DNA from: Candidatus Schekmanbacteria bacterium
GTDB lineage: Bacteria; Schekmanbacteria; GWA2-38-11; J061
Direction of reading: 5' to 3'
DNA length: 64,000 nucleotides
Assembly: GCA_016219965.1 (NCBI GenBank)
Contig: JACRJM010000015.1
Location: 31,857-95,856, forward strand
Shown: piece after piece, positions 1 to 64,000 of the stretch
Layout of the letters: each line of letters opens with the position of its first letter
How positions within the stretch are numbered: position 1 is the stretch's first letter
Notes under the pieces: model-generated
Databases searched by the model: none
What the model was told of the DNA's origin: nothing
What the model saw: the letters and a program-made list of their open reading frames with translations, nothing else
Position numbers and translations under genes: made by a program

Positions 1-271
1 GATGCTATGATGGATAGCGATAGTGTAACAAAAATTGAGATTATATAACTGGACGTTTCCTTCGATTTTGAATACCCGGATAAGGTTGTTATGCTAATTA
101 TTCCTATATTTTTTGCATTATTAATATCATTTCCAGTAGAAGGGATTATTTTTATAAAAAGGACAGACAAAAAAGCTGAAACTAAAAATAATATAATACA
201 CGTTGAAAGTAAGTTCCATTTTTTTTGATTAAATGTCATCCAGATTGATGTTGCTCTCCACGTTTATTTAG

Positions 272-2116
272 CTATAAACTGGGGAAAATTAATGGTTCTT
301 TATCTTCTATTGGTAAAATATTATTTTTGTGGCCTTCTGTAAATAATTTGGTTTGTGACTTTAAAAATTCAGTCATCTTTATTTCCTTTAATGAGAGATT
401 GAAGCTTTCACTTTGATCTTTCCTGAGATCATACAATTCATCACTTCCCGGTGAATTAAGGATATATTTCCATCTATCAACTCGTAATGCGATCGAACTT
501 ATATAGTAACGATAATCGTATTTTGTTAACAGATCATTTTTGGTAACCTGACTTAAAGTAAATTCCTTAGCGCTGTTTGGATCTGTATTATAGATTAAAG
601 ATAATAGAGATTCACCGCTAAAAAGTTTGTCGCTTTTAACATCAAGTAGTTCTAGAACAGTTGGCATTACATCAATGCTTTCCACACATTGATTTATGAT
701 TGCTGGTTTTTTTATCGTATCAGGGTTCCAAATTATAAGAGGTGTACGAATAACTTCTTCATACACTGTTCTTTCATGTCCCAGGAATCCATGCTCTCCA
801 AACGCCTCACCGTAAGGTGAAGTAATTACTACTATAGTGTTGTTTTTTATTCCTAGCAGTTCAAGCTTTTCAAATAATTCTTCTATCTGGCTGCTGACAT
901 AACTGATCTCACCATCATAAAGATTTACCAAACTCTGAATATCTTCTTTGCTTAGGTCCTTGGTTTCTTTTTTATCAGTATATCCTGTAATATTACTTTT
1001 GTTGCTGCTGACAAATTTACGAGTATAGGGTTCAGGTGCATCATATGGATAACTAGGGTCTACATAATTTATAAACAGAAAGAAATTGTATTCACCATAA
1101 CTATGTAGCCAATTGAAAACAACAGCATTTATTTCTGCTGCTTTTTTTCCTCCAGGAATTTCAATACTTGGAGGCAGCCCAAAAGATTCACTATAAAGTT
1201 TGTTTACGAGAGGGATGAGTATTTTATTAATTATTCTGATAGCGTTTTCCGTCCTTATAAAGCCAATGGAAGTGAAACAATTAAGAAAGCTAAGTTTGTT
1301 GATATAGGGGGTTATGAAAGGGGGAAAATTATCATTGTAAAAATCAAAACCTTTATTTAACTTGGAATTAGTATTTAGACAATTGTTACTAATGAAGGCT
1401 GCTGTCAAATATCCTTTTTCAGAAAGAGTATCTGCTAATGTTTTTTCTTCATCAGGAAGAGAATTAGCCCTAATATCAGGGCATTCAGGTGATCTTATAC
1501 CGTTTGGCGAGTTATTGACCTTATGTTCGAATGGATATTTTGAAGTGAATATTGATGCATAAGATGATAACGCATTTGAAGACTGAGAGACGCAGTTCTT
1601 AAACAAAATCCCGTTTTTTGCAACTGCATCAATGAAAGGAGCTGTTACTCTCGTATATCCATAACATTCCAGATTAGATGGTCTTAATGAGTCCACTGAT
1701 ATGATAATCAAATTTTTCTTTGTTTTCGTAACATTTTTTTGTGGAAAGAAGAATCGTTCACCAGGTATTGGTCCAGAAAAAACAAAAATTGATTCAGCTA
1801 CAACTATTGCAACCAGAGAAAGAAGGAGAAGTTTTGAAAAAAAATAATAAACATAAAATCTTTTTAAAGAAATAATTGGTTTTATGTTGAAAAATGGGAT
1901 AATTATGCTTGCAATAATTGAGACAATTGCACCACTTGCAAACCCAATAAGTATGTATAAAGCTGTAAGACTGGTTAAAAGCGGTTTGGAGTATTTTAAT
2001 ACTGATAAATTGCAATTCCAATCATAAAAAGCCATTATCATTGAAAAAATAATTATGGCCAATAAAATATTTAATGGTCTGGAAAATGTGAATCTGTCGT
2101 CTTTTTGACTAATCAT
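272..2116 (-). CDS. Membrane-anchored sulfatase-like protein (alkaline phosphatase superfamily, PF00884-like); 3-4 N-terminal TM helices
   Basis: Metal-ligand motif VDSLRPSNLECYGY and downstream ASIFTSKYP motif typical of the sulfatase fold. The canonical C/S-x-P-x-R nucleophile motif is replaced by SSNAL. Hydrophobic N-terminus. It is a paralog of the ORF at 27151-29055. Confidence 0.6.
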   Translation of the reverse strand: MISQKDDRFTFSRPLNILLAIIIFSMIMAFYDWNCNLSVLKYSKPLLTSLTALYILIGFASGAIVSIIASIIIPFFNIKPIISLKRFYVYYFFSKLLLLSLVAIVVAESIFVFSGPIPGERFFFPQKNVTKTKKNLIIISVDSLRPSNLECYGYTRVTAPFIDAVAKNGILFKNCVSQSSNALSSYASIFTSKYPFEHKVNNSPNGIRSPECPDIRANSLPDEEKTLADTLSEKGYLTAAFISNNCLNTNSKLNKGFDFYNDNFPPFITPYINKLSFLNCFTSIGFIRTENAIRIINKILIPLVNKLYSESFGLPPSIEIPGGKKAAEINAVVFNWLHSYGEYNFFLFINYVDPSYPYDAPEPYTRKFVSSNKSNITGYTDKKETKDLSKEDIQSLVNLYDGEISYVSSQIEELFEKLELLGIKNNTIVVITSPYGEAFGEHGFLGHERTVYEEVIRTPLIIWNPDTIKKPAIINQCVESIDVMPTVLELLDVKSDKLFSGESLLSLIYNTDPNSAKEFTLSQVTKNDLLTKYDYRYYISSIALRVDRWKYILNSPGSDELYDLRKDQSESFNLSLKEIKMTEFLKSQTKLFTEGHKNNILPIEDKEPLIFPSL

Positions 2117-2207
2117 GGGTTAAATAGTGTTTATTTTTTTATTAGTTTAATTTTCATTAAATTATAAATCAAAATGATTTCTTTTGAAAATAAATAAGGG
2201 GATATTT

Positions 2208-3923
2208 TTACCAAGAATCAATTTTATATATGTTCATCCTTAACCCTCTCTCGTCACCTGCTGTAGTTAACAGATGGACCTTAATATTTTCTATATCCAT
2301 TTTGCTTCTACGCCAAACTTGGTTCCTTATCAAAACTTCCTGTCCAACAATATATTCAATGCCTTCTCTCTTCATATATGTTACCATTATCCCGTTTTTA
2401 CATGCATCCAAAGCATCTTTATTTTGTACTCCGTCAAGATTTATGATTATATAGCCTTTACAGAAATAACCAATTATTCCTGATTCTAATACTCCTATTT
2501 TTGACCCTTGGGGGATATTTTTGTTAATCCATTCAGCTGTTTCGTAATAAAATAGAGGGAAGCTATGTGGTTTTGTGTATGTTTTTAACCCATAAAAATT
2601 ATCTAAGTTTTTTTCATATATAAAAAAATTCAAAAAGAAAATGTAGGTTAGAACAATGACTATTTTAACTATCTTTTTACTGACACCAATCAACGGTAGC
2701 AGTTTATCAAAGATAAGACTGAAAAAAAGTCCGGTATAAATGGCTGCTATTGCAGAAAAAGGGAAATAATATCTAGGATAGTGCCACATTCCAAAGACAT
2801 ACAAAGAATAATTTAGAATAAGAATAAAGGCGAAATAAAGTAGAAAATTCAGTTTCCCAGCTTTAACCAAAAACTCCGCAATCTCCTGTTTAATAGATGT
2901 CTTTTTCTTTAAATAGATAAGAACCGTTAAGATGATGAGAATTAAAAGTGAAATGACTTCAAGTAGTTCATAAGAATATCCGGATAATGTAGATAATTTC
3001 ATAACTAGTGTTCTTATGTAATTTATTGGATATATAAAAAATGCATACATTTTAAATATGGTCAATGAGCCAAGTATATGAATTAGATAGAATTGAACTG
3101 GAGGAGATTCTATAGGGAAAAAAACAGGTGGTGCAGTTGGAACGGAAAAATAAGGACGTATGCCGTTTAATAAGGATATTAGCCGTGCTGCCTGACTGCT
3201 TATTGGGACTATATCTCCCATTCTTATAAAATTAAATAACAACCAAGGAGTTATCATTAGTCCTGCAATAAAATATGGCAGTAAGTCGATTATTCTTTTC
3301 CTTTTTTTTAAAAAAATAAAATCTAGAAAAATTGCAATAGCAAGGAACATTCCATCGACTCTCGCAAGTCCCAAAATCCCAAGCAAAATTCCAAGAACAA
3401 GCAATTTCTTTGAACTTGTCTGCGGATTGTCTCTTATATTTTGTAAATAATAAAATGCACACAAAACAAAAAAGAAACAGGATATAGAAGTTTCAAGACC
3501 ATTCATTCCCATATTAATTACGGTCATTGAAAAACACCAAAGGAAAAGTGAGAAGATAGCAGGTCTGAATCCGACCACGCAATTCACTATTCTGTATATG
3601 AAATAACCGGCAAAAAGATTGAAGATACTGGTTATTGAAATTGCAATCGTAATTGGAGTGAACGGGTTATTACCAAAAAAATAAAATATTGGAGTTAAAA
3701 TCATTAAGTATAAAGGTTGTACACCATTTGTTGGATGTATTCCGTCGACACTTAGACCGATTCCATCAGCAACATTATTAGCGATTTTTAATGTATAAAA
3801 TGAGTCATCTATCATTATCCACCAGTTCATTAAAAACTCCGGACCCTTGCTTATGAGCCAGAATCTGAGAAAGAATCCTAATGCGATAATTAGGATGACT
3901 AATATTTGCTTTCGGTATTTCAC
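2208..3923 (-). CDS. Large polytopic membrane protein (10 or more TM helices) with a C-terminal soluble domain; putative GT-C-like glycosyltransferase or polymerase
   Basis: 571 aa, mostly hydrophobic helices, with a ~150-aa hydrophilic C-terminus. Sits 1 nt downstream of the next membrane-protein gene in the same operon. I see no recognisable catalytic motif. Confidence 0.35.
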   Translation of the reverse strand: MKYRKQILVILIIALGFFLRFWLISKGPEFLMNWWIMIDDSFYTLKIANNVADGIGLSVDGIHPTNGVQPLYLMILTPIFYFFGNNPFTPITIAISITSIFNLFAGYFIYRIVNCVVGFRPAIFSLFLWCFSMTVINMGMNGLETSISCFFFVLCAFYYLQNIRDNPQTSSKKLLVLGILLGILGLARVDGMFLAIAIFLDFIFLKKRKRIIDLLPYFIAGLMITPWLLFNFIRMGDIVPISSQAARLISLLNGIRPYFSVPTAPPVFFPIESPPVQFYLIHILGSLTIFKMYAFFIYPINYIRTLVMKLSTLSGYSYELLEVISLLILIILTVLIYLKKKTSIKQEIAEFLVKAGKLNFLLYFAFILILNYSLYVFGMWHYPRYYFPFSAIAAIYTGLFFSLIFDKLLPLIGVSKKIVKIVIVLTYIFFLNFFIYEKNLDNFYGLKTYTKPHSFPLFYYETAEWINKNIPQGSKIGVLESGIIGYFCKGYIIINLDGVQNKDALDACKNGIMVTYMKREGIEYIVGQEVLIRNQVWRRSKMDIENIKVHLLTTAGDERGLRMNIYKIDSW

Positions 3924-3924
3924 C

Positions 3925-5991
3925 TTATGATCTTCCCTTCAATTTTAATATTTTTGCTTTTCCAAAATCTTTTTCTATATTGTAATTTTTGTTAATAAAT
4001 TCAATCACATCTGGGACTCTTTTTTCAATAGGTATTGGTGCTTCCAAAGCATAATGATAGCTGTAAATAATAAACGCCGGTTTGTTTGCCTCAAGTTCAG
4101 AAAGTAGTTCTTTTCTCATATCAGAAGTTACTGCGTTAAATTCATTTATGAATCTAGTAGGATTAGACCTGTCGCAGAGGAAATAATAAACAGGTTCCCT
4201 TGGAAAAGCATATATATAATCAGTTTCTGAAGTATTGTCTCGAATATAATTTACTACGTTTCTTATATGCTCTGCCCATTCATCAGGTGCTTCTATCTTA
4301 TTAGCTCTTTCAATATTGATAGGTTCCATAATATTTGACTCTTTACTTAAATAATTTAGTGAAAACTTTTCTGATAGAGATGTAAAGAAAAACCTGGGTG
4401 CAACTCCTGGCCATATTATATAGCCAACAATTCCAGAGAGCAAAAAAAGTAAAAATAGGGAATATATAAAAAAAAGTGGAATTCTATTCCTGACTTTTTT
4501 TGAATTTATGATATTTTTAGCAAGCATTGTTGATTCTTTCATAGAAAGAGCCGCAAGAATCATTCCCGGAGGAAGACAAAAAAGATTCCTGTCGAGACCT
4601 GACATCCCAAAAGCTACTTTAAAGTATAAAATGCCAAAAAACAAAAGACCAAAAATTTTTATGTCTTTTTTTTCCCACATATGAAAAATAAATTTTTCTG
4701 ATAAAGTGATTAATAGAATTAAAAAGAAAATAATTGGCCAGTATACTGTTAAGGTTTTTAATAGTTCTTCACCTGTTTTGTAACTTGGAGAATTTAAGAA
4801 AACTGATACAGAGTTCTCGAAATTAGGGAATGGCCTTGAGAATAGTCCAATGCTGTAATATTTGGGGATATCTATCATATATCTGATGTAAAAGGACAAT
4901 GCACCAGTGACATAAAAAAAACTTAGGGAAGGTATTAGTGGAATCATAAGACCAAAAATGAATCGTGGGATTCTGATAAAGTTTTTACTTAGCATCAAAA
5001 CAAACATGCAAGATATAACAGCAATTATTCCTGCGTCATTGCTAAAAAGGAGAGAAATCCCCGCCATGACTCCTGCAAAAAGAATGTTTATCTTTTTCCC
5101 AGAATCGATATATTTGTAAATGAAAAGAAGCGAGGCTAGCCCTGATGCTGCTCTGAAAGTTGTATCGTGAATGGCTGGCAATACAGGGAAGTACATTATT
5201 ATAAAAATAGTCAAAGCTAAAATAGAATACCATTTGCTTTGGAAAATATTTCTAAAAAGGTAATATACAATTATAAAACCCAAAAAATAGAGGCAATAGC
5301 AGAATATTCTGAAAATAAGTATTGAAGGACCAAACAATTTTATGATTAACAAAAGGCTGTATGACATTAGCGGTCCATAAAAACTTAACGTGTCTTTGTA
5401 AAGAACCTTTCCCTTTGCAAGCTCATTTGCCCACGCATAATGCATACCCTCCTCACCGAAGAAGCCCCATGGTGCGAACCATGCTTTAAAAAAGAAATTT
5501 ATGTCGAAACTTAGAAAAAATATTACAACTGGTATAAGAAGATAATAAAAATAATCTTTTTGTATAATACTGGAACCCATTGGGGATAAGTTATCGTTTC
5601 TCATTGGTATATTTAACGTGATTATATCTGATGCATTTTTCTTTTTAGAAAGTAATAGAGCACAAATATAAGCAGATACTAATGCTATTGAGGCTGTTAT
5701 CAATAGCCCTGAAAAATAATAGAATGATTCCAAGTCCTTTGGATACGATGCGTTGACGGCACTGCTTATTATTCCCACCTTTTTGGCTTCTATCAATCCA
5801 GCACTTTCGATAGGGACAGTTTTAATTAGTAAATATGTTAATATAATCCCTACGGTAGCTCCGACAATTGTTGAGATTATTAGGTAGAATCTATTCTGTA
5901 TATTTCTTGCAGTATTACTAATTCTGTTGTGTCTCTCTGAAGCGTTTTTAAGCCAATCCCAAGTATTTAGGTTTTTAATGTTACATTTCAC
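3925..5991 (-). CDS. Large polytopic membrane protein with a C-terminal soluble domain; function unknown (GT-C-like?)
   Basis: 688 aa with many predicted TM segments and a ~170-aa hydrophilic C-terminal domain. Lies between the rSAM gene and the 571-aa membrane protein. Confidence 0.35.
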   Translation of the reverse strand: MKCNIKNLNTWDWLKNASERHNRISNTARNIQNRFYLIISTIVGATVGIILTYLLIKTVPIESAGLIEAKKVGIISSAVNASYPKDLESFYYFSGLLITASIALVSAYICALLLSKKKNASDIITLNIPMRNDNLSPMGSSIIQKDYFYYLLIPVVIFFLSFDINFFFKAWFAPWGFFGEEGMHYAWANELAKGKVLYKDTLSFYGPLMSYSLLLIIKLFGPSILIFRIFCYCLYFLGFIIVYYLFRNIFQSKWYSILALTIFIIMYFPVLPAIHDTTFRAASGLASLLFIYKYIDSGKKINILFAGVMAGISLLFSNDAGIIAVISCMFVLMLSKNFIRIPRFIFGLMIPLIPSLSFFYVTGALSFYIRYMIDIPKYYSIGLFSRPFPNFENSVSVFLNSPSYKTGEELLKTLTVYWPIIFFLILLITLSEKFIFHMWEKKDIKIFGLLFFGILYFKVAFGMSGLDRNLFCLPPGMILAALSMKESTMLAKNIINSKKVRNRIPLFFIYSLFLLFLLSGIVGYIIWPGVAPRFFFTSLSEKFSLNYLSKESNIMEPINIERANKIEAPDEWAEHIRNVVNYIRDNTSETDYIYAFPREPVYYFLCDRSNPTRFINEFNAVTSDMRKELLSELEANKPAFIIYSYHYALEAPIPIEKRVPDVIEFINKNYNIEKDFGKAKILKLKGRS

Positions 5992-6028
5992 TTTACTGCT
6001 ACCTTTTGATTTTCAGGTATGGGATATC

Positions 6029-7402
6029 TCAGTGTTTTATTTTAAAAATATTAAAATCGCTTATTCGTTGTAAAATAAATTTCAACTGTGAAAGCTTGAA
6101 AAATTTTAGCAACGTCAGCATTTGACGCGGTCTGAAGAAGAAACTTCTAAAGGCTTTTGAAGAAGCATTCTGAAGTGTTTTGCTGCTTAAACCTTCAGGG
6201 ATCCATGTCACATCCTGATAACTTCTATAGGATGAAGGAGAGAGATTAGTACTTGCTCCGAGCTTATGAAAAAGTTCTGATCCTGGGAGAAGATCTAAGA
6301 GAAGAAATTGAGCCCTATCGAGAGGAATCTTTTTTGCAAATCTTATAGTTTCGTTTATAGTTTCTTCAGTTTCTCCTGGAAGTCCAAAAATGAAGAACCC
6401 CTGAGTTATAATACCTGCTTTCTTGGATTCTCTTATAGCATATTCAATAATTTCCAAATTTGTTTTTTTATGAATATTATCCAGGATTCTCTGATTCCCG
6501 GATTCAATTCCGAATGCTAAATAATAGCATCCGCTTTCTTTCATAAGTGATAATAATTCAGGCGTAACTGTTTCAACACGAATACCATTAGGGGTAGCCC
6601 AAGATATTTTAAGATTGCGAGCAATAATTTCTTGGCATATTTGTTCTACGTGGCTTTTCTTAAGGGTCAGGTTGTCATCTTCAAAATGAATTTCCTTAAC
6701 TCCGAATTCTTTTACAAGTAACTCTATTTCATCAACTACATTTTTAGGAGATCTGAATCTTATCTTTTGCTTCCATATAAAAGGGCTCGCACAGAATGAA
6801 CATGCAAAAGGGCAACCACGTGATGAAATGATTGGTGCAACTGGAAAGTTTTTTATTAGTCCTCCATGCGGAGCCTTCTCATAAGACTTGGGGTTCATCT
6901 GTTCCCAATCAGGCAATGGGAGGGAATCAATATCTTTTATAAATTCTCGATCTTTTATATTCCCGTTATTAAGTTTGTAAACACCTTTAATATCTCTAGG
7001 AGCTTTAGTTCCTGATGATAGATGATTTGCAAGGTCGAGCATAGATTCTTCTCCCTCGCCGACTACTGCAAAATCAGCTCCGCTTTCTTCCAGAGATTTC
7101 TTTGGTACTGCTGTAACGTGTGGACCACCAATAACGGTAATTATATCTTTTTTTTTACAGCGCCCTATTAAATCACATACTTCAGGATAATAGTCGGTTA
7201 GCACACTGATTCCAACTAATTCACAACCGTATTCCTGGCATATATCTGCAATTTTCTCATTTGAAAGGGCATAGTTTAGTCCATCTAACAATTTTGTTTC
7301 ATTAAATCCATGTTTTTTCAGATATGCTGAAATGTACCCCAATCCCAATGGCGGAGTAATTAAATGAGTGTGATAAGATGGTCTCGCTAAAACTATTTTC
7401 AT
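6029..7402 (-). CDS. B12-binding (class B) radical SAM protein
   Basis: N-terminal cobalamin-binding-like Rossmann region (VIGGPHV, VVGEGEE), then radical SAM Cys triad GCPFACSFC. Shows IW-K-R-RS and ETEET motifs shared with the paralog at 39680-41191. Its start overlaps the upstream oxidoreductase by 4 nt (ATGA). Confidence 0.8.
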   Translation of the reverse strand: MKIVLARPSYHTHLITPPLGLGYISAYLKKHGFNETKLLDGLNYALSNEKIADICQEYGCELVGISVLTDYYPEVCDLIGRCKKKDIITVIGGPHVTAVPKKSLEESGADFAVVGEGEESMLDLANHLSSGTKAPRDIKGVYKLNNGNIKDREFIKDIDSLPLPDWEQMNPKSYEKAPHGGLIKNFPVAPIISSRGCPFACSFCASPFIWKQKIRFRSPKNVVDEIELLVKEFGVKEIHFEDDNLTLKKSHVEQICQEIIARNLKISWATPNGIRVETVTPELLSLMKESGCYYLAFGIESGNQRILDNIHKKTNLEIIEYAIRESKKAGIITQGFFIFGLPGETEETINETIRFAKKIPLDRAQFLLLDLLPGSELFHKLGASTNLSPSSYRSYQDVTWIPEGLSSKTLQNASSKAFRSFFFRPRQMLTLLKFFKLSQLKFILQRISDFNIFKIKH

Positions 7403-8847
7403 TCTAAGCTTTCTATTTTGGCCTGCCTTGCATCATGCTCAAAAATTTCCTCGTCACTTGCAATCCTTAAAATCTCAGTTTTGGGGAGACCAAATAGTAT
7501 ATGTTCTGCGGCAAGAAGACCCATCTCGATGGAATGATCCATATTATTATATCTAAAGAGCCCCTGTCTGCCGCAACAGATTAGGTTCTCGAATGAATTT
7601 ATAAATGGTATGGCTGCTCGAAGATGGTCCTTGTAATCAAGTCTATAAATAGGATAAGCGTGCTCTGTCTTAGTAATAAAATATTCTATGGTATTTTCTT
7701 TTATATCTTTGAATCCTATTTTTGAAAGATCATTTATACATCTTTCATAAATAGCTTTTTTATCTGCATTCCATATTTTATCTCCAATATTACATGCTAT
7801 CTCAAGTATTAGAGAAGTTTTATGAGCAGGTGAACTGTGTGGACTCCAGTTTTTAGGTTCCTGTATACGCATAAATAGATATTCCGATTCAGGTATATAT
7901 ATCCATGTATTGTCAGAAACAATTTCCTTATCAAGAAGTATATTGAGAAATATTAGCGCCCTGAAGGTCATCTTCTTTGAGACTTGAATGAGATGATCTG
8001 GGGCGGGGGGATCAAGCTTTTGTATAAATTCAGGTAGTGGGATTGTTGATATTATAAAGTCTGCTGAAATTTCTTTTTCCTCGTTATCTGAGAAAATAAT
8101 TACGCTAGTAATTTTGTTTCCATTTCGTTTTATTTTTTTTACATTATAAGAGAGAAAAAAATCTCCTTTATTTTCACTTACTATTTCTGCCATTCTTTCA
8201 GGAATTCTACCAATCCCTTTCTCAGGGTAGTAAAATTTTGTTGCATAAGTTTTAGGTGCATTCTTTTTCTTGCCTAAAAGTCTTTTAAATACATCCCAGA
8301 GATTTAGAAGGGAAATTCTTTGGGCTGCCCAATCAGAAGATATTAGAGTTGGTTTTACTCCCCATAGTTTCTCTGAATAAGGACCAAAGTATATGTTGTA
8401 GAGGGATCTTCCAAACCTGTTAACGACCCAATCTTCAAATGAAACATCTTTTTTGTTTAAAAGCTTTCTTGATATGGTTGCTACTATATAATCAAAAAAA
8501 CATTTTATTGAAACAGACAATTTAAGTTTTGTTACGAGATCTTTTGCTTCTAGAGGATAAGAAAAATATTTGCCTTGAAGTCTTATAGTGCTTTTTCTAT
8601 CACGCGTTATTACTTCATCAGACATCAAATTATAAATTTCTTTTGCAAGCTCTACATTTTGAGTTATAAATCTGTGTCCACCAAGATCAAAATGATATTC
8701 TCCATGCCTTATCGTTTGGCAAAGACCTCCGACCTGCGCTTCTTTTTCAACAAAAATTACATGATTGTTTGCTATGGACAGTTTCCACCCTGCGCTTAAT
8801 CCACAAGGCCCAGCTCCAAGTATCAATATTTTTCTTTTTTCGTCCAT
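7399..8847 (-). CDS. FAD/NAD(P)-binding oxidoreductase (amine-oxidase / UDP-galactopyranose-mutase-like Rossmann fold)
   Basis: N-terminal dinucleotide-binding motif ILILGAGPCGLSAG, then VEKE-GG and DLGGHRF, typical of the FAD-dependent amine oxidase/UGM superfamily. First gene of the minus-strand operon. Confidence 0.6.
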   Translation of the reverse strand: MDEKRKILILGAGPCGLSAGWKLSIANNHVIFVEKEAQVGGLCQTIRHGEYHFDLGGHRFITQNVELAKEIYNLMSDEVITRDRKSTIRLQGKYFSYPLEAKDLVTKLKLSVSIKCFFDYIVATISRKLLNKKDVSFEDWVVNRFGRSLYNIYFGPYSEKLWGVKPTLISSDWAAQRISLLNLWDVFKRLLGKKKNAPKTYATKFYYPEKGIGRIPERMAEIVSENKGDFFLSYNVKKIKRNGNKITSVIIFSDNEEKEISADFIISTIPLPEFIQKLDPPAPDHLIQVSKKMTFRALIFLNILLDKEIVSDNTWIYIPESEYLFMRIQEPKNWSPHSSPAHKTSLILEIACNIGDKIWNADKKAIYERCINDLSKIGFKDIKENTIEYFITKTEHAYPIYRLDYKDHLRAAIPFINSFENLICCGRQGLFRYNNMDHSIEMGLLAAEHILFGLPKTEILRIASDEEIFEHDARQAKIESLE

Positions 8848-8905
8848 TATCTTTGTTTGAAATTTTTATTCACTAATCGGGTATGATAACGTACTTTTTA
8901 AATAA

Positions 8906-8938
8906 TATGTGAAACATCTAAGTCATATGTTTGATATA
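8906..8938. promoter_or_regulatory. Inverted repeat TATGTGAAACAT-N7-ATGTTTGATATA (10/12 arms) in a divergent promoter region; candidate operator
   Basis: Read directly from the sequence. Lies 60-90 nt upstream of the minus-strand oxidoreductase start codon. Confidence 0.25.
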
Positions 8939-9181
8939 TTTTTTAATCCTTAAAAATGTTCTGTTATACGTACTATTCTCAATGTAATTTTTTAACTTAT
9001 ACAATAGTAGGTAAATCCTCAAGCTTAATTTACACTTAATATAGAACCTGATTTTAAGAAAACATTGTTTTGGATAAAGTGCTATTTGACAATTATAGGT
9101 AAGAACGTCGAACTTTTATACATTATAACTTGTTGATAATCTATAGTATTTTATAACTTGAACATATTTGTAGCAAAAAAG

Positions 9182-9198
9182 TGTCGGAATTTTAGACA
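9182..9198 (+). promoter_or_regulatory. Palindrome TGTC-N9-GACA followed by a long A/T tract (9200-9235); candidate enhancer (UAS) plus bend site for the sigma-54 promoter downstream
   Basis: TGTCGGAATTTTAGACA sits ~85-100 bp upstream of the -24 element. It is followed by T10-A8-T10, typical of intrinsically bent or IHF-type DNA between UAS and sigma-54 promoters. Confidence 0.3.
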
Positions 9199-9281
9199 GT
9201 TTTTTTTTAAAAAAAATTTTTTTTTGAAAACGCAATATTTTTCCTTTGATAAATCAATATGTTAATTATACTAATGGGAAT

Positions 9282-9296
9282 TGGCACAAATGTTGC
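9282..9296 (+). promoter_or_regulatory. Sigma-54 (RpoN) -24/-12 promoter, TGGCAC-N5-TTGC
   Basis: TGGCACAAATGTTGC gives exact GG-N10-GC spacing and 9/9 of the core consensus, 43 nt upstream of the ATG at 9339. Two sigma-54 activators (PrsR and an NtrC-like protein) are encoded in the window. Confidence 0.55.
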
Positions 9297-9338
9297 TTTA
9301 TTTTTATATACTGTGTGATTTAATATTAAAAAAAGTAT

Positions 9339-11324
9339 ATGAAATCAAATTATAAAACCTCTATCGAGTTTTGGAAAGATTTCTTAGAAAATTTATCTGA
9401 GATACATGGAATATTTTTGCAGTTAATTGGTAAGAATGGGGTTTCTTATTCTAAGTCATTTAATCAGCGGACAATATGTTCCTATCTGAAAAGATTCAAT
9501 AAAACTGTAGATGAATGTTCCAAATCCTGCCATGATCTTATACTAAAATGCATAGAAGAACGTGAAGTAAAGAGAATATCTTGCTACATGGGAGTAGAAT
9601 ACTTTGCAGTTCCAGTATTACTAGACAACGGTGAAATTGCCGCTGTTGCTGGAGGTAAAGTATTAACAACAATTCCCTATAGAGAGTCTTATGCTGAACT
9701 CTGTGAGAGATATGGCTTAGATTTAGATGAGGTATTAAATTCGATAAATGAGCTTAAGTTTATGAAAGATTCTGCAATAGATTCATATATTAAGATGATT
9801 GAAAAGTTCGGTAATAGTTCTGCTTCTGCTTTTTCAGATTTGAGAGAGCTTAAACGTAGTGAATATATTTTTAAGAAAAGTTTTGATGCTATGGAGGAAA
9901 TTTGTTCTTCTATTGGCTCATTAGAAAAATTTTATTTTGCCATCCTGAACTTTATTACAACTAATTTTAATATAAAAGATGCATCGCTATTAGTGATTAA
10001 TGAAAATCGATATGAAACAGTAGCGGACATAAGAGATTTTAAAAGCAAAGGCATATTTTCCCAGGTTAGTATATCTTCTACCTCTCATCTTATTGATCAA
10101 TTAAAGAACAGAGAAACTGGATATCTGGTAGTAACTGATCCCAGTAAGCTTGAGGAATTTGGTATTAAGTGGGGTACTCAATCACTTTCTATTTTCCCGG
10201 TTATAACTGGAAGCGGTATGTGGGGAATGATTCTTGTTTTTGATTTTATTTCGAATAATGAGCAAATGGATGATATTTCAAAGTTCTGTGTTAATTTGAA
10301 ACAAGGAATTGAAAACTTTTTAATTAAGGAAAAAATAGAAAGTATAGGACAGCAAAAAGTTGTATTTAAAAAAATTGTTGAAGATTTAAAAAAATATAAT
10401 GATGTTAATGAACTGTTAATAACAGTTGCTAACAAAATTGGCTGGTATTTTAATGCTCAAAGAGTTTCAATTGCGATTGTTGATGAAGAAGCTGGCAGGC
10501 TTGAGTTAAAGGCTGTGCGTGGAATAGATAAAAATATCATCAATAATGTTAAATACCTTGCTGAAAACAGCATCAGTAATCATGTTTTTAAATCTGGCAC
10601 TCCCATTTTTGTTAGAGATATAATGAATGATGAGAAATTTTCTAAAATGGCTCATCTTGGCTGTAATGGACGTGCTTTTGCAAGTGTTCCGTTAAGAAAT
10701 AATGGGACATCGCTTGGTGTTGTAAATTTGAGTGATATCACAGATCAGTCGAATTTGGATGAAGAGTATTTTGAGGCACTAGAGGATTTAATAAAGGTGG
10801 CGGCACTGATAATAGAGAAAGCTATTTGCAAGAAAGAATTAGGAAGTATAAACCTTAAATATGTCGATGAAACCACCGGTATTTATAACAAAAAATATTT
10901 TACTGAGTATGCAAAAAATACCATAGAAAATTCAAAAAGATATAACCGTAATACTTCTATTGTGCTATTAGATTTTGGCGAAGGGAATGGTATAAATGAA
11001 ATTAATGTAGAGGATAAGATGAGAACCACTGTAAATGATGCCAGAAAACTTATAAGACGCTCAGATATAATGGCTGCTTATGATAAAAACAAATTTGCTT
11101 TTTTATTGCCAGATACTGAAAAGGATGGAGCTCTTATTTTTGCAAGAAAGATTCAGGCGAAAGTTCATGATTTGATATTGCTTTCAGATAAAATTGGCGA
11201 AATAAAAGTTAAGGTTGGTGTAAGTACATTCCCAGATGATGGTGATACGTTGGGTGAATTGACATTTATTGCAAAGAATGCCCTTGGTGGTTCAGATAAT
11301 CCTTCATCTAGTTTCATAGAATAA
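9339..11324 (+). CDS. Multidomain regulator: Cys-containing N-terminal sensory region, two GAF domains, degenerate GGDEF (diguanylate-cyclase-like) domain
   Basis: GAF-like blocks at ~aa 190-500. C-terminal GGDEF fold carries DFGEG in place of GGDEF/GGEEF, so it is probably catalytically inactive. First gene after the sigma-54 promoter. Confidence 0.5.
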   Translation: MKSNYKTSIEFWKDFLENLSEIHGIFLQLIGKNGVSYSKSFNQRTICSYLKRFNKTVDECSKSCHDLILKCIEEREVKRISCYMGVEYFAVPVLLDNGEIAAVAGGKVLTTIPYRESYAELCERYGLDLDEVLNSINELKFMKDSAIDSYIKMIEKFGNSSASAFSDLRELKRSEYIFKKSFDAMEEICSSIGSLEKFYFAILNFITTNFNIKDASLLVINENRYETVADIRDFKSKGIFSQVSISSTSHLIDQLKNRETGYLVVTDPSKLEEFGIKWGTQSLSIFPVITGSGMWGMILVFDFISNNEQMDDISKFCVNLKQGIENFLIKEKIESIGQQKVVFKKIVEDLKKYNDVNELLITVANKIGWYFNAQRVSIAIVDEEAGRLELKAVRGIDKNIINNVKYLAENSISNHVFKSGTPIFVRDIMNDEKFSKMAHLGCNGRAFASVPLRNNGTSLGVVNLSDITDQSNLDEEYFEALEDLIKVAALIIEKAICKKELGSINLKYVDETTGIYNKKYFTEYAKNTIENSKRYNRNTSIVLLDFGEGNGINEINVEDKMRTTVNDARKLIRRSDIMAAYDKNKFAFLLPDTEKDGALIFARKIQAKVHDLILLSDKIGEIKVKVGVSTFPDDGDTLGELTFIAKNALGGSDNPSSSFIE

Positions 11325-11518
11325 CCTGTAAAAACGGTTTTGTAGAATTTTATTTCCAAATTATTCCATATTCAATCTTTTAACCTTCTGCTTTAAAATT
11401 CAACTAATTAGCTTGACTACATTCTTTTATATATTAAGATTCAATCATTGAAAATGTACATATTAATGAGCTGATATTTTTTCACGATATGAGTTACACC
11501 TCTAATTGGAGGAATTAG

Positions 11519-12337
11519 ATGAATTATTATAAAAAAGTTATGTTTATTTTATTATTTTTTTGTTTGTCTATAGTAGGTGTTTTGCGTGCATCAGACGAAT
11601 ATATAATTGGAGAAGAAGATATTATTGAAATATCAGTTTGGAAGAATCCCGAATTAAGTAAAGTTGTTGTTGTGAGACCTGATGGAATGATTTCATTGCC
11701 ACTTATAGATGATATCCAGGCTAAAGGCATGACAGCGCTTCAATTGAGAGATAAGCTAATTGAAAAACTAACAAAATTTATTGAAGTCCCTGATATTACA
11801 GTCACTCTTAGAGAAATCAACTCATATAAAGTCTATGTTATATATAACGGTCAAGGTCAATCTGGGGAATTTACTCTTAAACGAAATGTAAATCTTCTTC
11901 AGTTTTTCGCGAAAATCGGTGGTATTAAAGATATTGATTTGAAACAGTCTTATATTCTTCGTGATAATAAAAAAATTGATGTGGATATGAACAAACTTAT
12001 TGATGATAATGATTTGGCACAAAACATAGAATTAAAGCCAAATGATACATTTTTTTTTCAGGATAAATTTTCTTCTCGAATCACTGTAATAGGGCAGGTA
12101 CAGAAACCTGGTATTGTTAGCTACAGGAAAGGACTTACTTTGGTTGATGTTATATTGGAAAGTGGAGGAGTTACTGATTTTGCACGCTCTTCTGGTACAA
12201 AAGTAATTAGGAAGGCTGATGGGGAAGAAAAAATAATTAAAGTCGATATGGCTGATATATTGGAAGATGGAGAAATAGATAAAAATATTCCTGTAGAGCC
12301 TGGTGATACTGTGATTGTGCCAAAAGGATTCCTGTGA
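11519..12337 (+). CDS. Polysaccharide export protein, Wza/EpsA-like (Poly_export + SLBB), periplasmic/outer membrane
   Basis: Signal peptide, then ISVWKNPELS...VRPDGMISLPLIDDIQAKGMTALQL, typical of the polysaccharide biosynthesis/export family. Strong RBS GGAGG precedes the ATG. Confidence 0.75.
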   Translation: MNYYKKVMFILLFFCLSIVGVLRASDEYIIGEEDIIEISVWKNPELSKVVVVRPDGMISLPLIDDIQAKGMTALQLRDKLIEKLTKFIEVPDITVTLREINSYKVYVIYNGQGQSGEFTLKRNVNLLQFFAKIGGIKDIDLKQSYILRDNKKIDVDMNKLIDDNDLAQNIELKPNDTFFFQDKFSSRITVIGQVQKPGIVSYRKGLTLVDVILESGGVTDFARSSGTKVIRKADGEEKIIKVDMADILEDGEIDKNIPVEPGDTVIVPKGFL

Positions 12338-13614
12338 CCTGTATAAGAAAAACAATTTTACTTTTTTTGTTGGCTATTATTTTATCACTCTGTTTAATGG
12401 TGAATGCTAACTATTGTTGTGCCGGAGGTTTTGATTTACGTGGTTCTATTGGAGTTGATGAAGAATATAATGACAATGTTTTTCTGCTTCGTTCAAAAAA
12501 AATAGATGATTTCATGACTAGAGTGAGACCTATTGTTGATCTAACATACAGAATTAATGAAAAAAATTATTTAGAAACTAGCTATTCAGGTGAGGCAATA
12601 TTTCATAGGAAAAGCACACCCTATGTTAATGACGAAATGAGGCATACCCTAGATTCTCGATTACAAATAGCTCCACTGAATAATGTAGTGTTATTTTTGA
12701 AAGATGATTACAGCGAAATCCCAATAGATACGCGTGAACCAGATCGCTTTAAAGGTAGAAATCGTAACCTTACTGGAAAAAATGATTTCAATATTTCTTT
12801 GTCATATCTAAGGGATTATACTGCAACAATTAACACAGAATTTAAAGCCTATTATGATGATATAAGGATTAATTCTAATTCAATCAATAATAAAGAAACA
12901 GTGGGTTGTTCACTTCAATTGAATAAAATAATTTCAAATAATACTTCTATTTTTGGAAAAGTTATTGCTGAATCAGTAAACCAGAGTATAGCATCTGATT
13001 ATGATTTAATGTCATACCAGGGTGGTTTCACATATGAGCAACTTAAAAAACTTAAATTGTTTTTTACAGGTGGAGTAGTGAATAAAGATTATAAAACTGC
13101 AAAAAACCTCGATGAGTTTTTTTTAGAAGCAAATGGCGAATATGCAATACTTCAAAATTTATATTTAACTGGAAGTTTCAAAAAAGGTTTTGAAGATAAT
13201 GAAGAAAGAAGAAATGCGAAAAAAAATGCATATGAACTTAAGAATTATACTGTGGGGTTTGAATATAGGCTTATAGGAAATGGAGTGATAAAAGTTTCAG
13301 GTTTTTCGAATAAGAAAGATTTCAAACAAGCTAATAGAATGGATAAGTCAAAAGGGTTAGGATTAGATGGGACTATTTTTTTTACAAAATTAATGTCATT
13401 CATGTTTAATGTAAATTACAGTAAAAGTAAATTTCTGTCAGAAGAACAGAATAGAAATGATAAAACTTTGCTGTTAGGATGTGGAATATTTATTCATCCT
13501 TTTAGTTGGCTGCAGACAGGAGTTCGCTATCTTAGGACAGATAGGAATTCGAATATTAATATAAGAGATTATATTGTGAACCGCTATACTTATAATATAA
13601 CTTTATTGTTTTAA
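12334..13614 (+). CDS. Putative outer-membrane beta-barrel protein of the EPS export apparatus
   Basis: Signal peptide, alternating amphipathic strands, and C-terminal ...YNITLLF with a terminal Phe typical of OMP barrels. Its start overlaps the Wza-like gene by 4 nt. Confidence 0.4.
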   Translation: MTCIRKTILLFLLAIILSLCLMVNANYCCAGGFDLRGSIGVDEEYNDNVFLLRSKKIDDFMTRVRPIVDLTYRINEKNYLETSYSGEAIFHRKSTPYVNDEMRHTLDSRLQIAPLNNVVLFLKDDYSEIPIDTREPDRFKGRNRNLTGKNDFNISLSYLRDYTATINTEFKAYYDDIRINSNSINNKETVGCSLQLNKIISNNTSIFGKVIAESVNQSIASDYDLMSYQGGFTYEQLKKLKLFFTGGVVNKDYKTAKNLDEFFLEANGEYAILQNLYLTGSFKKGFEDNEERRNAKKNAYELKNYTVGFEYRLIGNGVIKVSGFSNKKDFKQANRMDKSKGLGLDGTIFFTKLMSFMFNVNYSKSKFLSEEQNRNDKTLLLGCGIFIHPFSWLQTGVRYLRTDRNSNINIRDYIVNRYTYNITLLF

Positions 13615-13623
13615 TAATGTGTT

Positions 13624-15138
13624 ATGGCTGAGACCTCTAAAATACATTTAAGAGATTATGTGGAAATTCTTTATAAGAGAAGGTTCTATTTTTTATCTAT
13701 ATTCTTTTTGATGACTACGATAGTTACGATCATAAGCTATTTTCTACCAAAGGTTTATGTTTCGACTGCATTAATACTTATAGAAAAACAACAAGTTATC
13801 AAGAATATGGTTGGTGGTGAAGGTGTTTTGAGAGAGGATATGAAAAGTAAAATAATGACTTATAATGAAAGAATAATAAGTACAAATAATTTATTGAGTG
13901 TAATTAAAAAACTAGATCTGGATGTTAATTTAAAAACTCCAAGAGCAATGGAAAACATGATTAACAAGATCAGATCCAATATAGATGTAACAGTTAAAGG
14001 AATTAATTTATTTGAGATAACATATGAAGATGAAGATCCAAAACTTGCTATGTTGATTACCAGGACTCTTACTGATAATTTTATCGAATCAACATTGAAT
14101 GAATCTAGAACTCAAAGTCACTCAGTATTTGATTTTATTAAAGGCATGGCAGAACAATATAAGAAAAACTTGGAAGATTCAGAAAACACTCTTGAAAATT
14201 TTAAGAAACAGCACATAGGTGAACTTCCGGGAGAAGTAAATTCTAATCTGACAAAACTTTCACAATTCGACTCAATGTATACCGAAACAAAACTAGCGCT
14301 TGATGTAGCATTTCTGAAAAAGAAGAAAATTGAAGAACAGATTGAAAAAGAAAAACCCTTTATCAATCCTCAAGGAGATACACGAGAAAGATTAAAATCT
14401 CTCGAAGCAAAACTCGCTCAACTAATGTCTATGTATACAGAAAATTATCCTGAGGTTAAGATGCTTAAAAAAATAATAGAAAACACTAAGAAACAGATAA
14501 GTGGAGAGATTCCTGATGGAACACCGGACAATCCTGAAATGGCTTTACCAAACCCCGTATATCAAAAATTAAAAGAATCATTAAGTGATGTAGAAATTGA
14601 AATAACTTCTTTGAATGGTAAACTTCAAAGCTATCAAAATAAGCTTAATGAATATTCTGATAAAGCTAAGTCAGTACCGGAACAGGAACAGGAACTTACA
14701 AAAATAACAAGAGACTATAAAGTAAATGAAGAGATTTATCAAATGCTTTTGAGAAGACTTGAAGAAGCAAGAATAACAAAAGAACTTCAGGCTGATGAAG
14801 AAGGTGAAAAATACAGAATAGTAGATCCTCCTTTAACGCCTATTAATCCTATCAAACCCAATAGAGCAAGAATAATGCTTATTGGATTATTATTAGGAGT
14901 TGGAGCTGGTATAGGTATAGTTGTATTGCTTGAATATTTTGACCATTCAATAAGAGAACTTAATGATGCCAAATCTTTTTTCCAAATTCCAATTTTAGGA
15001 ACAATTCCCGAAATATTACTTGATGATGATGTTAAGAGGATAAAAAAATATAATATAAGAGCAGCCCTACTGGGATTTGTCTATCTGCTAATGTTATTTG
15101 CTCTTATTATAAGAGAGTTTTTAAAATATAATTCATAA
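13624..15138 (+). CDS. Polysaccharide chain-length determinant protein (Wzz/GumC/EpsF family, PCP-2a transmembrane part)
   Basis: N-terminal TM, long coiled-coil periplasmic region, and C-terminal TM with the G-rich helix LIGLLLGVGAGIGIV. Confidence 0.7.
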   Translation: MAETSKIHLRDYVEILYKRRFYFLSIFFLMTTIVTIISYFLPKVYVSTALILIEKQQVIKNMVGGEGVLREDMKSKIMTYNERIISTNNLLSVIKKLDLDVNLKTPRAMENMINKIRSNIDVTVKGINLFEITYEDEDPKLAMLITRTLTDNFIESTLNESRTQSHSVFDFIKGMAEQYKKNLEDSENTLENFKKQHIGELPGEVNSNLTKLSQFDSMYTETKLALDVAFLKKKKIEEQIEKEKPFINPQGDTRERLKSLEAKLAQLMSMYTENYPEVKMLKKIIENTKKQISGEIPDGTPDNPEMALPNPVYQKLKESLSDVEIEITSLNGKLQSYQNKLNEYSDKAKSVPEQEQELTKITRDYKVNEEIYQMLLRRLEEARITKELQADEEGEKYRIVDPPLTPINPIKPNRARIMLIGLLLGVGAGIGIVVLLEYFDHSIRELNDAKSFFQIPILGTIPEILLDDDVKRIKKYNIRAALLGFVYLLMLFALIIREFLKYNS

Positions 15139-15160
15139 GTTATTTTAAGGATATAGATAC

Positions 15161-15985
15161 ATGAGCATAAAAAATGTTTTTCTAAATCTATTTCGAATGT
15201 CTTCATTTAAAAGAAAAAAGCCTGAGATTAATAATGATGTTGGGAATGTTGAATTAGAAGGAGATGCAGTAAATAGTTCAAAACAACTTAACTCAATTTT
15301 AGTATGCAACATGGATCAACGTTCTCCTATAGCAGAACAATACCGAAATTTAAGAAATCAAGTGTTATCAGAATCTAAAATAAATAATTACAAAATATTA
15401 AGCATAACGAGCTCAGTTAGAGATGAAGGTAAAACAACTACATGTGCAAATTTAGCCATCATGTTAGCAGCGAAACCAGAATTAAATATTCTAATTATAG
15501 ATGGTGATATGAGAATGCCGTCATTGCACAAATTATTTGGGATCCAAAATGATAATGGACTTAGCGATTTGCTTCAGTATAAAGCGGAATTCGAGTCGTG
15601 TGTTAGAAATACTTTTATAGATAATTTAAAAATGTTACCCGCTGGTGAACTTCCAAGTAGTCCCTCTGAGCTTATTTCCTCAATGAAAATGCGTGAGTTG
15701 TTAAGCTATCTTAAAACGAGAAAAGATATAGACTATGTTCTGATAGATACACCTCCACTAATACCAACTACAGATCCACGCGTTCTTGCTGTTTTGGTTG
15801 ATGCGTCTATTTTGGTAGTTAAAGCAAATAAAACATTTAGGGAAGCTATTTCGCATAGTCTTTCACTTTTTGGAGGAGGGAAAGTGCTTGGTGTTGTGCT
15901 AAATAATCTTAGCGGGTTATCATCATATTATCCTTATTATTATTCATATGCATATGGATATGATGATTATGAAAAAGGAGAGTAG
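15161..15985 (+). CDS. Protein-tyrosine kinase (BY-kinase, ParA/MinD-like ATPase; EpsG-type) with C-terminal tyrosine cluster
   Basis: Walker A SVRDEGKTTTCANLA and a C-terminal YYPYYYSYAYGYDDY autophosphorylation cluster. Encoded immediately after the chain-length determinant. Confidence 0.7.
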   Translation: MSIKNVFLNLFRMSSFKRKKPEINNDVGNVELEGDAVNSSKQLNSILVCNMDQRSPIAEQYRNLRNQVLSESKINNYKILSITSSVRDEGKTTTCANLAIMLAAKPELNILIIDGDMRMPSLHKLFGIQNDNGLSDLLQYKAEFESCVRNTFIDNLKMLPAGELPSSPSELISSMKMRELLSYLKTRKDIDYVLIDTPPLIPTTDPRVLAVLVDASILVVKANKTFREAISHSLSLFGGGKVLGVVLNNLSGLSSYYPYYYSYAYGYDDYEKGE

Positions 15986-15988
15986 GTT

Positions 15989-16003
15989 GGAAACAGGGTT
16001 TCC
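15989..16003 (+). promoter_or_regulatory. Perfect hairpin GGAAAC-AGG-GTTTCC just before the RBS of the REC gene
   Basis: Read directly from the sequence. Lies between the stop codon of the kinase gene (15985) and the TAAGGAG RBS (16006-16012). Confidence 0.2.
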
Positions 16004-16018
16004 CCTAAGGAGAAAATA

Positions 16019-16486
16019 TTGAGCAAAATTCTGTTTATTGATGATGACGAAACCATGAGAGAAGCGGTTTCTAGAGCTATTGGAACTATGGGACATATCT
16101 GTGAGACTGCTGCAGATGGGTTTGAAGGATTAAAAAAAATTAAAGAGGAAAATTATGATCTTGTTATAACAGATATGCGTATGCCAAAACTGGATGGAAA
16201 GGAGTTTACAAAAAGAGCTATTCAATTTGACAAAGGAATATTAGTAATAGTTCTGACTGGTTATGGCTCAGTTGAATCGGCAGTTGAACTACTGAAACTT
16301 GGGGCATATGATTATTTAGAAAAACCCTTGAATTTCGAAGATCTCGAATTTGTAATTAATAGAGCCCTTGAAAAGAAAAAGATGGAAGGACAATTGAGTT
16401 TTTTTAAGGGAATGATATATACACTGATAATATCAATTCCTATCTGGCTTATACTTGGCATAATACTTGCTGCTTTTTTATCTTAA
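16019..16486 (+). CDS. Single-domain response regulator (CheY-like receiver) with a C-terminal transmembrane helix
   Basis: Receiver motifs DDDETMRE, DLVITDMRMP and VLTGYG. Last ~25 aa are hydrophobic (LIISIPIWLILGIILAAFL). TTG start preceded by an AAGGAG RBS. Confidence 0.6.
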   Translation: MSKILFIDDDETMREAVSRAIGTMGHICETAADGFEGLKKIKEENYDLVITDMRMPKLDGKEFTKRAIQFDKGILVIVLTGYGSVESAVELLKLGAYDYLEKPLNFEDLEFVINRALEKKKMEGQLSFFKGMIYTLIISIPIWLILGIILAAFLS

Positions 16487-16500
16487 CTTGAAGTATCAAA

Positions 16501-17889
16501 ATGTACACTATACTGAATATCCCGATTAGAAAAACGCGATTATTGGGATTTTTGTTGTTTCTAAGTGAGACAATTCACATAATAATTTTTTTTTGTGTTG
16601 CGGCTTACATTCGCTATAATAGTTTTCATGATATTTCAAAACAGTTGTATTTAATCCCAATTTTCTGCCTCGTATATACTTCCTTCCTCTATTTCTTTGA
16701 TTTTTATAATTTAGAGTTTAGGATCACAAAGATCGGACTTATGATCCGCATAGCAATGGTTGATATACTGGGAACGTGTCTGATTATAATGGGGTCATAT
16801 TCATTTAATCTACTGATTGACAAAAAATTATTGTTCTATTGGTTTCTAATATTTCTTTTTTTATACCCTGTTTGGCGACAAATCTTTATTTTTATTACCA
16901 GGAAACCAATGAGACCAGAAAATATCTTGATAGTTGGTAACGACTGGTCTGTGGAAGAGCTTATTAAAGAGATAAATTACTCTCGATTTTCTTCTTATGA
17001 TATAAAAAGTATTTTGAGTGAGAATAACAATGATCCCGCGGAAATAGAGGGAGTTAAAGTTATTAATGGATCTTACAATTTAAAGGCACTCGTTAAAGAT
17101 CTTTCTATAGATAAAGTAGTTGTATCAACTTACAAGGAAATGCACAAAGACCTAATAACAGAACTTTTAGATTGTAGATTAATGGGAATTGAAATTATTG
17201 AGCTCCCTAACTTTTACAGAAAAATTACAGGGAAGATACCAGTAAGGCATTTTCAGAATTCTTGGTTTATTTTTTCAAATGGTTTTGAAAGAATAAGAAA
17301 GCCTTTTGTATTTAAGGTTAAGAGAATAATAGATATTTTTCTCACAATAGTAGGATTAATAATTGCGGCACCATTGATGGTAATAATAGCAATACTTATA
17401 AAGCTTGATTCAGACGGTTCAGTTTTTTATGTTCAAGAACGTCTAGGGCTTAATGAGAAACCATTTAAACTAATAAAATTTCGTTCAATGACAAAAGATG
17501 CTGAAAAAGAATCAGGTCCTGTTTGGTCAATGAAAAATGATTCACGTGTTTCCCGTGTTGGAAGGTTATTGAGACCGACAAGGCTGGACGAAATTCCTCA
17601 GCTTCTAAATGTTTTAAAAGGTGAAATGACCTTTGTGGGGCCGAGGCCGGAAAGGCCTTTTTTTATTGAAAGATTAAAAAAACAAATACCATATTATTCT
17701 CTAAGATTTGCTGTTAAACCAGGTATCACAGGATGGGCTCAGGTTAAATATCATTATGGAGATTCAGTTGAGGATGCTCTAGAAAAACTTCAATACGATT
17801 TATATTATATCCAAAACATATCTCTTATATTAGATATATATATACTGCTTAGAACGATTATGGTTGTTCTGAGTGGAAAAGAAAGATAA
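16501..17889 (+). CDS. Undecaprenyl-phosphate sugar phosphotransferase (exopolysaccharide priming transferase, WbaP/EpsB family)
   Basis: N-terminal TM bundle and a C-terminal bacterial sugar transferase domain (KFRSM..., VGPRPE, GITGWAQV). Confidence 0.8.
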   Translation: MYTILNIPIRKTRLLGFLLFLSETIHIIIFFCVAAYIRYNSFHDISKQLYLIPIFCLVYTSFLYFFDFYNLEFRITKIGLMIRIAMVDILGTCLIIMGSYSFNLLIDKKLLFYWFLIFLFLYPVWRQIFIFITRKPMRPENILIVGNDWSVEELIKEINYSRFSSYDIKSILSENNNDPAEIEGVKVINGSYNLKALVKDLSIDKVVVSTYKEMHKDLITELLDCRLMGIEIIELPNFYRKITGKIPVRHFQNSWFIFSNGFERIRKPFVFKVKRIIDIFLTIVGLIIAAPLMVIIAILIKLDSDGSVFYVQERLGLNEKPFKLIKFRSMTKDAEKESGPVWSMKNDSRVSRVGRLLRPTRLDEIPQLLNVLKGEMTFVGPRPERPFFIERLKKQIPYYSLRFAVKPGITGWAQVKYHYGDSVEDALEKLQYDLYYIQNISLILDIYILLRTIMVVLSGKER

Positions 17890-17899
17890 ATAATACAAG

Positions 17900-18817
17900 G
17901 TGCTTCCTATATCTACCCATAATGCCCTTACTATTGATGTTGAAGATTATTATCAGGTAAGTGCTTTTGAACATGTGGTTTCATACAGCGAATGGGGAAA
18001 TTATCAATCTCGCGTTACAACAAATACCTTAAAGATCCTTAATCTTCTTGATGAATCAGGAACAAAAGCAACTTTTTTCATACTTGGGTGGATAGCTGAA
18101 AAGTTTCCTGAGATAGTAAGACAAATTAAGGAAAAAGGTCATGAAATCGCAAGTCACGGTTATAAGCATTCAATAATTTATAATTTTACTCCTGAGGAAT
18201 TCAGAAATGATTTAAGAAAATCAAAATCTATATTAGAAAATTTGGTTGGAGTAAAAATAAAAGGATATAGAGCCCCGAGTTTTTCCATTACACATAACTC
18301 GATTTGGGCTTTAGAGATATTGTCTGAAGAAGGATTTGAATATGACTCAAGTGTATTTCCTATTTATCATGATCGCTATGGGATTCCATCAGCACGTTTT
18401 CACCCTTATAAAATTTATCTAAATAATGGGAAAACAATATTTGAATTTCCTCCACTTACGTATAGGTTTTTTGGAAAAAACTTACCGCTTGGAGGAGGAG
18501 GTTATATGAGACTTCTACCAGTACGCCTAATGATATGGCAACTGAAGAGAATTAATTTATGTAATATTCCAGGAGTTATTTATTTTCATCCGTGGGAGCT
18601 TGATCCAAACCAACCATTTATAGATTCTGGAAGTAAGCTAACTAATTTAAGACACAAAATTGGTCTAAAGAAAATGGAGGAGAAAATAATAAAGCTTTTA
18701 AAACATATAAACTTTAGTTCTATTGATTTCATCATTAATAACTATTCTTTCAATGATAAGGTTAATATTGCTGGCTTGCTAAGTAATAATTCTCATAAAA
18801 AATTAATAAATCTATAG
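17900..18817 (+). CDS. Polysaccharide deacetylase family protein (XrtA/PEP-CTERM-associated type)
   Basis: LTIDVEDYYQ, TFFILGW and EIASHGYKH motifs of the NodB/polysaccharide deacetylase fold. GTG start. Confidence 0.7.
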   Translation: MLPISTHNALTIDVEDYYQVSAFEHVVSYSEWGNYQSRVTTNTLKILNLLDESGTKATFFILGWIAEKFPEIVRQIKEKGHEIASHGYKHSIIYNFTPEEFRNDLRKSKSILENLVGVKIKGYRAPSFSITHNSIWALEILSEEGFEYDSSVFPIYHDRYGIPSARFHPYKIYLNNGKTIFEFPPLTYRFFGKNLPLGGGGYMRLLPVRLMIWQLKRINLCNIPGVIYFHPWELDPNQPFIDSGSKLTNLRHKIGLKKMEEKIIKLLKHINFSSIDFIINNYSFNDKVNIAGLLSNNSHKKLINL

Positions 18818-18832
18818 TTAGATAATTAATTT

Positions 18833-20311
18833 ATGTTAGAAATATTAAAAAAACTTGGAAAACATTCAGCGATATACGCGTGTAGTGATATCTTAGAAAA
18901 ATCAATAGGATTTCTTCTTATCCCTCTATATACAAAGTATCTTAGTCCCGCCGATTATGGAATTATTGAACTTCTGTCAATAAATTTAAACATGATGATT
19001 CTTATTTCGGTTCAAGGGATGACATCATCTTTTTTTAGAGCTTATTCATTTGACTGGGATAATGATATAGAAAGAAAGGAGGTAGTAACTACAGCGTATT
19101 TTTATACGGTTTTTTCTGCATTCGTTATTTTCAGTTTGTTGTATCTACTATCAGAAAAAATAAGCATAATAGTATTTTCAGATTCTAAATATAATTTTCT
19201 TTTATCATTAACTTTCATATCTGGATTTTTTAGAGTTTCTACTTATATCCCATTTCAAGTACTTAGAGCTAATTCAAAATCTATTACTTTTTCAATTATT
19301 AATTTCACACAATTTCTTATAGGGGTTAGTTTGAATATCTTTTTCGTAGTCTATCAAAGATTAGGAGCTAATGGAGTATTTTACGCGAATGTCATTGTTT
19401 CAATAACAACATCATTAATAACATTTATCGTAATTAAAAAACATATAATATTTTCATTTTCATTTGATAAACTTAAACGAATGTTGTCTTTTGGTCTACC
19501 CTATGTTCCTTCAGGAATATTTCTCTGGATTATAACGGTCTCAGATCGATTTTTTATTCAATATTATTCTTCACAAACAGAGCTTGGTCTGTATTCGCTA
19601 TCATATAAATTTTCAAAAATAGCTGATCTTTTATTTGTCAATCCATTTATGCTTGTATGGCCATCAATTTATTTTCCTTTGGCAAAGGAGAAAAATGCAA
19701 GGGAATCGTTTTCCAAATTTATGAATATTTATTCGCTATTTATTGCATTTGGAGGATTGGGGCTAATTTTATTTACAGGGCCTGTAATTCATTTAATAAC
19801 ACCAAAAGCTTTTTGGAGGGCTAATGACGCTGTTTTCTTAATTGTATCTTCGTCTATTTTATACGGAGTACTTTTTGTTTTAAATGTGGGGATTGAGGTT
19901 ACAAGAAAAACCAAATTAAATGTTATAACAATTGGCAGTTCAGCGTTTTTTAACCTTTTATTAAATTATCTTTTAATACCTTCTTATGGTATGATGGGGG
20001 CTGCAGTTGCTACATTTGCGTCCTATGTATTTATGATAATAGTCGCACAAAAAATAAATGAAAAATATTATCCTATAAAATATGACTGGAATAAAGTTTT
20101 TAAAGTAGTTTTTGCGTTTACAGTAAGTATTTCTCTTTCATTTATTATAAAATCTGAAAATATATTAAATGATTTTTTATGTAAGTTACTGCTTTTATCT
20201 ATATATCCAATTATACTATATTTTTTAAAATACTTCAGCATTGCAGAAATAAAATCAATTAGGGAACTGTCCTTTCAGTTTATAGAAAAATTTAAATTGA
20301 AAGTGACGTGA
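18833..20311 (+). CDS. Oligosaccharide flippase (Wzx-like, MOP superfamily)
   Basis: 492 aa with ~12-14 TM helices, and the position typical for a polysaccharide biosynthesis protein. Confidence 0.6.
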   Translation: MLEILKKLGKHSAIYACSDILEKSIGFLLIPLYTKYLSPADYGIIELLSINLNMMILISVQGMTSSFFRAYSFDWDNDIERKEVVTTAYFYTVFSAFVIFSLLYLLSEKISIIVFSDSKYNFLLSLTFISGFFRVSTYIPFQVLRANSKSITFSIINFTQFLIGVSLNIFFVVYQRLGANGVFYANVIVSITTSLITFIVIKKHIIFSFSFDKLKRMLSFGLPYVPSGIFLWIITVSDRFFIQYYSSQTELGLYSLSYKFSKIADLLFVNPFMLVWPSIYFPLAKEKNARESFSKFMNIYSLFIAFGGLGLILFTGPVIHLITPKAFWRANDAVFLIVSSSILYGVLFVLNVGIEVTRKTKLNVITIGSSAFFNLLLNYLLIPSYGMMGAAVATFASYVFMIIVAQKINEKYYPIKYDWNKVFKVVFAFTVSISLSFIIKSENILNDFLCKLLLLSIYPIILYFLKYFSIAEIKSIRELSFQFIEKFKLKVT

Positions 20312-20323
20312 GAAGATTTACCT

Positions 20324-22018
20324 ATGTATCGATTAAAAAAAATTAGAGAAATAATGAGTAACAGAAAAAAAGAAATTATTCTTCTTTGTTTGATAATGGT
20401 TGTTGGATTTATTTTAAGGGTATGGAATATCTATCATAATTTGCCTTTTCTTCCAGATCCAGATGAACAGATGAATGTAAACAGAGCAGTTGCTTTTGGT
20501 AGTGGTGATTTAAATCCTCATAATTTTAAACATCCAGCAACCCATCAATATATTCTCTTTATACTCTTTGGGATATATTATTGCATTTCTTATGCAGTTG
20601 GAGCTATTTCATCAGTACATGACTTTGAATTAGAGTTTATTTCAGATCCAACAAATTTTTATTTAATTGCAAGACTTTTTATTGTTTTATTAGGAACTAC
20701 AACTCTTTTTTTGATTTATGTTATAGGGAAGGAAAACTATGGAAGTTCAACTGGTTTAATATCATCAATTCTTCTATCAGTTTCTGTTGCGCATGCAACA
20801 TATTTCATTCCCAAAGGAGAAATTCCAACTACTTTTTTTATATGTTTTTCATTTATATATATATTAAGAGTTTGCAAAGAAGGAAAAATAGAAAACTATA
20901 TTAAAGCCGGCATGTTATCCGGATTAGCTCTAGGTACAAAATATTATAGTGGTTTGTTAATAATTCCATTAATTGCAAGTCATTATTTTTATGTCTCTAA
21001 TACTAAATCTCGCATTTTAGATAAAAAAATATTCATAAGCACGTCTGTTATGGGTTTAACTTTCGTTATAACTAATCCATACGTTATTATAGATTATCAT
21101 ACATTTTACGAACATTTTATTTATCAGCTTAAATGGCCATCAATATATAGTGATACTCTTATTGGTTTTGGTGCTGGCCATATATTTTATTTAAAAAATA
21201 TATTTTCTTTTAGCTTAGGTTTGATATTAGGAATTATTTGCTTTATAGGAGTTATATTTGCTTCTTATATACATTCCAAGACTGATATTATTATTTTGTT
21301 ATTTATAATACCATTTTATTTTTTGTTGGGATTAACAAATTTACCATATTATAGATATTTAATTCCTATCATTCCTCTTGTTGTTTTGTTGGGTGCAAGG
21401 ACTGTAAATGTGTGTTTTCAGTCTTATCTGCAGGGTTTAAATTACAATATTAAATGTATTTGTGTTGTTGCAGTTTTAATCATTTCACCTTCATATAACT
21501 TGATAGAGTACAAAATTAAAACGAGCAAAAAAGATGTTAGAATTGCTGCAAAGGAGTGGATTGAAACAAATATCCCTGAAAATTCGAGAATATTGCTTTC
21601 AGGAAATAATGTTTCTATGACTAAGGCTGCACCTTTAGAAGATAGTCTAAACAGTTTAGAAGAAAAGAAAATAGAAAACAGAAATAGCGGAATTTGGGGA
21701 ATAAGCCTGAAAGGGTTGGAAAAATATTATAAACTTAAAATTGAGGCTAATAAATTGGGCTTAATTAAAAGTAAAAAGTATTATTTAACTTCTACTAAAA
21801 GTGGATTTAATGTTGAACCTATTGAGTACTATAAATTAAAAAAATATGATTATTTTGTATTGTCTGATGAAATAGAAGTCCCTTCATGGAGTCTGAAAAA
21901 AAAGAAAATGTATCCGAACGTAGTTAGCTTTTATAATTCACTTACATCAACATCTGTTTTACTGAAAGCTTTTGAGGACCAGGGAAGAATTATAAAAATA
22001 TATAAGTTAAAACAATAA
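20324..22018 (+). CDS. Glycosyltransferase family 39 / ArnT-like (PMT_2) polytopic membrane glycosyltransferase
   Basis: N-terminal region LRVWNIYHNLPFLPDPDEQMNVNRAV...FKHPATHQY fits the dolichyl-phosphate-mannose-protein mannosyltransferase-like family. Many TM helices. Confidence 0.5.
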   Translation: MYRLKKIREIMSNRKKEIILLCLIMVVGFILRVWNIYHNLPFLPDPDEQMNVNRAVAFGSGDLNPHNFKHPATHQYILFILFGIYYCISYAVGAISSVHDFELEFISDPTNFYLIARLFIVLLGTTTLFLIYVIGKENYGSSTGLISSILLSVSVAHATYFIPKGEIPTTFFICFSFIYILRVCKEGKIENYIKAGMLSGLALGTKYYSGLLIIPLIASHYFYVSNTKSRILDKKIFISTSVMGLTFVITNPYVIIDYHTFYEHFIYQLKWPSIYSDTLIGFGAGHIFYLKNIFSFSLGLILGIICFIGVIFASYIHSKTDIIILLFIIPFYFLLGLTNLPYYRYLIPIIPLVVLLGARTVNVCFQSYLQGLNYNIKCICVVAVLIISPSYNLIEYKIKTSKKDVRIAAKEWIETNIPENSRILLSGNNVSMTKAAPLEDSLNSLEEKKIENRNSGIWGISLKGLEKYYKLKIEANKLGLIKSKKYYLTSTKSGFNVEPIEYYKLKKYDYFVLSDEIEVPSWSLKKKKMYPNVVSFYNSLTSTSVLLKAFEDQGRIIKIYKLKQ

Positions 22019-22026
22019 CAGGCTAT

Positions 22027-23355
22027 ATGAAAAAAATATTGATGATAACGTTCTATTTTCCGCCAGCTAGTACAGCTGCAATTTTTAGGATACTTAGGTT
22101 TACAAAATATTTACCTGCTCTCGGTTTTGAGCCTGACATACTAACAGTAAAAAAGAAATATTATGATAAAAAAATAAGTTTTGATTATACAATTAAAGTT
22201 CCAAATAATATAAATGTTTATCGCAGCAATATGATAGGGTGGATAATCAATTGTTTTAGAATAAAGAGTTGCAAAAATAAAATATCTGATCAACAAACTA
22301 TTAAATCTAAAAATAAAAAGAAAAACTCATTTAAAACCTTTCAACAATTAGTTAAAGCAATATTCTTTCTTCCTGATAGCCAAGTTTGGTGGGTTCCAAT
22401 AGCAATATTAAAAGCTTTACGTATAAATTGTAAAAAAAAATATGATGTTATCTATACTACTGGTGCTCCATTTTCAACTCACTTAATAGGTATGTGTTTA
22501 AAAGGAATACTAAAAAAACCATGGATAGCAGATTTTAGAGATCCATGGGTTAGCAACCCAATAATAAAATGGAAGTTTAAAAGTATTAAAAATATAATTA
22601 AAAAAATGGAACAAAAGGTTTTGGAGAATGCAGATGCAATAGTAACAACAACCGAAGCTCTAGTAGATGATTTTAAGAAAAGATACCCAGATATTTCACC
22701 TGAAAAATATCATGTTATAACGAACGGATATGATTCTGAAGATTTTAAAAACATAGATATTGTAAATTATGAGAAATTTACAATAGTTTATACAGGTGTC
22801 CTTTATAGTTTTCATTCACTAACTCCTTTTTTAATAGCCCTAAATAAGCTTTTTGAACTGAGAAAAGAAATAAGAAATCATATTCAGGTAGTGATAATAG
22901 GACCTTTTAATTCTGAACATGTTAATGAAGTGGGGAAAAATAATTTAAATGATGTGGTGTTTTTGAAGGGTCTAATGCCTCATAATGAAACAATTAAGTA
23001 CATCATAGCTGCGCATCTTCTTCTTGTCACTCTTACAACTGATGAAGATAAATCTTTATTTATTCCAGGTAAAATATTTGAATACTTAGGGTCTGGAAGA
23101 CCTATTTTATCTATATCACCGGAAGGAGAATTAGCTGATATAGTTAGACGTAATTCCGCAGGAATAGTAATTGCACCAAAAAATATTAGAGGTATCTCTG
23201 AAGCCATTTCACTTTTTTATGATGAATATTTAATAGGCAACTATAAGGGTCGCGATAAAGGGTCTATAGAGATTTATGATGCGAAAAACCTTACTAATAT
23301 GTTATCAAAAGTTATAAATGATATTATTCAAAAAAAGGATGAAATCAGAGTTTGA
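22027..23355 (+). CDS. Glycosyltransferase (GT-B fold, family 1/4-like)
   Basis: No TM helices. Size and the C-terminal nucleotide-sugar binding-like region (GKIFEYLGSGRPIL) fit a GT-B fold; divergent. Confidence 0.45.
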   Translation: MKKILMITFYFPPASTAAIFRILRFTKYLPALGFEPDILTVKKKYYDKKISFDYTIKVPNNINVYRSNMIGWIINCFRIKSCKNKISDQQTIKSKNKKKNSFKTFQQLVKAIFFLPDSQVWWVPIAILKALRINCKKKYDVIYTTGAPFSTHLIGMCLKGILKKPWIADFRDPWVSNPIIKWKFKSIKNIIKKMEQKVLENADAIVTTTEALVDDFKKRYPDISPEKYHVITNGYDSEDFKNIDIVNYEKFTIVYTGVLYSFHSLTPFLIALNKLFELRKEIRNHIQVVIIGPFNSEHVNEVGKNNLNDVVFLKGLMPHNETIKYIIAAHLLLVTLTTDEDKSLFIPGKIFEYLGSGRPILSISPEGELADIVRRNSAGIVIAPKNIRGISEAISLFYDEYLIGNYKGRDKGSIEIYDAKNLTNMLSKVINDIIQKKDEIRV

Positions 23356-24587
23356 ATAGTCAATTTATGTTTCTTGTCTTATTCCTTGTTTTTATATTCT
23401 TTGACCCCCAAAATATTTTTACTTTCTTAAAGCCGCTAAGACTTGCATTTTTCTCTGGCTTATTTGTTTTTTTAAGCTCTGCTACTGCAATTATTAAAAA
23501 CTTTTTTAAAACCTCGCAAAGTTGTCTGTTTGTAATGTTTTATCTATTGGCATTATTCTCGGCTTTTAATTCCATTGAGTGGGATATGAGCAAGGGGATT
23601 ATATTTTTTCTATTAAAATGTATTTTACTCTACTTCGCAATTATTTCTATAGTAAATTCCTCGGATTTGCTTAAAAAATTTATTTGGATTCTTATTGTAT
23701 TTATTTCGTTAAATATTATTTTAACTATGTTATTTGCGAAGTTAGGCATTCATGGCTCCCGCGGTGAAGGTTGGAGGCTGAGATCTTTTTTTGCTGGTGA
23801 AGGCGATAGTTCAAATGGTTTTGCAATGATGATGCTCTCCTTTGTCCCTTTTCAATTTTATTCTCTAAACAGACAACAATCAAATGCAAAGAACTTTTTT
23901 TTAATTGTTGCCATCTTTGCAACAATGTTAGGGATACTTAGAACAAGGTCCCGTATGGGGTTTGTAGGTCTTGCTCTAATAATTATAATGATCTTATGGG
24001 ATAAGAAAAAACAAACAAAAATTGTATTTTGTGTACTTGCAGCAATTCTTATTGCAATACCATTTACGCATAAAAGAACGTGGGAAAGGTTTGACACAAT
24101 ATCTTCACAGGTTGAATCAACAGAAGACAAGGCTCTTGGTGGACGGATGATTCACTGGAAGGCTGCATTCCAGATTATAGAAGAATATCCATTTTTTGGT
24201 ACAGGAATTAATACTTTTTTAAAGGCACAAGAGGATGTTTTTATGTATGATAGTGATGCAGACACACAGCATGTTGCTCACAATGCTTACCTTCAAGTAT
24301 GGTCGGAGATGGGAATATTTGCTGTAGGTAGTTTTGCGTTGTTAATTTTGCTTTCAATAAAAGATTCCTGGTTGATTGAAAGAAAACTAAAAGACTATCC
24401 GCAATATTATTCAATCCATATTATTGCAAAATCCGTTCGAATGGGATTAATAGCCTTTCTGCTTTGTTTGATTATGCTGTCAGAACAATATAGCAGAATT
24501 TTATATTTGCTAATTGCCATAGCTGTGTCAGTTAAGAATGTCTATCAATCTGAAATAGCATCAAATATAGTTAAGAAGGAAAGCTAA
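23352..24587 (+). CDS. O-antigen ligase/polymerase-like membrane protein (Wzy/WaaL family; exosortase-system-associated)
   Basis: Ten or more TM helices with a periplasmic loop carrying an H-x-AHNAYLQ motif typical of the O-antigen ligase (Wzy_C) domain. Confidence 0.6.
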   Translation: MNSQFMFLVLFLVFIFFDPQNIFTFLKPLRLAFFSGLFVFLSSATAIIKNFFKTSQSCLFVMFYLLALFSAFNSIEWDMSKGIIFFLLKCILLYFAIISIVNSSDLLKKFIWILIVFISLNIILTMLFAKLGIHGSRGEGWRLRSFFAGEGDSSNGFAMMMLSFVPFQFYSLNRQQSNAKNFFLIVAIFATMLGILRTRSRMGFVGLALIIIMILWDKKKQTKIVFCVLAAILIAIPFTHKRTWERFDTISSQVESTEDKALGGRMIHWKAAFQIIEEYPFFGTGINTFLKAQEDVFMYDSDADTQHVAHNAYLQVWSEMGIFAVGSFALLILLSIKDSWLIERKLKDYPQYYSIHIIAKSVRMGLIAFLLCLIMLSEQYSRILYLLIAIAVSVKNVYQSEIASNIVKKES

Positions 24588-24596
24588 AACAATAAA

Positions 24597-25790
24597 TTGA
24601 TGCGACTATTTCTAAAAATTTTTTTGCAATTATTCTTTGCTGCGATTATTTTGTGTGAAACTGTTATTGGTAATGATAAGTGGAATGATTCATCGAACTC
24701 TAAAATGGCGTCTACACCTAAGTTTTTTGCAGTAGCTCTCGGTAAAGTAGATAATAAGAAACTATGCAATTCGGCGAATCTTTGTGATTTGATGATCTTG
24801 TCACCAACTTCATATCCTAAAATTCCATCTATATTAGAAGAAATAAACAAAAAAATTATCATTTTAGGATACTGCGAAACAATGAGCAGTGATGCAGGCA
24901 ATGAAGAGTTTATGGAACTGAATAAACATGAAGATTGGTTTCTACATGATGGAAATGGGAGAAGAATAAATGTCTATGTCAATAAAACGAATAAAAGATT
25001 TGGAATGGATAAGACAAAAGAAGGCTATCAGGAATGGTTAGCGAATAAGTGTAAAAAAATAATTGTAGCTGGATATGATGGTATTTTTCTCGATAATATT
25101 GGGGTTGTCTTTGGTTATAAAAATCCATTCAAATATTCTGGATTTCCAGTGGGGATTGATAATTCTAATTGGCAAAAGGGATCTATAAAATTGTTAGAAA
25201 AAGTGAAAGCAGCAGTTGGTAAAAAAAGTATTGTGGTTTTTAACCAAATATCAGGAGATGATAATAGTAAATTGTTTGGTTTAATAAAAAATAATAATGG
25301 TATGGATGCTATGACAGCGAGTATAAGTTTCGTTGATGCTTGTGATGGTGCGATGAAAGAAAATTTTTTTGATAACGGCAAGCAAATTAACGAAGAAGCT
25401 CCAAAATTTCTTGATCTTCTGAGAATACTGAATAAAAAAAATAAATATACGTTGTGTCTCAGCAGAGGTAACTCTGCAAGAGACGCAAAAACTCTCTATT
25501 GCCTCTATTTGTTGGCTTTGGATGGAGAGAATTCTTTTTTTTCTTATCAAATTGATTATAAAACGATTACGTGGTTTGATTTTTATGAAAAAGATTTAGG
25601 GGAGCCCTTAAATGAATATTCTAATTATAATGGGATAGGAATGAGAGAATATAAAAATGGGTTAGTTGTGGTTAATTTTAACAATATGGTAAAGCTGGTA
25701 AATTTACCGGGTGAATTTAGTAATGATAAAGGTCAGAAAATAAAAAGACTTACTCTTAATGGTAAAACAGGTGAATTGCTATTTAAGTAA
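24597..25790 (+). CDS. Secreted protein, possibly a GH114-like (TIM-barrel) polysaccharide hydrolase
   Basis: Signal peptide and a YDGIFLDNIG motif resembling GH114/PelA-type hydrolases. Weak. Confidence 0.3.
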   Translation: MMRLFLKIFLQLFFAAIILCETVIGNDKWNDSSNSKMASTPKFFAVALGKVDNKKLCNSANLCDLMILSPTSYPKIPSILEEINKKIIILGYCETMSSDAGNEEFMELNKHEDWFLHDGNGRRINVYVNKTNKRFGMDKTKEGYQEWLANKCKKIIVAGYDGIFLDNIGVVFGYKNPFKYSGFPVGIDNSNWQKGSIKLLEKVKAAVGKKSIVVFNQISGDDNSKLFGLIKNNNGMDAMTASISFVDACDGAMKENFFDNGKQINEEAPKFLDLLRILNKKNKYTLCLSRGNSARDAKTLYCLYLLALDGENSFFSYQIDYKTITWFDFYEKDLGEPLNEYSNYNGIGMREYKNGLVVVNFNNMVKLVNLPGEFSNDKGQKIKRLTLNGKTGELLFK

Positions 25791-26011
25791 AAATATTTGT
25801 AATAATATCAAGTATATAAGCTTTTTAAATTCCCATAAAAAGATACATTATTTATATATGCAAAATATTGCAAATTAAAAAACAAATTATGGATGTACCT
25901 TCCTTATATTATAGGCGAATGAAAGTTGCTTATAGCAATAAAATAGAAATTATTCATTACTTAGCTCTTATTGTACGACTAATTGCAGATAATTAAATCA
26001 ATCAATTTGTT

Positions 26012-27139
26012 ATGAAGAATAAAAAAAAAATATCAGTCATGAATATAATATCTTCACTTAGCGTAGGAGGAAGAGAAAAGGTTGTAATTGATATGCTTAA
26101 TGGTCTTAATGACGATATATTTACATTATCACTATGTTGTCTTAAGAAAGCAGGACCTATCTTAGATTATCTGAAAAATTCAAACATGGAATTATTTTTT
26201 TTAAATAAAAAAGATGGAATAGATTTTGGTATAATCTTTAAGTTAACTAAAATTTTGATGATGCAAAAGCCAGATATTGTTCATACACACAATCCAGGTG
26301 CTTTTATTTACGGGAGTATTGCTGCAAAGCTTGCAAATATACCCGTGATTGTTAACACAGAACATGGATATGGGAATGTTATTTCTTTAAAGAAAAAGAT
26401 GGTCGAGTATTATTTAATTAAACATACTTCAAAGACTATAGCTGTATCTGATGATTTGAAAAAAAAAATATCTGATGGTTCAGAATGGTGTCAAGACAAA
26501 ATAATAACTATCCATAATGGCATTGATTGCGAAAAATTCAAATCATATAAAGAAATAAGAAAAATACGAGAGTCTTTTAATTTTAAAGAGAATGATATAA
26601 TTGTTGGAAATGTGGCAAGGCTCTCGGAAGTTAAAGATCATAGGACTCTTATTGATGCCTTTTCAATTGTTTGCAGTAAATTTAACAATTCTAAACTTGT
26701 AATAGTTGGCGATGGTGAATTAAAGAAAGAGCTTGAGAATAAAGCTTCATGCAATGAACTTAAGGGAAGAGTCTATTTTCTCGGTGAAAGAAAAGATATA
26801 AATGACATTTTATCTATGCTCGATATATTTGTGCTTTCTTCTATAAGTGAAGGAATATCGATTTCTCTATTAGAAGCTATGGCATCAGGAAAGGCTATTA
26901 TAGCAACAAATGTTGGAGGTAATCCTGAAGTTGTAATTGATGGAAAGACGGGAATATTAGTGCCATCATCAAACCCAATTTTAATGGCAAATGCCATAGA
27001 AAGGCTAATAAGCGATAGAAATTTTAGTTTACAAATTTGTGAAGCAGCTAAAAAACATGTTAATGAAAAATTTAGCATAAAAGTAATGGTTAAACATATT
27101 GAAAATCTTTATGAAAATTTATTATTAAAAAATAATTAA
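26012..27139 (+). CDS. Glycosyltransferase family 4 (GT-B, RfaG-like)
   Basis: EGISISLLEAMASGKAIIATNVGGNPEVV is the canonical GT4 E-x7-E region. Confidence 0.8.
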   Translation: MKNKKKISVMNIISSLSVGGREKVVIDMLNGLNDDIFTLSLCCLKKAGPILDYLKNSNMELFFLNKKDGIDFGIIFKLTKILMMQKPDIVHTHNPGAFIYGSIAAKLANIPVIVNTEHGYGNVISLKKKMVEYYLIKHTSKTIAVSDDLKKKISDGSEWCQDKIITIHNGIDCEKFKSYKEIRKIRESFNFKENDIIVGNVARLSEVKDHRTLIDAFSIVCSKFNNSKLVIVGDGELKKELENKASCNELKGRVYFLGERKDINDILSMLDIFVLSSISEGISISLLEAMASGKAIIATNVGGNPEVVIDGKTGILVPSSNPILMANAIERLISDRNFSLQICEAAKKHVNEKFSIKVMVKHIENLYENLLLKNN

Positions 27140-27150
27140 TTATTCGCTAT

Positions 27151-29055
27151 ATGAAAATTATATTAAAAAATCATTATGTTATTGCTGTCAAAATTTTTTT
27201 TTATATTTCGATTTGTTTGAGTTTTATATTGGGGATTATTAGATCATTACTAATTATAGCATCAAATAATTATATTAATTTAAAATTTTATAAAAACATT
27301 TTATTTTCTTTTTTAAATGAAATAAACACATCCATTATTTATATATTTAAATTAACATCAATAGTAATAGTATTTTATTTGATTATTTATTATATCTTCA
27401 AAGATTTTAAAAAAACTATAAGTTTATTAATTGGAATCTTTATAAGTTTATATATTAATTTAACATTAATATATAACTTAAATAGATATACTTTTAAGGA
27501 TTATTGGAAAAGTGAGAAGAACTTTTTTGGATACAGCATACCAAATGCGATTTTCAGTCTAAAGATAATTTCTATCAATTTATTTTTTATTGTATCTATT
27601 ATAATAACTGCTTTTATTTTATTTAAACTACTATTGACTTTATTTAGTTCAAGCAAGTTATCAAATATAAAATCAATAAAATTAAGTAAAAAATATTTTG
27701 TAATATATTTTATTCTATTAATTCTAATATTTATAAATTTAGCGGGTTTTATAATTTGGAGAAACTCAACTAGTGGGATGAATATAGTTTTAATAACAGT
27801 AGATAGTCTTCGCGCGGATCATTTAGGTTGTTATGGTTATAATAAAAATACAAGTCCAAATATTGACAGATTGGCGGATAGCGGTGTTTTATTTTCAAGA
27901 TCAATATCACAAGCACCATGGACATTACCATCATACATGTCTATGTTAACATCAAAATATGTTTATGAACATGGTGTTGATGTAGCAAATAAGATCTTGA
28001 ATCCCCGTGTAATAACATTGGCAGAAATTTTAAGAGAAAACGGTTATTACACAGCAGGGTTTGTCAGTGCACCATTTCTGAAAAGGAGTTATGGTCTTGA
28101 CCAAGGATTTGATGTATACAACGAAGATGCAGCTGCATCCGTGAGTTCATGGTCACACAATGATATTACATCTCCAACTCTTACCAAACTTATTATTAGT
28201 TTTTTCAGACAAAACTCTTCTAAGAAATTTTTTCTATTTCTTCATTATTGGGATCCTCATTATGATTATATTCCTCCAAGTCCTTATGATAAATTGTTTG
28301 ATCCAGGGTATCAAGGTAATATGGATGGTCGTAAATTTAAGTTTAATAACAATTTCAAGGTTGGAATGGATGAAAGAGATTATAATCACATAGTTAGTCT
28401 TTATGATGGAGAAATCAGATGGACTGATATGCATATAGGCCTTTTATTAAAAGAGTTAAACAAATTAGGGTTAGAAAAGAAAACAATTATAATATTTACT
28501 TCAGATCATGGGGACGAGTTTTTAGAACATGGGTATAAAGGGCATGAACATAGTTTGTATGACGAATTAATACATGTACCATTAATCGTTAAATTGCCTG
28601 ATGTTAAGTTTAAAGCTAAAAAAATTGATACGACGGTTGAAACAATTGACATTAGTCCAACCATTCTAAATTTGGTTGGTATAGGTAGTTTAAATGATTT
28701 TAGGGGTGAATCGATATTACCTCTGATTTCAGGGGTTGGGGAATATACAAATTCTAAGGCAATTAGTGAAACATCTAAAGGTTTTTATGGTGAATATAAG
28801 TCTATAGAGATAGATAAGGTTAAATATATTGTTCGGTCAGATAAAAAAAATGAATTATACGATTTAAAAACTGACCCAACAGAGAAAAAAAACATCTATA
28901 AGGAACAATCAGAGTTAGGTAAACATTTCGAAAGTGAGATCTATAAACATTTATATCATAGAAATTCTGCTGATGATTCTAAAAAAGCTTTGATAAATAA
29001 TAAAATAAACAAGGAAACATCTGAGCAGTTAAAAACGCTTGGGTATATAAATTAA
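27151..29055 (+). CDS. Membrane-anchored sulfatase-like protein (alkaline phosphatase superfamily), paralog of 272-2116
   Basis: About 5 N-terminal TM helices, then VDSLRADHLGCYGY, SQAPWTLPSYMSMLTSKY and DHGDEFLEHGYKGH (sulfatase C-terminal His cluster). Confidence 0.65.
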   Translation: MKIILKNHYVIAVKIFFYISICLSFILGIIRSLLIIASNNYINLKFYKNILFSFLNEINTSIIYIFKLTSIVIVFYLIIYYIFKDFKKTISLLIGIFISLYINLTLIYNLNRYTFKDYWKSEKNFFGYSIPNAIFSLKIISINLFFIVSIIITAFILFKLLLTLFSSSKLSNIKSIKLSKKYFVIYFILLILIFINLAGFIIWRNSTSGMNIVLITVDSLRADHLGCYGYNKNTSPNIDRLADSGVLFSRSISQAPWTLPSYMSMLTSKYVYEHGVDVANKILNPRVITLAEILRENGYYTAGFVSAPFLKRSYGLDQGFDVYNEDAAASVSSWSHNDITSPTLTKLIISFFRQNSSKKFFLFLHYWDPHYDYIPPSPYDKLFDPGYQGNMDGRKFKFNNNFKVGMDERDYNHIVSLYDGEIRWTDMHIGLLLKELNKLGLEKKTIIIFTSDHGDEFLEHGYKGHEHSLYDELIHVPLIVKLPDVKFKAKKIDTTVETIDISPTILNLVGIGSLNDFRGESILPLISGVGEYTNSKAISETSKGFYGEYKSIEIDKVKYIVRSDKKNELYDLKTDPTEKKNIYKEQSELGKHFESEIYKHLYHRNSADDSKKALINNKINKETSEQLKTLGYIN

Positions 29056-29090
29056 ATTTCAGGAGATAATTATTAAATATTTTATCAGGC

Positions 29091-29109
29091 TACTATCAGC
29101 ATGATAGTA
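29091..29109. promoter_or_regulatory. Perfect 8-bp inverted repeat TACTATCA-gca-TGATAGTA in an intergenic region
   Basis: Read directly. Lies 36 nt after the sulfatase-like stop and 70 nt before the next GT4 start. No T-tract follows, so an operator is more likely than a terminator. Confidence 0.3.
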
Positions 29110-29179
29110 ATCTAAAATCATACTAATGAAAAATGCAAAATATTTAGAAACCCCACATAAAAAAAGTAAATAGTATTCA

Positions 29180-30295
29180 ATGTCAAAAATGAATGTATTA
29201 CATTTAATATATTCCCTACATACTGGTGGTGCAGAAAAAGTTATTGAAAATTACTCAAAATTTCATGATAGGAATTTTTTCAAGCCAATAGTTTGTTCTA
29301 TAACGGATGGGGGAATAATTGTAGATGAAATAAAAAAAACAGGAACAGACGTTTTTTTGCTCAACAAAAAAGGGATGTTTGATGTAAGCGCAGTTTTGCG
29401 ATTAGCAAGGATAATTAAATCACAAAATATTCATATCGTACATGTCCACAATTTCTCGGCAAATTTTTGGGGAACTATAACGGCGGTTTTATGTGGCGTA
29501 CGTTTTATAGTAAGAACTGAGCACAGTATCATTAATAAACGCAAGAGTTTATTCAGGATCAAATATTTCATTAATTCATTATTAGATATTTTTCAAAAAA
29601 AAATAATTTGCGTATCTGAAGAAGTTAGATCAGTGCATGTTAAGAGAAATACCTTGTCTCCTAAAAAATATATTACCATTTATAATGGTGTTGATTCACG
29701 TATTTTTAATGATAGTTATGAAACTTCAAAATATTTTAAAGAATTTAATATAGAAGCAGGTTGTAAAATAGTTGTTAAAATTGCGAGCTTAACTTCACAT
29801 AAAGGTCATGAATATTTTTTGAGGGCTGCCAAGAAAGTGCTAGATGAAGAGAAGAAAGTACTTTTTATTATTGTGGGAGATGGGCCAAGAAAAGATGAAT
29901 TGACAAAACTTGCTAAAGAGCTTGGGATTAAAAATAGTGTTGTATTTACTGGTGTTAGAAAAGATATTAATGGGATTTTAAAACTATCTGATATATTTGT
30001 ACTTTCATCTCTTAGGGAAGGATTTCCTATAACTATTCTTGAAGCAATGGCTGCTTCAAAGCCTGTTATTGTTACTAACGTTGGTGGCACTCCAGAAGCT
30101 GTAATTGAAGGAGCAACCGGATTAATTGTTCAACCAAAGGATGAAATGGCTATGGCAAAGGCAATTCTTCTCTTGTTAAGAGATGAGAAACTAAGACAAA
30201 TAATGGGAAAAAAGGGTAGGGAAAGGTTTGAGATAAATTTTAAAGCTGAATCTATGGTCCGGAAAACAGAAGATGTTTACAGAACATTTGTATAG
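29180..30295 (+). CDS. Glycosyltransferase family 4
   Basis: EGFPITILEAMAASKPVIVTNVGGTPEAV GT4 signature. Confidence 0.8.
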   Translation: MSKMNVLHLIYSLHTGGAEKVIENYSKFHDRNFFKPIVCSITDGGIIVDEIKKTGTDVFLLNKKGMFDVSAVLRLARIIKSQNIHIVHVHNFSANFWGTITAVLCGVRFIVRTEHSIINKRKSLFRIKYFINSLLDIFQKKIICVSEEVRSVHVKRNTLSPKKYITIYNGVDSRIFNDSYETSKYFKEFNIEAGCKIVVKIASLTSHKGHEYFLRAAKKVLDEEKKVLFIIVGDGPRKDELTKLAKELGIKNSVVFTGVRKDINGILKLSDIFVLSSLREGFPITILEAMAASKPVIVTNVGGTPEAVIEGATGLIVQPKDEMAMAKAILLLLRDEKLRQIMGKKGRERFEINFKAESMVRKTEDVYRTFV

Positions 30296-30302
30296 GAAAT
30301 TT

Positions 30303-31526
30303 ATGTTAAAAAAAAGAAATTATTTGAATTTATTTTTTTGTATTTTATTTTTATTAGCCAACCCACCTTCTTCAATTTCCAAAATATTTTATGTAAGTAA
30401 ATCTGGAAATGACCATAATCCAGGTACAAGTGAAAAACCTTTCTACTCTATTCAGAAATCAGTAGATTCTTTAAAACATGATGGAGATGAAATATTAATA
30501 TTCCCAGGAGATTATTATGAGTCGGTTTTAATTAATAATTCAAAAAAAATAATTGGCGTTAAAATAAAAAGCACAGATGAGATAGTTAATATTTTTCCAG
30601 ATGATACAAAGCCTGCATTGACTTTAAAATACGCTATTAATTGGAGAATTGAGGGAATAAACTTTTGCGGAAATAATGCAAAAGATATTGTATTAATATA
30701 TAGGTCACCCGGAAGCATTATAGAAAATTGTATGGTTAGTGGTGGCAGTAGCAGCAGCATTGCTTTCAGAGCTGTATATATTCTGAGTTCACCAAACTTT
30801 GTAATAAGTAACTCCACAATTGATGCATTTTCTGAGAATAACATAATGGCTTTTATGTCAGAGAACTTGTTAATTAAAGGAAATAATTTGAGCAATTCGA
30901 ATGCTATAACAATTGGTTTTGATGCAGGATGTAATTATACTGTTTGCGAAGAAAATTATATACACGATAGACTCTTGCCTGGAATAAAAGAAAGAGTAAT
31001 TATTCAGTGCAGAGAAAACATTGGTTCAACGATAAGACGCAATCTGATTGTTGAAAGACAAGATAACTCTTTCTTAGATGCGATTTTGATAAGAGGACCT
31101 GGAAATCCTTCAAAAAGCGTTTTGGTTGAAAATAATACATTGATTGGTCCTTCATCGCAGACGGCCATTGGGATTGCAGCGAACACATTGTCATCTGTAT
31201 GCAGAAATAATATTGTGGTTGGATTTAGAAATGCTATAAAAGTTAAATTTCCTTCTACACCATTAGCTAAACCTGAAGTTAAAGTGGATTGTAATGATTT
31301 CTATAATATCGCTGGTTCAGTTTATGATGATAATGTTGGTCTATGTAAGATAGGTAGCGCAAATATATCGAGTGACCCACTTTTTTCAGATACAGTGTAT
31401 TATAAGCTAAATCCAGGAAGCCCCTGTATTGACTCCGGGGATCCATCTTCAGCATTGCTCCCTGGAGGTGGAAAACGTATTGATATTGGCAGGCATGAAT
31501 ATTATCAGCAAGTGCAATTGCCATAG
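30303..31526 (+). CDS. Secreted right-handed parallel beta-helix protein (pectin-lyase-fold), paralog of the N-terminal ~400 aa of 48012-50849
   Basis: Signal peptide, then KIFYVSKSGNDHNPGTSEKPFYSIQKSVDS. Beta-helix repeat blocks align with the 945-aa paralog (ENCMVSGGSSS/ENCTVSGGSTS, EENYIHDR, IIQCR.N.GS). The ATG at 30303 is preferred over 30273, which would overlap the upstream gene. Confidence 0.55.
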   Translation: MLKKRNYLNLFFCILFLLANPPSSISKIFYVSKSGNDHNPGTSEKPFYSIQKSVDSLKHDGDEILIFPGDYYESVLINNSKKIIGVKIKSTDEIVNIFPDDTKPALTLKYAINWRIEGINFCGNNAKDIVLIYRSPGSIIENCMVSGGSSSSIAFRAVYILSSPNFVISNSTIDAFSENNIMAFMSENLLIKGNNLSNSNAITIGFDAGCNYTVCEENYIHDRLLPGIKERVIIQCRENIGSTIRRNLIVERQDNSFLDAILIRGPGNPSKSVLVENNTLIGPSSQTAIGIAANTLSSVCRNNIVVGFRNAIKVKFPSTPLAKPEVKVDCNDFYNIAGSVYDDNVGLCKIGSANISSDPLFSDTVYYKLNPGSPCIDSGDPSSALLPGGGKRIDIGRHEYYQQVQLP

Positions 31527-31527
31527 A

Positions 31528-31559
31528 GTTAGCGAGCGAATTCAATATAATGACAAAAT
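31528..31559 (+). repeat. Copy A of a 32-nt repeated element, GTTAGCGAGCGAAT-N8-ATGACAAAAT
   Basis: 28/32 identical to the element at 44256-44287. Copy A starts 2 nt after the beta-helix gene stop and opens a 25-codon ORF beginning MTK. Confidence 0.5.
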
Positions 31560-31627
31560 TCTTACATTATGAAGAATCCCTATCTCATGTTGTGGTAGTA
31601 TCAATTTATTTAAGTGATGAATAATTT

Positions 31628-32854
31628 ATGGCAATTAAAGTTGCTTATATTGTTGCAAGGTTCCCATCTGTGTCTCAGACATTCATACTTAGAGAGATTT
31701 TGGAATTATGTAATCAAGGTTTTGACATAACGATATTTCCTCTAAAATCTAAGCCAGACAAGCTTACTCACAATGATGCAAAAAAGGTCTTAAATAAAGT
31801 TTATAGTATTTCACCATTTTCAATAAAAGTACTAATGTCTCAAATTTATTTTTTTCTTACCTCACCTTTGAAGTATTTTTATTTGATATATTTTGTCGTA
31901 AAAAATAATTTAAGAAATCCTTATGCGTTAACTATATCACTTGGATTAATTCCAAAATCTGTGCATATTGCACTCATGATTAAACGTCAGAAAATATGCC
32001 ATATCCATGCGCATATGGCTACATTTCAAGCATCATGTGCATTGTTTATATCTGTTCTAACTGGTGTTCCTTTTTCTTTTACTGCACACGCCACTGACAT
32101 TAGAGGAGATCAAGCTGATAGGACTCATGATGGGACAAATATGCTACAGGAAAAATTAGAAAGAGCAAAATTTATTGTTACATGTACAGATGATAATGTG
32201 ATTTATTTGAGAAATAAACACAGAGATATTGCGCCAGAAAAAATTATACTAAACTATCATGGGATAGATACTGATAAATTTTCTCCAAAAAAATGTGAAG
32301 AACAGCCTCCTCTTATATTGGCTGTTGGAAGATTATTAGAATGTAAAGGTTTTGAGTATCTAATAGATGCTTGCAAAATTCTTAGAGAGAAGAATTTGAG
32401 TTTCAAGTGTATGATTGTAGGGGATGGGCCTGATAAAGGTATACTGAAGAAAAGAATTGATAATTCTGACTTGGGAAATATTGTTGAATTAGCTGGCGCA
32501 AAATCGCAGGAGGAATTGATAGAATTGTATAATAAAGCTTCTCTTTTTGTTTTGCCGTCCATTTCTGAAAGTCACTTTGGGATACCCAATACTCTTTTTG
32601 AGGCAATGTCAATGACAGTTCCGGTTATTGTTTCAAATCTTCCAGCTGTTAAAGAGCTTATAGTTTCACGGGATGAGGGTATCGTAATCCCTGAAAAAAA
32701 TGTTTATATTTTGGTTAAGGAAATTGAACAGCTTTTGAGAGATAGTCAGTTAAGGAAAATGATTGGGAAAAATGCTAGAAAAAAGATTATAGAAAACTTC
32801 AGCGTTAAAGAGAAAGTTAAAGAATTAAGATATATTTTTGAAAATAAAATATGA
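31628..32854 (+). CDS. Glycosyltransferase family 4
   Basis: C-terminal ESHFGIPNTLFEAMSMTVPVIVSNL GT4 motif; N-terminal GT-B domain. Confidence 0.75.
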   Translation: MAIKVAYIVARFPSVSQTFILREILELCNQGFDITIFPLKSKPDKLTHNDAKKVLNKVYSISPFSIKVLMSQIYFFLTSPLKYFYLIYFVVKNNLRNPYALTISLGLIPKSVHIALMIKRQKICHIHAHMATFQASCALFISVLTGVPFSFTAHATDIRGDQADRTHDGTNMLQEKLERAKFIVTCTDDNVIYLRNKHRDIAPEKIILNYHGIDTDKFSPKKCEEQPPLILAVGRLLECKGFEYLIDACKILREKNLSFKCMIVGDGPDKGILKKRIDNSDLGNIVELAGAKSQEELIELYNKASLFVLPSISESHFGIPNTLFEAMSMTVPVIVSNLPAVKELIVSRDEGIVIPEKNVYILVKEIEQLLRDSQLRKMIGKNARKKIIENFSVKEKVKELRYIFENKI

Positions 32855-33987
32855 CTTTTATTTTTTATTTACTGATTTTTATAGTTGTTTATGTGTATTT
32901 CGGATACTACTCGTTGCTCCGAATGCTGGAAATCTTTTCAAGGCAAAAAATAATTATTGGAGACTATGTTCCTACCGTTACTCTGTTTGTTCCTGTTTTT
33001 AATGAAGAAAAGATTATTAGAAAAAAAATTGAAAATTCAATTGGAATTGACTATCCAAAAGAAAAAATTGAGATTGTTTTTTATTCTGATAACTCGTCTG
33101 ATGAGACAGATCAGATAATAAATGAATATATAGGTACAGGAATAAAACTTTATAGGGCGGATACTAGAAGGGGAAAAAATTATCTAATAAATAATTCTTT
33201 TGAAAAAATGAATGGTGATATTATCGTATTTTCTGATGCAAATTCACTTTACAGAAAGGATGCTATAAAACTTTTAGTGAGAAACTTTAAAGACCAAACA
33301 GTAGGGTGTGTTTGCGGAAAACTGGTTTATATAAGTGATGCAAATTCTTTAGTCGGCAAAGGGGAGAGTTTATATTTTAAATATGAATCTACTTTAAAAA
33401 GGCTAGAGAGTGTTTTTGGAAGTGTCGTTACTGGAAACGGGGCAATTTATGCGATACGTAAAAATTTACTTTCGCAGTTACCTGAAGAAGTACCTAATGA
33501 TTTTGCTCATCCAATTGAAATAAAAGCAAAAGGATTTAAAGTGATTTATGAACCATTAGCTATTGCTGAAGAAAGGGCTACTGTCTCTACTGCCGAAGAA
33601 TTTAGACGACGAGTTAGAATCGTACTTAGAAGTTTCACAGCGTTTATTTTTTATCAAAAAAAATATAATATTTTAAAAAATTCATATTCCTTTTTCTTTA
33701 TTTCTCATAAGCTTTTAAGATGGTTCATTTTCCCTTTAATGGTTCTTATTTTTTTTATAAATCTTTCTTTGAATGGATATTATGCTAATATATTGTTATA
33801 TATTCAGTGTATCTTTTATATTAGTGCGTTAATTGGTTTTATTTGTCAAAAAATGGACTTTAAAATTAAGGTATTTTATATTCCTTTTTATTTTTGTTTA
33901 ATAAACTTAGCGGGAGCTTTGGGTATATTGAAATACTTTATAGGGAAAAAAGAAATTATGTGGGATATAGCGGAAACAACCCGATAA
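32851..33987 (+). CDS. Glycosyltransferase family 2 (membrane-associated, processive-like)
   Basis: N-terminal TM, GT-A fold with DNSSDET (DxD-like) and FSDANS motifs, and C-terminal TM helices. Its start overlaps the upstream gene by 4 nt. Confidence 0.7.
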   Translation: MTFIFYLLIFIVVYVYFGYYSLLRMLEIFSRQKIIIGDYVPTVTLFVPVFNEEKIIRKKIENSIGIDYPKEKIEIVFYSDNSSDETDQIINEYIGTGIKLYRADTRRGKNYLINNSFEKMNGDIIVFSDANSLYRKDAIKLLVRNFKDQTVGCVCGKLVYISDANSLVGKGESLYFKYESTLKRLESVFGSVVTGNGAIYAIRKNLLSQLPEEVPNDFAHPIEIKAKGFKVIYEPLAIAEERATVSTAEEFRRRVRIVLRSFTAFIFYQKKYNILKNSYSFFFISHKLLRWFIFPLMVLIFFINLSLNGYYANILLYIQCIFYISALIGFICQKMDFKIKVFYIPFYFCLINLAGALGILKYFIGKKEIMWDIAETTR

Positions 33988-34019
33988 TTTTATTAAAATT
34001 ATAATTATGCAAATATTAT

Positions 34020-34607
34020 ATGGAAAATAGAAAGAACTCAACTCCAAGAAACAATCCAAAAGTCACAGATTATTTTGAGGTGCTTAGGTTTATTTTCTCA
34101 TTTTCTCTTTATAAGGAGCTGATATTTAAATTCGCTTATTTTATTCATGATCATGTGGCTCCTTTAAAAGAAATGCATATAGCAGGTAATCCTCGTATTC
34201 ATCCGTCTGCATCATTGCGGTGCGGTAAAAATATCTATTTGGGAAATAATTCACATATTAACCAGTTTTGCTGTGTATGGGCAAGCCCGGAATCAAAAAT
34301 TGTTATAGGTGATAATTTATTAATGGGGCCTGGCGTAAAGATATTTTCTTCAAACCATGGGACAGATAAAAATACTCCGATGAATCTTCAAAAATTTTCT
34401 GAGAAAGATATAAAAATTGGCAATGATGTTTGGATAGGTGCAAATTCAGTAGTCCTTTCCGGTGTTGACATAGGAGATGGTGTAATTGTTGCTGCAGGTT
34501 CAGTTGTAACGAAAGATATTCCTTCATTTACTATAGCTGGAGGTGTACCTGCAAAAGTTATTAAGCAAAGAGAGAAAAAAATCCTTGATGAAATTATAGG
34601 TAAATAA
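34020..34607 (+). CDS. Hexapeptide-repeat acetyltransferase (left-handed beta-helix, WcaF/maltose O-acetyltransferase-like)
   Basis: Tandem hexapeptide repeats ([31 protein letters not shown]). Confidence 0.75.
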
Positions 34608-34609
34608 CT

Positions 34610-35449
34610 GTGAGTAATAAATCTAAAAGAGATACATTTTTTTTTATTGTAGTTCTAATTACGTTTCTTCTACTTTACAGTAAAACGATTATTTGGTTAG
34701 GAAGTCGATGGTACAATGATGAGGATTACTCTCACGGACCATTAATTCCACTTGTTTCAGGTTATCTTATATGGATAAAAAGGGACAAACTAAAGCAAAT
34801 AGAACTATCGACAAATATAGTAGGGCTCTATTTGCTGATCGTGTCTCTTTTAATCCATGTCTTCAGTATAAGGGCGGAGGTTAGTTTTACATCAGCGTAT
34901 TCATTAATTTTGTCAACTGCTGGTATAGTCCTTTATTTTTTTGGCCGCAATTTATTTAACGAAGTAATTTTCCCAATCGGTTATCTTGTTTTTATGGTTC
35001 CTTTTTTCCAGTTTATTATTGATCCATTGTCAAATAAACTGAAACTGTTTTCAGCTTACTTGTCAGCAGAAATAATCGATCTTGCAGGTATTCCAGTGTA
35101 TAGGGATGGTGTTATGTTGCATCTTGCTACAGGCTCTCTTGAAGTTGCAAATCCTTGTAGCGGAATAAGATCAATAATATCGCTTTTAGCTCTCGGAACT
35201 ATATTCTCATATTTTTCGACTACTACAATGACGAATAGAATTTTGCTAGTTTGTTCTACAATTCCTCTTGCCGTTGTTGGCAATTTGGCAAGAATAGTTT
35301 TTTCAGGAGTAATGACAAATGCAGGTATAGATGTTACTACTGGATTCATACATACTCTCACTGGTTTAATCGTTTTTGCAGTTGCATTTGCAGGCCTTAT
35401 TGGTGTCAGGAAACTTCTTATATGGAAAAGCGAAATAAAAAATATTTAA
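34610..35449 (+). CDS. xrtA: Exosortase (EpsH; XrtA-type transpeptidase of the PEP-CTERM system)
   Basis: Eight-TM protein with exosortase active-site motifs ANPCSGIRS (Cys), GNLARIVFSG (Arg) and the downstream His region. Followed by EpsI and PrsK/PrsR, opposite PrsT. Confidence 0.8.
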   Translation: MSNKSKRDTFFFIVVLITFLLLYSKTIIWLGSRWYNDEDYSHGPLIPLVSGYLIWIKRDKLKQIELSTNIVGLYLLIVSLLIHVFSIRAEVSFTSAYSLILSTAGIVLYFFGRNLFNEVIFPIGYLVFMVPFFQFIIDPLSNKLKLFSAYLSAEIIDLAGIPVYRDGVMLHLATGSLEVANPCSGIRSIISLLALGTIFSYFSTTTMTNRILLVCSTIPLAVVGNLARIVFSGVMTNAGIDVTTGFIHTLTGLIVFAVAFAGLIGVRKLLIWKSEIKNI

Positions 35450-36075
35450 TAGTTATTGCATGTCTTTCTATTGTGACATGTTATTCATTATTAATATTTA
35501 AACCAAGTGACCGCTCTTTTGTCGCTCAACGCTTAAAAGAATTTCCACGAAACTTTGGCAAATGGGAATTTATAAGAGATGTGGAGATGCAAGAACAAAT
35601 AATAAGCGCACTGGACCCCAGTTCAATAGTTTTTAGAGAATATAGAAATCCTGAAGGCAAAAAAATGTGGCTTTGTATAGTGTACCACCAAAATGATAGA
35701 TGGGGTGCTCATGATCCACAAGTATGTTATAAATCGCAGGGTTGGGATATAGCAAATTATGGTGGCAAGTATGAAACCACTCAGATTCATATAAAAGAAA
35801 CAGATGTTGATATAAACAGATTCTATGTAAGCAAGGGAGGGTTTAAAGAGGTTGTTTACTACTGGTGGTTTGGTTCAAAGAAAAAACAGATGACAACAAG
35901 GTTTCAACAAATGCTTGATCTTGCCATTAATGGAGTTCTTTACGGTTATAACGACAGCGGTTTTATTCGAGTATCGATAAATCTTGAAGAAGGACACGAA
36001 GACGAATGTAAAAAGGCTGGGTATGAATTTGCAAAAGCAGTATCCTCTCTTATAGTAGCCTATCTTCCGGACTAG
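35422..36075 (+). CDS. epsI: EpsI-family exosortase-associated protein
   Basis: Starts at the internal ATG (MEKRNKKY) with an N-terminal TM. The 35251 start in the ORF track would run out of frame through the exosortase. Position immediately 3' of exosortase is typical. Confidence 0.6.
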   Translation: MEKRNKKYLIVIACLSIVTCYSLLIFKPSDRSFVAQRLKEFPRNFGKWEFIRDVEMQEQIISALDPSSIVFREYRNPEGKKMWLCIVYHQNDRWGAHDPQVCYKSQGWDIANYGGKYETTQIHIKETDVDINRFYVSKGGFKEVVYYWWFGSKKKQMTTRFQQMLDLAINGVLYGYNDSGFIRVSINLEEGHEDECKKAGYEFAKAVSSLIVAYLPD

Positions 36076-36077
36076 AA

Positions 36078-38201
36078 ATGGTAGGACTTATTTTAGCACC
36101 ATCAGCGCTGTGTTTCATTCTTCTGATTCCTCTTAGCTTCTATGTTTTAAGCAAGAATCCCAAGGAACTTCCTAACATCTCTTTTGCAATTGCCACCGGG
36201 ACTTTGGCATTAGTTGAGTTAGGGAAGTTTATGTTTCTCCTTAATCCAGTGTCTTGGACAGCAGATATATGGCTTAAATGTTTTTGGGGTGGATTAGTAT
36301 CAATGCCGGTATCGTGGCTTTTCTTCAGCCTCATATTTGCAAGAGAAGGCTATAATCCAATAATTACGAAATGGCGTTGGGGCCTGACAGGGGTTTCACT
36401 CGCATCAGCGGCAGCAATTCTCGTTGTTACTAAAGATGATAAAGCTATTTATCCTGCTGTTGTCGGCAAAACTCCGGGAGTAGTTCTTGGGGCTGACAGC
36501 TATTTTATGTGTATATATCTTATGCTCGCATTTGTCCTCGTAATAGTTAATTTTGAAAACACATTAAGAAACGCATCGGGCCCAATTAAAAGACAGATAA
36601 AATATGCAATAGTTGGAATAATTGGAGTCTTCTCATTCTTTATATATATTTTGACTGAAGCACTTTTATATTCTTTTATCGCAGTTAAACTTTTATTTGC
36701 CGGTTCATGCATCACTATAATTTTAACACTGGTCCTATATTTTTCTATTATAAGATACCGTATGCTCGATGTTCACGTCTTCATTTCCAGATATGTTATT
36801 TACAGGTCAGTTTCAATCCTTGCAGTTGGCATCTATTTATTATTAACTGGAACATTGTTACAGCTTACTGAGGTTCTTGGAGGTAGTTTTTACCAATATT
36901 TTAAACCGGTAATGGTTTTTGTCGCAGTAGCTTTGTTCGCAATATTGTTACTATCAGACAGAGTGAGGCGAAAACTTCAAATATTTATTAGTAAGAATTT
37001 TTTTGCCAATAAATATGATTACCGTTACGTCTGGTCTCAATTTACAGAAAAACTTGGCTACACGGTAAAGATTAATGAAATGTTGCCGGAAATTGCCGAG
37101 ATGATTGCCGGAATTATGTGGGTTGAATCAGTTTCAATCTGGTTGTATGATGAGGAAGTTAAGGGATACAAGGTGGCAGAATATTTTAATCTCATGGAGA
37201 TGAAAGATGTAATAATAAAAAGTGACGATTTTATTGTTAAAGCACTTGAAGAACAGGAAATATTAGATCTTACAAAGCTTACGGAAAGTTCGGATGTTCA
37301 AGATTTAGACAAGGCTATATTTATGTCTAACACCTTAAATGCACGTGTAGTGGTCTCAATGAAAAATCAAGAGGGGTTAATGGGTTTTATTGCAGTTGGT
37401 AGCGAAATAACTGGAGAACATTTTAATTATGAAGATTATGAACTGCTTCAGACATTAGCAAGGCAATCGGCAAACCTAATTCAAAATGCTATGCTTTCTG
37501 AAAGATTAATGATTTCACAGCAAATGGAATCTGTTACCAGAGTTGCATCATTTATAATTCATGATCTCAAGAATCTTATATCAACACTGGATATGCTTTT
37601 AGATAATAGCAGGGAATATATTGATAATCCTGAATTTCAGAAAGACTTGATAATCACACTCGAAAATACTGTAAAAAAGATGCGCAGGATGATGGAGAGA
37701 GTTTCTACAAAACCGCAGGAGACAAATTTTATCTTTGAACCTGTCAACTTAATTAATATAATTAGAAATAGCATCGAGGAGGTCCGTCTGGAGAATAATC
37801 CTAAAGTTAAATTGATGAAATCCTTTGACGAAAATGACTCAGTTGTAACTATGGGAGATGAAAAATCATTGAATAAAGTTTTTACAAATATCTTGATAAA
37901 TGCAATGCAGGCTTTGCCTTCAATTGGAGGAGTTATAGATATTAGCGTAAACAAAAATAACGATAGAATTAATGTTTCTATTTCAGATAATGGGAAAGGA
38001 ATAACACAAGACTTCATAAAAAAAAGTCTTTTTAAACCATTTCAGACTACTAAAGAGGGAGGTTTAGGTATAGGATTGTACCAATGCAAAACTATTATTG
38101 GAGCACATGAAAAGGCAACATTAGATGTCGAAAGCGAAAAGGGGAAGGGAGCAAAATTTATAATAAGCTTTCCTATCAGTGAAAGAGGTGCAGTAAATTG
38201 A
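36078..38201 (+). CDS. prsK: PEP-CTERM system sensor histidine kinase PrsK (polytopic N-terminus, GAF, HisKA, HATPase)
   Basis: About 700 aa with ~8 N-terminal TM helices, a GAF-like middle, a His box (FIIHDLKNL) and a HATPase_c G-box (DNGKGI...GGLGIGL). Adjacent to exosortase and PrsR. Confidence 0.75.
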   Translation: MVGLILAPSALCFILLIPLSFYVLSKNPKELPNISFAIATGTLALVELGKFMFLLNPVSWTADIWLKCFWGGLVSMPVSWLFFSLIFAREGYNPIITKWRWGLTGVSLASAAAILVVTKDDKAIYPAVVGKTPGVVLGADSYFMCIYLMLAFVLVIVNFENTLRNASGPIKRQIKYAIVGIIGVFSFFIYILTEALLYSFIAVKLLFAGSCITIILTLVLYFSIIRYRMLDVHVFISRYVIYRSVSILAVGIYLLLTGTLLQLTEVLGGSFYQYFKPVMVFVAVALFAILLLSDRVRRKLQIFISKNFFANKYDYRYVWSQFTEKLGYTVKINEMLPEIAEMIAGIMWVESVSIWLYDEEVKGYKVAEYFNLMEMKDVIIKSDDFIVKALEEQEILDLTKLTESSDVQDLDKAIFMSNTLNARVVVSMKNQEGLMGFIAVGSEITGEHFNYEDYELLQTLARQSANLIQNAMLSERLMISQQMESVTRVASFIIHDLKNLISTLDMLLDNSREYIDNPEFQKDLIITLENTVKKMRRMMERVSTKPQETNFIFEPVNLINIIRNSIEEVRLENNPKVKLMKSFDENDSVVTMGDEKSLNKVFTNILINAMQALPSIGGVIDISVNKNNDRINVSISDNGKGITQDFIKKSLFKPFQTTKEGGLGIGLYQCKTIIGAHEKATLDVESEKGKGAKFIISFPISERGAVN

Positions 38202-39559
38202 CAAAAAAACAAAAACTCTTAATTGTTGAAGATGACCGTGAAGCATTAAGGCAGTTAGATTGGGCATTTTCTAGGTTTTATAAAGTTATAAAGACTGATA
38301 CTGAGGAACAGGCCATTGAATTATTTATTGAACAACAGCCGCGTGTAGTATTGCTCGATCTTTCTCTTAGCGATGACCAGGAAGAACAGGAAGGGTTTAG
38401 AATATTGGAAAAAGTGTTAAGCCTTGATCCTCTTACTAAGGTTATTGTTGTTACAGGACATGATGAGGACAAAGCAGCTATCAAAGCAATAAGACTTGGT
38501 GCATGGGATTATTATATTAAACCTGTAAAGCCGTCAGAATTAAGAGCTATGGTAGATAGGGCTTACCATATAAGTGACATTGAGGAGAAAAGCTTAACCA
38601 ATGCAAGAAAAGAGTTTGACGAGAACAAATATGGTGAGATTGTAGGAGGATGTCCTGAAATTAAAGAAGTAATGCAGTTTATTGATAATGTCGCTGGAAC
38701 TGAGACAACAGTATTAATCCTTGGTGAAAGTGGCACCGGGAAAGAACTAGTGGCTCGTGCTATCCATAATTCCAGCAAGAGAAAAGAAAAGCCTTTCATT
38801 GTAATAAACTGTGGTGCAATCCCTGAAAACCTGCTGGAAAGTGAGCTTTTTGGACACGAGAAAGGTTCTTTTACAGGAGCTTACGCACAAAAAAAAGGAA
38901 AATTGGAGTTGGCGGAAGAAGGAACTATATTCCTTGATGAAATAGGTGAAATTCCACCAATACTTCAAGTAAAATTGCTCAGGTTCCTTCAGGAGAAAGA
39001 GTTTGAACGTGTTGGCGGCACAAAGCAGATTAAAGTTAATGCGAGGATAATAGTTGCAACTAACAGAGATTTGAAGACTGATATGAATGAAGGTAAATTC
39101 AGAGAAGACCTTTATTATCGTTTGAATGTTGTTTCAGTAACATTGCCGCCTTTAAGAGAGAGGGGAAATGATGTAATACTGATTGCAAGATTTTTGGTAG
39201 ACAAATATTGTGCTGAAAACAATATTCCTCCAAAATCTCTGAGTAGAGAAGCAGAGCTGGCAATTAGAAAATATCAGTGGCCAGGGAATATAAGGGAATT
39301 GGAAAATCTCACAAAAAGAGCAATAATCATGTCTCCAGGGAGTTTGCTTTTCCCCTCTGACCTGGGATTAAAAGAAACGGCAGAGTCAAAATGCCTCTTA
39401 ACACTAAAAGAAGCAAAAGAAGAAATAGAGAGGAAATGTCTGCTTGATGCTCTTGAAAAAAATAATGGATTTGTAAGCAGAGCTGCTAAAGATTTAGGTG
39501 TAAGTAGAGGAACATTTTACGATTTATTGAAAAAACATGGGATTGAAATTGAAGAATAA
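38198..39559 (+). CDS. prsR: PEP-CTERM-box sigma-54-dependent response regulator PrsR
   Basis: REC domain, AAA+ sigma-54 activator domain (GESGTGKE, GSFTGA, Walker B FLDEIG) and a C-terminal HTH. Its start overlaps prsK by 4 nt. Confidence 0.8.
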   Translation: MTKKQKLLIVEDDREALRQLDWAFSRFYKVIKTDTEEQAIELFIEQQPRVVLLDLSLSDDQEEQEGFRILEKVLSLDPLTKVIVVTGHDEDKAAIKAIRLGAWDYYIKPVKPSELRAMVDRAYHISDIEEKSLTNARKEFDENKYGEIVGGCPEIKEVMQFIDNVAGTETTVLILGESGTGKELVARAIHNSSKRKEKPFIVINCGAIPENLLESELFGHEKGSFTGAYAQKKGKLELAEEGTIFLDEIGEIPPILQVKLLRFLQEKEFERVGGTKQIKVNARIIVATNRDLKTDMNEGKFREDLYYRLNVVSVTLPPLRERGNDVILIARFLVDKYCAENNIPPKSLSREAELAIRKYQWPGNIRELENLTKRAIIMSPGSLLFPSDLGLKETAESKCLLTLKEAKEEIERKCLLDALEKNNGFVSRAAKDLGVSRGTFYDLLKKHGIEIEE

Positions 39560-39679
39560 ATTCTTGGAATTTAGATTCTTCATATAAAACATACTGAGTA
39601 CTAATTGTGTTTATAGTTCATATCCCAGTCAATAGTTTTAGTTTAATTTGTCACCTGTAGCTAATAATAAAAAAAGTCG

Positions 39680-41191
39680 ATGGGAAAAAACAATAAAAAA
39701 ATTTTACTTATTACTCCCCCTTATTACAGATTATATAACAGTAGATATTCGCTCAATCGTTATCCCCTGTCATTAGGTTATTTGTCAGGAGCAATATTGG
39801 ATAATACTTCATGGGAAGTTATGACTTACAATGCTGATTTCTGTCAAGATAATGAGCAGCTGCAAGTTAGTTATTTAGCAGGAGAAGGATTTAATAATTA
39901 TCTAAAAAACATCAATGATCTGACAAGCAGCATATGGGATGAAGTTAAAGAAACGATAAGGGATTTTAATCCTTCTGTAATAGGATTATCCTGTATGACT
40001 CAGAATTTTAAGGGAGCATACAACATTGCCAAAATTGCTAAAGAACTAAATGAGGATATTCTTGTTATAGTTGGCGGTCCACATGCAAACATGTTTTTAT
40101 CGGAAGTCTTAGACTATCCTTACATTGATATATGTGCTGTCGGAGAGGGAGAGGAAACTATTGTCGAATTGTTAAATACTATTGACGGTAACAATGATTT
40201 TAATACTGTTACGGGAATTATATATAGAATAGATGGGAAGGTTGTCGTGAATCAACCGAGAGAACTTCTTAAAGATTTAGATTCTCTTTCTTTCCCTCAT
40301 AAATATGCTCATAAGGTTTTAAAAAATTATGATAGATATCCAGTCGAAGCTTTCCACAACATTTTTGCTATAAGAGGGTGTCCTTTTAACTGTATTTTTT
40401 GTGGTTCTATTTATATTTGGGGCAGAAAACCAAGATATCGTTCTATAGACAATGTAATTGAAGAGATAAGAAACCTGAGCAGAATGGGGGTTAAAAGAAT
40501 AAGCTTTGAAGATGATTCGTTCGGGATTAAAAAGTCTTATATCTTGGAGTTAGCTGAAAAAATTAATGTAAATTGCCCCAGTGTAAAATGGTCCTGCGAA
40601 ATGCACGTAAAAACCGTTACTGAAGAGATTGTGTCTGCTATGAGCGATTCTGGTTGTTGCAAAATTACATTGGGTGTTGAATCCGGGAACAACGATATTT
40701 TAAAGAAGATACGTAAAAAAAATACAATAGAAGATTGCATCCATGCGGGCAAAATTATATCGAAGTTCAATATTGAATTAGGTGCATTCTTTATGGTTGG
40801 GTTTCCATGGGAGACAGAAGAAACCCTGAAAGATACAATTAGGGCAATGAAGAAACTTAATGCTGATTATTCAGTGTATAGTATTTTTACACCATATAAA
40901 GGGTCTGAAGCTTTCAGTATCTGCAAAGATATGGGGTTGATAAGCGATGATTATGATTTTTCCATATATAATCACCAGAGTCCATTAAACTGTTTCTGTA
41001 AAAATATTTCCAAAGAAAGATTTAGAAAAATATGTTCTAAAATGGAAAGGATAAGCGATAAAAGAGGTATCTATTATCAATTAATCAAACCGTTAACATC
41101 TTTAAAAACCATCAGAAAAATTAAAAATAAAGGGCTGAAAGGAGTCATTAAAAAAGTCAGAAACTTAGCTTTAGCATCAACTAAAAAGTAA
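39680..41191 (+). CDS. B12-binding (class B) radical SAM protein, paralog of 6029-7402
   Basis: B12-binding-like N-domain (VGGPHAN, VGEGEE) and the rSAM triad GCPFNCIFC. IW-RK-RYRS, FEDD and ETEET blocks align with the paralog. Confidence 0.8.
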   Translation: MGKNNKKILLITPPYYRLYNSRYSLNRYPLSLGYLSGAILDNTSWEVMTYNADFCQDNEQLQVSYLAGEGFNNYLKNINDLTSSIWDEVKETIRDFNPSVIGLSCMTQNFKGAYNIAKIAKELNEDILVIVGGPHANMFLSEVLDYPYIDICAVGEGEETIVELLNTIDGNNDFNTVTGIIYRIDGKVVVNQPRELLKDLDSLSFPHKYAHKVLKNYDRYPVEAFHNIFAIRGCPFNCIFCGSIYIWGRKPRYRSIDNVIEEIRNLSRMGVKRISFEDDSFGIKKSYILELAEKINVNCPSVKWSCEMHVKTVTEEIVSAMSDSGCCKITLGVESGNNDILKKIRKKNTIEDCIHAGKIISKFNIELGAFFMVGFPWETEETLKDTIRAMKKLNADYSVYSIFTPYKGSEAFSICKDMGLISDDYDFSIYNHQSPLNCFCKNISKERFRKICSKMERISDKRGIYYQLIKPLTSLKTIRKIKNKGLKGVIKKVRNLALASTKK

Positions 41192-41255
41192 ACCCCTCTC
41201 GAAAACAAAATTGTTTTTTATCTCGTATTTTCTTCTATTTTAGAAATAAAGCCTT

Positions 41256-44075
41256 TTACATTCCGTTGAGCAGTTTTCTTACTTCATCTAATTCAGGAAA
41301 ATTTGTTGACAGACTAAGGGCTTTTTGAAATTCAGATTTCGCCCTGCTTTTATCTCCTTCACGCATATAAGCTAAGCCCATATGATAATGAATTGTTGGG
41401 TCATCGGGAACAAGTTTTAAGGCTTCCTGGAACTTTTCTTTGGATTCTTTAATCATTCCTTTTTTAAAGTATACCCAGCCTAATGTATCAATGACCCCTC
41501 CGTTATTTGGAGCCAGTTTTACGGCTTTTTGAGCCATACTTACTGCTTCATTCATATTCTTTCCAGTTTCTGCATATACCCATGCAAGGTTATTTTGAGC
41601 AAGGGGAATATCCGGAGATATTTTTATTGCTTCGTTGTAGTTTAAAATGGACTTGTCAAAATTTTTCTGGGTTTGATAAATTGATCCAAGCTTAGTATAT
41701 ATATCAGCTCGTATTAATTGCAGTTCCTTATCACTGTTTTTAGGAATTAACTCTAACGCTTTATTGTAATGATTAATAGCTTCATCTCTGTTGCTGCGTT
41801 TCATAGATAGTTCTGCAAGATTGATTGCAGGGAGTGGTGATTTCGGAAATTGAGCTGAAGCTTTTTCTAGGATTCCCATGGCATTAGCATAATCCCCTTT
41901 TTCCGAGTAAATTTTGCTTTGAAGTGTATAAGGTAACAAAGAATTTATTTTAGGACCTTGAACTGCTTTTGCAATCTGAAGGGCTTCGTCGAAACGTTTG
42001 AGCGATGTCAATAATGATATTTTCTGAACTTTTATTTCTACTGAATCCGGGGATTTTGTAAGGGCTTTATCTATCTGCTCAAGCGCCTGATTAAAGTCCT
42101 TCTTAACAGCATAAAGAGAAGCCAGTCTAAGATAACCAAGGGGTTTATCTGGCTGTAAGGATATTATCTTTTGATATGTTTGTTCTGCTTCATCCATTTT
42201 TTTATTTTTTACATAGAATGATGCTAAATAGTCATAACCAGCAATAGCCTTCTCATCACTTTTTATCATTCTTTCAGCAGTTTCTTTAAGCTTATCATCC
42301 TGATTTGACTTTGCATATATACTTGCCAGATCAGCAAGCAATACATTATTGGCGGCAGTCTGCTTGATTCCGTTTTCAAGTATATCTATTGCCTGCTTGG
42401 TGTTCTCCTTCTGGAGGCTCAGTGCTGCAAGTCTCTTTATTAAACCTATATTAGCAGGTGATTTAGCAAGTGCTTTACTAAGAATGTTTTCAGCTTTTCC
42501 TATGTCCTGTTGTTTTATATAGATTGTAGACAAGTTAATGTAAGATGAAATAACATCAGGCGATTTCCCAATAGCTGTCTGATAAATATCTATTGCTTTA
42601 GCAGGCTCGTTTTTTCCAAAATAGGCAGAACCCAATAGATTCAACAAAGTAGGATTATCTTTAGAGCGTTTTAATCCTTCTTGGCACTCTGATATTGCCT
42701 TATCATACTGTTGTGATTGTAAATAATAAGCAATAATTGTAATTCTTGCATCTAGAAAATTCGGATTTACCTCAAGTGCTTTTTCAAATTCACTAATAGC
42801 ATTATCATTTTTCCCGGTTGATGCATAAAACTTTCCAAGGTTCAAATAAGATGGAGCAAATTCCGGATTGATTTCTATGGCTTTAGATAATTCCTTCTCA
42901 GCTTTGTCAAATTGTTTTGTCTGGGCATATGCCTGGGCAAGAGTAGCGTAAGCCAGAGGATTATCAGGTGCAGACTGTGCTATTTTCTGGAATTCCTGGA
43001 GGGCTTCATCATTCCATCCCTGTTTCAGATAAAGCGTACCTAAATAAAGATTGGCCAAAGTAAAAGACGGTTTTATTCTCAATACTGTCTTTAATTCAGT
43101 TATTGCCTGCTGCATGTTGCCCTTTTCCGCTTGCGCCAAAGCGAAATAAAATCTTGCTTCAGCGAATCCGGGTCCTTTTTTTACAGATTGTTCTAATTCT
43201 GAAAACGCAGCATCAATTTTGCCCTGTCTAAGACGGGCAACTCCCTTAAGGTAATTTCCTCCTGCAAGCTTAAAGTCTATTTTGTTGAGGGTTTCCCCCT
43301 CCTCGATCGCTGCATCAAATTTTTTCTGGTCTAAATAAAGTGAACCTAGAAGAAAACGTGTGTCATAGTGATTAGGATTAATCTGTAAGGCCTTTTTAAA
43401 AGTTTGTTCGGCGTTTGTATAATCTTTTTTCTGAATATAGAAGTTTGCTAAGCTTAATATTCCCTCAAAGTCCTTTGGGGCTAATTCCAGAGATTTTTTG
43501 TAGAAGGCTTCTGCTTCATCAAATTTCTTTTCGCGCATATATAGATGCCCCCTGCTTATGTAAACCTTAGAAAAGGCAGGGTCCATTTGAATGACCTGCT
43601 TGAAATATGAATCTGCTTTATCGAAATCATTTTTTGCTGTCCAGGCCATTCCTATAGCATTTAAACACTGTTTGTTATTAGGATCTTTTTTTATTAAACT
43701 TTCCAGACTTTTCAGTGCATCGTCCGCTTTCCCTCTGCTCAAATTTATAAGTCCCATTTGCAACAGAAGATCATTGTTTTCAAACTTAAGTCCATTTGCT
43801 TTTTCAAACTGTTCGAGTGCTTTATCGTACTCCCGTCTCCCCATGTACGATTTTCCGAGATAATACAATGTCTCTCCAGACTGGGGGTCAATTTTTAATG
43901 CATTCTTAAGTTCAATTATGGCTCCGTTATATTCTTCTTTTTCAATTAAGCTCTTGGCTTTGATTATATGTTTTTCAATTTTTTCTTTTGGACTTTGGCA
44001 GGAAGTTAGTATAAATAGTGTTAGCAGTATATTCACAGAAAGAAATGAGAAACGGAATATGGCTGATTTTTTCAT
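41256..44075 (-). CDS. prsT: PEP-CTERM system TPR-repeat lipoprotein PrsT
   Basis: 939 aa with a lipoprotein signal (LTSC lipobox) and more than 20 TPR repeats. Size and neighbourhood match PrsT. Confidence 0.75.
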   Translation of the reverse strand: MKKSAIFRFSFLSVNILLTLFILTSCQSPKEKIEKHIIKAKSLIEKEEYNGAIIELKNALKIDPQSGETLYYLGKSYMGRREYDKALEQFEKANGLKFENNDLLLQMGLINLSRGKADDALKSLESLIKKDPNNKQCLNAIGMAWTAKNDFDKADSYFKQVIQMDPAFSKVYISRGHLYMREKKFDEAEAFYKKSLELAPKDFEGILSLANFYIQKKDYTNAEQTFKKALQINPNHYDTRFLLGSLYLDQKKFDAAIEEGETLNKIDFKLAGGNYLKGVARLRQGKIDAAFSELEQSVKKGPGFAEARFYFALAQAEKGNMQQAITELKTVLRIKPSFTLANLYLGTLYLKQGWNDEALQEFQKIAQSAPDNPLAYATLAQAYAQTKQFDKAEKELSKAIEINPEFAPSYLNLGKFYASTGKNDNAISEFEKALEVNPNFLDARITIIAYYLQSQQYDKAISECQEGLKRSKDNPTLLNLLGSAYFGKNEPAKAIDIYQTAIGKSPDVISSYINLSTIYIKQQDIGKAENILSKALAKSPANIGLIKRLAALSLQKENTKQAIDILENGIKQTAANNVLLADLASIYAKSNQDDKLKETAERMIKSDEKAIAGYDYLASFYVKNKKMDEAEQTYQKIISLQPDKPLGYLRLASLYAVKKDFNQALEQIDKALTKSPDSVEIKVQKISLLTSLKRFDEALQIAKAVQGPKINSLLPYTLQSKIYSEKGDYANAMGILEKASAQFPKSPLPAINLAELSMKRSNRDEAINHYNKALELIPKNSDKELQLIRADIYTKLGSIYQTQKNFDKSILNYNEAIKISPDIPLAQNNLAWVYAETGKNMNEAVSMAQKAVKLAPNNGGVIDTLGWVYFKKGMIKESKEKFQEALKLVPDDPTIHYHMGLAYMREGDKSRAKSEFQKALSLSTNFPELDEVRKLLNGM

Positions 44076-44255
44076 TTATTTCTCCGCAATAGGGTTAATT
44101 TAACTTAGTATTATGAAACCGAAAGTTATAGAGTTCAATTTTCTTTGTCAAGATTACTTTTTATATTTTTGTTCATATTATTTTACCACATAACTGGTTT
44201 ATAATTTACTTATTAATTATGAATAATGAGTGCATTTCACTTGGTCTGCTATCGG

Positions 44256-44287
44256 GTTAGCGAGCGAATATAATTAAATGACAAAAT
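44256..44287 (+). repeat. Copy B of the 32-nt repeated element, overlapping the start codon of the histidine kinase gene
   Basis: GTTAGCGAGCGAAT ataattaa ATGACAAAAT; the ATG at 44278 is the annotated start of the kinase. See copy A. Confidence 0.5.
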
Positions 44288-45522
44288 CCATAGATATGAA
44301 TAATCCCCCAACTTCCGCTACGAGCGTTTCAAATGGATCATCTGAAAAAAATAATCTATTTTATGAAAAAGAGTTTGTAAGAAGAATTTTCACCATTCTT
44401 TTCCTGCTCGTCGGAGTAACTACAATACATTATACTACTCCGTTAGCTTTTACACAGTATCATTATGTTTTTGCCAGAATGTACTATATCCCAATAATAC
44501 TTGGCTCCTTCTGGTATGGTCTGAAAGGAGGGTTCATAGTATCATTTTGTTCGGCAGTACTTTATGGCCCTCATATTTTCTTCCAATGGCGGACAGCCGG
44601 CATGGGCACATTAAACGAATACCTTGAGATAGCGATTTATATGGCTGTAGGTATTGTTACAGGTTTTATGGCTGATCAGGAGAAAGTTCTGAGATTTAAG
44701 TATCAGAAGGCTGCTGATGACCTTGAGAAATCCTATGAAAAACTTAAGGAGCAGGCAAGACAGCTCCTTGAAAAAGAACAGCAACTTATACGAGCAGACA
44801 GACTTGCCACTATGGGGGAGCTTGCTGCAAGTTTAACCCATGAGGTTAGAAATCCTCTCGGCTCAATATTGGGGAGTGCGGAGATACTTAAGGATGACTA
44901 TAAACCGGGTGACGTGAAATATGAGTTTCTTGAAATAATGATAAAAGAAGCCAACAGGTTAGACAGAGTAATTAATAACTTTTTGTCATTTGCACGGTCT
45001 AACAAACCTGATATCAAGGAATTTGATATTAATTCCTCGATCCTTGACATAAAGGAACTTGTGGAAATTGGAGCTGCTAAAAAAGGTATAACCATCAACA
45101 CAAACCTTGATGGCAAAATAGGGAAAATCAATGCCGACGAAGAGCAGATAAAACAAGCTATTTTAAATGTTCTTTTAAACTCCATCCAGGCCATGGATAA
45201 AAATGGGAGAATCACTATTTCCACGTTCCAAGAAAGCAGCGGGACCTCTGCAAGAGATTTATCTGAACAGGAAATTACAGTCGGGAAAATGCCTGCTGTG
45301 CAATGTGTCAATATATCGTTTACCGATAATGGCTCAGGTATAATTCCGGAAAACATGGAAAAAATCTTCAATCCTTTTTTTACTACAAGAGAGAACGGCA
45401 CTGGATTGGGACTTTCCATAACACGAAGAATAATAGAAAATCATAGAGGTTCTATTCATGTGCAGTCAAGAGTGAATGAGGGTACTACTTTTGTTATTAA
45501 ACTTCCTCTCAGGGAATTTTGA
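44278..45522 (+). CDS. Sensor histidine kinase (four-TM N-terminus, HisKA + HATPase; NtrB/AtoS-like)
   Basis: H-box LTHEVRNPLGSI and ATPase boxes (NLDGKIGK..., DNGSGI, GTGLGLSI). The true start may be the Met at 44296. Confidence 0.75.
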   Translation: MTKSIDMNNPPTSATSVSNGSSEKNNLFYEKEFVRRIFTILFLLVGVTTIHYTTPLAFTQYHYVFARMYYIPIILGSFWYGLKGGFIVSFCSAVLYGPHIFFQWRTAGMGTLNEYLEIAIYMAVGIVTGFMADQEKVLRFKYQKAADDLEKSYEKLKEQARQLLEKEQQLIRADRLATMGELAASLTHEVRNPLGSILGSAEILKDDYKPGDVKYEFLEIMIKEANRLDRVINNFLSFARSNKPDIKEFDINSSILDIKELVEIGAAKKGITINTNLDGKIGKINADEEQIKQAILNVLLNSIQAMDKNGRITISTFQESSGTSARDLSEQEITVGKMPAVQCVNISFTDNGSGIIPENMEKIFNPFFTTRENGTGLGLSITRRIIENHRGSIHVQSRVNEGTTFVIKLPLREF

Positions 45523-46889
45523 AAATGGATAATTCTGACATAAAGATATTGTTGATTGATGATGACGACAGTCTGAGGAGGGTTATAGAACATAATCTTT
45601 GCGAAGAAGGATATAAAGTTATTTCAGCTTCCGGAGGCAGTGCCGGAATAAAAATCCTGATGGAGAGCGAGTTTGACATAGTAATTACTGATTTGAAGAT
45701 GCCTGACATTGACGGCATGGAAGTTCTCGGGACTGTTAAATCCCATAATAAGGATATACCGGTTATTATGATAACTGCATTTGGCACCATAGAACAGGCA
45801 GTCGCTGCATTAAAATCCGGAGCTTTCGATTATCTTACTAAACCTTTTAACCGCGACGAACTTAAAATAACTGTAAAAAAGGCACTTGAACTTAGAAGCC
45901 TGCGCGGTGAGAATTTAAGGCTGAAGGCTGAGCTTTCAGGAAAATTCAGTTTTGATTCGCTTATCTATGGAAGCCCTGTTATGAACGATATAGTTGAACT
46001 GCTCCGTAAGGTGTCTTATTCAGATTCAACTGTAATGCTTCTCGGGGAGAGTGGGACAGGAAAAGAACTTATAGCAAAAGCCATTCACTACAACAGCCCG
46101 AGAAACAAGGGGCCATTTGTGATAGTAAACTGCGCTGCTATACCTGATGAACTTTTGGAAAGCGAGCTTTTCGGACATTCTAAAGGTGCCTTTACCGGAG
46201 CTTACAGCGAAAAAAAAGGAAAGTTTGAATATGCAGATTCAGGGACAATTTTTCTCGATGAAATTGGGGATCTGAAACCTTCCCTGCAGGCAAAGCTGCT
46301 TCGTGTATTGCAGGAAAAAAAAATAGACAAGGTCGGCAGCTCCGTACAGGTTGATGTTGATGTGAGGATAATTTCTGCGACTAACAGGGATTTAAAAAAA
46401 ATGATTTCAGATAGTTTGTTCCGGGAGGATCTGTTCTACCGTCTCAGCGTAATTCCGGTAAGGATTCCGCCTTTGCGTGAAAGAAGGGACGATATCCCTC
46501 TCTTGCTGGACTATTTTATTAAGAAAAACAGCAAACAAAGAAAGCTTGTGGTAACTTCGGAAGCCCTTGCAATACTAACTAATTACAGCTGGAGAGGGAA
46601 TGTAAGAGAGTTAGAAAATCTCATTGAAAGGCTTACTGTCATTAAAAGTGATTCCACTATAATACCAGCGGATCTGCCCGAAGAAATGACTTCATGTTCA
46701 TCTGTTGCAGGAGGTGTTATTTGTGCTTTACCTGAAGAAGGACTTTCTCTCGATGAACTGGAGCGGGATATTATTTTAAAAGCCCTTGAAAAAAATGAAT
46801 GGAATCAGTCAAAGGCAGCGAAATATTTGGATATGACCAGGCCTACGCTTATATACCGTATGGAAAAATATAATATTAAAAAACCTTAA
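45519..46889 (+). CDS. Sigma-54-dependent response regulator (NtrC family: REC-AAA+-HTH)
   Basis: REC (DLKMPDIDG), GESGTGKE, GAFTGA, ESELFGH and a C-terminal Fis-type HTH. Overlaps the kinase stop by 4 nt. Confidence 0.85.
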   Translation: MKMDNSDIKILLIDDDDSLRRVIEHNLCEEGYKVISASGGSAGIKILMESEFDIVITDLKMPDIDGMEVLGTVKSHNKDIPVIMITAFGTIEQAVAALKSGAFDYLTKPFNRDELKITVKKALELRSLRGENLRLKAELSGKFSFDSLIYGSPVMNDIVELLRKVSYSDSTVMLLGESGTGKELIAKAIHYNSPRNKGPFVIVNCAAIPDELLESELFGHSKGAFTGAYSEKKGKFEYADSGTIFLDEIGDLKPSLQAKLLRVLQEKKIDKVGSSVQVDVDVRIISATNRDLKKMISDSLFREDLFYRLSVIPVRIPPLRERRDDIPLLLDYFIKKNSKQRKLVVTSEALAILTNYSWRGNVRELENLIERLTVIKSDSTIIPADLPEEMTSCSSVAGGVICALPEEGLSLDELERDIILKALEKNEWNQSKAAKYLDMTRPTLIYRMEKYNIKKP

Positions 46890-47478
46890 AGTTTTTTACC
46901 TGTTTGAAAGTTTTTCTATGGATTTCGCAGGGACCAATCTCCATTATTTTCATGATATGTTCTTTTGTAGGATAGCCTTTATGCCTGTCAAAGCCATACT
47001 GCGGGTATAAGGTATGCATCTCCATCATGAACTTGTCCCTTGTCACTTTTGCAAGGATAGAAGCAGCCGCTATAGAATAGCTCTGTGCATCTCCCTTTAT
47101 TATAGTTTTCTGAGGTATTGAAGAATCTATTGCAACTATACCGTCTATTAAAAGGTAATCAGGTATCTGGTTTAAACCTTTAACCGCTTTTTCCATGGCA
47201 AGCTTTGAAGCCTGCAAAATATTTATTTCATCTATTATTTTTTCATCAACTTCTGAAATAGAATAGGAAAGAGCTGTTCCAATGATCTTGTTAAAAAGAT
47301 AATCTCTTTTTGAAGAAGAAAGTTTTTTTGAATCGTTAAGACCTTCTATGCGATGATCCGCAGGAAGTATAACGGCTGCTGCATGCACCGGACCGGCAAG
47401 CGGACCTCTACCGGCTTCATCTATTCCGGCAATAAATCTAAAGCCCTTGCAGAACCCTTCTTTTTCGAACAGGTCCAT
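46876..47478 (-). CDS. rnhB: Ribonuclease HII
   Basis: GIDEAGRGPLAGPV catalytic motif and ~200 aa length. Confidence 0.85.
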   Translation of the reverse strand: MDLFEKEGFCKGFRFIAGIDEAGRGPLAGPVHAAAVILPADHRIEGLNDSKKLSSSKRDYLFNKIIGTALSYSISEVDEKIIDEINILQASKLAMEKAVKGLNQIPDYLLIDGIVAIDSSIPQKTIIKGDAQSYSIAAASILAKVTRDKFMMEMHTLYPQYGFDRHKGYPTKEHIMKIMEIGPCEIHRKTFKQVKNFKVF

Positions 47479-47495
47479 TAAGGTATCAGGTTATA

Positions 47496-47840
47496 TTATT
47501 TCTGCTCTTGAACCTTGGCTGCTTTGCCAAATTTACTGCGAAGATAATAGAGTTTTGCCCGCTTTACGACACCTTTTTTGGAGATCGTGATTTTTTGCAG
47601 AAGCGGTGAAAAAACCGGGAATATTCTTTCTACACCGATACCGTTTGATATCTTTCTGACGGTAATAGTTGACCTGGGACCCTTGTTCTTTATGGCAATT
47701 ATAGTTCCTTCGAATACCTGTATCCTCTCCTTGTCACCTTCAAGGATTTTAAAGTGGACCTTTACTGTATCGCCAGGTGTATACTGCGGATAATCTTTAG
47801 AATATTTTTCACCTGTAAACTGATCAATCGTTTCAAACAT
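47496..47840 (-). CDS. rplS: 50S ribosomal protein L19
   Basis: 114 aa, conserved bL19 sequence (GDTVKVHFKI.EG.KERIQ.FEG..I, KRAKLYYLR). Confidence 0.9.
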   Translation of the reverse strand: MFETIDQFTGEKYSKDYPQYTPGDTVKVHFKILEGDKERIQVFEGTIIAIKNKGPRSTITVRKISNGIGVERIFPVFSPLLQKITISKKGVVKRAKLYYLRSKFGKAAKVQEQK

Positions 47841-48011
47841 GATTTAAGTCTCCTGAAAAACTGAAAAACATATGTAATCTAACGCCAGATGTTTGTCAAA
47901 TAAATTATTATTACTTTTTCAGTATTATTTAAAAAGTGACAACAAAAAAAAATTAATGTATTTTCTTACTTTATTCAATAAATTGTAGATGAATAGCAAA
48001 GCGAGGTACTC

Positions 48012-50849
48012 ATGAAATACAAAAAAATATTCTATATGTTTATTTTGATGCTGATTGCTATCAGTGCATGGACGTTCGAAGCCGGAGCAGAAATATTCTA
48101 TGTTTCCAAGACAGGAGATAACAGCAATGATGGGTCTGCCATTGCTCCTTTTCTTACAGTACAGAAAGCTATTGATTCGCTGACTGCGGATGGTGATGAG
48201 GTATGGATATCGCCTGGTGACTATAATGAAGCAGTTATATCGGGTAATACTTCAACTGATAGATTACGGAATATTAAGGTAAAAGGAACTGCTGATGGAG
48301 TAATTATAACTGCACCGGCGACTAAATCTGCATTCAAATTAAATTATGCTGATAACTGGGTTTTACAAAATATTAAGTTAGTTGGTAATGGGGAAACCAG
48401 TAATGTAATAGTGGATGTGATGCAATCTCCAGGTGCACGCATTGAAAATTGTACGGTAAGCGGTGGAAGCACCAGCAATATTTGTTATAGGGCTGTTTAT
48501 ATTCTCAGTTCGCCAAACTTCATAGTTAAAAACTGCACGATTGATGCATACTGCGAAAATAGTATTTTCAGTTCGGAATCCAATAATTTACTGATTAAAG
48601 GGAATGATGTTAGTAATGCAGACTCTATTACAATAGGTTTTGATAAAGGATGCGATTATACGACGTGTGAAGAGAATTATATTCATGACCGGATTACACC
48701 GGGGCAGAATGAGAAAGTTATCATTCAGTGCAGAGATAATGTCGGTTCAATACTAAGGAGGAATTTGATTGTAGAATTTAGCACTTCTTTCCTTAATGCA
48801 ATACTGGTAAGAGGACCTTCAATCCCGGCAGAGGATATCACAGTTGAAAATAATACATTGATAGGTCCAGGAGCACAGACAGGTATAGCATTTGCTGCTA
48901 ACTCTTTATCATCAATCTGCAGGAATAATATTGTCTCCGGTTTTTATTATGCGGTAAGGACTCTTTATCCGTCATCTGAATTACCTAGCCCGGAGGTTGA
49001 GCTCAATTTTAATGATTTTTATGACTGCACGACCTCTGTTAGCAATACCGTTAATTTATTTAATATAGGAAGTTCAAATATATCGAGTGATCCCTTATTT
49101 GCCGACACAGCGGAATACCGGCTAAGTGAAGGAAGTCCCTGTATTGATACTGGAGATCCGGCTTCATTGGTACCGACTGGTGGAGGGACAACTGTTGATA
49201 TGGGCCGATGGGAATACAGGGATTCTATTTATGAGAATAATCAATCCAGCATTTATCTTTCATCAATCTTGATTGATTTTGGAACAGTTGAAGATGGACA
49301 GACTAAATCCATTGATTTGACATTAAGCAATGAGGGGAATGCTGATCTCTCTGTATCATCAATTGGTATAAGCGGAAGTTCAGCCTTTACTTTGAATTCT
49401 TCACCTGCGGTGCCTTTTACCATTACTGCTGAAGCCTCAATTACTCTGCAGGTTGATTATAAGCCGATAGAAGCCCTATCTGATACAGCAACGATAATTA
49501 TTACCAGCAACGATCCTGATCAGGGGACAGCATCTGTTTTACTCACCGGAACCGGCACTCCAAGCGTTGTACCTCATATAAGTGCAGATAAAGAATCTTT
49601 AGACTTTAAAACAGTAATTGTAGGTTCATCAAGAACTTTATCCGTTACTATAAGTAATACGGGAATTGATGATCTCGTAGTCTCAAATTTACTGATTTCA
49701 GGAAGTTCTCTATTTGACCTTAACGAACTTGTCCCGGAAACACCATTTACGGTTTCAATCGGTTCATCGGTGATAATACCGGTTGATTTTGTCCCTTATA
49801 GTGCTGAACCAAGTGCAGGAACTCTCACTATTGAGAGTGATGACCCCGACCAGCCTGAGCTTGATGTATCGCTTAGCGCTGAGGGTTATGATTTAACAGT
49901 AAAGCCCAAGATCAATGTCAGCACTGAATCTTTGGACTTCGATAAAGTAGTTTATGGTTTGACAAGTACATTGACAGTAATTGCAAGCAACACCGGAAAT
50001 ACCGCATTGTCCATATCAAATATTTCGATTACAGGGAGTTCAGACTTTTCTTTGGCTGAACTAGATATGACATTTCCCTATTCAGTGCCTTTTGGTTCAT
50101 CCCTTAACATACCGGTAATTTATAATCCTTCAGGTATTACTCCAACCAGTGCTACCATTACTATTAACAGCGATGATGAAGACGAACCGCAGGTTTCTGT
50201 ACTGCTGAATGGAGGAGGATATGATGAAGAGAATTCTCCGATAGATCTTGGTATAGAATCGTTTACAGTAGACAAACGAATAGGTTTAACAAGCACAAAA
50301 CCAATAGAAATTGGAATAACAGTCAAAAATAATGGAGTTATAAAACGAGGAAGCAGTGCTAATGTTGTCGGATTCCAGAATGATTTACAAGTTTATGACG
50401 AGACTATAGATATTTCAGGTGATAACAGTGCTTCTTATTGGTTTCCATCTTATACCCCCGAGCTTAAAGGTCAAATTCTCTGGCTTGCCAGCATAAAAGA
50501 CAGCAGCGATGAATTTAAACAGGAAACAGCGATGACTTATGTTTTTTCCGGAGATGTGTCTCCGGTATGGGTGACCCCAAACAAGACAAGCATTGCAGCA
50601 GATGAAAAAATGACATTTAAAGCATTTATAACAGGAAAGAAGATAAAGAAAAAAAATCTTGCATGGTATGTGAATAATATTCCCGGTGGAAACAGCACTG
50701 TGGGAACGATAAAGCCTTCAAAGAACAGAAAGAGCGGTGTTTATACAGCACCTTCTGTACTGCCGTATCCATCTACAGTTGTAATAACATTTGTAAATAA
50801 GAAAAAAACATCGCAATACGGAAGTGCTGAGGTAACAATTGAAGAGTAG
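48012..50849 (+). CDS. Large secreted protein: N-terminal right-handed beta-helix (paralog of 30303-31526), three tandem ~105-aa choice-of-anchor-D-like Ig-type repeats, then a C-terminal Ig-like region
   Basis: Signal peptide. Residues ~30-400 align with the EPS-locus beta-helix protein. Three repeats share the pattern L/IDFG.V..G......T.SN.G...L.VS.I.I.GS..F.L.....PF...........V.Y.P......A..TI.SDDPDQ. No PEP-CTERM or other sorting tail at the C-terminus. Confidence 0.6.
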   Translation: MKYKKIFYMFILMLIAISAWTFEAGAEIFYVSKTGDNSNDGSAIAPFLTVQKAIDSLTADGDEVWISPGDYNEAVISGNTSTDRLRNIKVKGTADGVIITAPATKSAFKLNYADNWVLQNIKLVGNGETSNVIVDVMQSPGARIENCTVSGGSTSNICYRAVYILSSPNFIVKNCTIDAYCENSIFSSESNNLLIKGNDVSNADSITIGFDKGCDYTTCEENYIHDRITPGQNEKVIIQCRDNVGSILRRNLIVEFSTSFLNAILVRGPSIPAEDITVENNTLIGPGAQTGIAFAANSLSSICRNNIVSGFYYAVRTLYPSSELPSPEVELNFNDFYDCTTSVSNTVNLFNIGSSNISSDPLFADTAEYRLSEGSPCIDTGDPASLVPTGGGTTVDMGRWEYRDSIYENNQSSIYLSSILIDFGTVEDGQTKSIDLTLSNEGNADLSVSSIGISGSSAFTLNSSPAVPFTITAEASITLQVDYKPIEALSDTATIIITSNDPDQGTASVLLTGTGTPSVVPHISADKESLDFKTVIVGSSRTLSVTISNTGIDDLVVSNLLISGSSLFDLNELVPETPFTVSIGSSVIIPVDFVPYSAEPSAGTLTIESDDPDQPELDVSLSAEGYDLTVKPKINVSTESLDFDKVVYGLTSTLTVIASNTGNTALSISNISITGSSDFSLAELDMTFPYSVPFGSSLNIPVIYNPSGITPTSATITINSDDEDEPQVSVLLNGGGYDEENSPIDLGIESFTVDKRIGLTSTKPIEIGITVKNNGVIKRGSSANVVGFQNDLQVYDETIDISGDNSASYWFPSYTPELKGQILWLASIKDSSDEFKQETAMTYVFSGDVSPVWVTPNKTSIAADEKMTFKAFITGKKIKKKNLAWYVNNIPGGNSTVGTIKPSKNRKSGVYTAPSVLPYPSTVVITFVNKKKTSQYGSAEVTIEE

Positions 50850-50919
50850 CGCATTAAAACTTCTCAAAAAAAGGGAAGGGTTGCATCTTCAGTCAGAGAC
50901 GATGTTAAAAAATAGTTAA

Positions 50920-51486
50920 TTAAGCTTTTCCCAATAGTCTGTCAATTATAATTGCAGAGGCAGCCCTGACTGATAAGTGGTTGTAATCCGTATTCCCTGT
51001 TATTGGTTCAAGAATTATGTCAGCTTTTGTTATTATTTCTTCAGTCATGCCCCATCCTGTCCCAAAAAGAATGAATACTGGCCTGGGTGTTTCTCTGATC
51101 ATTTCTCTTGCGGACTTGAAACTTATATTCCCTTCGATATTACGTGCAGCCGTTGCGATTGTCAGAGGCATTGAACCATCAGCAGATTGTATGTTTTCTA
51201 TAACTTCATCAATATTTTTTTTAACCTTCACGAGGCTCAGTGCTTTTGCTCTTAATGGGTTTTGTTTTGCACCTGTTCCAATTGTCCAGTGATTGATTAT
51301 TTTATTAAGGAGTTCCTCTTGCAGGTCAAAAGGGGTTATCATAAATACCTTCTCAATGCCGTAAGTCATTGCTGTCCTCGATAAGTCATGGATGTCAAGA
51401 TTTGTAATTGATGTTCCTATGATATTCCCGTCTTTGCCGAGAATAGGGTAATGGAGAAGACCTATATAAGCTCTGGTGTCAGTCAT
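50920..51486 (-). CDS. Putative SPOUT-class RNA methyltransferase-like protein
   Basis: C-terminal NHLSVRAASAIIIDRL resembles SPOUT motif III. Co-oriented with trmD and overlaps it by 8 nt. Family assignment uncertain. Confidence 0.35.
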   Translation of the reverse strand: MTDTRAYIGLLHYPILGKDGNIIGTSITNLDIHDLSRTAMTYGIEKVFMITPFDLQEELLNKIINHWTIGTGAKQNPLRAKALSLVKVKKNIDEVIENIQSADGSMPLTIATAARNIEGNISFKSAREMIRETPRPVFILFGTGWGMTEEIITKADIILEPITGNTDYNHLSVRAASAIIIDRLLGKA

Positions 51487-52228
51487 CTTTTTCTGTTTCT
51501 TTCATTAACTTTTCGAGCAATGCTTTGTCTTTATCAGAAAGTTTAACAGTTTCTAAAAGATCAGGACGTCTTTTCATGGTCCTCCTAAGCGATTCTTTAA
51601 TCTTCCACTCATTGATTTGCTTATGATTCCCTGAAAGCAGCACGTCTGGGACTTTCATTCCCTGGAACTCTGGCGGACGGGTATACACCGGAGAGCTTAA
51701 AAGTCCATTGAAGAATGAATCATTCTCCGCAGATTCAATATTCCCTAAGGTGCCCGGCAGCATTCTCATCACTGAATCGATGACGACCATAGCCGGCAGT
51801 TCTCCGCCGGTAAGCACATAGTTTCCTATGGATATTTCATGATCAACGATACTTTCCCTCACACGTTCATCAATACCCTTATACCTTCCGCAAAGGAGGA
51901 TCAGACTCTTTTCTGCTGCCAGTTCTATGGCTTTTTTTTGGCTGAAAAGCTCTCCATCAGGGGTGAGAAAAACTGTTTTGGCAGATTTAGAAACATCCCT
52001 TGTTTTTAGAGCCGTTATGCATCTGGTTATAGGTTCCGGTTTCATAACCATTCCGGCCTCTCCGCCGTACGGGTAATCATCCACTACTTTATGCCTTCCC
52101 TCTGCATAGTTTCTCAGATCAACTATGTCTATTCCTGCTATCCCCTTTTCGATTGCTTTACTGATTACGCTCTGTTCAAGGTATGATTTGAAGGCTTCGG
52201 GGAATATCGTAATAACGGTGAAAAACAT
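51479..52228 (-). CDS. trmD: tRNA (guanine37-N1)-methyltransferase
   Basis: ITIFPE, DDYPYGGEAGMVMKPEP and LLCGRYKGIDERV motifs; ~250 aa. Confidence 0.85.
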   Translation of the reverse strand: MFFTVITIFPEAFKSYLEQSVISKAIEKGIAGIDIVDLRNYAEGRHKVVDDYPYGGEAGMVMKPEPITRCITALKTRDVSKSAKTVFLTPDGELFSQKKAIELAAEKSLILLCGRYKGIDERVRESIVDHEISIGNYVLTGGELPAMVVIDSVMRMLPGTLGNIESAENDSFFNGLLSSPVYTRPPEFQGMKVPDVLLSGNHKQINEWKIKESLRRTMKRRPDLLETVKLSDKDKALLEKLMKETEKDD

Positions 52229-52231
52229 GGT

Positions 52232-52744
52232 TCACACATATTCAGGTTTTTTTATCGTGATTCTTTTGTCTTTGGTGCTTACCTCTAAGATGAAACTCTC
52301 AATTGCCGGAACTAAAATCTCACCACTTTCAGACTTTATGACAAATACATCATTTCCTGCGGTTTTGTATATTTCTTTTACGGTGCCAAGGGCCATCCCT
52401 TCTTCATCGAATACACTGCATCCTATAACGTCATCAAGATAATAATGGCCGTGAGGTAGCGGCATTGCATCGGATTCTGATATCGTAATTATCGAACCTT
52501 CAAACTCCCACGCGGCTACTGGTGTATCAATCCCTTTAAACTTGATAATCAGGATGTCTTTATGGAATCTTACAGACTGAATTTCTGTGATAATAACGGT
52601 GCCGTTTTTTTTTTCGATTATAACTGATGAAAGATTCAAGAAACGCTTAGGGTCGTCTGTAATAGGGTAGACAGTAAGTTCTCCCTTTTGGCCTCTGGGC
52701 TTTAAAACTTTTCCTATGACGATTGTGTCAGCATCGGCGCTCAT
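52232..52744 (-). CDS. rimM: 16S rRNA processing protein RimM
   Basis: IGKVLKPRGQKGEL.V...TD RimM N-domain plus a PRC barrel. The start is trimmed to the internal ATG that overlaps the KH gene by 4 nt; the longer 52804 ORF would overlap it by 64 nt. Confidence 0.75.
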   Translation of the reverse strand: MSADADTIVIGKVLKPRGQKGELTVYPITDDPKRFLNLSSVIIEKKNGTVIITEIQSVRFHKDILIIKFKGIDTPVAAWEFEGSIITISESDAMPLPHGHYYLDDVIGCSVFDEEGMALGTVKEIYKTAGNDVFVIKSESGEILVPAIESFILEVSTKDKRITIKKPEYV

Positions 52745-52971
52745 TCCACTATTTCCAGCGAAACCTTTTTTTTGCTGAGAGAAGAAGATGCATTGAGAAG
52801 ACATCTTATAGCTTTGATGGTTTTGCCATTCTTTCCTATTATACGACCTCTGTCGTCAGGAGAGACCTTTAATTCTATGACAGTAACGCCTTTAACTTCC
52901 TTGTCGTTAACTGTGACAGAATCCGGATTCTTTGTAATTGATTTTGCGAGAAAGGTTACTAAGTCTTTCAT
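52741..52971 (-). CDS. KH-domain RNA-binding protein (UPF0109/YlqC-like)
   Basis: GRIIGKNGKTIKAIR KH motif. Located between rpsP and rimM, as in many bacteria. Confidence 0.75.
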   Translation of the reverse strand: MKDLVTFLAKSITKNPDSVTVNDKEVKGVTVIELKVSPDDRGRIIGKNGKTIKAIRCLLNASSSLSKKKVSLEIVE

Positions 52972-53002
52972 TGGCTGATACGTGACTACTGCTTAAGTAC
53001 AG

Positions 53003-53266
53003 CTAATTTGAAACTGCAGGAGTTTTAAAAAATCCTGACTTCTTAAGCAGCGATTTTACCGTGTCTGACGGTGTGGCGCCTTTACTAAGCCACTCTCTTA
53101 TTTTATCTTCCTTAAGGGTGCATTGGTTATCGGTCTGCTGAGGTCTGTAGAAGCCTACTATCTCGATGAACCTTCCATCTCTTGGCATCCTTGAATCGGC
53201 TACTACTATTCTGTAGAATGGTTTCTTTTTAGTGCCCCCTCTTGTAAGCCTTAAAACAACTGCCAT
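53003..53266 (-). CDS. rpsP: 30S ribosomal protein S16
   Basis: [39 protein letters not shown] is near-universal bS16 sequence. Confidence 0.9.
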
Positions 53267-53342
53267 CTTCTTTTTCTCCTTTGTAAAAACAATCTATTCC
53301 ACCAGTAACAACAGGTGCGTAATATTTTTTGCTGAATGTAGC

Positions 53343-53372
53343 TATATATTAGATTCTCTTGTCATTTGTCAA
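53343..53372 (-). promoter_or_regulatory. Candidate sigma-70 promoter for the rpsP operon (TTGACA-N17-ATATAT on the minus strand)
   Basis: The minus strand reads TTGACAaatgacaagagaatctaATATAT, ~70 nt upstream of the rpsP ATG. A good RBS (AAAGGAGAAAAAGAAG ATG) follows. Confidence 0.3.
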
Positions 53373-53399
53373 GCGAAAGGGTTGAATGAACCTACTTAT

Positions 53400-54572
53400 T
53401 TAATTTGAAATGGTTATCTCAGCCTCATTTGAGCTAAGAGATGTTATCTCGTCCTTGACATAGGGTTTACCGATATAAGCTTCCACCTTGTAAGTGTAGG
53501 TTACCGGCGCGGAACTGACGCTGACTGTATCGGTGTAGGTTGTAATCGTGTTGGTAAGTATTATCTGATCGGGGGTGCTGACCGTATGTGAGATTTTTTC
53601 AAACCCCACTGAATCACTGCTTTTCCTGAATATTATGTATCCCTGCTCAATGTCGCTGTTATCTAACCATTGAAGGATTAATGAATTACTGCTCCCTGCA
53701 TCTGTAATGACTGAAATATCTGTAGGGATATCTAAATCAGAAGGTAATTGCTCTTCCCATGTTGCCCACACGCTTATTTTTCTATGATTCATGTCCTTTT
53801 TCTTAAGGCCGGTATTGATTTTGAACCTCTTTGTTTCTTTATATTTTAAGACATTATCCCTTGAATTGCCGTATATGACATCACTGCTTCCTTCCTTTTG
53901 TGAGCCAAAGAAAAGAATTTCACCATTACTTGTGTCTTTTATTTTTACATATATGGTGGTATTCCATATATCAAGGCCTGAGTTGTTGGTTATTTTTCCA
54001 TAAACTTTCTTGTTTCTTAATGTAAACTTACCGGACCCGACGGGTTCTATTTTTATATTTTTATTATTGACGCGCAGAGGAAGTGTCTGGTTTTTATTTG
54101 ATGTTGGTTGAATTTCTATTACACCCAGGGTATTTGTCATTGCGTCAAAATTAACCGAAAATGTCCCTTTCTCTCCCCTTTTAATTGTAGAAGTTACAAT
54201 GCTTTCTGTTGAATAAACAAGCCTCCTCGGTTCATCTCCGGTTACTGATACATTTTTTGAACTGATTGGCGACCCATTACTATCCTTTAAAATGACATTT
54301 ATTTTTACATCAGTAAGCCAGCTATATTTTTTTTCTTTTTTGCTTTGCACTTCTCCGTACACATGAAACTTATTCCCCTTTTGAATTACATTTAGACTGT
54401 CTTCAATGATTTCTATTTTTTTGTCATCATCAATAATCTTTATTTTTCTGCTGTCTATTGTGACTTGGCCAGGTGTTCCGACACAGCCGCTCTGTGCTCT
54501 GTCACTCCTCACTGTTCCAAGAAGCGGAAGCACCAAGGTGATTATCATTATAATTTTACTTATCTTTTTCAT
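53400..54572 (-). CDS. Secreted hypothetical protein with a C-terminal fibronectin-III-like domain
   Basis: Signal peptide and a C-terminal ~90 aa with an FN3-like pattern (LILQWLDNSD...GYIIFR...YTYKVEAY). Inserted between ffh and rpsP. Confidence 0.4.
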   Translation of the reverse strand: MKKISKIIMIITLVLPLLGTVRSDRAQSGCVGTPGQVTIDSRKIKIIDDDKKIEIIEDSLNVIQKGNKFHVYGEVQSKKEKKYSWLTDVKINVILKDSNGSPISSKNVSVTGDEPRRLVYSTESIVTSTIKRGEKGTFSVNFDAMTNTLGVIEIQPTSNKNQTLPLRVNNKNIKIEPVGSGKFTLRNKKVYGKITNNSGLDIWNTTIYVKIKDTSNGEILFFGSQKEGSSDVIYGNSRDNVLKYKETKRFKINTGLKKKDMNHRKISVWATWEEQLPSDLDIPTDISVITDAGSSNSLILQWLDNSDIEQGYIIFRKSSDSVGFEKISHTVSTPDQIILTNTITTYTDTVSVSSAPVTYTYKVEAYIGKPYVKDEITSLSSNEAEITISN

Positions 54573-54590
54573 TTGACCTTCCTTTAAATG

Positions 54591-55940
54591 CTACATCTTC
54601 ATAAAAGGGAATTTCATTCCTCTTCCCATCTTTTTTGGTGATGAGAATGTTTTAAGCATTTTTTTCATTTGTGCAAACTGTTTTATTAGTCTGTTTACGT
54701 CCTGAATGGTTGTGCCGCTCCCCTTTGATATTCTTTTCCTGCGGCTTCCGCTGATTATGGTGTAGTTTGCTCTTTCCCTGGCTGTCATCGAGCTTATGAT
54801 TGCCTCTATTTTTTTGAGATCCTTTTCGCCGACGTCCAGATCTCCGCCAAGCCCCATCTTCTTAAGGTTGCCCATCCCAGGGATCATTCCCATGATCTCT
54901 TCAATAGGTCCCATCTTTCTGATTTGGAGAAGCTGGTCCTTAAAGTCTTCAAGGGTGAAGGTCTCCTCCCTTATTTTCTGCTGGAGCGCGCGCGCCTTTT
55001 CCTCGTCAACCGATGACTGGGCTTTTTCAATCAGTGTCAGCACATCTCCCATCCCGAGTATCCGCGAAGCAATTCGCTCAGGATGAAAGGGCTCTATGGC
55101 ATCAGGTTTTTCGCCCGTAGTTATAAACTTTATTGGTTTTCCGGTAACAGCCCTCATAGATAGCGCGGCACCTCCTCTTGCATCGCCATCCATCTTTGTC
55201 ATTATTATTCCTGTTATGCCTATCTGTGCGTCGAATTCACGGGCAATGTTTACAGCGTCCTGGCCCGTCATACTGTCACTGACAAGCAGTTTTTCAGAAA
55301 CAGGCAAAGCCGATGTGATCCCTTTAAGTTCATCCATGAGGTCGTTATCTATATGGAGTCTTCCGGCTGTATCTATTATAAGTATGTCATGGGCTCCGTC
55401 TCTTGCTGATTTGTATGCACTTTCTGCTATAAAAAGAGGTTTGTCCTTCGGAGATGCGGGATAGATATCAATATCAGTTTTTTCTGCCACTGTTTTTAGC
55501 TGGTCCATCGCAGCAGGACGGTAAACATCAACTGAAACAAGCATTGGGTTATGTCCTGATGTTTTCAGCATCCTGGCGAGTTTACCTGCAGTAGTGGTTT
55601 TGCCTGAGCCCTGAAGTCCCAGAAGGAGAATTACCGCCGGAGGTTTGGTACTGGACAACTCAAGCTTCTTATACTCATGACCTAATAGTTCTATTATCTC
55701 TTCGTTCACGATTTTAATAATCTGCTGACCGGGACTAAGAGACTTTAACACTTCCTGTCCCAGAGCTTTTTCTTCAACCGATGCGATGAAATCCTTTACT
55801 ACCTTGTAGTTTACATCAGCCTCAAGGAGTGCCATTTTTACTTCCTTGAGGCCGTCTTTTACATCGTGCTCGTTGAGTTTTCCGCTTTTACGAAGCTTCG
55901 CAAAGGCGGTTTCTAATTTTTTTGAAAGGTTCTCAAACAT
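54591..55940 (-). CDS. ffh: Signal recognition particle protein Ffh
   Basis: N-domain, SRP54 GTPase (GLQGSGKTTTAGKLA, DTAGR, TKMDGD) and a Met-rich M domain. Confidence 0.9.
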   Translation of the reverse strand: MFENLSKKLETAFAKLRKSGKLNEHDVKDGLKEVKMALLEADVNYKVVKDFIASVEEKALGQEVLKSLSPGQQIIKIVNEEIIELLGHEYKKLELSSTKPPAVILLLGLQGSGKTTTAGKLARMLKTSGHNPMLVSVDVYRPAAMDQLKTVAEKTDIDIYPASPKDKPLFIAESAYKSARDGAHDILIIDTAGRLHIDNDLMDELKGITSALPVSEKLLVSDSMTGQDAVNIAREFDAQIGITGIIMTKMDGDARGGAALSMRAVTGKPIKFITTGEKPDAIEPFHPERIASRILGMGDVLTLIEKAQSSVDEEKARALQQKIREETFTLEDFKDQLLQIRKMGPIEEIMGMIPGMGNLKKMGLGGDLDVGEKDLKKIEAIISSMTARERANYTIISGSRRKRISKGSGTTIQDVNRLIKQFAQMKKMLKTFSSPKKMGRGMKFPFMKM

Positions 55941-55945
55941 TGATA

Positions 55946-58687
55946 TTACTCTGCCGGAGGACCGGGAACAGGAGTGGGCAGAATAGGCTCTTCCTTTTTT
56001 TGTACAACAGGTTCAGTTGGAGGAATCTCTGTCTTTTTTTCAGCCTCTGTTTTCTCCGGTCCTTGAGTTACTGCAAGGACTGGTTTATCCGCAGGTTTCA
56101 CTTTCATCTCTTCTGCAGTAACTGACTTGTTAGTAGGCTTTACTTCCATTTCTTCTGCAGCAGGTTTTTTTACTTCTGTTTTATGAGCGGGTGCTTTCTC
56201 TTCAGCTCCGGGTTCCTGTTCCTTCTGAGGTGTCTGTTCGAGAAGTTTTGATTGATCATCAAGCATAGGAATTGGAGCGTCATCCTTCCAGAACTTGTAT
56301 TTGCCGTCTATGATTGTCCTGTAGAATATATCTTTTTTGTTTTCATCATCTTCCCTGAACTTTTTAGCAACCTCTTTTTTATCCTTTGAAAGTTTTGCGA
56401 ACTCGACAGGTGTGTTTATTATTGTAGGTTTCAGAAAAATAAGAAGATTTGTCTTTTCTTTCGTGTTGCTTGTTTGTGAAAAGAACCAGCCTATCCATGG
56501 AAGGTCTCCGAGACATGGGATCTTGGTAATGCTCGGTGAATTGGTTTCCCTGATAAGTCCGCCTATTACGATTGTTTCCATATCTTTAACAACTACGGTT
56601 GTCTTTGCTTCCCTTTTTGATGTTTCCACCCCCTGATCTGATGTTGAACCGGGAATGACATTTTCAACTTTCTGTTCCACTGTCATTTTCACAAAGCCGT
56701 CTTTATTGATGTGCGGAGTAAGCTTCAAGTTTAATGCCACATCCCTGAACTCGAAGGTATTTACCGTGTTTGCAGTGTCCGACACAATTGTTGAACTGCG
56801 TATGAACCTCCGGTTCTCGCCAACAGTTATCTCTGCTTCTTCATTATCTGCAGTTATTATCTGCGGCTGGGCAAGGACATTCACGCCGCTTTGAGTTGCA
56901 AGGGCAGTTCCAAGAGCCGCAATGTTCAATACCTGTGTCCCGTCTGCCAGTGTGATAAGACCCTTGGTTATTGCAACAGAGGCTCCCGAAGGCAATGTCG
57001 GGATTTTACCTGCTGTTGTAGAAAGGAGTCCCTGGAGAGAACTGAAATTGGTCAGACCTATTGCCCTCACCTTGTTCAGAGGATTGCTTGCGTCTTCAAG
57101 GTCTTTAAGCAAATTAAGTTCAACTCCAAGTTGAACCATTTTGTTCTCACTGACTTCAACTATAAGGGATTCAACAAAGACCTGCGCTTTCATTATATCA
57201 AGCTTGGCAATAATGTCTTTAAGGAGCAGGTAGTCTTCGGCAGAAGCTGATATGATAAGGGCATTAGTTGATTTGTCAGCAGATATGATAACATCTCTTC
57301 CGAATAGCGGCGCTGACGGTTGTGCTTCTCCGGGTTTCGCTGCACCTGTGGTTCCTGCTTTTGGGGCTTTGCTTACTATCCCGTTTAAAACTCCGGCAAG
57401 ATCTTCAGCTACTGCATTATTAAGATAATAAACATTCACTTTGCTTGTTCCCTTTTCAACAGGAGAATCAAGCTTTTCAAGCAGCTCTTCTATCCGCTTG
57501 GTGGTCTGTAAGTCAGCTACTATTATAAGTGCATTTAGTCTTTCATCAGGTATTATTTTGGGTCCTTCAGCTTTGCCTCCGCCTGACGTGGTACCTGGTT
57601 TTGCCCCCTTTACGCTTTCTACGCCAAGTTTTAATGCCTGTTCCAATATGTCTTTAAGTTCACTTGAAAGCGATTTTGCAGAGGCATTTTTAAGAGGCAG
57701 TACAGTTATAACAGGTCTTTCCTCAAGCCCTGCCACATCGATTGCGTCTATTATTTTAAGAAGCCGTTTTATATTCTCTGCTGTGTCGCTTATGATAAGA
57801 GTGTTTGTAGGACTATATGATGAGATGGTTCCTGTCTTTGGGCTCACTAATTGCGCTACCGCACCTTTGATCTGTTCCGCACTTGCATATTGAAGGTGTG
57901 TAACATAGGTTATTAGCTGTGCCGAGTCAGGCAGTTCCTTCCCGTCTTTGCCTAGTATTGTATCTATTGCACCCTGCCTTGCATCCAGTGCTTTTACTAT
58001 CCTTATTGATTCTTTGCTTTCAATAACGTTATATCCCCGGTAATCGAGGACTGAAAGAAAAACATTCCAGGCTTCTTCCTTTGAAAGTTTTTTTGGTGCA
58101 ATTATTGTTATCTTGTCGCGAAATGTATCGTCATAGATCATGTTCTTTCCCATGAGGTCTGAGAACATGGTTATCAGATCTTTGACCTCACCTTTGAAAT
58201 CAAGAGTGATGAACTCTCCCTGCTGCGCGATGTTAGTCTTTGGAGGATTGCCTGGCTGAGGTGGTATAGGTGATGCCACCGGAGCAGGTCTTGGCGGCAT
58301 CGGCGGTCGTGTAGGAGCTGCGGGTTTTTGAGCTGCGGCATTATCTGCTTTTACGGCACGTTTTTCTGATGGAGTCATCTTTGTTTCTTGCTGCTCATCG
58401 GCCTCTGTCTCTTCCTCACTGTCAGCTTCTTCTTCGTCATCAGAGCTATCTTCTTCATCTTCAGCATCCATCTCATCATCATCTGCTTCTACTTCTTTTT
58501 TCATGCTGCCGGCTGGTTTTGCAGGTGCTGCCGGTTTTCTGAGAGTAGAAACTATAGGTTTTTTCTTTGGCTGGTCATTGTTATCTTTCCCGTATGTGGA
58601 ACCTTTTGAAAGGAGGAGAAGTAAAATAATACAAAGCAGGGACATTAAAACTCTTTTAATATCATTCACCTTATTTCCCTTTAGCAT
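55946..58687 (-). CDS. Secretin (GspD/PilQ family) with acidic/Pro-rich N-terminal and Lys/Glu/Pro-rich repetitive C-terminal extensions
   Basis: Signal peptide, N0/N1-type domains, and a secretin domain ending ...NLLIFLKPTIINT. About 150 aa of low-complexity sequence at each end, with tandem AEEM-VKP repeats in the C-terminal tail. Confidence 0.7.
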   Translation of the reverse strand: MLKGNKVNDIKRVLMSLLCIILLLLLSKGSTYGKDNNDQPKKKPIVSTLRKPAAPAKPAGSMKKEVEADDDEMDAEDEEDSSDDEEEADSEEETEADEQQETKMTPSEKRAVKADNAAAQKPAAPTRPPMPPRPAPVASPIPPQPGNPPKTNIAQQGEFITLDFKGEVKDLITMFSDLMGKNMIYDDTFRDKITIIAPKKLSKEEAWNVFLSVLDYRGYNVIESKESIRIVKALDARQGAIDTILGKDGKELPDSAQLITYVTHLQYASAEQIKGAVAQLVSPKTGTISSYSPTNTLIISDTAENIKRLLKIIDAIDVAGLEERPVITVLPLKNASAKSLSSELKDILEQALKLGVESVKGAKPGTTSGGGKAEGPKIIPDERLNALIIVADLQTTKRIEELLEKLDSPVEKGTSKVNVYYLNNAVAEDLAGVLNGIVSKAPKAGTTGAAKPGEAQPSAPLFGRDVIISADKSTNALIISASAEDYLLLKDIIAKLDIMKAQVFVESLIVEVSENKMVQLGVELNLLKDLEDASNPLNKVRAIGLTNFSSLQGLLSTTAGKIPTLPSGASVAITKGLITLADGTQVLNIAALGTALATQSGVNVLAQPQIITADNEEAEITVGENRRFIRSSTIVSDTANTVNTFEFRDVALNLKLTPHINKDGFVKMTVEQKVENVIPGSTSDQGVETSKREAKTTVVVKDMETIVIGGLIRETNSPSITKIPCLGDLPWIGWFFSQTSNTKEKTNLLIFLKPTIINTPVEFAKLSKDKKEVAKKFREDDENKKDIFYRTIIDGKYKFWKDDAPIPMLDDQSKLLEQTPQKEQEPGAEEKAPAHKTEVKKPAAEEMEVKPTNKSVTAEEMKVKPADKPVLAVTQGPEKTEAEKKTEIPPTEPVVQKKEEPILPTPVPGPPAE

Positions 58688-58692
58688 ATTTA

Positions 58693-59610
58693 TTAGTCCT
58701 TTAATTCATAATTCAGTGTAATATTTCTTCCGCCGCGCTCTACCTCTACAGTAATAGAGCTCTCTTTTGAGAGACTCTGGTAAGCCTGATAAGCATTTTC
58801 CGGCTTTTCAATTCTCATACCATTGATACTTTTTATAACATCACCATTTATGATTCCTATCTTTGACATTATGCCTCCGGGCTTTATCTGTGATACCCTG
58901 AACCCCTGAGCCTTGTCTCCCGCCATTACAGGCTCAAGGCGCATTTGCTTCATGAAATCTCCCATATTGTCAAGGTGGAGCGATGACCGTTCTATCACAC
59001 GTCCTTTCTCTGCAACCGGAGCCGGAGGATTGACTGGTTTGCCTGCTTTACCCGGAGCGGAAAATTTATTTATAACATTTACCGGTGCGATGTCCAGCAC
59101 AAGCTTTTCAATGTTTCCGTTAAGCTCAAGCACTACGGCACGTTTCAGAATGCTTAAAACCCTTCCTCCGTTGATTGGCGAATCCACATGGTAAGAATTA
59201 ACATCTTCTCCCTTTCTTATGACAGCTATGTTGGATTTTTTATCGTCTTTTTTGTCACCCTGTGTTGTGCCAACGAGCTGGAGTCCTGACTGAGAAAGCG
59301 GTATTGTATCAAGATTGATATTTTTCAAATCTATTTTTTTAAGATTTGCCTGCATGCTGCTTTCAGCCGGCGTATGGAATATGTCGCGATCGACAATAAT
59401 CTTATAGTCATTTATTGTGGAAGGTACCGACTGAATTTGAGTCTCTTCCTTTTTTTTTTTCTCTTCAACTGCGGCGGGCTTTGATATACCCGGAATTATA
59501 ACAATCTTAAGAAGAGCTGATGTTATGTCTGCAAGTTGGTAGCAGAAAATAGTTATCAGAATAAGGTAAACTGCCCCAAAATTTTTGCCAATCTGTCTTA
59601 TGTATTCCAT
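58693..59610 (-). CDS. GspC-like protein (N-terminal TM + C-terminal PDZ domain) associated with the secretin
   Basis: Single TM, Lys/Glu linker, and a PDZ motif (GFRVSQIKPGGIMSKIGIINGDVIKSINGMRI). Sits 5 nt upstream of the secretin gene. Confidence 0.5.
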   Translation of the reverse strand: MEYIRQIGKNFGAVYLILITIFCYQLADITSALLKIVIIPGISKPAAVEEKKKKEETQIQSVPSTINDYKIIVDRDIFHTPAESSMQANLKKIDLKNINLDTIPLSQSGLQLVGTTQGDKKDDKKSNIAVIRKGEDVNSYHVDSPINGGRVLSILKRAVVLELNGNIEKLVLDIAPVNVINKFSAPGKAGKPVNPPAPVAEKGRVIERSSLHLDNMGDFMKQMRLEPVMAGDKAQGFRVSQIKPGGIMSKIGIINGDVIKSINGMRIEKPENAYQAYQSLSKESSITVEVERGGRNITLNYELKD

Positions 59611-59741
59611 ATTGTAATAAGCGCTAAGAATTAAAATTTGATACTAATGGCTTAGGGTTTAGATTGTCAAGGGAAAAAACTTAATAGAAGCAATAAAACG
59701 CCTTGATATTATTGAATAAAATATATCAACAGACTAAGCTT

Positions 59742-60977
59742 TCATTCAATGTTGTTCTGTGAGCCGGGGACAAAGGGAGTTGAGATATATTGTTTAGCAT
59801 AGTTTTTAACATATACATTTTCTTCACCTATTTCGTTCAAATCTATTACCTTCCGGTAATATTCTTTTGCAAGCTCTCTGTTTTTAAGAGCATCATTTAT
59901 CATGCCGAGCTTCATGTTTGACCACTGGATTACCCAGTCGTTGCTATTGCCTTTTGCGGCAGTGATGGCATTTAAATAAAATGGCATTGCATCTGCATAT
60001 TTATTCTGTTCAAATAATATCTCACCCTGCAGGTATTTTGTCCTCGGCCCCCATTGGTCTATAATGCCCTGGCTTCTCTTGCTGATTTTGTCTTCTATGT
60101 CTGCTGCGATAACAAGCGCCTTCTTTTCATCTCTCATTTTGGAATAGGCAATTGCCAGAGTATACAGGAACCTTGGATTGTCCGGATATTTTTGAACCAG
60201 TACATTCAGATGTTCTATGGCTTTTTCAGGTTTTTTCTCAAAATACGTATATATGCTTGCAAGGACTATCCTCGCTTCAGGAGCAGCGTACGTTCCTTTA
60301 GCAGCGCATTGTTCAATTTGTTGGATGCCTAGATCGCTGTCACCTTTCAAAAATAAGAGGAATGACAAGACCTTGATTACCGAAGGTACGCGGGCAAGAA
60401 AATAATTATACATCCCGAGTCCCAGCATAATGTCATAATTTGCCGGAGCAAGATTTTCTGCATCAAGAAGCAGATTGTTCCCTTTTTTCCCATAATAATA
60501 AGTCTGGAGCCAGCTCCGTTCTATGAGAGCAATTCTCCCCTTGAAACCGTATGCCCCGCCCAGGTAGAAGACAGCATCACCATTTTCAGGTTCTGCATTA
60601 TGTTTTTTTTCAGCAACTTCTATAGTTTTATCCAGCCACAGATCGAGATCCTTAATGGCATTCCTGTCATAGTTGAAGAATAGTTTTCCCCAATAGATCA
60701 TTGCGGTGTAAAAATACGGAGCCGGATCATCCGGTCTTTTTTCACGGAGATTGCCAAGCACTTGCCCTGCTTTTTCAAATTCGAGGTTGTAAATGTAATC
60801 CACGCCTTTTTTCAGAGGATCTTCAGAACCGTTGTTTCCAACTGCATTTACAGTTTGCGGCAGGAAAAGAAATATGACTGAAAATAGCGCTAAGAAGTAT
60901 CTCTTAAGCAGTAAAGAAGAATTAGTTAAAGGTGATCTGACCTTCAAATATCTGAGCAGGCTTGTAAGTGTTTTCAT
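59742..60977 (-). CDS. TPR-repeat protein with a signal peptide
   Basis: Several TPR-like helical repeats. The first gene of the TPR-GspC-secretin string; the start codon is uncertain because it overlaps the upstream ORF by 56 nt. Confidence 0.4.
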   Translation of the reverse strand: MKTLTSLLRYLKVRSPLTNSSLLLKRYFLALFSVIFLFLPQTVNAVGNNGSEDPLKKGVDYIYNLEFEKAGQVLGNLREKRPDDPAPYFYTAMIYWGKLFFNYDRNAIKDLDLWLDKTIEVAEKKHNAEPENGDAVFYLGGAYGFKGRIALIERSWLQTYYYGKKGNNLLLDAENLAPANYDIMLGLGMYNYFLARVPSVIKVLSFLLFLKGDSDLGIQQIEQCAAKGTYAAPEARIVLASIYTYFEKKPEKAIEHLNVLVQKYPDNPRFLYTLAIAYSKMRDEKKALVIAADIEDKISKRSQGIIDQWGPRTKYLQGEILFEQNKYADAMPFYLNAITAAKGNSNDWVIQWSNMKLGMINDALKNRELAKEYYRKVIDLNEIGEENVYVKNYAKQYISTPFVPGSQNNIE

Positions 60978-61647
60978 CGACTTCTATTCCAAGGCTTGTT
61001 CCGGACAAACTGATTGTATAAGTATAGGTTCCTGAAAATGTTTTATCTTTAACTCCCCATGAGCTTAAGCTTTTTAATATTTTATCCTTAAACACACTGA
61101 TGTCAAATGTCAGTTCATCCGTCCCGCTTTTCAGCAAAGGCCCTGTAGAGTCATTTGTTATATGCCCGGTGATTTTTCGTATGGTTCCTGTCGGTGAACG
61201 GTAAATATATTTAACGCTCTCTTTGTTGCCAGTGTCAATAGGTACTGCCAGGTTTGGTGTGCCGTCTTTAATCCCTATTTTTACATTATTTATAATTCCC
61301 CGGAACTTCTTGTTAGTTGAAGAAGTAACAAGAAATGAGAAAGTCACAGCAGCTTTCTTGGCAGCGGTCTTAATCGGCTCCATTTTGATATGGATTTTAG
61401 GGAGAGCTTCCGAGCTGAAAGGTGTCAAAGGATCAGGGTTAATATCGCTTACCTTCTTGTTTTTCAGATTTCCTGGGTCTAAAGCCACGCTTTCTAAATC
61501 GGTTGTAGCTGATTCAAAACTTATTTCGTTGTCGGCAAGTGCCATAAAAGGTTTTGCACTATTTTTTGCATATACACCGGCAGTAAAAATTACGGCAAAT
61601 AGAACCACCACTGTAAGCGTGAAGTGTTTTTGTCTCCTGTATGTCAT
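60922..61647 (-). CDS. Secreted hypothetical protein
   Basis: Signal peptide (LTVVVLFAVIFTAGVYA); no recognisable domain. Confidence 0.3.
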   Translation of the reverse strand: MTYRRQKHFTLTVVVLFAVIFTAGVYAKNSAKPFMALADNEISFESATTDLESVALDPGNLKNKKVSDINPDPLTPFSSEALPKIHIKMEPIKTAAKKAAVTFSFLVTSSTNKKFRGIINNVKIGIKDGTPNLAVPIDTGNKESVKYIYRSPTGTIRKITGHITNDSTGPLLKSGTDELTFDISVFKDKILKSLSSWGVKDKTFSGTYTYTISLSGTSLGIEVDENTYKPAQIFEGQITFN

Positions 61648-61789
61648 ATAAAAAAAATAGCATCTTCAATAGAATTAAGCAAATACAAAATAGGCAAAAT
61701 GCTTTTTAAGATACAATTGTGTAGATTTTTTTTAGAAGCATATTATTATTAGTTACAAAATATGCTTTGACAGTGTGGAAAAATGTTTG

Positions 61790-61818
61790 TTGACATCAGA
61801 ATATGGTGGCTGTTATAT
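61790..61818 (+). promoter_or_regulatory. Candidate sigma-70 promoter TTGACA-N17-TTATAT
   Basis: Read directly. Lies ~65 nt upstream of the lipoprotein ATG, which has a GAAGGAGG RBS. Confidence 0.35.
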
Positions 61819-61882
61819 CTTAAATATGTTTGCGGTGTGTAAGAAATTAATATTTTTTGAACGTACGAAGGAGGTGTTGGAG

Positions 61883-62164
61883 ATGAAGAAATGTTTTTTT
61901 GTTCTAATGATGGTTTCTTTTATATTTGCAGGAATTATAGGTTGTGCAACTTCTGCAGCTCCTCAGATTTGTGAAGTAAGCAAAATATTAAATGAAGCCT
62001 GGGAAAACGGAGCAGATACAAAAGCTTCCATGGAGTATTACAGCGCTCAATCCTACCTTAAATCTGCAAAAGATGAAGAGGAGGAGTATGATTTTGATGC
62101 AGCGAAAGTTTTTGCAGCAAAGGCGCTTGAGCAGGCAAAGAAGGCTTTGGAAAAGTCAAAGTAA
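61883..62164 (+). CDS. Small lipoprotein (93 aa), Ala/Lys/Glu-rich
   Basis: Starts at the internal ATG preceded by a GGAGG RBS. Lipobox IIGC. The longer 61775 ORF lacks an RBS. Confidence 0.4.
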   Translation: MKKCFFVLMMVSFIFAGIIGCATSAAPQICEVSKILNEAWENGADTKASMEYYSAQSYLKSAKDEEEEYDFDAAKVFAAKALEQAKKALEKSK

Positions 62165-62203
62165 AATATTTAACTAACTGGGAAATTTGAGGAGGAAAAG
62201 ATA

Positions 62204-63154
62204 ATGCGTAAAATAAGAAGAGGGTTGTCTGTTGCTGCGTTAGCAGTGGCAGTAGCCCTGATTTTTTCCGGATGTGCTGCGCAATTGATGGGACAGCTCG
62301 ATGCAGACAAGGCAAAGCTTGCAGAGCTGGCAAAACAAAGAAATGATTATTGTCCTGAAGGTGATAGGCTGTTTGCCGAAGTTCAGGCTCTTATTGAGCA
62401 GGCAGGCCATGAGATAATTGACGAAGGAAACCAGAAAGCTCATGCCGCTGATTTGCTTGCCAAGGCTGAAGCAGGAATGGCGGCTTCCGCAAAGGCTTAT
62501 GCAGAATGCAAACCTCCTAAACGTTATCATGCTCCAAAGGCTGCTTTCTCGATGCCGTCTGAAGCGATAGAAGGTGAAGAGGTTATGATAGACGGAAGTG
62601 CATCATCTGATGAAGACAACGACCCACTTACATTTGCGTGGAATCTTGGCGACGGGAGTTCTGCTTCAGACAAGATGGTAAAACATGCGTTTGCTAAAGG
62701 AACATACAAGGTGACTCTCACTGTTTCCGACATACTCTATTCTTCTGAGCCTGTATCAAAGGAGATAGTTGTAAAAGAAAAGTCTCTGCCTGAAGTTATC
62801 AAACTGAAGGAAATCAACTATGAAAATGTCCACTTTGCATTTGATCGCGCTGATTTAAATCCTGATGCGAAAAAAATTCTCGATGAGAACCTAGTTGCAA
62901 TCAAATCCCATCCCGAATACAGCGTTGTAGTCATTGGGCACACTGATAGCGTTGGTACAGATGAATACAATAATAAGCTTTCAATGAAAAGGGCGGGAAG
63001 CGTTAAGAAGTATTATGAAAAAGGCGGGATTGCTGCAAGTTTAATTGAAGCTATAGGCAAGGGTGAGAAAGAGCCTGCCGCAGACAACTCCACCAAGGAA
63101 GGTCGTGCGAAAAACAGAAGGGTTGAGACAGAGCTTCACCTGATAAAGAAGTAA
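62204..63154 (+). CDS. OmpA-family peptidoglycan-binding lipoprotein with an internal PKD domain
   Basis: Lipobox FSGC; PKD motif DGSASSDEDNDPLTFAWNLGDGS; C-terminal OmpA_C (NVHFAFDRADL...VIGHTDSVGTDEYNNKLSMKRA). RBS GAGGAGG. Confidence 0.75.
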   Translation: MRKIRRGLSVAALAVAVALIFSGCAAQLMGQLDADKAKLAELAKQRNDYCPEGDRLFAEVQALIEQAGHEIIDEGNQKAHAADLLAKAEAGMAASAKAYAECKPPKRYHAPKAAFSMPSEAIEGEEVMIDGSASSDEDNDPLTFAWNLGDGSSASDKMVKHAFAKGTYKVTLTVSDILYSSEPVSKEIVVKEKSLPEVIKLKEINYENVHFAFDRADLNPDAKKILDENLVAIKSHPEYSVVVIGHTDSVGTDEYNNKLSMKRAGSVKKYYEKGGIAASLIEAIGKGEKEPAADNSTKEGRAKNRRVETELHLIKK

Positions 63155-63181
63155 AAAACAAATACAGATAATAAAGCTGAT

Positions 63182-63222
63182 AAACGAGCCTCCTCTGCAA
63201 AGAAGGGGGCTCGTTTTATTTA
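63182..63222 (+). terminator. Rho-independent terminator
   Basis: GC-rich hairpin AAACGAGCCTCCTCT-gcaa-AGAAGGGGGCTCGTTT followed by TTTTATTTAT, 28 nt after the OmpA-family stop. Confidence 0.7.
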
Positions 63223-63315
63223 TCTATTATATTTGACTTTCAATCCTTATTTATTTAATGTTTGCGTACTAACGTTCTAATAGATAGTTACTCAACCCTC
63301 GCGGAGGAGAAAAGA

Positions 63316-64000
63316 ATGAATTTTGATTTTTTCAGAGAAAAAAAATGGTTCCTTGTGCTTATGCTTGTTTTTCTTGCAAGCCCGGGATTAATATCATGTA
63401 ATCTTCTTAAGGATAAGGATGCCGCAATTAAGGTTAATGATCAGAAGATTACACAAAAAGAGTACAAAATGATCTTTGCTAAAGAGCTTGAGGATGCTTC
63501 AAACAGTTTCAAGAGATTCGGCAAAGAGCTTAAACTCGATACCCCTGAGGGAAAGTCTATTATTGAAAAGGTAAAAGAGAGTATCAAGGAAAGGATGATA
63601 GACAGACTGCTGGTGCTTGATGCTGCAATGAAGAAGAACTATCCAATCGATGAAAAAGAACTTGATCAGATGTTCTCCCAATTTAAATCAAAGATGGGGG
63701 ATGAGAACTTCAATAAGTTTTTGGCCCAGCTCGGAGTGGATGAGAGTTATGTAAAAAATGATTTTAAAAAACAGATGGTGGTGCAAAAATACCTGGCTGA
63801 AACATTCAAAGATTTGAACGTAAATCAGACTGAAATTGAAGCTTATTTTAAACAGAATAAGCAAAAATATGATCATCCGGAGATGATAAGGGCAAGCCAT
63901 ATTCTGGTGAAATCAGAACAGGAAGCCAAAGATGTACTCAAGGAGCTCAAGAAAGGTGCTGATTTCTCAAAACTTGCAGTTGATCGCTCCATAGATCCAT
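63316..64000 (+). CDS. PpiC-type peptidyl-prolyl cis-trans isomerase (SurA/PrsA-like lipoprotein), 5' partial; continues beyond the window
   Basis: RBS GGAGGAG, lipobox LISC, a SurA_N-like chaperone region, then the parvulin motif ASHILVKSEQEAKDVLKELKKGADFSKLA. No stop before the window end. Confidence 0.7.
   Translation, partial: MNFDFFREKKWFLVLMLVFLASPGLISCNLLKDKDAAIKVNDQKITQKEYKMIFAKELEDASNSFKRFGKELKLDTPEGKSIIEKVKESIKERMIDRLLVLDAAMKKNYPIDEKELDQMFSQFKSKMGDENFNKFLAQLGVDESYVKNDFKKQMVVQKYLAETFKDLNVNQTEIEAYFKQNKQKYDHPEMIRASHILVKSEQEAKDVLKELKKGADFSKLAVDRSIDP

Follow-up and report, generated by a model that had tools for sequence, protein, structure and literature searches.

A putative periplasmic glycosylation operon with a flavoprotein and radical SAM cassette in an uncultured Schekmanbacteria genome

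Our analysis indicates that the most likely role of an operon in the genome of an uncultured Schekmanbacteria organism is the extracytoplasmic attachment of an unusual sugar, tailored by enzymes, to a molecule of the cell envelope. The specific reading that we favor, with slightly better than even confidence, is periplasmic glycosylation from a lipid-linked sugar donor, built on the same principle as the Gtr, Arn and 'three-component' systems and equipped with a new sugar-tailoring cassette. The preliminary description of this DNA had proposed a module decorating an envelope glycoconjugate; the complete set of genes agrees with that proposal and occurs together again in one divergent relative (L172).

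In the window (the whole 64,000-nucleotide stretch analyzed), five minus-strand ORFs (Table 1) are separated by a 4-nt overlap and then by gaps of 37, 1 and 91 nt, exactly the coordinates and spacing first described. No terminator-like site was found in any intergenic gap of the unit, and all five genes are under purifying selection (dN/dS 0.05–0.18 against a 95%-identical strain contig); this tightly packed unit is a real operon. However, it does not end with the fifth gene as had been proposed, because a sixth minus-strand ORF starts at 239, 32 nt past the 614-aa 'sulfatase' gene, and runs off the left edge of the window. Window position 1 corresponds to position 17404 of a strain twin (L086) at 95% identity, and the frame from 239 reads MTFNQKKW..., the same as the N-terminus of a 657-aa protein of the twin, in which the operon goes on with this protein, a GT-C paralogue, and a 265-aa GT2 (244 aa in L172). 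The operon thus has seven genes or more, of which the window contains the first six, the last of these cut. The domain calls originally made on the five proteins agree with Pfam and NCBIfam matches, and none of the five matches any XrtA-core model, as had been stated.

Table 1. Genes and intergenic features of the operon and its divergent neighbor.
Feature	Coordinates	Strand	Description
Gene 1	7399..8847	-	482-aa FAD-dependent homologue of long-form UDP-galactopyranose mutase (UGM)
Gene 2	6029..7402	-	457-aa class-B (cobalamin-binding) radical SAM enzyme; 4-nt overlap between its start and gene 1
Gene 3, gtcB	3925..5991	-	688-aa predicted GT-C-fold glycosyltransferase
Gene 4, gtcA	2208..3923	-	571-aa predicted GT-C-fold glycosyltransferase
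Gene 5	272..2116	-	614-aa membrane-anchored alkaline-phosphatase-superfamily protein, degenerate catalytic center
Gene 6	1..239	-	first 79 codons of a third GT-C, gtcB paralogue, cut by the window
Gene 7, GT2	beyond window		known from L086 and L172
Divergent intergenic region	8848..9338		491 bp, sigma-54 site inside
PocR-GAF-GGDEF diguanylate cyclase	9339..11324	+	divergent neighbor

The two large membrane proteins, with 9–10 hydrophobic segments each in a hydrophobicity-based count, had been likened to GT-C glycosyltransferases, and confident structural models with GT-C enzymes as their sole fold matches bear this out; transporters, named beforehand as the competing identity, did not appear among the matches of either. 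The AlphaFold2 model of gtcB (pLDDT 90.6, pTM 0.91) has ~13 helices in its membrane part, a small C-terminal alpha/beta domain and a near-invariant E180-E181-G182 motif in an extracytoplasmic loop, and its top Foldseek match in the PDB is ArnT (6e-6), followed by STT3, DPY19, EmbB, PglB and ALG6. That of gtcA (pLDDT 87.4, pTM 0.89) likewise has a small C-terminal alpha/beta domain, with an invariant D39-D40 straight after TM1, and its Foldseek matches at E<=1e-3 are GT-C enzymes in 24 cases out of 24 (AglB, STT3, ALG9/12, ArnT, PglB, Pmt4, AftA), AftB and AftD matching at weaker E-values. The acidic motifs of both proteins sit in the loop expected for GT-C, and hhalign points to distant paralogy between the two (91% probability, E 1e-6). 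Judging by these models, gtcA and gtcB are predicted to be GT-C-fold glycosyltransferases, gtcB belonging to a family of 1653 representatives at E<=1e-3. The GTG start of the 571-aa gtcA, which the public annotation shortens to 540 aa without the TM1 helix, is supported by homologues that align from residue 1 and by the model, which places TM1 there with high confidence. The 657-aa paralogue is 29% identical to gtcB (E 3e-83). The GT2 that follows it has polyprenyl-phosphate sugar synthases as its best NCBIfam matches (PgfS at the top, ArnC second, then AglJ, PpgS and Dol-P-hexose transferase), and is putatively a synthase of this type.

By sequence, the GT-C proteins are nearest to PMT_2: gtcB scores 25.8, just below the 26.1 cutoff, with only 11 of 50 members of its family touching PMT_2, and gtcA homologues bear precomputed PMT_2 matches. 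A fourth GT-C, TPR-bearing and encoded convergently, has the architecture of TMTC-type protein O-mannosyltransferases. Together with the origin of PgfS in a protein-glycosylation system and an adjoining XrtA/PEP-CTERM locus in three related genomes, these features could indicate protein O-glycosylation, the PMT_2-like GT-C proteins, including the TMTC-like one, modifying Ser/Thr-rich PEP-CTERM proteins sorted by the exosortase and not an exopolysaccharide. We consider this distinctly unlikely, since the fold matches of gtcA and gtcB have TM-scores of only 0.4–0.5 and show no preference among OST, ArnT, ALG, Aft and Pmt enzymes, so that the acceptor class is not readable from the GT-C fold; moreover, the contigs of close relatives L001–L004 carry no XrtA genes, and the operon itself contains no gene for a PEP-CTERM substrate.

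The product of gene 1 matches Amino_oxidase and NAD_binding_8, and GLF weakly, and passes the cutoff of NF005547 (401.8 bits, cutoff 380), a model of the NCBIfam 'PRK07208' group labeled only 'hypothetical protein'. Its best solved relatives over the full length are the UGMs of A. fumigatus (E 5e-31) and T. cruzi (2.5e-26). In 22 family members from loci linked to the radical SAM gene, conservation is at least 95% at G56-G57-H58, R177, W315, Y317, R327, Y398, R427, Y433, N434/435 and D437-H438, and the gene has a dN/dS of 0.05. This full-length similarity and the conserved UGM catalytic residues uphold the original UGM-like assignment. With the long 'eukaryotic-type' UGMs (3ute, 4u8l, 4dsg) it shares the FAD-binding GxGxxG, the histidine loop GGH and those Arg and Tyr residues that in AfUGM bind the UDP diphosphate and the sugar; it differs from them in an identity of only ~25–30%, in scores below the Pfam GLF and TIGR00031 cutoffs and in its membership of the uncharacterised PRK07208 group. 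We regard gene 1 as a candidate nucleotide-sugar pyranose-to-furanose mutase, and we know of no UGM whose gene is coupled to that of a radical SAM enzyme.

Gene 2 encodes such an enzyme, with Pfam B12-binding and Radical_SAM matches and a C197-x3-C201-x2-C204 motif that is invariant in the alignment. Its assignment to class B stands, and it lies outside every named NCBIfam subfamily, all of which score far under their cutoffs (BchE, 196 vs 481; HpnJ, second-best, 186 vs 578 bits); its PDB matches are generic only (QCMT, AprD4, TsrM, OxsB, TokK). GenK/GenD1 and MoeK5 are class-B enzymes of sugar C-methylation, HpnJ contracts the ring of a hopanoid-linked glucosamine and OxsB also performs a ring contraction; gene 2 resembles all of them in its N-terminal cobalamin-binding domain and CxxxCxxC radical SAM core. 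It differs from the class-B enzymes acting on sugars and glycolipids in forming an orthologue group of its own: the best 120 of 2761 homologues at E<=1e-30 are 53–67% identical over the full length and come from several phyla. Gene 2 is a member of a class-B orthologue group that is large and highly conserved and carries no name. A hopanoid/HpnJ-like route had been considered and dropped in the preliminary description, rightly so; the locus has no hopanoid context.

The commonest neighbor of these orthologues across phyla is a flavoprotein of the gene 1 type, found in 31 of 82 loci. The pair is nearly always adjacent and co-directional, in either order, with gaps of -14 to +77 nt. Of the 25 loci flanked on each side by 3 kb or more, 13 have the flavoprotein and about half lack it. 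A DPM1-like GT2 lies directly upstream of the radical SAM gene in seven non-redundant loci, preceded in three by a GT-C of PMT_2+TPR type, and in an Omnitrophota locus the pair sits amid STT3, PMT_2, GT2, NTP-transferase, GHMP kinase and epimerase genes. In loci such as L088 and L095, further radical SAM genes dominate and no sugar-nucleotide genes were found. Large polytopic proteins are not enriched near the orthologues (10.4% of ORFs at <=6 kb vs 11.0% at 6–10 kb, p=0.87), so the link between this enzyme and GT-C proteins rests on specific operon arrangements, not on statistics.

The whole unit recurs in L172 beside the same PocR-GGDEF and XrtA export genes, with protein identities of 72% (flavoprotein), 67% (radical SAM), 60% (GT2), 44% (657-aa paralogue), 42% (gtcA), 41% (alkaline-phosphatase-fold, or AP-fold, protein) and 35% (gtcB). 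In the +-10 kb surrounding 80 more distant gtcA homologues, and around 80 radical SAM orthologues, the five genes do not occur together; their co-occurrence holds for close strains and one divergent relative and is not broadly conserved. A sub-module of two GT-C genes, the AP-fold gene and GT2 recurs in L002–L004, and the radical SAM gene is not present in the close relatives of the GT-C pair in L001–L004, which indicates that the flavoprotein/radical SAM cassette is an add-on, not a requirement. The unit is better seen as two sub-modules, each with a separate, wider distribution: flavoprotein plus radical SAM, and the GT-C pair with the AP-fold protein and GT2. All homologues come from uncultured organisms.

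The same independence raises another explanation, that two unrelated modules abut here: the flavoprotein and radical SAM enzyme would act on a non-sugar substrate, for example an isoprenoid or lipid, and their genes would have been acquired upstream of a GT-C/GT2 glycosylation operon able to work without them. Some radical SAM loci have no GT-C neighbors, polytopic proteins show no local enrichment, lipid-acting enzymes (HpnJ, HpnR, 'ladderane') are among the nearest named radical SAM families, and gene 1 has weak matches to CrtI/HpnE-type isoprenoid desaturase models. The desaturase match (~3e-6), however, is restricted to the N-terminal dinucleotide-binding motif, whereas UGMs are the best full-length matches and the Arg/Tyr set with which they bind substrate is conserved throughout the family. 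The 4-nt overlap couples the cassette translationally into the operon, gtcB follows after 37 nt with no terminator between, the same fusion is retained in L172 at 35–72% protein identity, and seven other loci place a polyprenyl-phosphate sugar synthase-type GT2 directly upstream of the radical SAM gene. We consider it unlikely that the two modules are unrelated.

The 'sulfatase' of gene 5 has Sulfatase and SGSH_C matches behind three hydrophobic segments. The alteration of its formylglycine motif to SSNAL is real: aligned to 4upi/4uph, gene 5 has Ala182, part of SSNALSSY, in the place of formylglycine, Tyr186 replaces Arg/His, and the downstream metal-binding Asp-His has become Pro434-Tyr435. 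A Thr-x-P-S-[HY] motif and S-D-H-G are kept in the orthologues of L004 and L002 and in a paralogue within the window (27151–29055), and in the L172 orthologue the positions altered in gene 5 are degenerate too, with other residues. The signature of the intact orthologues, Thr-x-P-S-H / S-D-H-G, is one that characterizes the phosphodiesterases and phosphotransferases within the alkaline-phosphatase superfamily. Gene 5 is accordingly a catalytically degenerate member of a Thr-nucleophile AP-fold family and probably a non-catalytic accessory subunit, kept under purifying selection (dN/dS 0.18) despite its lost nucleophile and metal-binding pair. Nothing links it to the sulfate chemistry that 'sulfatase-like' had implied, so sulfated sugars are not a motivated expectation. 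That it is a true formylglycine sulfatase processing a sulfated glycan is scarcely credible. Its Pfam matches and its top PDB and NCBIfam relatives, arylsulfatases, would fit, but motif analysis contradicts that reading: gene 5 has no C/S-x-P-x-R, its intact orthologues have Thr in place of Cys/Ser and His or Leu at the sulfatase Arg position, no FGE or anSME gene was found, and the operon's radical SAM enzyme is class B, not an anSME of SPASM type.

YejM/PbgA is related to the EptA/LtaS enzymes and is degenerate. Like YejM/PbgA/LapC, which acts in the envelope without enzymatic activity, gene 5 is a membrane-anchored AP-fold protein that has lost typical catalytic features. The two are not family-level homologues (E 1.5e-7, 30 bits against the 825-bit YejM cutoff), they differ in the number of N-terminal helices, and YejM/PbgA/LapC is tied to LpxC regulation whereas the partner genes of gene 5 encode GT-C enzymes. 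In the Arn pathway, ArnC (GT2) and ArnT (GT-C), and with them phosphoethanolamine transferases such as EptA, modify lipid A. The locus has the same combination of a GT2 for a polyprenyl-phosphate sugar, GT-C enzymes and a membrane-anchored 'sulfatase'-fold protein. It could be a modification kit for LPS or lipid A, the GT-C enzymes transferring sugar to lipid A or core with gene 5 as an EptA/YejM-like partner, given that ArnT heads the structural matches of gtcB, that ArnC ranks second for the GT2 and that gene 5 has weak matches to EptA, MCR and YejM models. The chance of this seems slim: the ArnC, EptA, MCR and YejM scores are far below family cutoffs, no ArnA/B/D-like genes are present, and three to four GT-C paralogues exceed the need of a single lipid A substitution. 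Gene 5 itself is degenerate and not of the EptA type; it is nearer to arylsulfatase/PehA-type proteins and has three instead of five N-terminal hydrophobic segments.

A shared control region of ~490 bp had been proposed between this operon and the EPS genes. A divergent region of 491 bp does exist, but its only strong promoter-like element is a perfect sigma-54 -24/-12 consensus (9282–9297, + strand) that faces the GGDEF gene, which it is predicted to serve, and points away from the five-gene operon. Sigma-70-like sites were no more frequent than chance, and no Rfam family, cobalamin riboswitch included, was found in 1–12000. The XrtA/PEP-CTERM EPS export genes come after the PocR-GAF-GGDEF gene; the divergent GGDEF arrangement is retained in L086, L087 and L172, the L172 GGDEF protein being 41% identical.

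Known three-component systems of periplasmic glycosylation include GtrA/GtrB/GtrC, which glucosylates O-antigen, CsbB/GtcA/YfhO and the pentofuranose systems of Kelly et al. (PNAS 2024; PMC11127046). The locus shares their GT2 synthase class and GT-C folds, and differs in having three to four GT-C paralogues where they have one, an extra degenerate AP-fold membrane protein and no flippase gene (neither GtrA- nor MATE-type) in the operon. In systems of this kind, a cytoplasmic enzyme charges polyprenyl phosphate with a sugar, GT-C-fold enzymes transfer the sugar outside the cytoplasm and optional auxiliary enzymes, those described being epimerases, diversify the sugar. Our locus instead has a flavoenzyme resembling UGM and a B12-radical SAM enzyme as its auxiliaries, and the PNAS 2024 paper mentions neither enzyme type (PMC11127046).

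In the model that we favor, a sugar would first be tailored in the cytoplasm: the UGM-family flavoenzyme would contract its ring to a furanose, and the cobalamin-dependent radical SAM enzyme would alter it by radical chemistry, for instance by C-methylation or rearrangement. The GT2 encoded just outside the window would then load the tailored sugar onto polyprenyl phosphate and, after flipping, the three paralogous GT-C enzymes would transfer it, on the periplasmic side, to an acceptor in the envelope. The convergent TPR-bearing GT-C may take part in this step, and gene 5, degenerate as YejM/PbgA is, would most likely serve in binding or scaffolding without catalysis. We infer the order of these steps, the identity of the sugar, the substrate of the radical SAM enzyme (nucleotide sugar or lipid-linked sugar) and the acceptor, which could be XrtA-dependent EPS, PEP-CTERM proteins or LPS. 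Counted against the model were the missing flippase gene, the even distribution of polytopic proteins, the radical SAM loci that lack the flavoprotein or, in L088 and L095, sugar-nucleotide genes, the GT-C pairs of L001–L004 without the radical SAM gene, and the uncultured source of all homologues. We prefer it because of the GT-C folds with their acidic motifs, the GT2 class, the UGM residues and purifying selection, the conservation of the whole unit in L172, both recurring sub-modules, the GT2–radical SAM adjacency and the Omnitrophota locus, and because three-component GT-C systems whose auxiliary enzymes modify the sugar are already published and provide a matching framework (PMC11127046). 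On this best reading, the flavoprotein and radical SAM sugar-tailoring cassette would be a new addition to the known logic of Gtr, Arn and three-component glycosylation.

On balance we lean, modestly, towards reading this locus as a system for extracytoplasmic glycosylation from a lipid-linked donor, in which a UGM-like flavoprotein and a radical SAM enzyme would act as tailoring auxiliaries. The DNA comes from a MAG of Candidatus Schekmanbacteria and has a GC content of ~32%. The five minus-strand ORFs of the preliminary description lie where it had placed them (see table), with the spacing it reported (genes 1 and 2 overlap by 4 nt, and the next three gaps measure 37, 1 and 91 nt) and a divergent intergenic region of 491 bp, and its domain calls were upheld by Pfam and NCBIfam. 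The operon is, however, longer than five genes. In L086, a contig of a 95%-identical strain that aligns to the window as far as position 1, it continues past the 'sulfatase' gene with genes for a membrane protein of 657 aa and a GT2 of 265 aa, before meeting a convergent TPR gene; in the window, a minus-strand frame covers the first 79 residues of the 657-aa protein before the edge cuts it off. The 657-aa protein and the membrane protein GtcB (688 aa) are paralogues (29% identity, E 3e-83).

Coordinates of the features discussed, in the window and in the compared loci
Feature	Sequence	Coordinates	Strand	Length (aa)
Gene 1, candidate UGM-like flavoprotein	window	7399-8847	minus	482
Gene 2, class-B rSAM	window	6029-7402	minus	457
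Gene 3, GtcB	window	3925-5991	minus	688
Gene 4, GtcA (HZA77_13565)	window	2208-3923	minus	571
Gene 5, AP-fold 'sulfatase'	window	272-2116	minus	614
Gene 6, GtcB paralogue (incomplete)	window	from 239	minus	first 79 (657 in L086)
Sigma-54 site, perfect consensus TGGCACAAATGTTGCT	window	9282-9297	plus	
Sigma-54 site, one mismatch	window	16456-16471	plus	
XrtA-type priming glycosyltransferase	window	16501 (start)		
PMT_2 GT-C of the EPS operon	window	20324-22018	plus	564
AP-fold 'sulfatase' of the EPS operon	window	27151-29055	plus	634
Generic GT2 similarity	window	32851-33987		
Exosortase (EpsH)	window	34610-35449	plus	
DUF3485/EpsI-family ORF	window	35251-36075	plus	
Sigma-54 activator	window	38198-39559		
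Second class-B rSAM	window	39680-41191	plus	503
Sigma-54 activator	window	45519-46889		
GT2 (316 aa) and YdjC-family protein	L001	2780-4619		
Convergent TPR protein	L004	6705-8606		
Convergent TPR protein	L086	19900-21374		
Cluster with rSAM orthologue	L088	6504-21362		
TylF/Methyltransf_24-type methyltransferase	L172	4933-5616		
Second flavoprotein	L172	8697-10001		
Convergent TPR protein	L172	18222-20135		

No terminator-like site fell in any intergenic gap of the operon, the scan itself being uninformative (7 sites vs 4.8 expected, all 7 intragenic), as was the sigma-70 scan (40 sites vs 43 expected). An Rfam scan of positions 1-12000 at E<=1 gave no credible match; in particular, it found no cobalamin riboswitch. 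Across the whole window there were 26 sigma-54 matches with up to 2 mismatches where 22.6 were expected, which leaves the exact site as the one notable match: this perfect -24/-12 consensus faces the PocR-GAF-GGDEF gene, 42 nt upstream of its start, and no sigma-54 site serves the minus-strand operon. The gene for the XrtA-type priming glycosyltransferase has a one-mismatch site just ahead of it, and the window encodes two sigma-54 activators. Also on the plus strand, the exosortase and DUF3485/EpsI-family ORFs overlap by ~200 nt as mechanically called, and the TTG start of the latter is probably too far upstream.

The two large membrane proteins had been likened to GT-C glycosyltransferases, and structure prediction agrees. 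AlphaFold2 models (GtcA, pLDDT 87.4 and pTM 0.89; GtcB, pLDDT 90.6 and pTM 0.91) predict a GT-C fold for the polytopic domain of each: in Foldseek comparisons with the PDB at E<=1e-3, GT-C enzymes made up 24/24 matches for GtcA (AglB, STT3, ALG9/12, ArnT, PglB, Pmt4 and AftA, with AftB and AftD at weaker E-values) and 11/11 for GtcB (ArnT on top, then STT3, DPY19, EmbB, PglB and ALG6). Transporters appeared only at E>0.04 with a probability <0.2; because these matches are non-significant, they do not speak against a GT-C assignment. GtcA carries D39-D40 directly after TM1, invariant in 17 homologues, and GtcB carries E180-E181 after a TM helix, kept by at least 90% of 50 homologues, with E180-E181-G182 nearly invariant; these acidic motifs fall in a presumably extracytoplasmic loop, as expected of GT-C enzymes. 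The two families are distant paralogues sharing a small C-terminal alpha/beta domain (hhalign probability 91%, E 1e-6). Pfam is nearly silent on both: GtcB misses the PMT_2 threshold (25.8 vs 26.1 bits) and only 11 of 50 relatives match PMT_2, weakly, while GtcA has no match at E<=0.01 in a direct scan and PMT_2 (PF13231) is listed for its relatives in precomputed annotation. The GtcB family, which comprises 1653 representatives at E<=1e-3 in an exhaustive HMMER search (used for this hydrophobic protein in place of a word-indexed search, which gave 2 hits only), is without a Pfam model of its own. The public annotation of GtcA (540 aa) appears to begin 31 codons late. A GTG start at 3923 gives 571 aa and restores TM1, a helix that the homologues share and that stands before the invariant DD motif; this start is backed by the homologues and the model, and the 540-aa call lacks the helix. 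Neither the 571-aa protein nor its 540-aa database form gave a match in exact-sequence look-ups.

In L086, and in the divergent genome L172, the operon ends with a gene for a GT2. Among NCBIfam models this GT2 comes nearest to polyprenyl-phosphate sugar synthases (PgfS, ArnC, AglJ, PpgS and Dol-P-hexose transferase), with every score below cutoff. A GT2 of this class at the end of the operon indirectly supports a polyprenyl-phosphate-linked sugar as the putative donor for the GT-C enzymes. The rest of the window lacks an orthologue of this small GT2 and shows only generic GT2 similarity. The convergent neighbour, a protein of ~635-655 aa annotated only as TPR, is kept beside the operon, and its copies in L172 and L004 (a locus with a GtcA relative) are 61% identical. 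It has 7 predicted TM segments in both, and 11 in a weakly similar L002 protein. Because of these TM segments and a WDDE motif right after TM1 in the L172 copy, its architecture is of the TMTC/PMT_2 type, and it is likely a TMTC-like GT-C.

The 614-aa protein had been described as a membrane-anchored sulfatase-fold protein with an altered formylglycine motif; the fold and the altered motif stand, and the sulfatase identity does not. It matches Pfam Sulfatase and SGSH_C. Alignment to the solved sulfatase-family structures 4upi and 4uph places Ala182 at the formylglycine position and Tyr186 at the Arg position, so that the S1 nucleophile motif C/S-x-P-x-R is absent and reads A182-L-S-S-Y186; the first metal Asp, D142, is kept, and Pro434-Tyr435 replaces the metal-binding Asp-His (the D-H/N pair after the central strand). 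A Thr nucleophile and metal ligands are intact in the orthologues of L004 (50% identity) and L002 and in the paralogue encoded within the window. The intact orthologues read T-x-P-S-H or T-x-P-S-L, and the signature in L004 and L002 is S-P-W-T-[LV]-P-S-H...T-S-x-x-P-x-x-H-G and T-S-D-H-G-E. With T-[LV]-P-S-H and S-D-H-G, this is the signature of Thr-nucleophile phosphodiesterases or phosphotransferases of the alkaline-phosphatase (AP) superfamily rather than of C/S-x-P-x-R enzymes, and the family chemistry is like that of NPP, LtaS and EptA-type enzymes, with catalysis probably lost in the window copy.

That loss is not recent decay. The Thr nucleophile with intact metal ligands is absent from the window protein and from its L086 and L172 counterparts, and the L172 copy (41% identity) has different residues at the degenerate positions (T to L, DH to SS). 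Because the protein is degenerate in all three and the gene has a dN/dS of 0.18, near its neighbours' values, sequence comparison identifies it as an old, retained pseudoenzyme, neither a sulfatase nor a decaying gene. A genuine sulfatase role is effectively excluded by the missing C/S-x-P-x-R motif and the lost metal ligands. An anSME-type maturase role for the radical SAM enzyme was likewise rejected, since that enzyme is class B and not SPASM, and the 614-aa protein has no Cys or Ser to mature. YejM/PbgA, a degenerate membrane-anchored AP-fold envelope factor, provides a functional precedent, and the 614-aa protein resembles it in being a degenerate membrane-anchored AP-fold protein, with a weak profile match. 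The plus-strand XrtA EPS operon carries an AP-fold 'sulfatase' of its own, with PWTLPS and SDHG intact, as well as a PMT_2 GT-C. Of the two AP-fold copies at the locus, one is thus apparently active and the other degenerate.

The flavoprotein matches Amino_oxidase and NAD_binding_8 and scores above the cutoff of NF005547 ('PRK07208.1-3'), whose only family name is 'hypothetical protein'. Among solved structures it comes closest to long UDP-galactopyranose mutases, aligned over the full length (Aspergillus fumigatus, 4u8l, E 5e-31; Trypanosoma cruzi, E 2.5e-26). In 22 relatives drawn from rSAM-linked loci, GGH 56-58, R177, W315, Y317, R327, Y398, R427, Y433, N434/435 and D437-H438 are conserved in at least 95%, and we take their roles to be those assigned in the AfUGM literature. 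The FAD fold, the GGH loop and the conserved Arg and Tyr residues are thus UGM-family features at the sequence level. The protein nonetheless falls below the curated Glf cutoffs (TIGR00031, 46.3 vs 303.75 bits; GLF, 22.1 vs 26.3 bits), so we regard it as a candidate UGM-like mutase and not a canonical Glf.

Its partner has an N-terminal B12-binding domain (PF02310, 68.9 bits) and a radical SAM core (PF04055, 96.9 bits) with an invariant CxxxCxxC motif (C197, C201, C204), features that mark it as a predicted class-B rSAM. It scores below all named subfamily cutoffs (BchE, HpnJ, PhpK, ladderane rSAM, HpnR, GenK-like), the best being BchE at 195.7 vs 481.35 bits. The preliminary description had considered a hopanoid route and set it aside; we too reject it, as there are no hopanoid genes and HpnJ is far below cutoff (185.7 vs 577.6 bits). 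Its orthologue group is very large (2761 homologues at E<=1e-30), and the best 120 of these are 53-67% identical over the full length and come from several phyla. PDB relatives are generic class-B members only; 9CCB is QCMT (PMC12931638). The window encodes a second class-B rSAM, also below all named subfamily cutoffs; its gene directly follows a PrsK/PrsR-like pair (kinase and sigma-54 regulator) and precedes that of a TPR protein of 939 aa. In L088 and L095 (Deltaproteobacteria-type), an orthologue of the operon's rSAM sits in another conserved cluster, without the flavoprotein, together with DUF2079 (798 aa), YdjM, two further B12-rSAMs, two non-B12 rSAMs and membrane proteins of ~640 and ~1065 aa, the larger with a faint GT-C_AftD match.

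The preliminary description had named a lack of co-occurrence in other genomes as contrary evidence; L172 carries the unit whole, so it does co-occur elsewhere, although its conservation is narrow. In L172, XrtA export genes and a divergent PocR-GGDEF gene are followed by a TylF-type methyltransferase, the flavoprotein (72% identity), the rSAM (67%), a second PRK07233-type flavoprotein, GtcB (35%), the AP-fold protein (41%), GtcA (42%), the GtcB paralogue (44% to the 657-aa protein), the GT2 (60%) and the convergent TPR-GT-C. The methyltransferase and the second flavoprotein, which scores above the NF005560 'PRK07233' cutoff and is inserted between rSAM and gtcB, are absent from the window and hint at further tailoring steps. 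L173, a contig of 2.8 kb, is too short to inform. The four loci with close GtcA relatives (L001-L004, 43-62% identity) all pair gtcA with the AP-fold gene; L002-L004 keep gtcB and a small GT2 of ~244 aa, and L001 is without both and has a 316-aa GT2. The rSAM occurs in 0/4, and a flavoprotein homologue lies ~9 kb away in L002. None of the other four genes was found within 10 kb on either side of 80 distant gtcA relatives (species-representative genomes, at most 34% identity). In L001, which holds the closest non-strain gtcA homologue, the adjacent GT2 and YdjC-family protein recall, by analogy, HpnI/HpnK-type glycosyl transfer followed by deacetylation; the rSAM is absent there.

Around rSAM orthologues (80 metagenomic loci, 46-59% identical, and some further ones), no neighbour recurs more often than the flavoprotein, which is present in 31/82 loci and in 13 of the 25 with at least 3 kb of flank on both sides. 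The pair is almost always adjacent and co-directional, in either order, with a gap of -14 to +77 nt. Apparent FAD-rSAM fusions in L105, L132 and L159 were dismissed as long ORFs produced by open-ended ORF calling. A DPM1-like GT2 stands directly upstream of the rSAM in 7 non-redundant loci, preceded in 3 of them by a PMT_2+TPR protein, and further neighbours include PMT_2, YfhO, EpsG-like, STT3, GT4, epimerases and other rSAMs. Near the rSAM, large polytopic proteins show no enrichment (10.4% of ORFs within 6 kb vs 11.0% at 6-10 kb, p=0.87), so the 76% figure for a polytopic neighbour is not counted as evidence. That a GT-C set can exist without the cassette is a weak point of the tailoring mechanism and would fit the main rival reading, a cassette functionally unrelated to the GT-Cs; with the entire unit together in L172 and GT2 genes recurring beside the rSAM, we judge such independence unlikely.

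In Gtr, Arn and 'three-component' periplasmic systems, a lipid-linked donor is used by a GT-C enzyme, and auxiliary enzymes may diversify the sugar (PMC11127046). Our operon has GT-C enzymes and, in L086 and L172 just past the part that the window covers, a GT2 of the synthase class; it contains no GtrA-like or MATE flippase ORF, and the missing flippase is a second weak point. In the glycosylation mechanism that we favour, a polyprenyl-phosphate sugar synthase would make a lipid-linked donor for use by the GT-C enzymes outside the cytoplasm, the UGM-like mutase and the B12-rSAM would diversify the sugar as auxiliaries, three or four GT-C paralogues would transfer it, and the dead AP-fold protein would serve as a non-catalytic partner. 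Several acceptors can be envisaged. Protein O-glycosylation of PEP-CTERM proteins would suit plus-strand neighbours that match PEP-CTERM-associated NCBIfam/TIGRFAM models; we consider this acceptor improbable. None of the five operon proteins matches such a model, bearing out the earlier statement that they lie outside the XrtA core. LPS or lipid A, which the structural matches to ArnT might bring to mind, seems very improbable.

A broader and more tentative proposal, possible though doubtful, is that the flavoprotein and the class-B rSAM form a widespread, undescribed two-enzyme cassette for a non-canonical sugar donor, with the dead AP-fold protein serving the GT-C machinery as a dedicated, non-enzymatic subunit. 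The cassette would then occur in Schekmanbacteria, Omnitrophota, Thermodesulfobacteriota and other uncultured lineages, act at the nucleotide-sugar or polyprenyl-phosphate stage, and yield, for instance, a C-alkylated or rearranged hexofuranose donor for delivery by GT-C enzymes. Literature searches found nothing on the PRK07208 group, or on rSAM with GT39, UGM with radical SAM, or rSAM with GT-C and polyprenyl.

We read the operon as a GT-C system of a known kind with a probable lipid-linked donor; its putative tailoring cassette and pseudoenzyme subunit are undescribed. The evidence is wholly computational and the carriers are all uncultured, and practical impact will be modest until the sugar or the acceptor is identified. 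'Sulfatase' annotations at such loci are misleading, as the family is of the Thr-nucleophile type and includes a conserved pseudoenzyme in this operon type. Much of the diversity of surface glycans stems from GT-C systems with lipid-linked donors, and the auxiliary enzymes so far known to diversify their sugars are epimerases; if our reading is true, radical chemistry would join this toolbox and provide a new route to diversified extracytoplasmic glycosylation. It would also give a first functional handle, concrete and testable, on two large orphan enzyme families, the class-B rSAM group and the 'PRK07208' flavoproteins.

Follow-up and report, generated by a model that had tools for sequence, protein, structure and literature searches.

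The 'PEP-CTERM box' of the PrsK/PrsR system has been a bioinformatic prediction since 2006 (Haft 2006; PMC1569441). In that paper, a 17-nt motif 1, which ends TTTACA in the text and is sometimes repeated, is followed after a spacer of 62.8 ± 10.6 nt (range 32–92) by a sigma-54 motif 2, which in turn lies 71 ± 38 nt (minimum 23) from the ATG. The same paper describes the box as restricted to Proteobacteria, with few sites before genes other than those for PEP-CTERM proteins (PMC1569441). For pepA in Aquincola, sigma-54 dependence has been demonstrated (PMC9850573). In the literature that we searched, the only experimental backing for the box is that a PEP-CTERM gene of a floc-forming bacterium depends on rpoN. 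We know of no PrsR for which direct binding of the box together with activation has been shown. Several sigma-54 promoters reportedly lie inside the exopolysaccharide (EPS) cluster of the Vibrio fischeri syp locus, where SypG is said (the work is attributed to Yip et al. 2005) to be a sigma-54 activator and response regulator. IHF-assisted sigma-54 promoters include nifH, glnHp2 and Pu. PelD of Pseudomonas aeruginosa, which combines a GAF with a degenerate GGDEF domain, binds c-di-GMP at an RxxD motif and licenses Pel synthesis (PMC8461298).

The sequence analysed here is a 64-kb stretch of DNA (64,000 nt, the window) from an uncultured Schekmanbacteria-like host. We read positions 9105–9297 as an enhancer-dependent sigma-54 promoter of the PEP-CTERM-box type, which would be driven by PrsK/PrsR and would transcribe the PocR–GAF–GGDEF-like gene (Table 1); the probability of this reading is put at about 0.78. 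The module is a new example of an already described device and not a new kind. As in the described system, a 17-nt box is followed by TGGCAC-N5-TTGC after a spacer within the 32–92 nt range (83 nt from the box end to TGGCAC), the distance to the start codon falls in the published range (42 nt between TTGC and the ATG at 9339) and prsK, prsR and prsT occur in one locus. It differs in that the target is a cytoplasmic PocR–GAF–GGDEF-like regulator and not a PEP-CTERM protein, in that the host does not belong to the Proteobacteria, in a spacer about two helical turns beyond the proteobacterial mode of 62–65 nt, and in a right half-site that reads TAGACA instead of TTGACA or the TTTACA of Haft.

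The steps of the proposed mechanism are taken from the known mechanism of the NtrC family. PrsK would phosphorylate PrsR, and the phosphorylated PrsR would bind the 17-bp box, perhaps also the weaker box 77 bp further up, and assemble there. The A/T-rich spacer and the IHF-type site near -50 may bend the DNA, and this bend would allow the PrsR ATPase to contact the sigma-54 holoenzyme at TGGCAC-N5-TTGC and open the promoter. The resulting transcript, with a start predicted near 9308, would encode the PocR–GAF–GGDEF-like protein.

Table 1. Features of the locus, in window coordinates
Feature	Position	Strand	Basis or remark
Possible distal, weaker box CGTCGAACTTTTATACA	9105..9121	+	11/17 match to consensus; 77 nt upstream of the proximal box
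Proximal PEP-CTERM box TGTCGGAATTTTAGACA, predicted PrsR enhancer site	9182..9198	+	Conservation, consensus match
T9-A8-T9 tract	9200..9225	+	Part of the A/T-rich spacer between box and promoter
IHF-consensus site AATCAATATGTTA (consensus WATCAANNNNTTR)	9252..9264	+	About -56..-44; conserved
Sigma-54 -24/-12 element TGGCACAAATGTTGCT	9282..9297	+	Unique exact match, top PWM match, conserved in relatives
PocR sensor–GAF–degenerate GGDEF protein, 661 aa	9339..11324	+	Pfam: PocR, GAF, GGDEF
Sigma-70-like promoter TTGACT-16-TAAGAT	11413..11440	+	Promoter scan; precedes the polysaccharide export gene (ATG 11519)
prsK–prsR, histidine kinase and sigma-54 activator, with the box as their predicted target	36078..39559	+	NCBIfam profiles

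The promoter element TGGCACAAATGTTGC (9282–9296), which the original prediction had located with its exact spacing and consensus, is the sole exact match to TGGCAC-N5-TTGC on either strand of the window, where shuffles give an expectation of 0.01. Its GG and GC lie exactly 10 bp apart within TGGCAC-N5-TTGC(W), and the site is the top match in the window to a home-made sigma-54 PWM (18.4 bits). It sits in a 491-nt intergenic spacer (8848–9338) and faces the target gene. In a 95% relative the element reads TGGCATAAATGTTGC, with one change in 16 positions, a C-to-T that gives TGGCAT and preserves the consensus. The corresponding site in the more distant orthologous locus (L131), TGGCATGATTGTTGCA, scores 17.9 bits, is the best PWM match of that 14.8-kb locus and lies 44 nt upstream of the orthologous ATG. 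The window has genes for two EBPs, each with a Sigma54_activat domain; rpoN was not found on the 76.7-kb contig. The claim that no second match exists stands for exact matches and needs qualifying for a near-match, TGGCATAATACTTGCT, at 16456, which lies in coding sequence. We rejected this near-match as an internal promoter for the priming glycosyltransferase and regard it as a coding coincidence: it encodes L-G-I-I-L-A in the membrane tail of a response regulator, relatives alter it synonymously or conservatively (TGGAAT.., TGGGGT..) in ways that degrade the -24 element, and no box was found upstream of it.

The palindrome TGTCGGAATTTTAGACA is imperfect (TGTC..AA.TT..GACA) and lies 84–100 nt upstream of TGGCAC, essentially where it had been reported. 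Relative to the predicted start it spans about -126 to -110, with its centre about 118 bp upstream. Comparison across loci identifies it as a PEP-CTERM box (Haft 2006), a predicted PrsR enhancer. The box is unchanged at all 17 positions in the 95% relative, and its counterpart in L131, TGTCGAAAAATTGGACA, is likewise 83 nt from the sigma-54 site. The window box matches 15 of the 17 positions of TGTCGGAAATTTTGACA, a consensus derived in this analysis from eight boxes that precede PEP-CTERM genes, and also 15 of the 17 positions of TGTCGGAAAATTAGACA, a box that precedes a PEP-CTERM gene in a related locus (L135) and from which the window box differs at central positions 9–10 only. TTGACA and TAGACA are the two endings seen in boxes ahead of PEP-CTERM genes; the TAGACA of the window agrees at four of six positions with the TTTACA of the Haft text, the text and not the published logo being the basis of this comparison. 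A reading of the palindrome as an intrinsic terminator was rejected, the stem being only 4 bp long with no convergent gene ending there.

A second, distal box is tentatively placed upstream of the first (Table 1). It is contained in a block (9097–9202) with two changes in 106 nt relative to the 95% relative, compared with 13.7% for the spacer as a whole. Similar sequences are found 79 nt upstream of the main box in L131 (TGTCGGTTTTCTGAACA) and 63 nt upstream of it in L135 (TGTCGGATTTTTGAACA).

Between the box and the promoter, AATCAATATGTTA is a perfect match to the IHF consensus that had been missed in the original prediction. Its core has no changes in 13 positions relative to the 95% relative, while the flanks have diverged (6/23 and 8/17), and L131 has an IHF-like core, AATCAATAAGTTA, 16 nt before its TGGCAT (17 nt in the window). 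The arrangement follows the order of nifH, glnHp2 and Pu, with a putative activator site near -110/-125, WATCAANNNNTTR near -50 and the -24/-12 element, here as predicted from sequence alone; it differs from these promoters in that the IHF consensus is not enriched across the window (eight matches against 10.5 expected). An A/T tract had been given as T10-A8-T10 about 45 bp upstream of the promoter and offered as an IHF-type or intrinsic bend. The tract is in fact T9-A8-T9, with its 3' end 56 nt upstream of TGGCAC; eight of 28 positions differ in the 95% relative, yet all are A or T, and in L131 the tract as such is absent. We therefore rejected it as a specific conserved element, and the IHF-consensus site appears to be the better bend candidate, with IHF as its presumptive ligand. 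The tract region would instead be a generic flexible or bent spacer; A/T-rich spacers also occur downstream of the box in GC-rich PEP-CTERM loci. The 10-nt direct repeat TTATAACTTG was also rejected as a regulator site. Its second copy is at 9151 as reported and the first at 9123 rather than 9124, but such a repeat is at chance level (of the shuffles of the AT-rich spacer, 12% contain a 10-mer repeat within 60 nt and 44% contain one at any distance) and lacks conservation, the first copy being mutated in the 95% relative. An Rfam scan of 8600–11700 returned no RNA family (single match, E = 0.55), and riboswitch and sRNA readings of this region were dropped on this result.

The intergenic spacer differs from that of the 95% relative by 13.7% overall and by about 27% in 9199–9338. 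In L131, whose GGDEF-like protein is 41% identical to that of the window, the whole module is kept (box, 83-nt spacer, IHF-like core and -24/-12 element) and the remaining spacer has diverged. Since both the -24/-12 element and the palindrome persist at this level of protein identity, still 83 nt apart, the proposal of a real sigma-54 promoter with an upstream activator site is supported. The L131 orthologue was reached via the neighbouring export gene, having been missed by a word-based homologue search with the GGDEF-like protein, which gave, besides the 95% relative, no more than one protein at 25% identity. A search of GTDB representative genomes for relatives of this protein returned only an irrelevant Myxococcales GGDEF fragment.

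The original prediction went further: if either activator acts here, the whole EPS operon would be gated by RpoN, starting with the GAF/GGDEF-like regulator. In this reading the sigma-54 promoter would be the principal promoter of the plus-strand operon and would control all EPS synthesis. The GGDEF-like gene does head a long run of EPS genes on the same strand, and since a search of the 194 nt between it and the export gene revealed no intrinsic terminator (the fold is weak, -4 kcal/mol), read-through into the export genes is possible. A box and sigma-54 promoter also head the EPS cluster in an XrtA locus on a GC-rich contig (L082). We nevertheless consider RpoN gating of the whole operon unlikely. 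Loci with the same EPS operon in the same order but without the GGDEF-like gene (L129/L130 and L132) have no sigma-54 site above 11.5 bits near the export gene; in the loci compared, the sigma-54 module travels with the GGDEF-like gene. The export gene has a strong Shine–Dalgarno sequence and is preceded by a sigma-70-like promoter that lies outside the sigma-54 module and limits its reach. This promoter is invariant in the 95% relative, reads TTGACT-16-TATTAT in L131 and is represented by a CTTGACT element in L129 and L132, so that the TTGACT type is kept in all four lineages. Several further gaps of 100–220 nt within the cluster could hold promoters, and in Aquincola RpoN1 controls the PEP-CTERM gene and not the EPS biosynthesis genes (PMC9850573). 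Because relatives without the GGDEF-like gene lack the sigma-54 site and all keep the sigma-70-like promoter, the sigma-54 promoter most likely serves one regulator gene, and not demonstrably the whole EPS operon; the downstream EPS genes, having their own conserved sigma-70-like promoter, would receive at most extra read-through.

This division also separates the locus from syp. In both, an EPS locus encodes its own two-component sigma-54 activator, and -24/-12 promoters have upstream enhancers. In syp, however, sigma-54 promoters stand before the structural operons, whereas in the present locus the regulator gene alone has one and the export operon has retained a promoter of sigma-70-like type. 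The two systems also differ in activator family and enhancer sequence.

Both of the sigma-54 activators named in the original prediction are encoded in the window. PrsR (38198–39559; TIGR02915, 544.9 bits against a cutoff of 502.6), PrsK (TIGR02916, 417.7 bits against 300) and PrsT (TIGR02917, 562.5 against 312.2) all score above the NCBIfam equivalog cutoffs. PrsR has the Walker A motif GESGTGK and ESELFGH, with GSFTGA rather than GAFTGA as the sigma-54 contact loop. The second activator is an NtrC/AtoC-like EBP (45519–46889) with the canonical GAFTGA loop, and the kinase/activator pair to which it belongs (44278–46889) is conserved in the locus across all related lineages. The apparent gap at 47478–48012 holds rplS.

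Either activator had been allowed for at the 9282 promoter. PrsR is likely to be the one, because the palindrome belongs to the class of boxes found upstream of PEP-CTERM genes. This class was defined in a metagenome scan with the pattern TGTC..AA.TT..GACA-N55-85-TGGCAY-N5-TTGC, in which boxes were typed by the letters at positions left unconstrained. A PEP-CTERM protein gene followed 7 of the 13 boxes of the TGTCGG type, with 62–76 nt between box and sigma-54 promoter, but 1 of the 109 boxes of other types (Fisher p = 2e-7). Taken by its sequence alone, the window box is assigned to the PEP-CTERM class rather than to another box class by a likelihood ratio of only +1.8 bits, since it has A at position 13, where 8/8 proteobacterial examples have T. 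This ambiguity is resolved only by a single lineage-specific example, that of L135, which has the same gene order and a PrsR 75% identical to that of the window. There, TGTCGGAAAATTAGACA and TGGCACGAATTTTGCA (19.8 bits), separated by 95 nt, stand directly before the gene for a 301-aa PEP-CTERM protein that adjoins prsR.

Were the promoter sigma-54-dependent but activated by the second NtrC/AtoC-like regulator, or by one encoded elsewhere in the genome, several observations would fit: the second pair adjoins prsT in the window and keeps this position in L133/L134 and L135, its activator has the canonical loop, and TGT-N11-ACA palindromes serve many activators, with at least five other box classes in the scan. 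The TGTCGG class is moreover not exclusive to PrsR, since in one locus (L022) such a box has as neighbours a lytic transglycosylase gene and an activator other than PrsR, which is closer to the second regulator (45% identity) than to PrsR (40%). Against this, the window box shares with the boxes of PEP-CTERM genes, one of them of the same lineage, an asymmetric GG half-site, its promoter-distal orientation and the 15 of 17 positions given above. In Haft 2006, phylogenetic profiling ties the box to PrsK, PrsR and PrsT only (PMC1569441). No box or sigma-54 site was found near prsT, the second regulator pair or the gene for a large beta-helix protein, and neither element adjoins the second regulator's own operon. 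We thus regard an activator other than PrsR as quite improbable.

That the match is fortuitous in AT-rich non-coding DNA, with the gene read from an ordinary sigma-70 promoter in 8848–9338, is barely credible: one of 30 mononucleotide shuffles of the window did reach the PWM score of the 9282 site and weak sigma-70-like matches occur in the spacer (e.g. TTCTCA-18-TACAAT at 8976–9005), but these are at or below the chance rate (13 found, 17 expected) and conservation of the three elements and of their spacing extends to 41% protein identity, in contrast to the diverged flanking DNA.

The gene predicted to be transcribed by PrsR and sigma-54 encodes a protein in which a PocR domain is followed by a GAF domain (residues 355–490) and a GGDEF domain without GG(D/E)EF. 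The A-site is DKNKF, aligned to the GGDEF of the Thermotoga maritima diguanylate cyclase (PDB code 4URS), and the I-site RRSD is retained, aligned to the RRSD of the same enzyme; the L131 orthologue has DEESI and RSSD at these sites. As the cyclase active site is lost and the RxxD I-site kept, a role as a signal receptor or regulator is suggested, and the protein probably serves as such for the adjacent XrtA-type exopolysaccharide machinery. The C-terminus, ...GGSDNPSSSFIE, has neither a PEP motif nor a transmembrane tail, so that the protein is not the PEP-CTERM protein that is typical, although not an absolute rule, downstream of the box. PEP-CTERM genes were sought in the window and at the contig ends for comparison of their boxes, and none was found.

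The likeness to PelD is an analogy of logic and not membership. In both proteins a GAF domain precedes a GGDEF domain in which GG(D/E)EF is missing and RxxD, five residues upstream, is kept, and both genes lie within an EPS cluster. The protein here begins with a PocR sensory domain where PelD has transmembrane helices, the pathway is of the Wzx/Wzy type with an exosortase and not Pel, and the protein is similar to generic GGDEF domains only, PelD not being among its 30 PDB sequence matches; c-di-GMP binding, established for PelD, is here a prediction.

The locus shows that a box and sigma-54 module of conserved geometry occurs beyond the Proteobacteria, in a candidate phylum, and indicates that the regulon can include a regulator gene instead of a sorted surface protein. 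With two boxes, an IHF-like site and a -24/-12 element within about 200 bp, it offers a compact test set for PrsR binding and DNA bending. RpoN gating of the whole polysaccharide operon is a tempting inference that would mislead predictions of matrix production. It is possible, and we suggest it only tentatively, that PrsK/PrsR, the box and sigma-54 induce, besides PEP-CTERM proteins, a dedicated PocR–GAF–degenerate GGDEF receptor for c-di-GMP that post-translationally licenses the Wzx/Wzy-type XrtA machinery. If true, a feed-forward circuit would tie the exosortase regulon to the sensing of second messengers and, through PocR, of small molecules.

The window carries a complete XrtA/PEP-CTERM-type exopolysaccharide (EPS) locus, and its contig was obtained from metagenome data (Logan SRR12113407). 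The plus-strand run opens with the PocR-GAF-GGDEF gene and continues with a polysaccharide export protein, a putative porin, a chain-length determinant, a ParA-like ATPase, a small response regulator, the TIGR03013 priming glycosyltransferase and many glycosyltransferases, then the exosortase EpsH, EpsI, PrsK and PrsR; PrsT is encoded on the other strand, and beyond it comes a second histidine kinase/NtrC-like pair. PrsK, PrsR, PrsT and the TIGR03013 transferase exceed the curated NCBIfam cutoffs. The nearest named homologues come from Candidatus Schekmanbacteria MAGs (76/60% identity for PrsR and 58% for the export protein), in which the gene order flanking prsR is identical; Schekmanbacteria is a candidate phylum outside the Proteobacteria, and the organism most likely belongs to it. 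With 196 bits the exosortase clears the general exosortase model (cutoff 105.6), but its XrtA-specific score of 188.7 is under the cutoff of 208, leaving its subtype ambiguous despite the XrtA-associated neighbours PrsKRT and TIGR03013. The small response regulator is a stand-alone receiver domain with a hydrophobic, membrane-anchor-like C-terminal tail (…MIYTLIISIPIWLILGIILAAFLS), and three comparison loci (L129, L131 and L132) have a gene of this kind at the corresponding EPS-operon position.

Coordinates of the features discussed
Feature	Position	Strand	Remarks
Glycan-modification genes	up to 8847	-	divergent
Spacer	8848-9338		491 nt
Distal candidate box	9105-9121		
Second IHF-consensus match	9126-9138	-	TATCAACAAGTTA
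Palindrome (proximal box)	9182-9198		TGTCGGAATTTTAGACA
T/A/T tract	9200-9225		T9A8T9
IHF-like site	9252-9264		AATCAATATGTTA
-24/-12 element	9282-9296	+	TGGCACAAATGTTGC
A/U-rich hairpin	9302-9344	+	9302-9312 pairs with 9334-9344
PocR-GAF-GGDEF gene	9339-11324	+	661 aa; first of plus-strand run
PocR domain	9339-9800		
Sigma-70-like promoter	11413-11440	+	TTGACT-16-TAAGAT; before export gene
Small response regulator	16019-16486	+	155 aa
Rejected sigma-54 match	16456-16471	+	TGGCATAATACTTGCT
Exosortase	34610-35449	+	
PrsR	38198-39559		
Second kinase/NtrC-like pair	44278-46889	+	

The -24/-12 element stands exactly where the original prediction placed it and is the sole exact TGGCAC-N5-TTGC match within the window, where shuffles give an expectation of 0.01. 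It is also the top match in the window (18.4 bits) of an approximate sigma-54 weight matrix based on the Barrios consensus; one of 30 shuffled windows reaches this score, which by itself is thus only suggestive. The second-best match in the window (16.6 bits) lies 45 nt ahead of the ATG of the TIGR03013 priming glycosyltransferase and is probably a coding coincidence: it falls inside the L-G-I-I-L-A codons of the hydrophobic tail of the small response regulator, the site is TGGAAT... and TGGGGT... in relatives, which preserves the peptide and degrades the -24 element, and no box was found upstream of it. The hairpin in the leader includes the AUG (-9 kcal/mol, z = -3.1); it is probably non-functional, as a transcript from the predicted start at 9308 would lose the greater part of the 5' arm and neither arm is kept intact in the relative whose GGDEF-like protein is 95% identical.

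The palindrome is present as originally described. Haft et al. (2006) reported that PEP-CTERM protein genes have in their upstream region a 17-nt motif 1, which a spacer of 62.8 +/- 10.6 nt (range 32-92) separates from a sigma-54 motif further downstream, and phylogenetic profiling tied the motif 1/sigma-54 site to PrsK, PrsR and PrsT (PMC1569441). A metagenome scan with TGTC..AA.TT..GACA-N55-85-TGGCAY-N5-TTGC gave at least 120 loci, which the unconstrained positions divide into several box classes. Among the matches listed, a PEP-CTERM-signal gene followed within ~30-75 nt in seven of 13 cases for TGTCGG boxes and a PEP-CTERM gene in one of 109, reading TGTCGA, for the other boxes (Fisher p = 2e-7). 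The boxes before PEP-CTERM genes among these matches have the consensus TGTCGGAAATTTTGACA, with the GG half-site promoter-distal, and the PEP-CTERM-class spacers are mostly 62-65 nt long (72 and 76 nt in two). The window box agrees with this consensus at 15 of 17 positions, the asymmetric GG included; with A in place of T at position 13, it gives a modest sequence-only likelihood ratio of +1.8 bits for the PEP-CTERM class. This doubt is removed by L135, a locus of the same lineage with the same gene order and a PrsR 75% identical to that of the window. Between prsR and prsT it carries a PEP-CTERM gene equipped with a strong sigma-54 promoter and two boxes (11525-12651 of that locus). The product of this gene, which directly follows prsR, is 301 aa long, has a signal peptide and ends in ...SPIPEPSTIFLTGTALLTVFFIRCKNLR; upstream of the gene come TGTCGGAAAATTAGACA, then 95 nt of A/T-rich spacer, then TGGCACGAATTTTGCA (19.8 bits, the best match in that locus). 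Two central positions are the only difference between the L135 and window boxes. A PEP-CTERM gene at the prsR-prsT position is absent from the window and from the Schekmanbacteria MAG loci L133/L134. From these sequence comparisons we conclude that the palindrome is a PEP-CTERM box, with the qualification that the text of Haft gives TTTACA as the 3' end of the motif.

Among the matches listed, the scan loci (L009-L128) also contain several further enhancer classes, each recurring at a fixed distance from a sigma-54 promoter. In low-GC contigs, TGTCTAAA(N)TTTAGACA precedes genes for lipoproteins or secreted proteins. PQQ-dehydrogenase-like genes have TGTCCAAATTTGTGACA 81 nt ahead of them, TGTCTTAAATTCTGACA stands 76-77 nt ahead of a 140-aa gene, which we take from its C-terminal sequence to be a CBS-domain protein, and TGTCCGAATTTGCGACA stands 74 nt ahead of a gene that presumably resembles an FtsX-like permease. 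Many of these loci adjoin an activator gene.

Conservation sets the candidate functional parts apart from the rest of the spacer. In the relative whose GGDEF-like protein is 95% identical, seen in three other metagenomes, the spacer has diverged at 13.7% of positions (~27% in 9199-9338), with 14 of 43 positions changed in the predicted leader and 8 of 28 in the T/A/T tract. The box is unchanged (0/17), and the -24/-12 element has one change in 16, a C-to-T that gives TGGCAT and keeps the consensus. The core of a perfect IHF consensus, overlooked in the original prediction, is likewise unchanged (0/13, against 6/23 and 8/17 in its flanks). The T/A/T tract had been read as T10A8T10, which is too long, and the direct repeat exists with its first copy starting at 9123 rather than 9124; a 10-mer repeat within 60 nt occurs in 12% of spacer shuffles. 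The second IHF-consensus match overlaps copy 1 of this repeat, and its sole substitution in the 95% relative hits an N position of the consensus; the spacer holds two of the eight such matches of the window.

A distant relative, L131 (GCA_964549305.1), was reached via homologues of the neighbouring export gene, and its GGDEF-like protein is 41% identical to that of the window. TGGCATGATTGTTGCA, 44 nt ahead of the orthologous ATG, has the best sigma-54 score in the whole 14.8-kb locus; the box TGTCGAAAAATTGGACA precedes it by exactly 83 nt, a spacer as long as that of the window, and AATCAATAAGTTA lies 16 nt before TGGCAT, compared with 17 nt in the window. The remaining spacer is not alignable. 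Three short islands that keep their spacing while the DNA around them has diverged argue strongly for function, and the module is solidly supported as a feature. A weaker second box occurs 63-79 nt further upstream in L135 and L131; its possible counterpart in the window is the distal candidate box, within the nearly invariant block 9097-9202. In another comparison locus (L006), a one-mismatch -24/-12 match at 779-793 (TGGCCCTGGAATTGC), with no PEP-CTERM-type box evident upstream, precedes a 63-aa ORF, downstream of which lies a PocR-GAF-GGDEF homologue (25% identity).

For this locus we propose the standard NtrC-family mechanism, applied to the conserved parts. PrsK would sense a signal and phosphorylate PrsR; PrsR~P would bind the proximal box (-126 to -110 from the predicted start at 9308), and perhaps the distal box too, and oligomerise at the box. 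The A/T-rich spacer, together with an IHF-type protein near -50, would bend the DNA, and PrsR~P would contact the sigma-54 holoenzyme at -24/-12, with ATP hydrolysis driving open-complex formation. That the second activator pair drives the promoter instead is a minority candidate: the pair is syntenic in all relatives. Its NtrC-like member fails the PrsR model of NCBIfam (408 bits, cutoff 502.6). In each of the related lineages examined, the pair sits beside prsT and immediately ahead of rnhB-rplS (14973-17548 in L133/L134 and 15589-18147 in L135), and no target promoter of its own was found within the window. The sigma-54 contact loop of PrsR (residues 214-228) reads GSFTGA, where the canonical form, found in the second activator, is GAFTGA.

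The proposal that RpoN gates the whole EPS operon is not supported. L129/L130 (a Schekmanbacteria MAG) and L132 keep the order of export, chain-length, ParA, response-regulator and transferase genes and lack the GGDEF-like gene; no sigma-54-like site was found upstream of their export gene, and a TTGACT-type sigma-70-like promoter precedes this gene in all four lineages. The window copy belongs to a block that shows no change in the 95% relative, and L131 has TTGACT-16-TATTAT; the -35-like CTTGACT is retained in three more distant lineages. No terminator was found after the GGDEF-like gene, so read-through may add to EPS-operon transcription, although it is unlikely to be the sole source. In Aquincola, genetics showed that RpoN1 controls a PEP-CTERM gene and not the EPS biosynthesis genes (PMC9850573).

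The predicted target is the GGDEF-like protein, for which a PEP-CTERM identity was ruled out. DKNKF replaces GGDEF and the upstream metal/substrate region is degenerate, while RRSD is retained exactly at the inhibitory-site RxxD position of the T. maritima cyclase (4URS alignment); the L131 orthologue has DEESI and RSSD, and the 25% homologue retains GGEEF. A GAF domain, an inactive GGDEF domain and a retained RxxD are also found in PelD, the c-di-GMP receptor of the Pel system (PMC8461298). Unlike PelD, to which it has no specific homology, the protein has a PocR sensor domain at its N-terminus, and its predicted role as a c-di-GMP receptor is therefore only inferred from analogy. Five cysteines of the PocR domain (C47, C60, C64, C82 and C122) are invariant in three PocR-GAF-GGDEF proteins that are 23-41% identical, a hint that the sensor domain may hold a metal or Fe-S/redox site.

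The device itself is already known, PrsR being named in the database the 'PEP-CTERM-box response regulator transcription factor'. What is new is the host phylum, a target that is a regulator instead of a sorted protein, and the conserved 83-nt geometry with its IHF-like site.

What the first reader, a model, noticed from the sequence alone, without database searches (positions are those of the whole stretch)
9282..44075. Complete XrtA/PEP-CTERM exopolysaccharide locus with a non-canonical gene complement and no PEP-CTERM substrate gene
All hallmark genes of the exosortase-A system are present in one ~35-kb block:
- exosortase with the NPCSG Cys motif, separate EpsI, PrsK, PrsR and divergent PrsT;
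- Wza, Wzz and BY-kinase;
- EpsB priming transferase, the system-associated deacetylase, Wzx, Wzy-like protein, GT4/GT2 transferases and a hexapeptide acetyltransferase.

The locus also carries genes not part of the described core:
- two membrane-anchored sulfatase-like proteins;
- two B12-radical-SAM enzymes;
- a GT39-like membrane glycosyltransferase;
- a beta-helix secreted protein;
- a GAF/degenerate-GGDEF regulator;
- a tail-anchored receiver protein.

No ORF of 60 aa or more in the window ends with a PEP-CTERM sorting signal, so the exosortase substrates must be encoded elsewhere.
Basis: partly seen in the sequence, partly recalled or inferred. Interest (0 to 1): 0.55.

Follow-up and report, generated by a model that had tools for sequence, protein, structure and literature searches.

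The report
Exosortase polysaccharide locus in Schekmanbacteria
This is an ordinary, already auto-annotated exosortase (PEP-CTERM) exopolysaccharide gene cluster from an uncultured Candidatus Schekmanbacteria bacterium. Its substrate protein is encoded on another contig of the same genome, and its one "PEP-CTERM box" promoter drives a signalling gene at the head of the cluster.

Summary
**Observation: confirmed.** All named genes are present at 9.3-44.1 kb.
- PrsK, PrsR, PrsT, EpsI, Wza-like exporter, Wzz-like protein, EpsB_2 and the deacetylase pass NCBIfam cut-offs.
- The exosortase has the Cys/Arg/His residues but scores 188.7 against an XrtA cut-off of 208. Its whole Schekmanbacteria clade scores 167-189.
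- The accessory genes exist, but one sulfatase-like gene and one B12-radical-SAM gene lie upstream of the stated range. The island runs past the window start.
- No PEP-CTERM tail occurs in the window or the rest of the 76.7-kb contig.

**That absence is normal.** Only 16 of 83 related loci have such a gene within 10 kb. A PEP-CTERM protein (MBI5374656.1) is encoded on another contig of the same sample.

**New points.**
- The window holds one complete PEP-CTERM box: the proposed PrsR site (motif 1) at 9182-9198 and a sigma-54 promoter at 9282-9296. It sits in front of the PocR-GAF-degenerate-GGDEF gene, not a substrate gene.
- The slot between prsR and prsT holds a PEP-CTERM gene in a relative. 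Here it holds a B12-radical-SAM gene.
- The "sulfatases" lack the formylglycine motif.

**Status.** The locus is already in GenBank (MBI5376460-84). I rate it a new member of a known kind, of low to moderate interest.

The parts
1..8847 (-). Divergent accessory operon that continues beyond the window start. It encodes a FAD oxidoreductase (7399-8847), a B12-radical-SAM enzyme (6029-7402), a PMT_2-like GT-C protein (3925-5991), a second GT-C-like membrane protein (2208-3815) and sulfatase-like protein 2 (272-2116). The end of a further PMT_2-like gene occupies 1-239.
   Evidence: NCBIfam and Pfam; gene calls on the full contig; same order in a 95%-identical strain. Sulfatase-like 2 has Ala at the formylglycine position and SPYGE in place of SDHGD.
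9182..9198 (+). PEP-CTERM box motif 1 (proposed PrsR binding site), TGTCGGAATTTTAGACA
   Evidence: It is the only match in the window. The same 17-nt motif lies upstream of sigma-54 promoters of PEP-CTERM genes in L084, L024, L043, L059 and L064. Its geometry fits Haft 2006. It is invariant in strain variants L088 and L089, while the spacer carries substitutions.
9282..9296 (+). Sigma-54 promoter, TGGCAC-N5-TTGC, 83 nt after motif 1 and 42 nt before the ATG at 9339
   Evidence: Single exact match, 0.01 expected by chance. It is the only intergenic sigma-54-like site.
9339..11324 (+). PocR-GAF-degenerate GGDEF signalling protein (661 aa), first gene after the PEP-CTERM box
   Evidence: Pfam PocR, GAF and GGDEF; no GG[DE]EF motif; only two homologues at E<=1e-20 in 5.8 billion proteins; GenBank MBI5376460.1.
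11519..15985 (+). Export and chain-length module: Wza-like TIGR03027 (11519-12337), beta-barrel outer-membrane protein TIGR03016-like (12334-13614), Wzz-like TIGR03007 (13624-15138), BY-kinase (15161-15985)
   Evidence: Pfam BBP2_2.
16019..16486 (+). Single-domain response-regulator receiver with a C-terminal transmembrane helix
   Evidence: Pfam Response_reg residues 4-110; transmembrane segment 136-154; GenBank MBI5376465.1 'response regulator'.
16501..25790 (+). Repeat-unit initiation, flipping and polymerisation: EpsB_2 priming transferase (16501-17889), deacetylase TIGR03006 (17900-18817), Wzx (18833-20311), PMT_2/GT39 protein (20324-22018), GT4 (22027-23355), Wzy/O-antigen-ligase-like protein (23352-24587), GHL15 (24597-25790)
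26012..34607 (+). Glycosyltransferases and modification enzymes: GT4 (26012-27139), six-TM sulfatase-like protein 1 (27151-29055), GT4 (29180-30295), secreted beta-helix protein (30303-31526), GT4 (31628-32854), GT2 (32851-33987), hexapeptide acetyltransferase (34020-34607)
   Evidence: Sulfatase-like 1 has T-L-P-S-Y where sulfatases have C-x-P-x-R. GT2 and the acetyltransferase are conserved next to the exosortase in relatives.
34610..36075 (+). Exosortase (34610-35449) and separate EpsI (35422-36075), overlapping by 28 nt
   Evidence: The same overlap occurs in L084 and L085, so it is not a frameshift.
36078..39559 (+). PrsK histidine kinase (36078-38201) and PrsR sigma-54 enhancer-binding response regulator (38198-39559)
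   Evidence: GenBank names them PrsK and 'PEP-CTERM-box response regulator transcription factor'.
39680..41191 (+). B12-binding radical SAM enzyme. It occupies the prsR-prsT slot that holds a PEP-CTERM gene in a relative.
   Evidence: CPFNCIFC cluster motif. The slot holds a PEP-CTERM gene in L084 and L094, and a decayed remnant in L085 and L086.
41256..44075 (-). PrsT TPR lipoprotein
   Evidence: TIGR02917 562 vs 312; lipobox LTSC.
44278..46889 (+). Second histidine kinase and sigma-54 response regulator pair, conserved next to prsT in the closest relatives
   Evidence: 52-68% identical orthologues in the same position in L084, L085 and L086.

Best explanation
This is the XrtA-type exosortase/PEP-CTERM exopolysaccharide (EPS) island of an uncultured Candidatus Schekmanbacteria bacterium.

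**Shown by homology**
- It is a Wzx/Wzy-dependent polysaccharide pathway. It comprises an EpsB_2 priming transferase, GT4/GT2 transferases, an acetyltransferase, a deacetylase, a Wzx flippase, a Wzy-like polymerase, a Wzz-like co-polymerase with a separate BY-kinase, a Wza-like exporter and a beta-barrel protein.
- Next to it lie an exosortase with an intact Cys/Arg/His set, EpsI, the PrsK-PrsR two-component system and the PrsT lipoprotein.

**Inferred from the family model (Haft 2006; floc genetics in Aquincola)**
- PrsK signals to PrsR.
- PrsR binds the TGTCGG-N8-ACA site and activates sigma-54 promoters.
- The exosortase cleaves the PEP-CTERM tail of secreted proteins at the inner membrane and passes them to the EPS layer.

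**Specific to this organism**
- At least one substrate gene (MBI5374656.1, tail SPVPEPSTLW...KRLKSR) lies on another contig. It has its own sigma-54 promoter and motif-1-like sites.
- The only PEP-CTERM box in the window precedes the PocR-GAF-degenerate-GGDEF gene at the head of the export and biosynthesis string. No terminator is detected before wza.
- PrsR therefore probably switches on this signalling protein, and possibly the EPS genes, together with the substrate.

**Accessory genes**
- These are GT-C/PMT_2 proteins, formylglycine-less sulfatase-fold membrane proteins, two B12-radical-SAM enzymes, a FAD oxidoreductase, GHL15 and a beta-helix protein.
- They form a strain-variable, low-GC glycan-tailoring set.
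- Their chemistry is not determined.
For: - **Family assignments:** HMM scores above curated cut-offs for PrsK, PrsR, PrsT, EpsI, TIGR03027, TIGR03007, TIGR03013 and TIGR03006. The exosortase catalytic residues are invariant.
- **Conserved module:** GT2, acetyltransferase, exosortase, EpsI, PrsK, PrsR, variable slot, PrsT, second kinase and second regulator appear in that order in L084, L085 and L086.
- **Cognate signal is classical PEP-CTERM:**
  - L084 and L094 carry a PEP-CTERM gene next to prsT.
  - Its homologue P0137 is in the window's own sample SRR12113407. It equals GenBank MBI5374656.1, from Candidatus Schekmanbacteria.
  - The window's genes are MBI5376460-MBI5376497.
- **PEP-CTERM box:**
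  - Motif 1 lies at 9182-9198 and the sigma-54 site at 9282-9296.
  - The geometry is as published in PMC1569441 section 7.
  - The same box precedes PEP-CTERM genes in at least 5 of 8 related cases.
- **Read-through:** no terminator-like site in 8700-12000.
- **Experimental precedent:** RpoN-dependent pepA lies next to prsT in Aquincola (PMC9850573).
Against: - The exosortase scores 188.7 on the XrtA model against a cut-off of 208. Its best raw score is a partial match to XrtW, but genuine XrtA proteins match XrtW equally well.
- Several system-specific EPS models fall below their cut-offs.
- Canonical TIGR03015 ATPase, FemAB-like and asparagine-synthase genes were not found.
- PrsR binding, sigma-54 dependence, read-through into wza and exosortase activity are all inferred, not measured.
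- P0137 is assigned to the same genome from the shared sample, the GenBank organism name and nearby accession numbers. There is no single contig joining the two.
Confidence: 0.85

Rival explanations
1. The exosortase belongs to a distinct, unnamed subfamily (neither XrtA nor XrtW) that recognises a different sorting signal. The PrsKRT genes are merely neighbours.
For: - It falls below the XrtA cut-off, as does the whole clade at 167-189.
- PGAP names it only 'exosortase/archaeosortase family protein'.
Against: - Relatives with 63% identical exosortases carry a classical P-E-P tail gene in the same module.
- The same organism has a PEP-CTERM protein with the PrsR-type box.
- Genuine XrtA proteins clear the cut-off by only 7-17 bits, and Edaphobacter also misses it at 203.8.
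- PrsK, PrsR, PrsT and EpsI adjacency is conserved.
Confidence: 0.08
2. The window holds two independent systems. One is the XrtA/EPS operon on the plus strand. The other is the divergent minus-strand operon (GT-C proteins, sulfatase-fold protein, B12-radical-SAM, FAD oxidoreductase), which makes or modifies a different glycoconjugate such as a lipid-linked glycan or a protein O-mannosylation-type modification.
For: - The operon is divergently transcribed and has no PEP-CTERM box on its own strand.
- None of its genes has a counterpart within 10 kb of the exosortase in 83 related loci.
- It continues with GT2, GT87 and a further PMT_2 gene beyond the window.
Against: - It shares the low GC (about 30%) of the EPS part.
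- Paralogues of its sulfatase-like (32% identity), B12-radical-SAM (31% identity) and PMT_2 genes sit inside the plus-strand operon.
- The two operons stay adjacent in the 95% strain variant.
Confidence: 0.25
3. The sorting arm is decaying. With the prsR-prsT substrate gene lost, the exosortase is vestigial and the locus now only makes EPS.
For: - The slot gene is replaced here and is a pseudogene remnant in L085 and L086.
- No substrate gene is present on the 76.7-kb contig.
Against: - The catalytic Cys/Arg/His set is intact.
- PrsK, PrsR and PrsT are full length and above their cut-offs.
- An intact homologue of the slot gene, with a sigma-54 promoter, exists elsewhere in the same sample.
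Confidence: 0.05

Closest known systems
XrtA (EpsH)/PEP-CTERM system with PrsK-PrsR-PrsT (Haft et al. 2006, BMC Biol 4:29)
   Same: - Exosortase with Cys/Arg/His and a separate EpsI.
- PrsK, PrsR and a PrsT lipoprotein.
- A Wzx/Wzy EPS locus with the TIGR03027, TIGR03007, TIGR03013 and TIGR03006 families.
- A 17-nt motif 1 plus sigma-54 promoter with the published spacing.
- PEP-CTERM substrates encoded apart from the locus.
   Different: - The host is Candidatus Schekmanbacteria, whereas the 2006 paper found the box only in Proteobacteria.
- The exosortase scores about 19 bits under the XrtA cut-off.
- No TIGR03015 ATPase, FemAB-like or asparagine-synthase genes were seen.
- The box in the locus precedes a PocR-GAF-degenerate-GGDEF gene rather than a PEP-CTERM gene.
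- A second sigma-54 two-component pair is conserved beside prsT.
Aquincola tertiaricarbonis and Zoogloea floc-formation loci (pepA next to prsT; PMC9850573)
   Same: - prsT sits beside a sigma-54-dependent PEP-CTERM gene in the close relatives L084 and L094.
- EPS and PEP-CTERM protein are regulated together.
   Different: - In this window the pepA-like slot holds a B12-radical-SAM gene.
- The pepA-like gene lies on another contig.
Schekmanbacteria RIFCSP/GWA2 MAG loci (OGL40495.1 and relatives; L004, L085, L086)
   Same: - Same conserved module and order, from GT2 to the second sigma-54 regulator.
- B12-radical-SAM and GHL15 genes are also present in their variable part.
   Different: - Identity is only 47-68%.
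- Their slot gene is a decayed remnant.
- No sulfatase-like, beta-helix or PMT_2 genes lie within 10 kb.
Type I (formylglycine) sulfatases, and phospho-group transferases of the alkaline-phosphatase superfamily (LtaS, EptA, BcsG)
   Same: - The sulfatase fold, with best PDB matches to S1 sulfatases and phosphonate monoester hydrolases.
- An N-terminal multi-TM anchor followed by an extracytoplasmic catalytic domain, as in LtaS, EptA and BcsG (my own knowledge).
   Different: - Neither protein has C/S-x-P-x-R. Protein 1 has Thr and Tyr at the Cys and Arg positions.
- Protein 2 has Ala there and lacks the Asp-His metal ligands.
- No significant sequence match to LtaS or EptA appeared among the 60 PDB matches shown (69 in all).

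Membership tests
Exosortase (EpsH) superfamily | Multi-pass membrane protein matching TIGR02602, with invariant Cys, Arg and His | tested here: met
   TIGR02602 196.4 vs 105.55. Cys183, Arg228 and His248 are conserved in an 18-sequence alignment. About 7-8 hydrophobic segments.
Exosortase A (XrtA, TIGR03109) | Score at or above the curated cut-off of the XrtA-specific model | tested here: not met
   188.7 vs 208. The clade scores 167-189, while Geobacter, Geomonas, Nitrospira and Desulfonema XrtA score 215-225.
Exosortase A (XrtA) system | Genomic association with PrsK, PrsR, PrsT and EpsI | tested here: met
   All four are adjacent and above their cut-offs. The same order is found in relatives.
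Exosortase A (XrtA) system | PEP-CTERM (TIGR02595-type) substrate proteins in the same genome | tested here: met
   None in the window or contig. P0137 (MBI5374656.1), with tail SPVPEPSTLWLIASSIVGYFLYSFKRLKSR, lies on another contig of the same sample and is named PEP-CTERM protein by NCBI. The TIGR02595 HMM itself was not run on it here.
Exosortase A (XrtA) system | PEP-CTERM box: 17-nt motif 1, a 32-92 nt spacer, then a sigma-54 -24/-12 promoter | tested here: met
   Window 9182-9198 and 9282-9296, about 82-83 nt apart. L095 has a sigma-54 site plus motif-1-like sites, though with a longer spacer.
Exosortase A (XrtA) system | Sigma-54 (rpoN) present in the genome | not testable with these tools
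   rpoN is not in the window, and the whole MAG could not be scanned.
XrtA-associated EPS locus | System-specific EPS families above cut-off (TIGR03027, 03007, 03013, 03006, 03018, 03016, 03097, stp1-3, 03015) | tested here: inconclusive
   TIGR03027, 03007, 03013 and 03006 are met. TIGR03018, 03016, 03097 and 03088 hit below cut-off. TIGR03015 is absent from the 30 proteins scanned.
Exosortase W (NF038142) | Full-length (494-position) fused exosortase-EpsI match at or above 425 bits | tested here: not met
   225 bits over model positions 5-266 only. EpsI adds 62 bits. Genuine XrtA proteins give the same partial score.
Type I sulfatase (formylglycine-dependent) | C/S-x-P-x-R motif and Asp/His metal ligands | tested here: not met
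   Protein 1 has TLPSY. Protein 2 has ALSSY, and SPYGE in place of SDHGD.
Diguanylate cyclase (GGDEF) | GG[DE]EF active-site motif | tested here: not met
   The domain matches Pfam at 53 bits, but no GG[DE]EF-like motif is present. A KNKF sequence sits at the expected place by eye.

The most novel reading that the evidence does not exclude
In this Schekmanbacteria lineage the PrsK/PrsR 'PEP-CTERM box' has been recruited to a non-substrate gene. That gene encodes a rare PocR-GAF-degenerate-GGDEF sensor, with only two homologues found among 5.8 billion proteins. Transcription may read through into the whole EPS export and biosynthesis operon.

PrsR would then directly couple matrix polysaccharide synthesis, and possibly c-di-GMP or small-molecule sensing, to substrate expression.

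The formylglycine-less, membrane-anchored sulfatase-fold proteins and GT-C enzymes would add an undescribed periplasmic decoration to the polymer or to the PEP-CTERM protein.
Probability: 0.3. Interest if true: 0.45.

Novelty: new member of a known kind. Interest (0 to 1): 0.27.

Why it matters
- **Wider host range.** The result extends the PrsK/PrsR/PrsT-regulated exosortase system, including its cis-regulatory box, to the candidate phylum Schekmanbacteria. The box also appears in a Nitrospirota MAG. The 2006 description found it only in Proteobacteria.
- **Annotation gap.** The XrtA HMM cut-off misses this clade, so public annotation under-calls it.
- **A testable regulatory link.** PrsR may control a degenerate-GGDEF sensor and the EPS operon as well as the substrate genes.
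- **No surprise overall.** The finding does not overturn anything. Variable tailoring genes and remote substrate genes are expected for these loci.

Tried and rejected
- **TIGR02595 scan not run.** I planned to scan concatenated ORF tails with the TIGR02595 HMM and prepared them. I did not submit them, because the regex with its positive controls was already decisive.
- **XrtW reading rejected.** The best raw NCBIfam score was to XrtW. Genuine XrtA proteins give the same partial score. A literature search for XrtW found nothing.
- **Frameshifted fusion rejected.** I considered that exosortase and EpsI were one frameshifted gene. The 28-nt overlap of two separate genes is conserved in relatives.
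- **No RNA elements.** An Rfam scan for riboswitches such as c-di-GMP or cobalamin found none.
- **Other intergenic gaps.** I searched them for sigma-54 sites and found none. A second TGGCAT-N5-TTGC at 16456 lies inside a coding region with no motif 1 upstream and may be chance, with 0.2 expected per window.
- **Slot gene remnant.** I looked for a remnant of the slot PEP-CTERM gene in the window and found none.
- **Distant PocR-GGDEF homologue.** Its context (L090) shows no exosortase link.
- **Walking the GenBank contig failed.** The contig index returned only the Logan assembly.


Full report
**Source and organism**
- The window is positions 6633-70632 of a 76,725-bp metagenomic contig, Logan assembly of SRR12113407.
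- Its proteins are identical to entries of one GenBank MAG of Candidatus Schekmanbacteria, on a 613,962-bp contig:
  - PocR protein, MBI5376460.1
  - exosortase, MBI5376480.1
  - EpsI, MBI5376481.1
  - PrsK, MBI5376482.1
  - PrsR, MBI5376483.1
  - B12-radical-SAM, MBI5376484.1
  - Ffh, MBI5376497.1
- The locus is therefore already public and machine-annotated. PGAP names PrsK and the 'PEP-CTERM-box response regulator', but calls the exosortase only 'exosortase/archaeosortase family protein'.

**Checking the observation: core genes**
- NCBIfam scans of 30 proteins put eight above their curated cut-offs:

| Protein | Model | Score vs cut-off |
|---|---|---|
| Wza-like exporter | TIGR03027 | 204.5 vs 180 |
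| chain-length determinant | TIGR03007 | 378 vs 279 |
| priming transferase | TIGR03013 | 415 vs 393 |
| deacetylase | TIGR03006 | 362 vs 276 |
| EpsI | TIGR02914 | 73.5 vs 42.8 |
| PrsK | TIGR02916 | 418 vs 300 |
| PrsR | TIGR02915 | 545 vs 503 |
| PrsT | TIGR02917 | 562 vs 312 |

- PrsT begins with a lipobox, LTSC.
- The exosortase has the NPCSG cysteine. Cys183, Arg228 and His248 fall in invariant or near-invariant columns of an 18-sequence alignment.
- It passes the generic exosortase model (196 vs 106) but not the XrtA model (188.7 vs 208).
- The BY-kinase, the TIGR03016-like outer-membrane protein, the Wzy/O-ligase-like protein and the stp2-like GT4s hit their PEP-CTERM-specific models only below cut-off.

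**Checking the observation: accessory genes**
- Pfam confirms Wzx, a PMT_2/GT39-like protein, a beta-helix protein, the hexapeptide acetyltransferase, a PocR-GAF-GGDEF protein and a receiver with a C-terminal transmembrane helix.
- The GGDEF domain has no GG[DE]EF motif.
- The two sulfatase-like and two B12-radical-SAM genes are real. One of each lies at 272-2116 and 6029-7402 on the minus strand, outside the coordinates given.
- That divergent operon also holds a FAD oxidoreductase and two further GT-C-like proteins. It continues past the window start with another PMT_2 gene, a GT2 and a GT87.
- The whole variable part (1-34 kb) has about 30% GC. The housekeeping flank has about 40%.

**Is the exosortase an XrtA?**
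- All members of the Schekmanbacteria clade score 167-189 on the XrtA model.
- Reference-type XrtA proteins from Geobacter, Geomonas, Nitrospira and Desulfonema score 215-225. Edaphobacter scores 203.8.
- The partial XrtW match of about 200-230 bits is given by all of them and is uninformative.
- The closest relatives (63%, 53-56% identity) keep one module. Its order is GT2, acetyltransferase, exosortase, EpsI (overlapping), PrsK, PrsR, a variable slot, PrsT on the opposite strand, then a second histidine kinase and sigma-54 regulator.
- I therefore read it as a divergent XrtA by context. It fails the model-score criterion by a small margin.

**The missing substrate**
- Six-frame scans for a P-E-P-like motif followed by a hydrophobic helix and a basic tail found nothing in the window or the rest of the contig.
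- The same scan found clear PEP-CTERM tails in 16 of 83 related loci, including a few probable false hits. Lacking one within 10 kb of the exosortase is therefore the usual state.
- Haft et al. 2006 describe PEP-CTERM genes as mostly single-gene operons with long upstream regions.
- In the 63% relative L084, the slot between prsR and prsT holds a 301-aa protein ending ...SPIPEPSTIFLTGTALLTVFFIRCKNLR. L094 has the same arrangement.
- In the RIFCSP Schekmanbacteria loci the slot holds a decayed remnant of that gene. In the window it holds the B12-radical-SAM gene.
- A search with the L084 protein found a 49% identical homologue whose 90% cluster contains P0137:
  - It equals GenBank MBI5374656.1, 'PEP-CTERM sorting domain-containing protein [Candidatus Schekmanbacteria bacterium]'.
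  - It is encoded on contig SRR12113407_426714 of the window's own sample.
  - It ends ...SPVPEPSTLWLIASSIVGYFLYSFKRLKSR.
  - The contig has 40-44% GC, like the window's housekeeping part.
The cognate signal is the classical one.

**The PEP-CTERM box**
Chance expectation is 0.01. It lies 42 nt before the ATG of the PocR-GAF-GGDEF gene.
- 83 nt upstream, at 9182-9198, lies TGTCGGAATTTTAGACA. It is the only match to TGTCGG-N8-WCA in the window.
- The same 17-mer type precedes sigma-54 promoters of PEP-CTERM genes in L084, L024, L043, L059 and L064. It matches the published description: a 17-nt motif 1 ending TTTACA, a spacer of 32-92 nt, then a sigma-54 motif 23-221 nt before the start codon.
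- The remote substrate gene in L095 has TGGCACGTTTTTTGC and motif-1-like sites upstream, with a longer spacer.
- In 95%-identical strain variants, motif 1 is invariant and the promoter changes only from TGGCAC to TGGCAT. Substitutions are densest in the spacer and in the leader after the promoter.
- Of nine complete boxes in the sequences held, five precede PEP-CTERM genes. The window's box precedes a cytoplasmic signalling protein.
- No terminator-like site lies between that gene and wza, so read-through into the EPS operon is possible but unproven.
- The PocR-GAF-GGDEF protein is rare. Only a 95% strain variant with the same context, and one 25% homologue in an unrelated context, were found.

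**Accessory enzymes**
- The best PDB sequence matches of the 634-aa sulfatase-like protein are S1 sulfatases and phosphonate monoester hydrolases.
- At the formylglycine motif it reads T-L-P-S-Y where they have C-x-P/S-x-R.
- It has about six N-terminal transmembrane segments.
- Its 32% paralogue has Ala at that position and SPYGE for SDHGD, so it is probably not catalytic.
- Neither is a canonical sulfatase. What they do is open.
- The architecture (membrane anchor plus alkaline-phosphatase-fold domain, Thr nucleophile) recalls LtaS, EptA and BcsG-type phospho-group transferases. That is a lead from my own knowledge, not a tested membership.
- Both B12-radical-SAM proteins keep the CxxxCxxC motif.
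- None of these accessory genes has a counterpart within 10 kb of the exosortase in 83 related loci. This fits a strain-variable tailoring set.

**Verdict**
- The locus is a divergent member of a well-described system, and it is already in GenBank with system-specific names for its regulators.
- Two features presented as unusual are typical: no substrate gene in the locus, and extra tailoring genes.
- The modest additions from this work are:
  - the identity of the organism;
  - the remote substrate gene;
  - the full PEP-CTERM box in front of a degenerate-GGDEF sensor at the head of the EPS genes;
  - the history of the prsR-prsT slot;
  - the non-sulfatase nature of the sulfatase-like proteins;
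  - the fact that the XrtA model cut-off misses this clade.

Noticed in passing
window 16456-16470 (+): A second sigma-54-like site, TGGCATAATACTTGC, lies inside the 3' end of the receiver gene, 30 nt before the epsB_2 start codon. No motif 1 lies upstream. About 0.2 such sites are expected per window, so it may be chance or an internal promoter.
   Followed up: partly
window 9200-9226: An A/T tract, TTTTTTTTTAAAAAAAATTTTTTTTT, lies between motif 1 and the sigma-54 promoter. It may be a bend or IHF-like region, as is often needed for enhancer looping.
   Followed up: no
window 272-2116 (-): Sulfatase-like protein 2 has Ala at the nucleophile position and lacks the Asp-His metal ligands (SPYGE for SDHGD). 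It looks like a non-catalytic paralogue of the protein at 27151-29055.
   Followed up: partly
window 44278-46889 (+): A second histidine kinase and sigma-54 response regulator pair sits next to prsT. The regulator scores 408 on the PrsR model, below the cut-off of 503. The pair is conserved in the same position in L084, L085 and L086, so it appears to be a lineage-specific addition to the regulatory module.
   Followed up: partly
L085 and L086, 15070-15470: The prsR-prsT gap of the RIFCSP Schekmanbacteria MAGs contains a frameshifted remnant of the PEP-CTERM gene that is intact in L084. No long ORF remains.
   Followed up: yes
window 48012-50849 (+): A 945-aa secreted protein with a right-handed beta-helix and ASH/HYDIN-type Ig-like domains is inserted between rplS and the trmD-rimM-rpsP-ffh string. 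It has no PEP-CTERM tail.
   Followed up: no
window 55946-59610 (-): A type II secretion secretin (GspD-like, 913 aa) and a GspC-like PDZ protein lie next to ffh. They are followed by TPR and unknown proteins.
   Followed up: no
window 1-34000 versus 44000-64000: GC is about 27-32% across the variable glycan genes, 34-37% across the conserved exosortase-PrsT module and 39-43% in the housekeeping flank. This pattern is typical of exchangeable polysaccharide islands.
   Followed up: partly
L091 and L095, start of the PEP-CTERM gene: The called start codon of the remote PEP-CTERM gene lies upstream of its own sigma-54 promoter, and the ATGGCAC of the promoter is read as Met-Ala. The true start is probably the later MLGERH..., only about 15 nt after the -12 element, which implies a very short leader.
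   Followed up: partly
L090 783-797: The only distant homologue of the PocR-GAF-GGDEF protein lies in an unrelated sugar-nucleotide context. A sigma-54-like TGGCCC-N5-TTGC lies upstream of a small 63-aa membrane-protein gene that precedes it.
   Followed up: no
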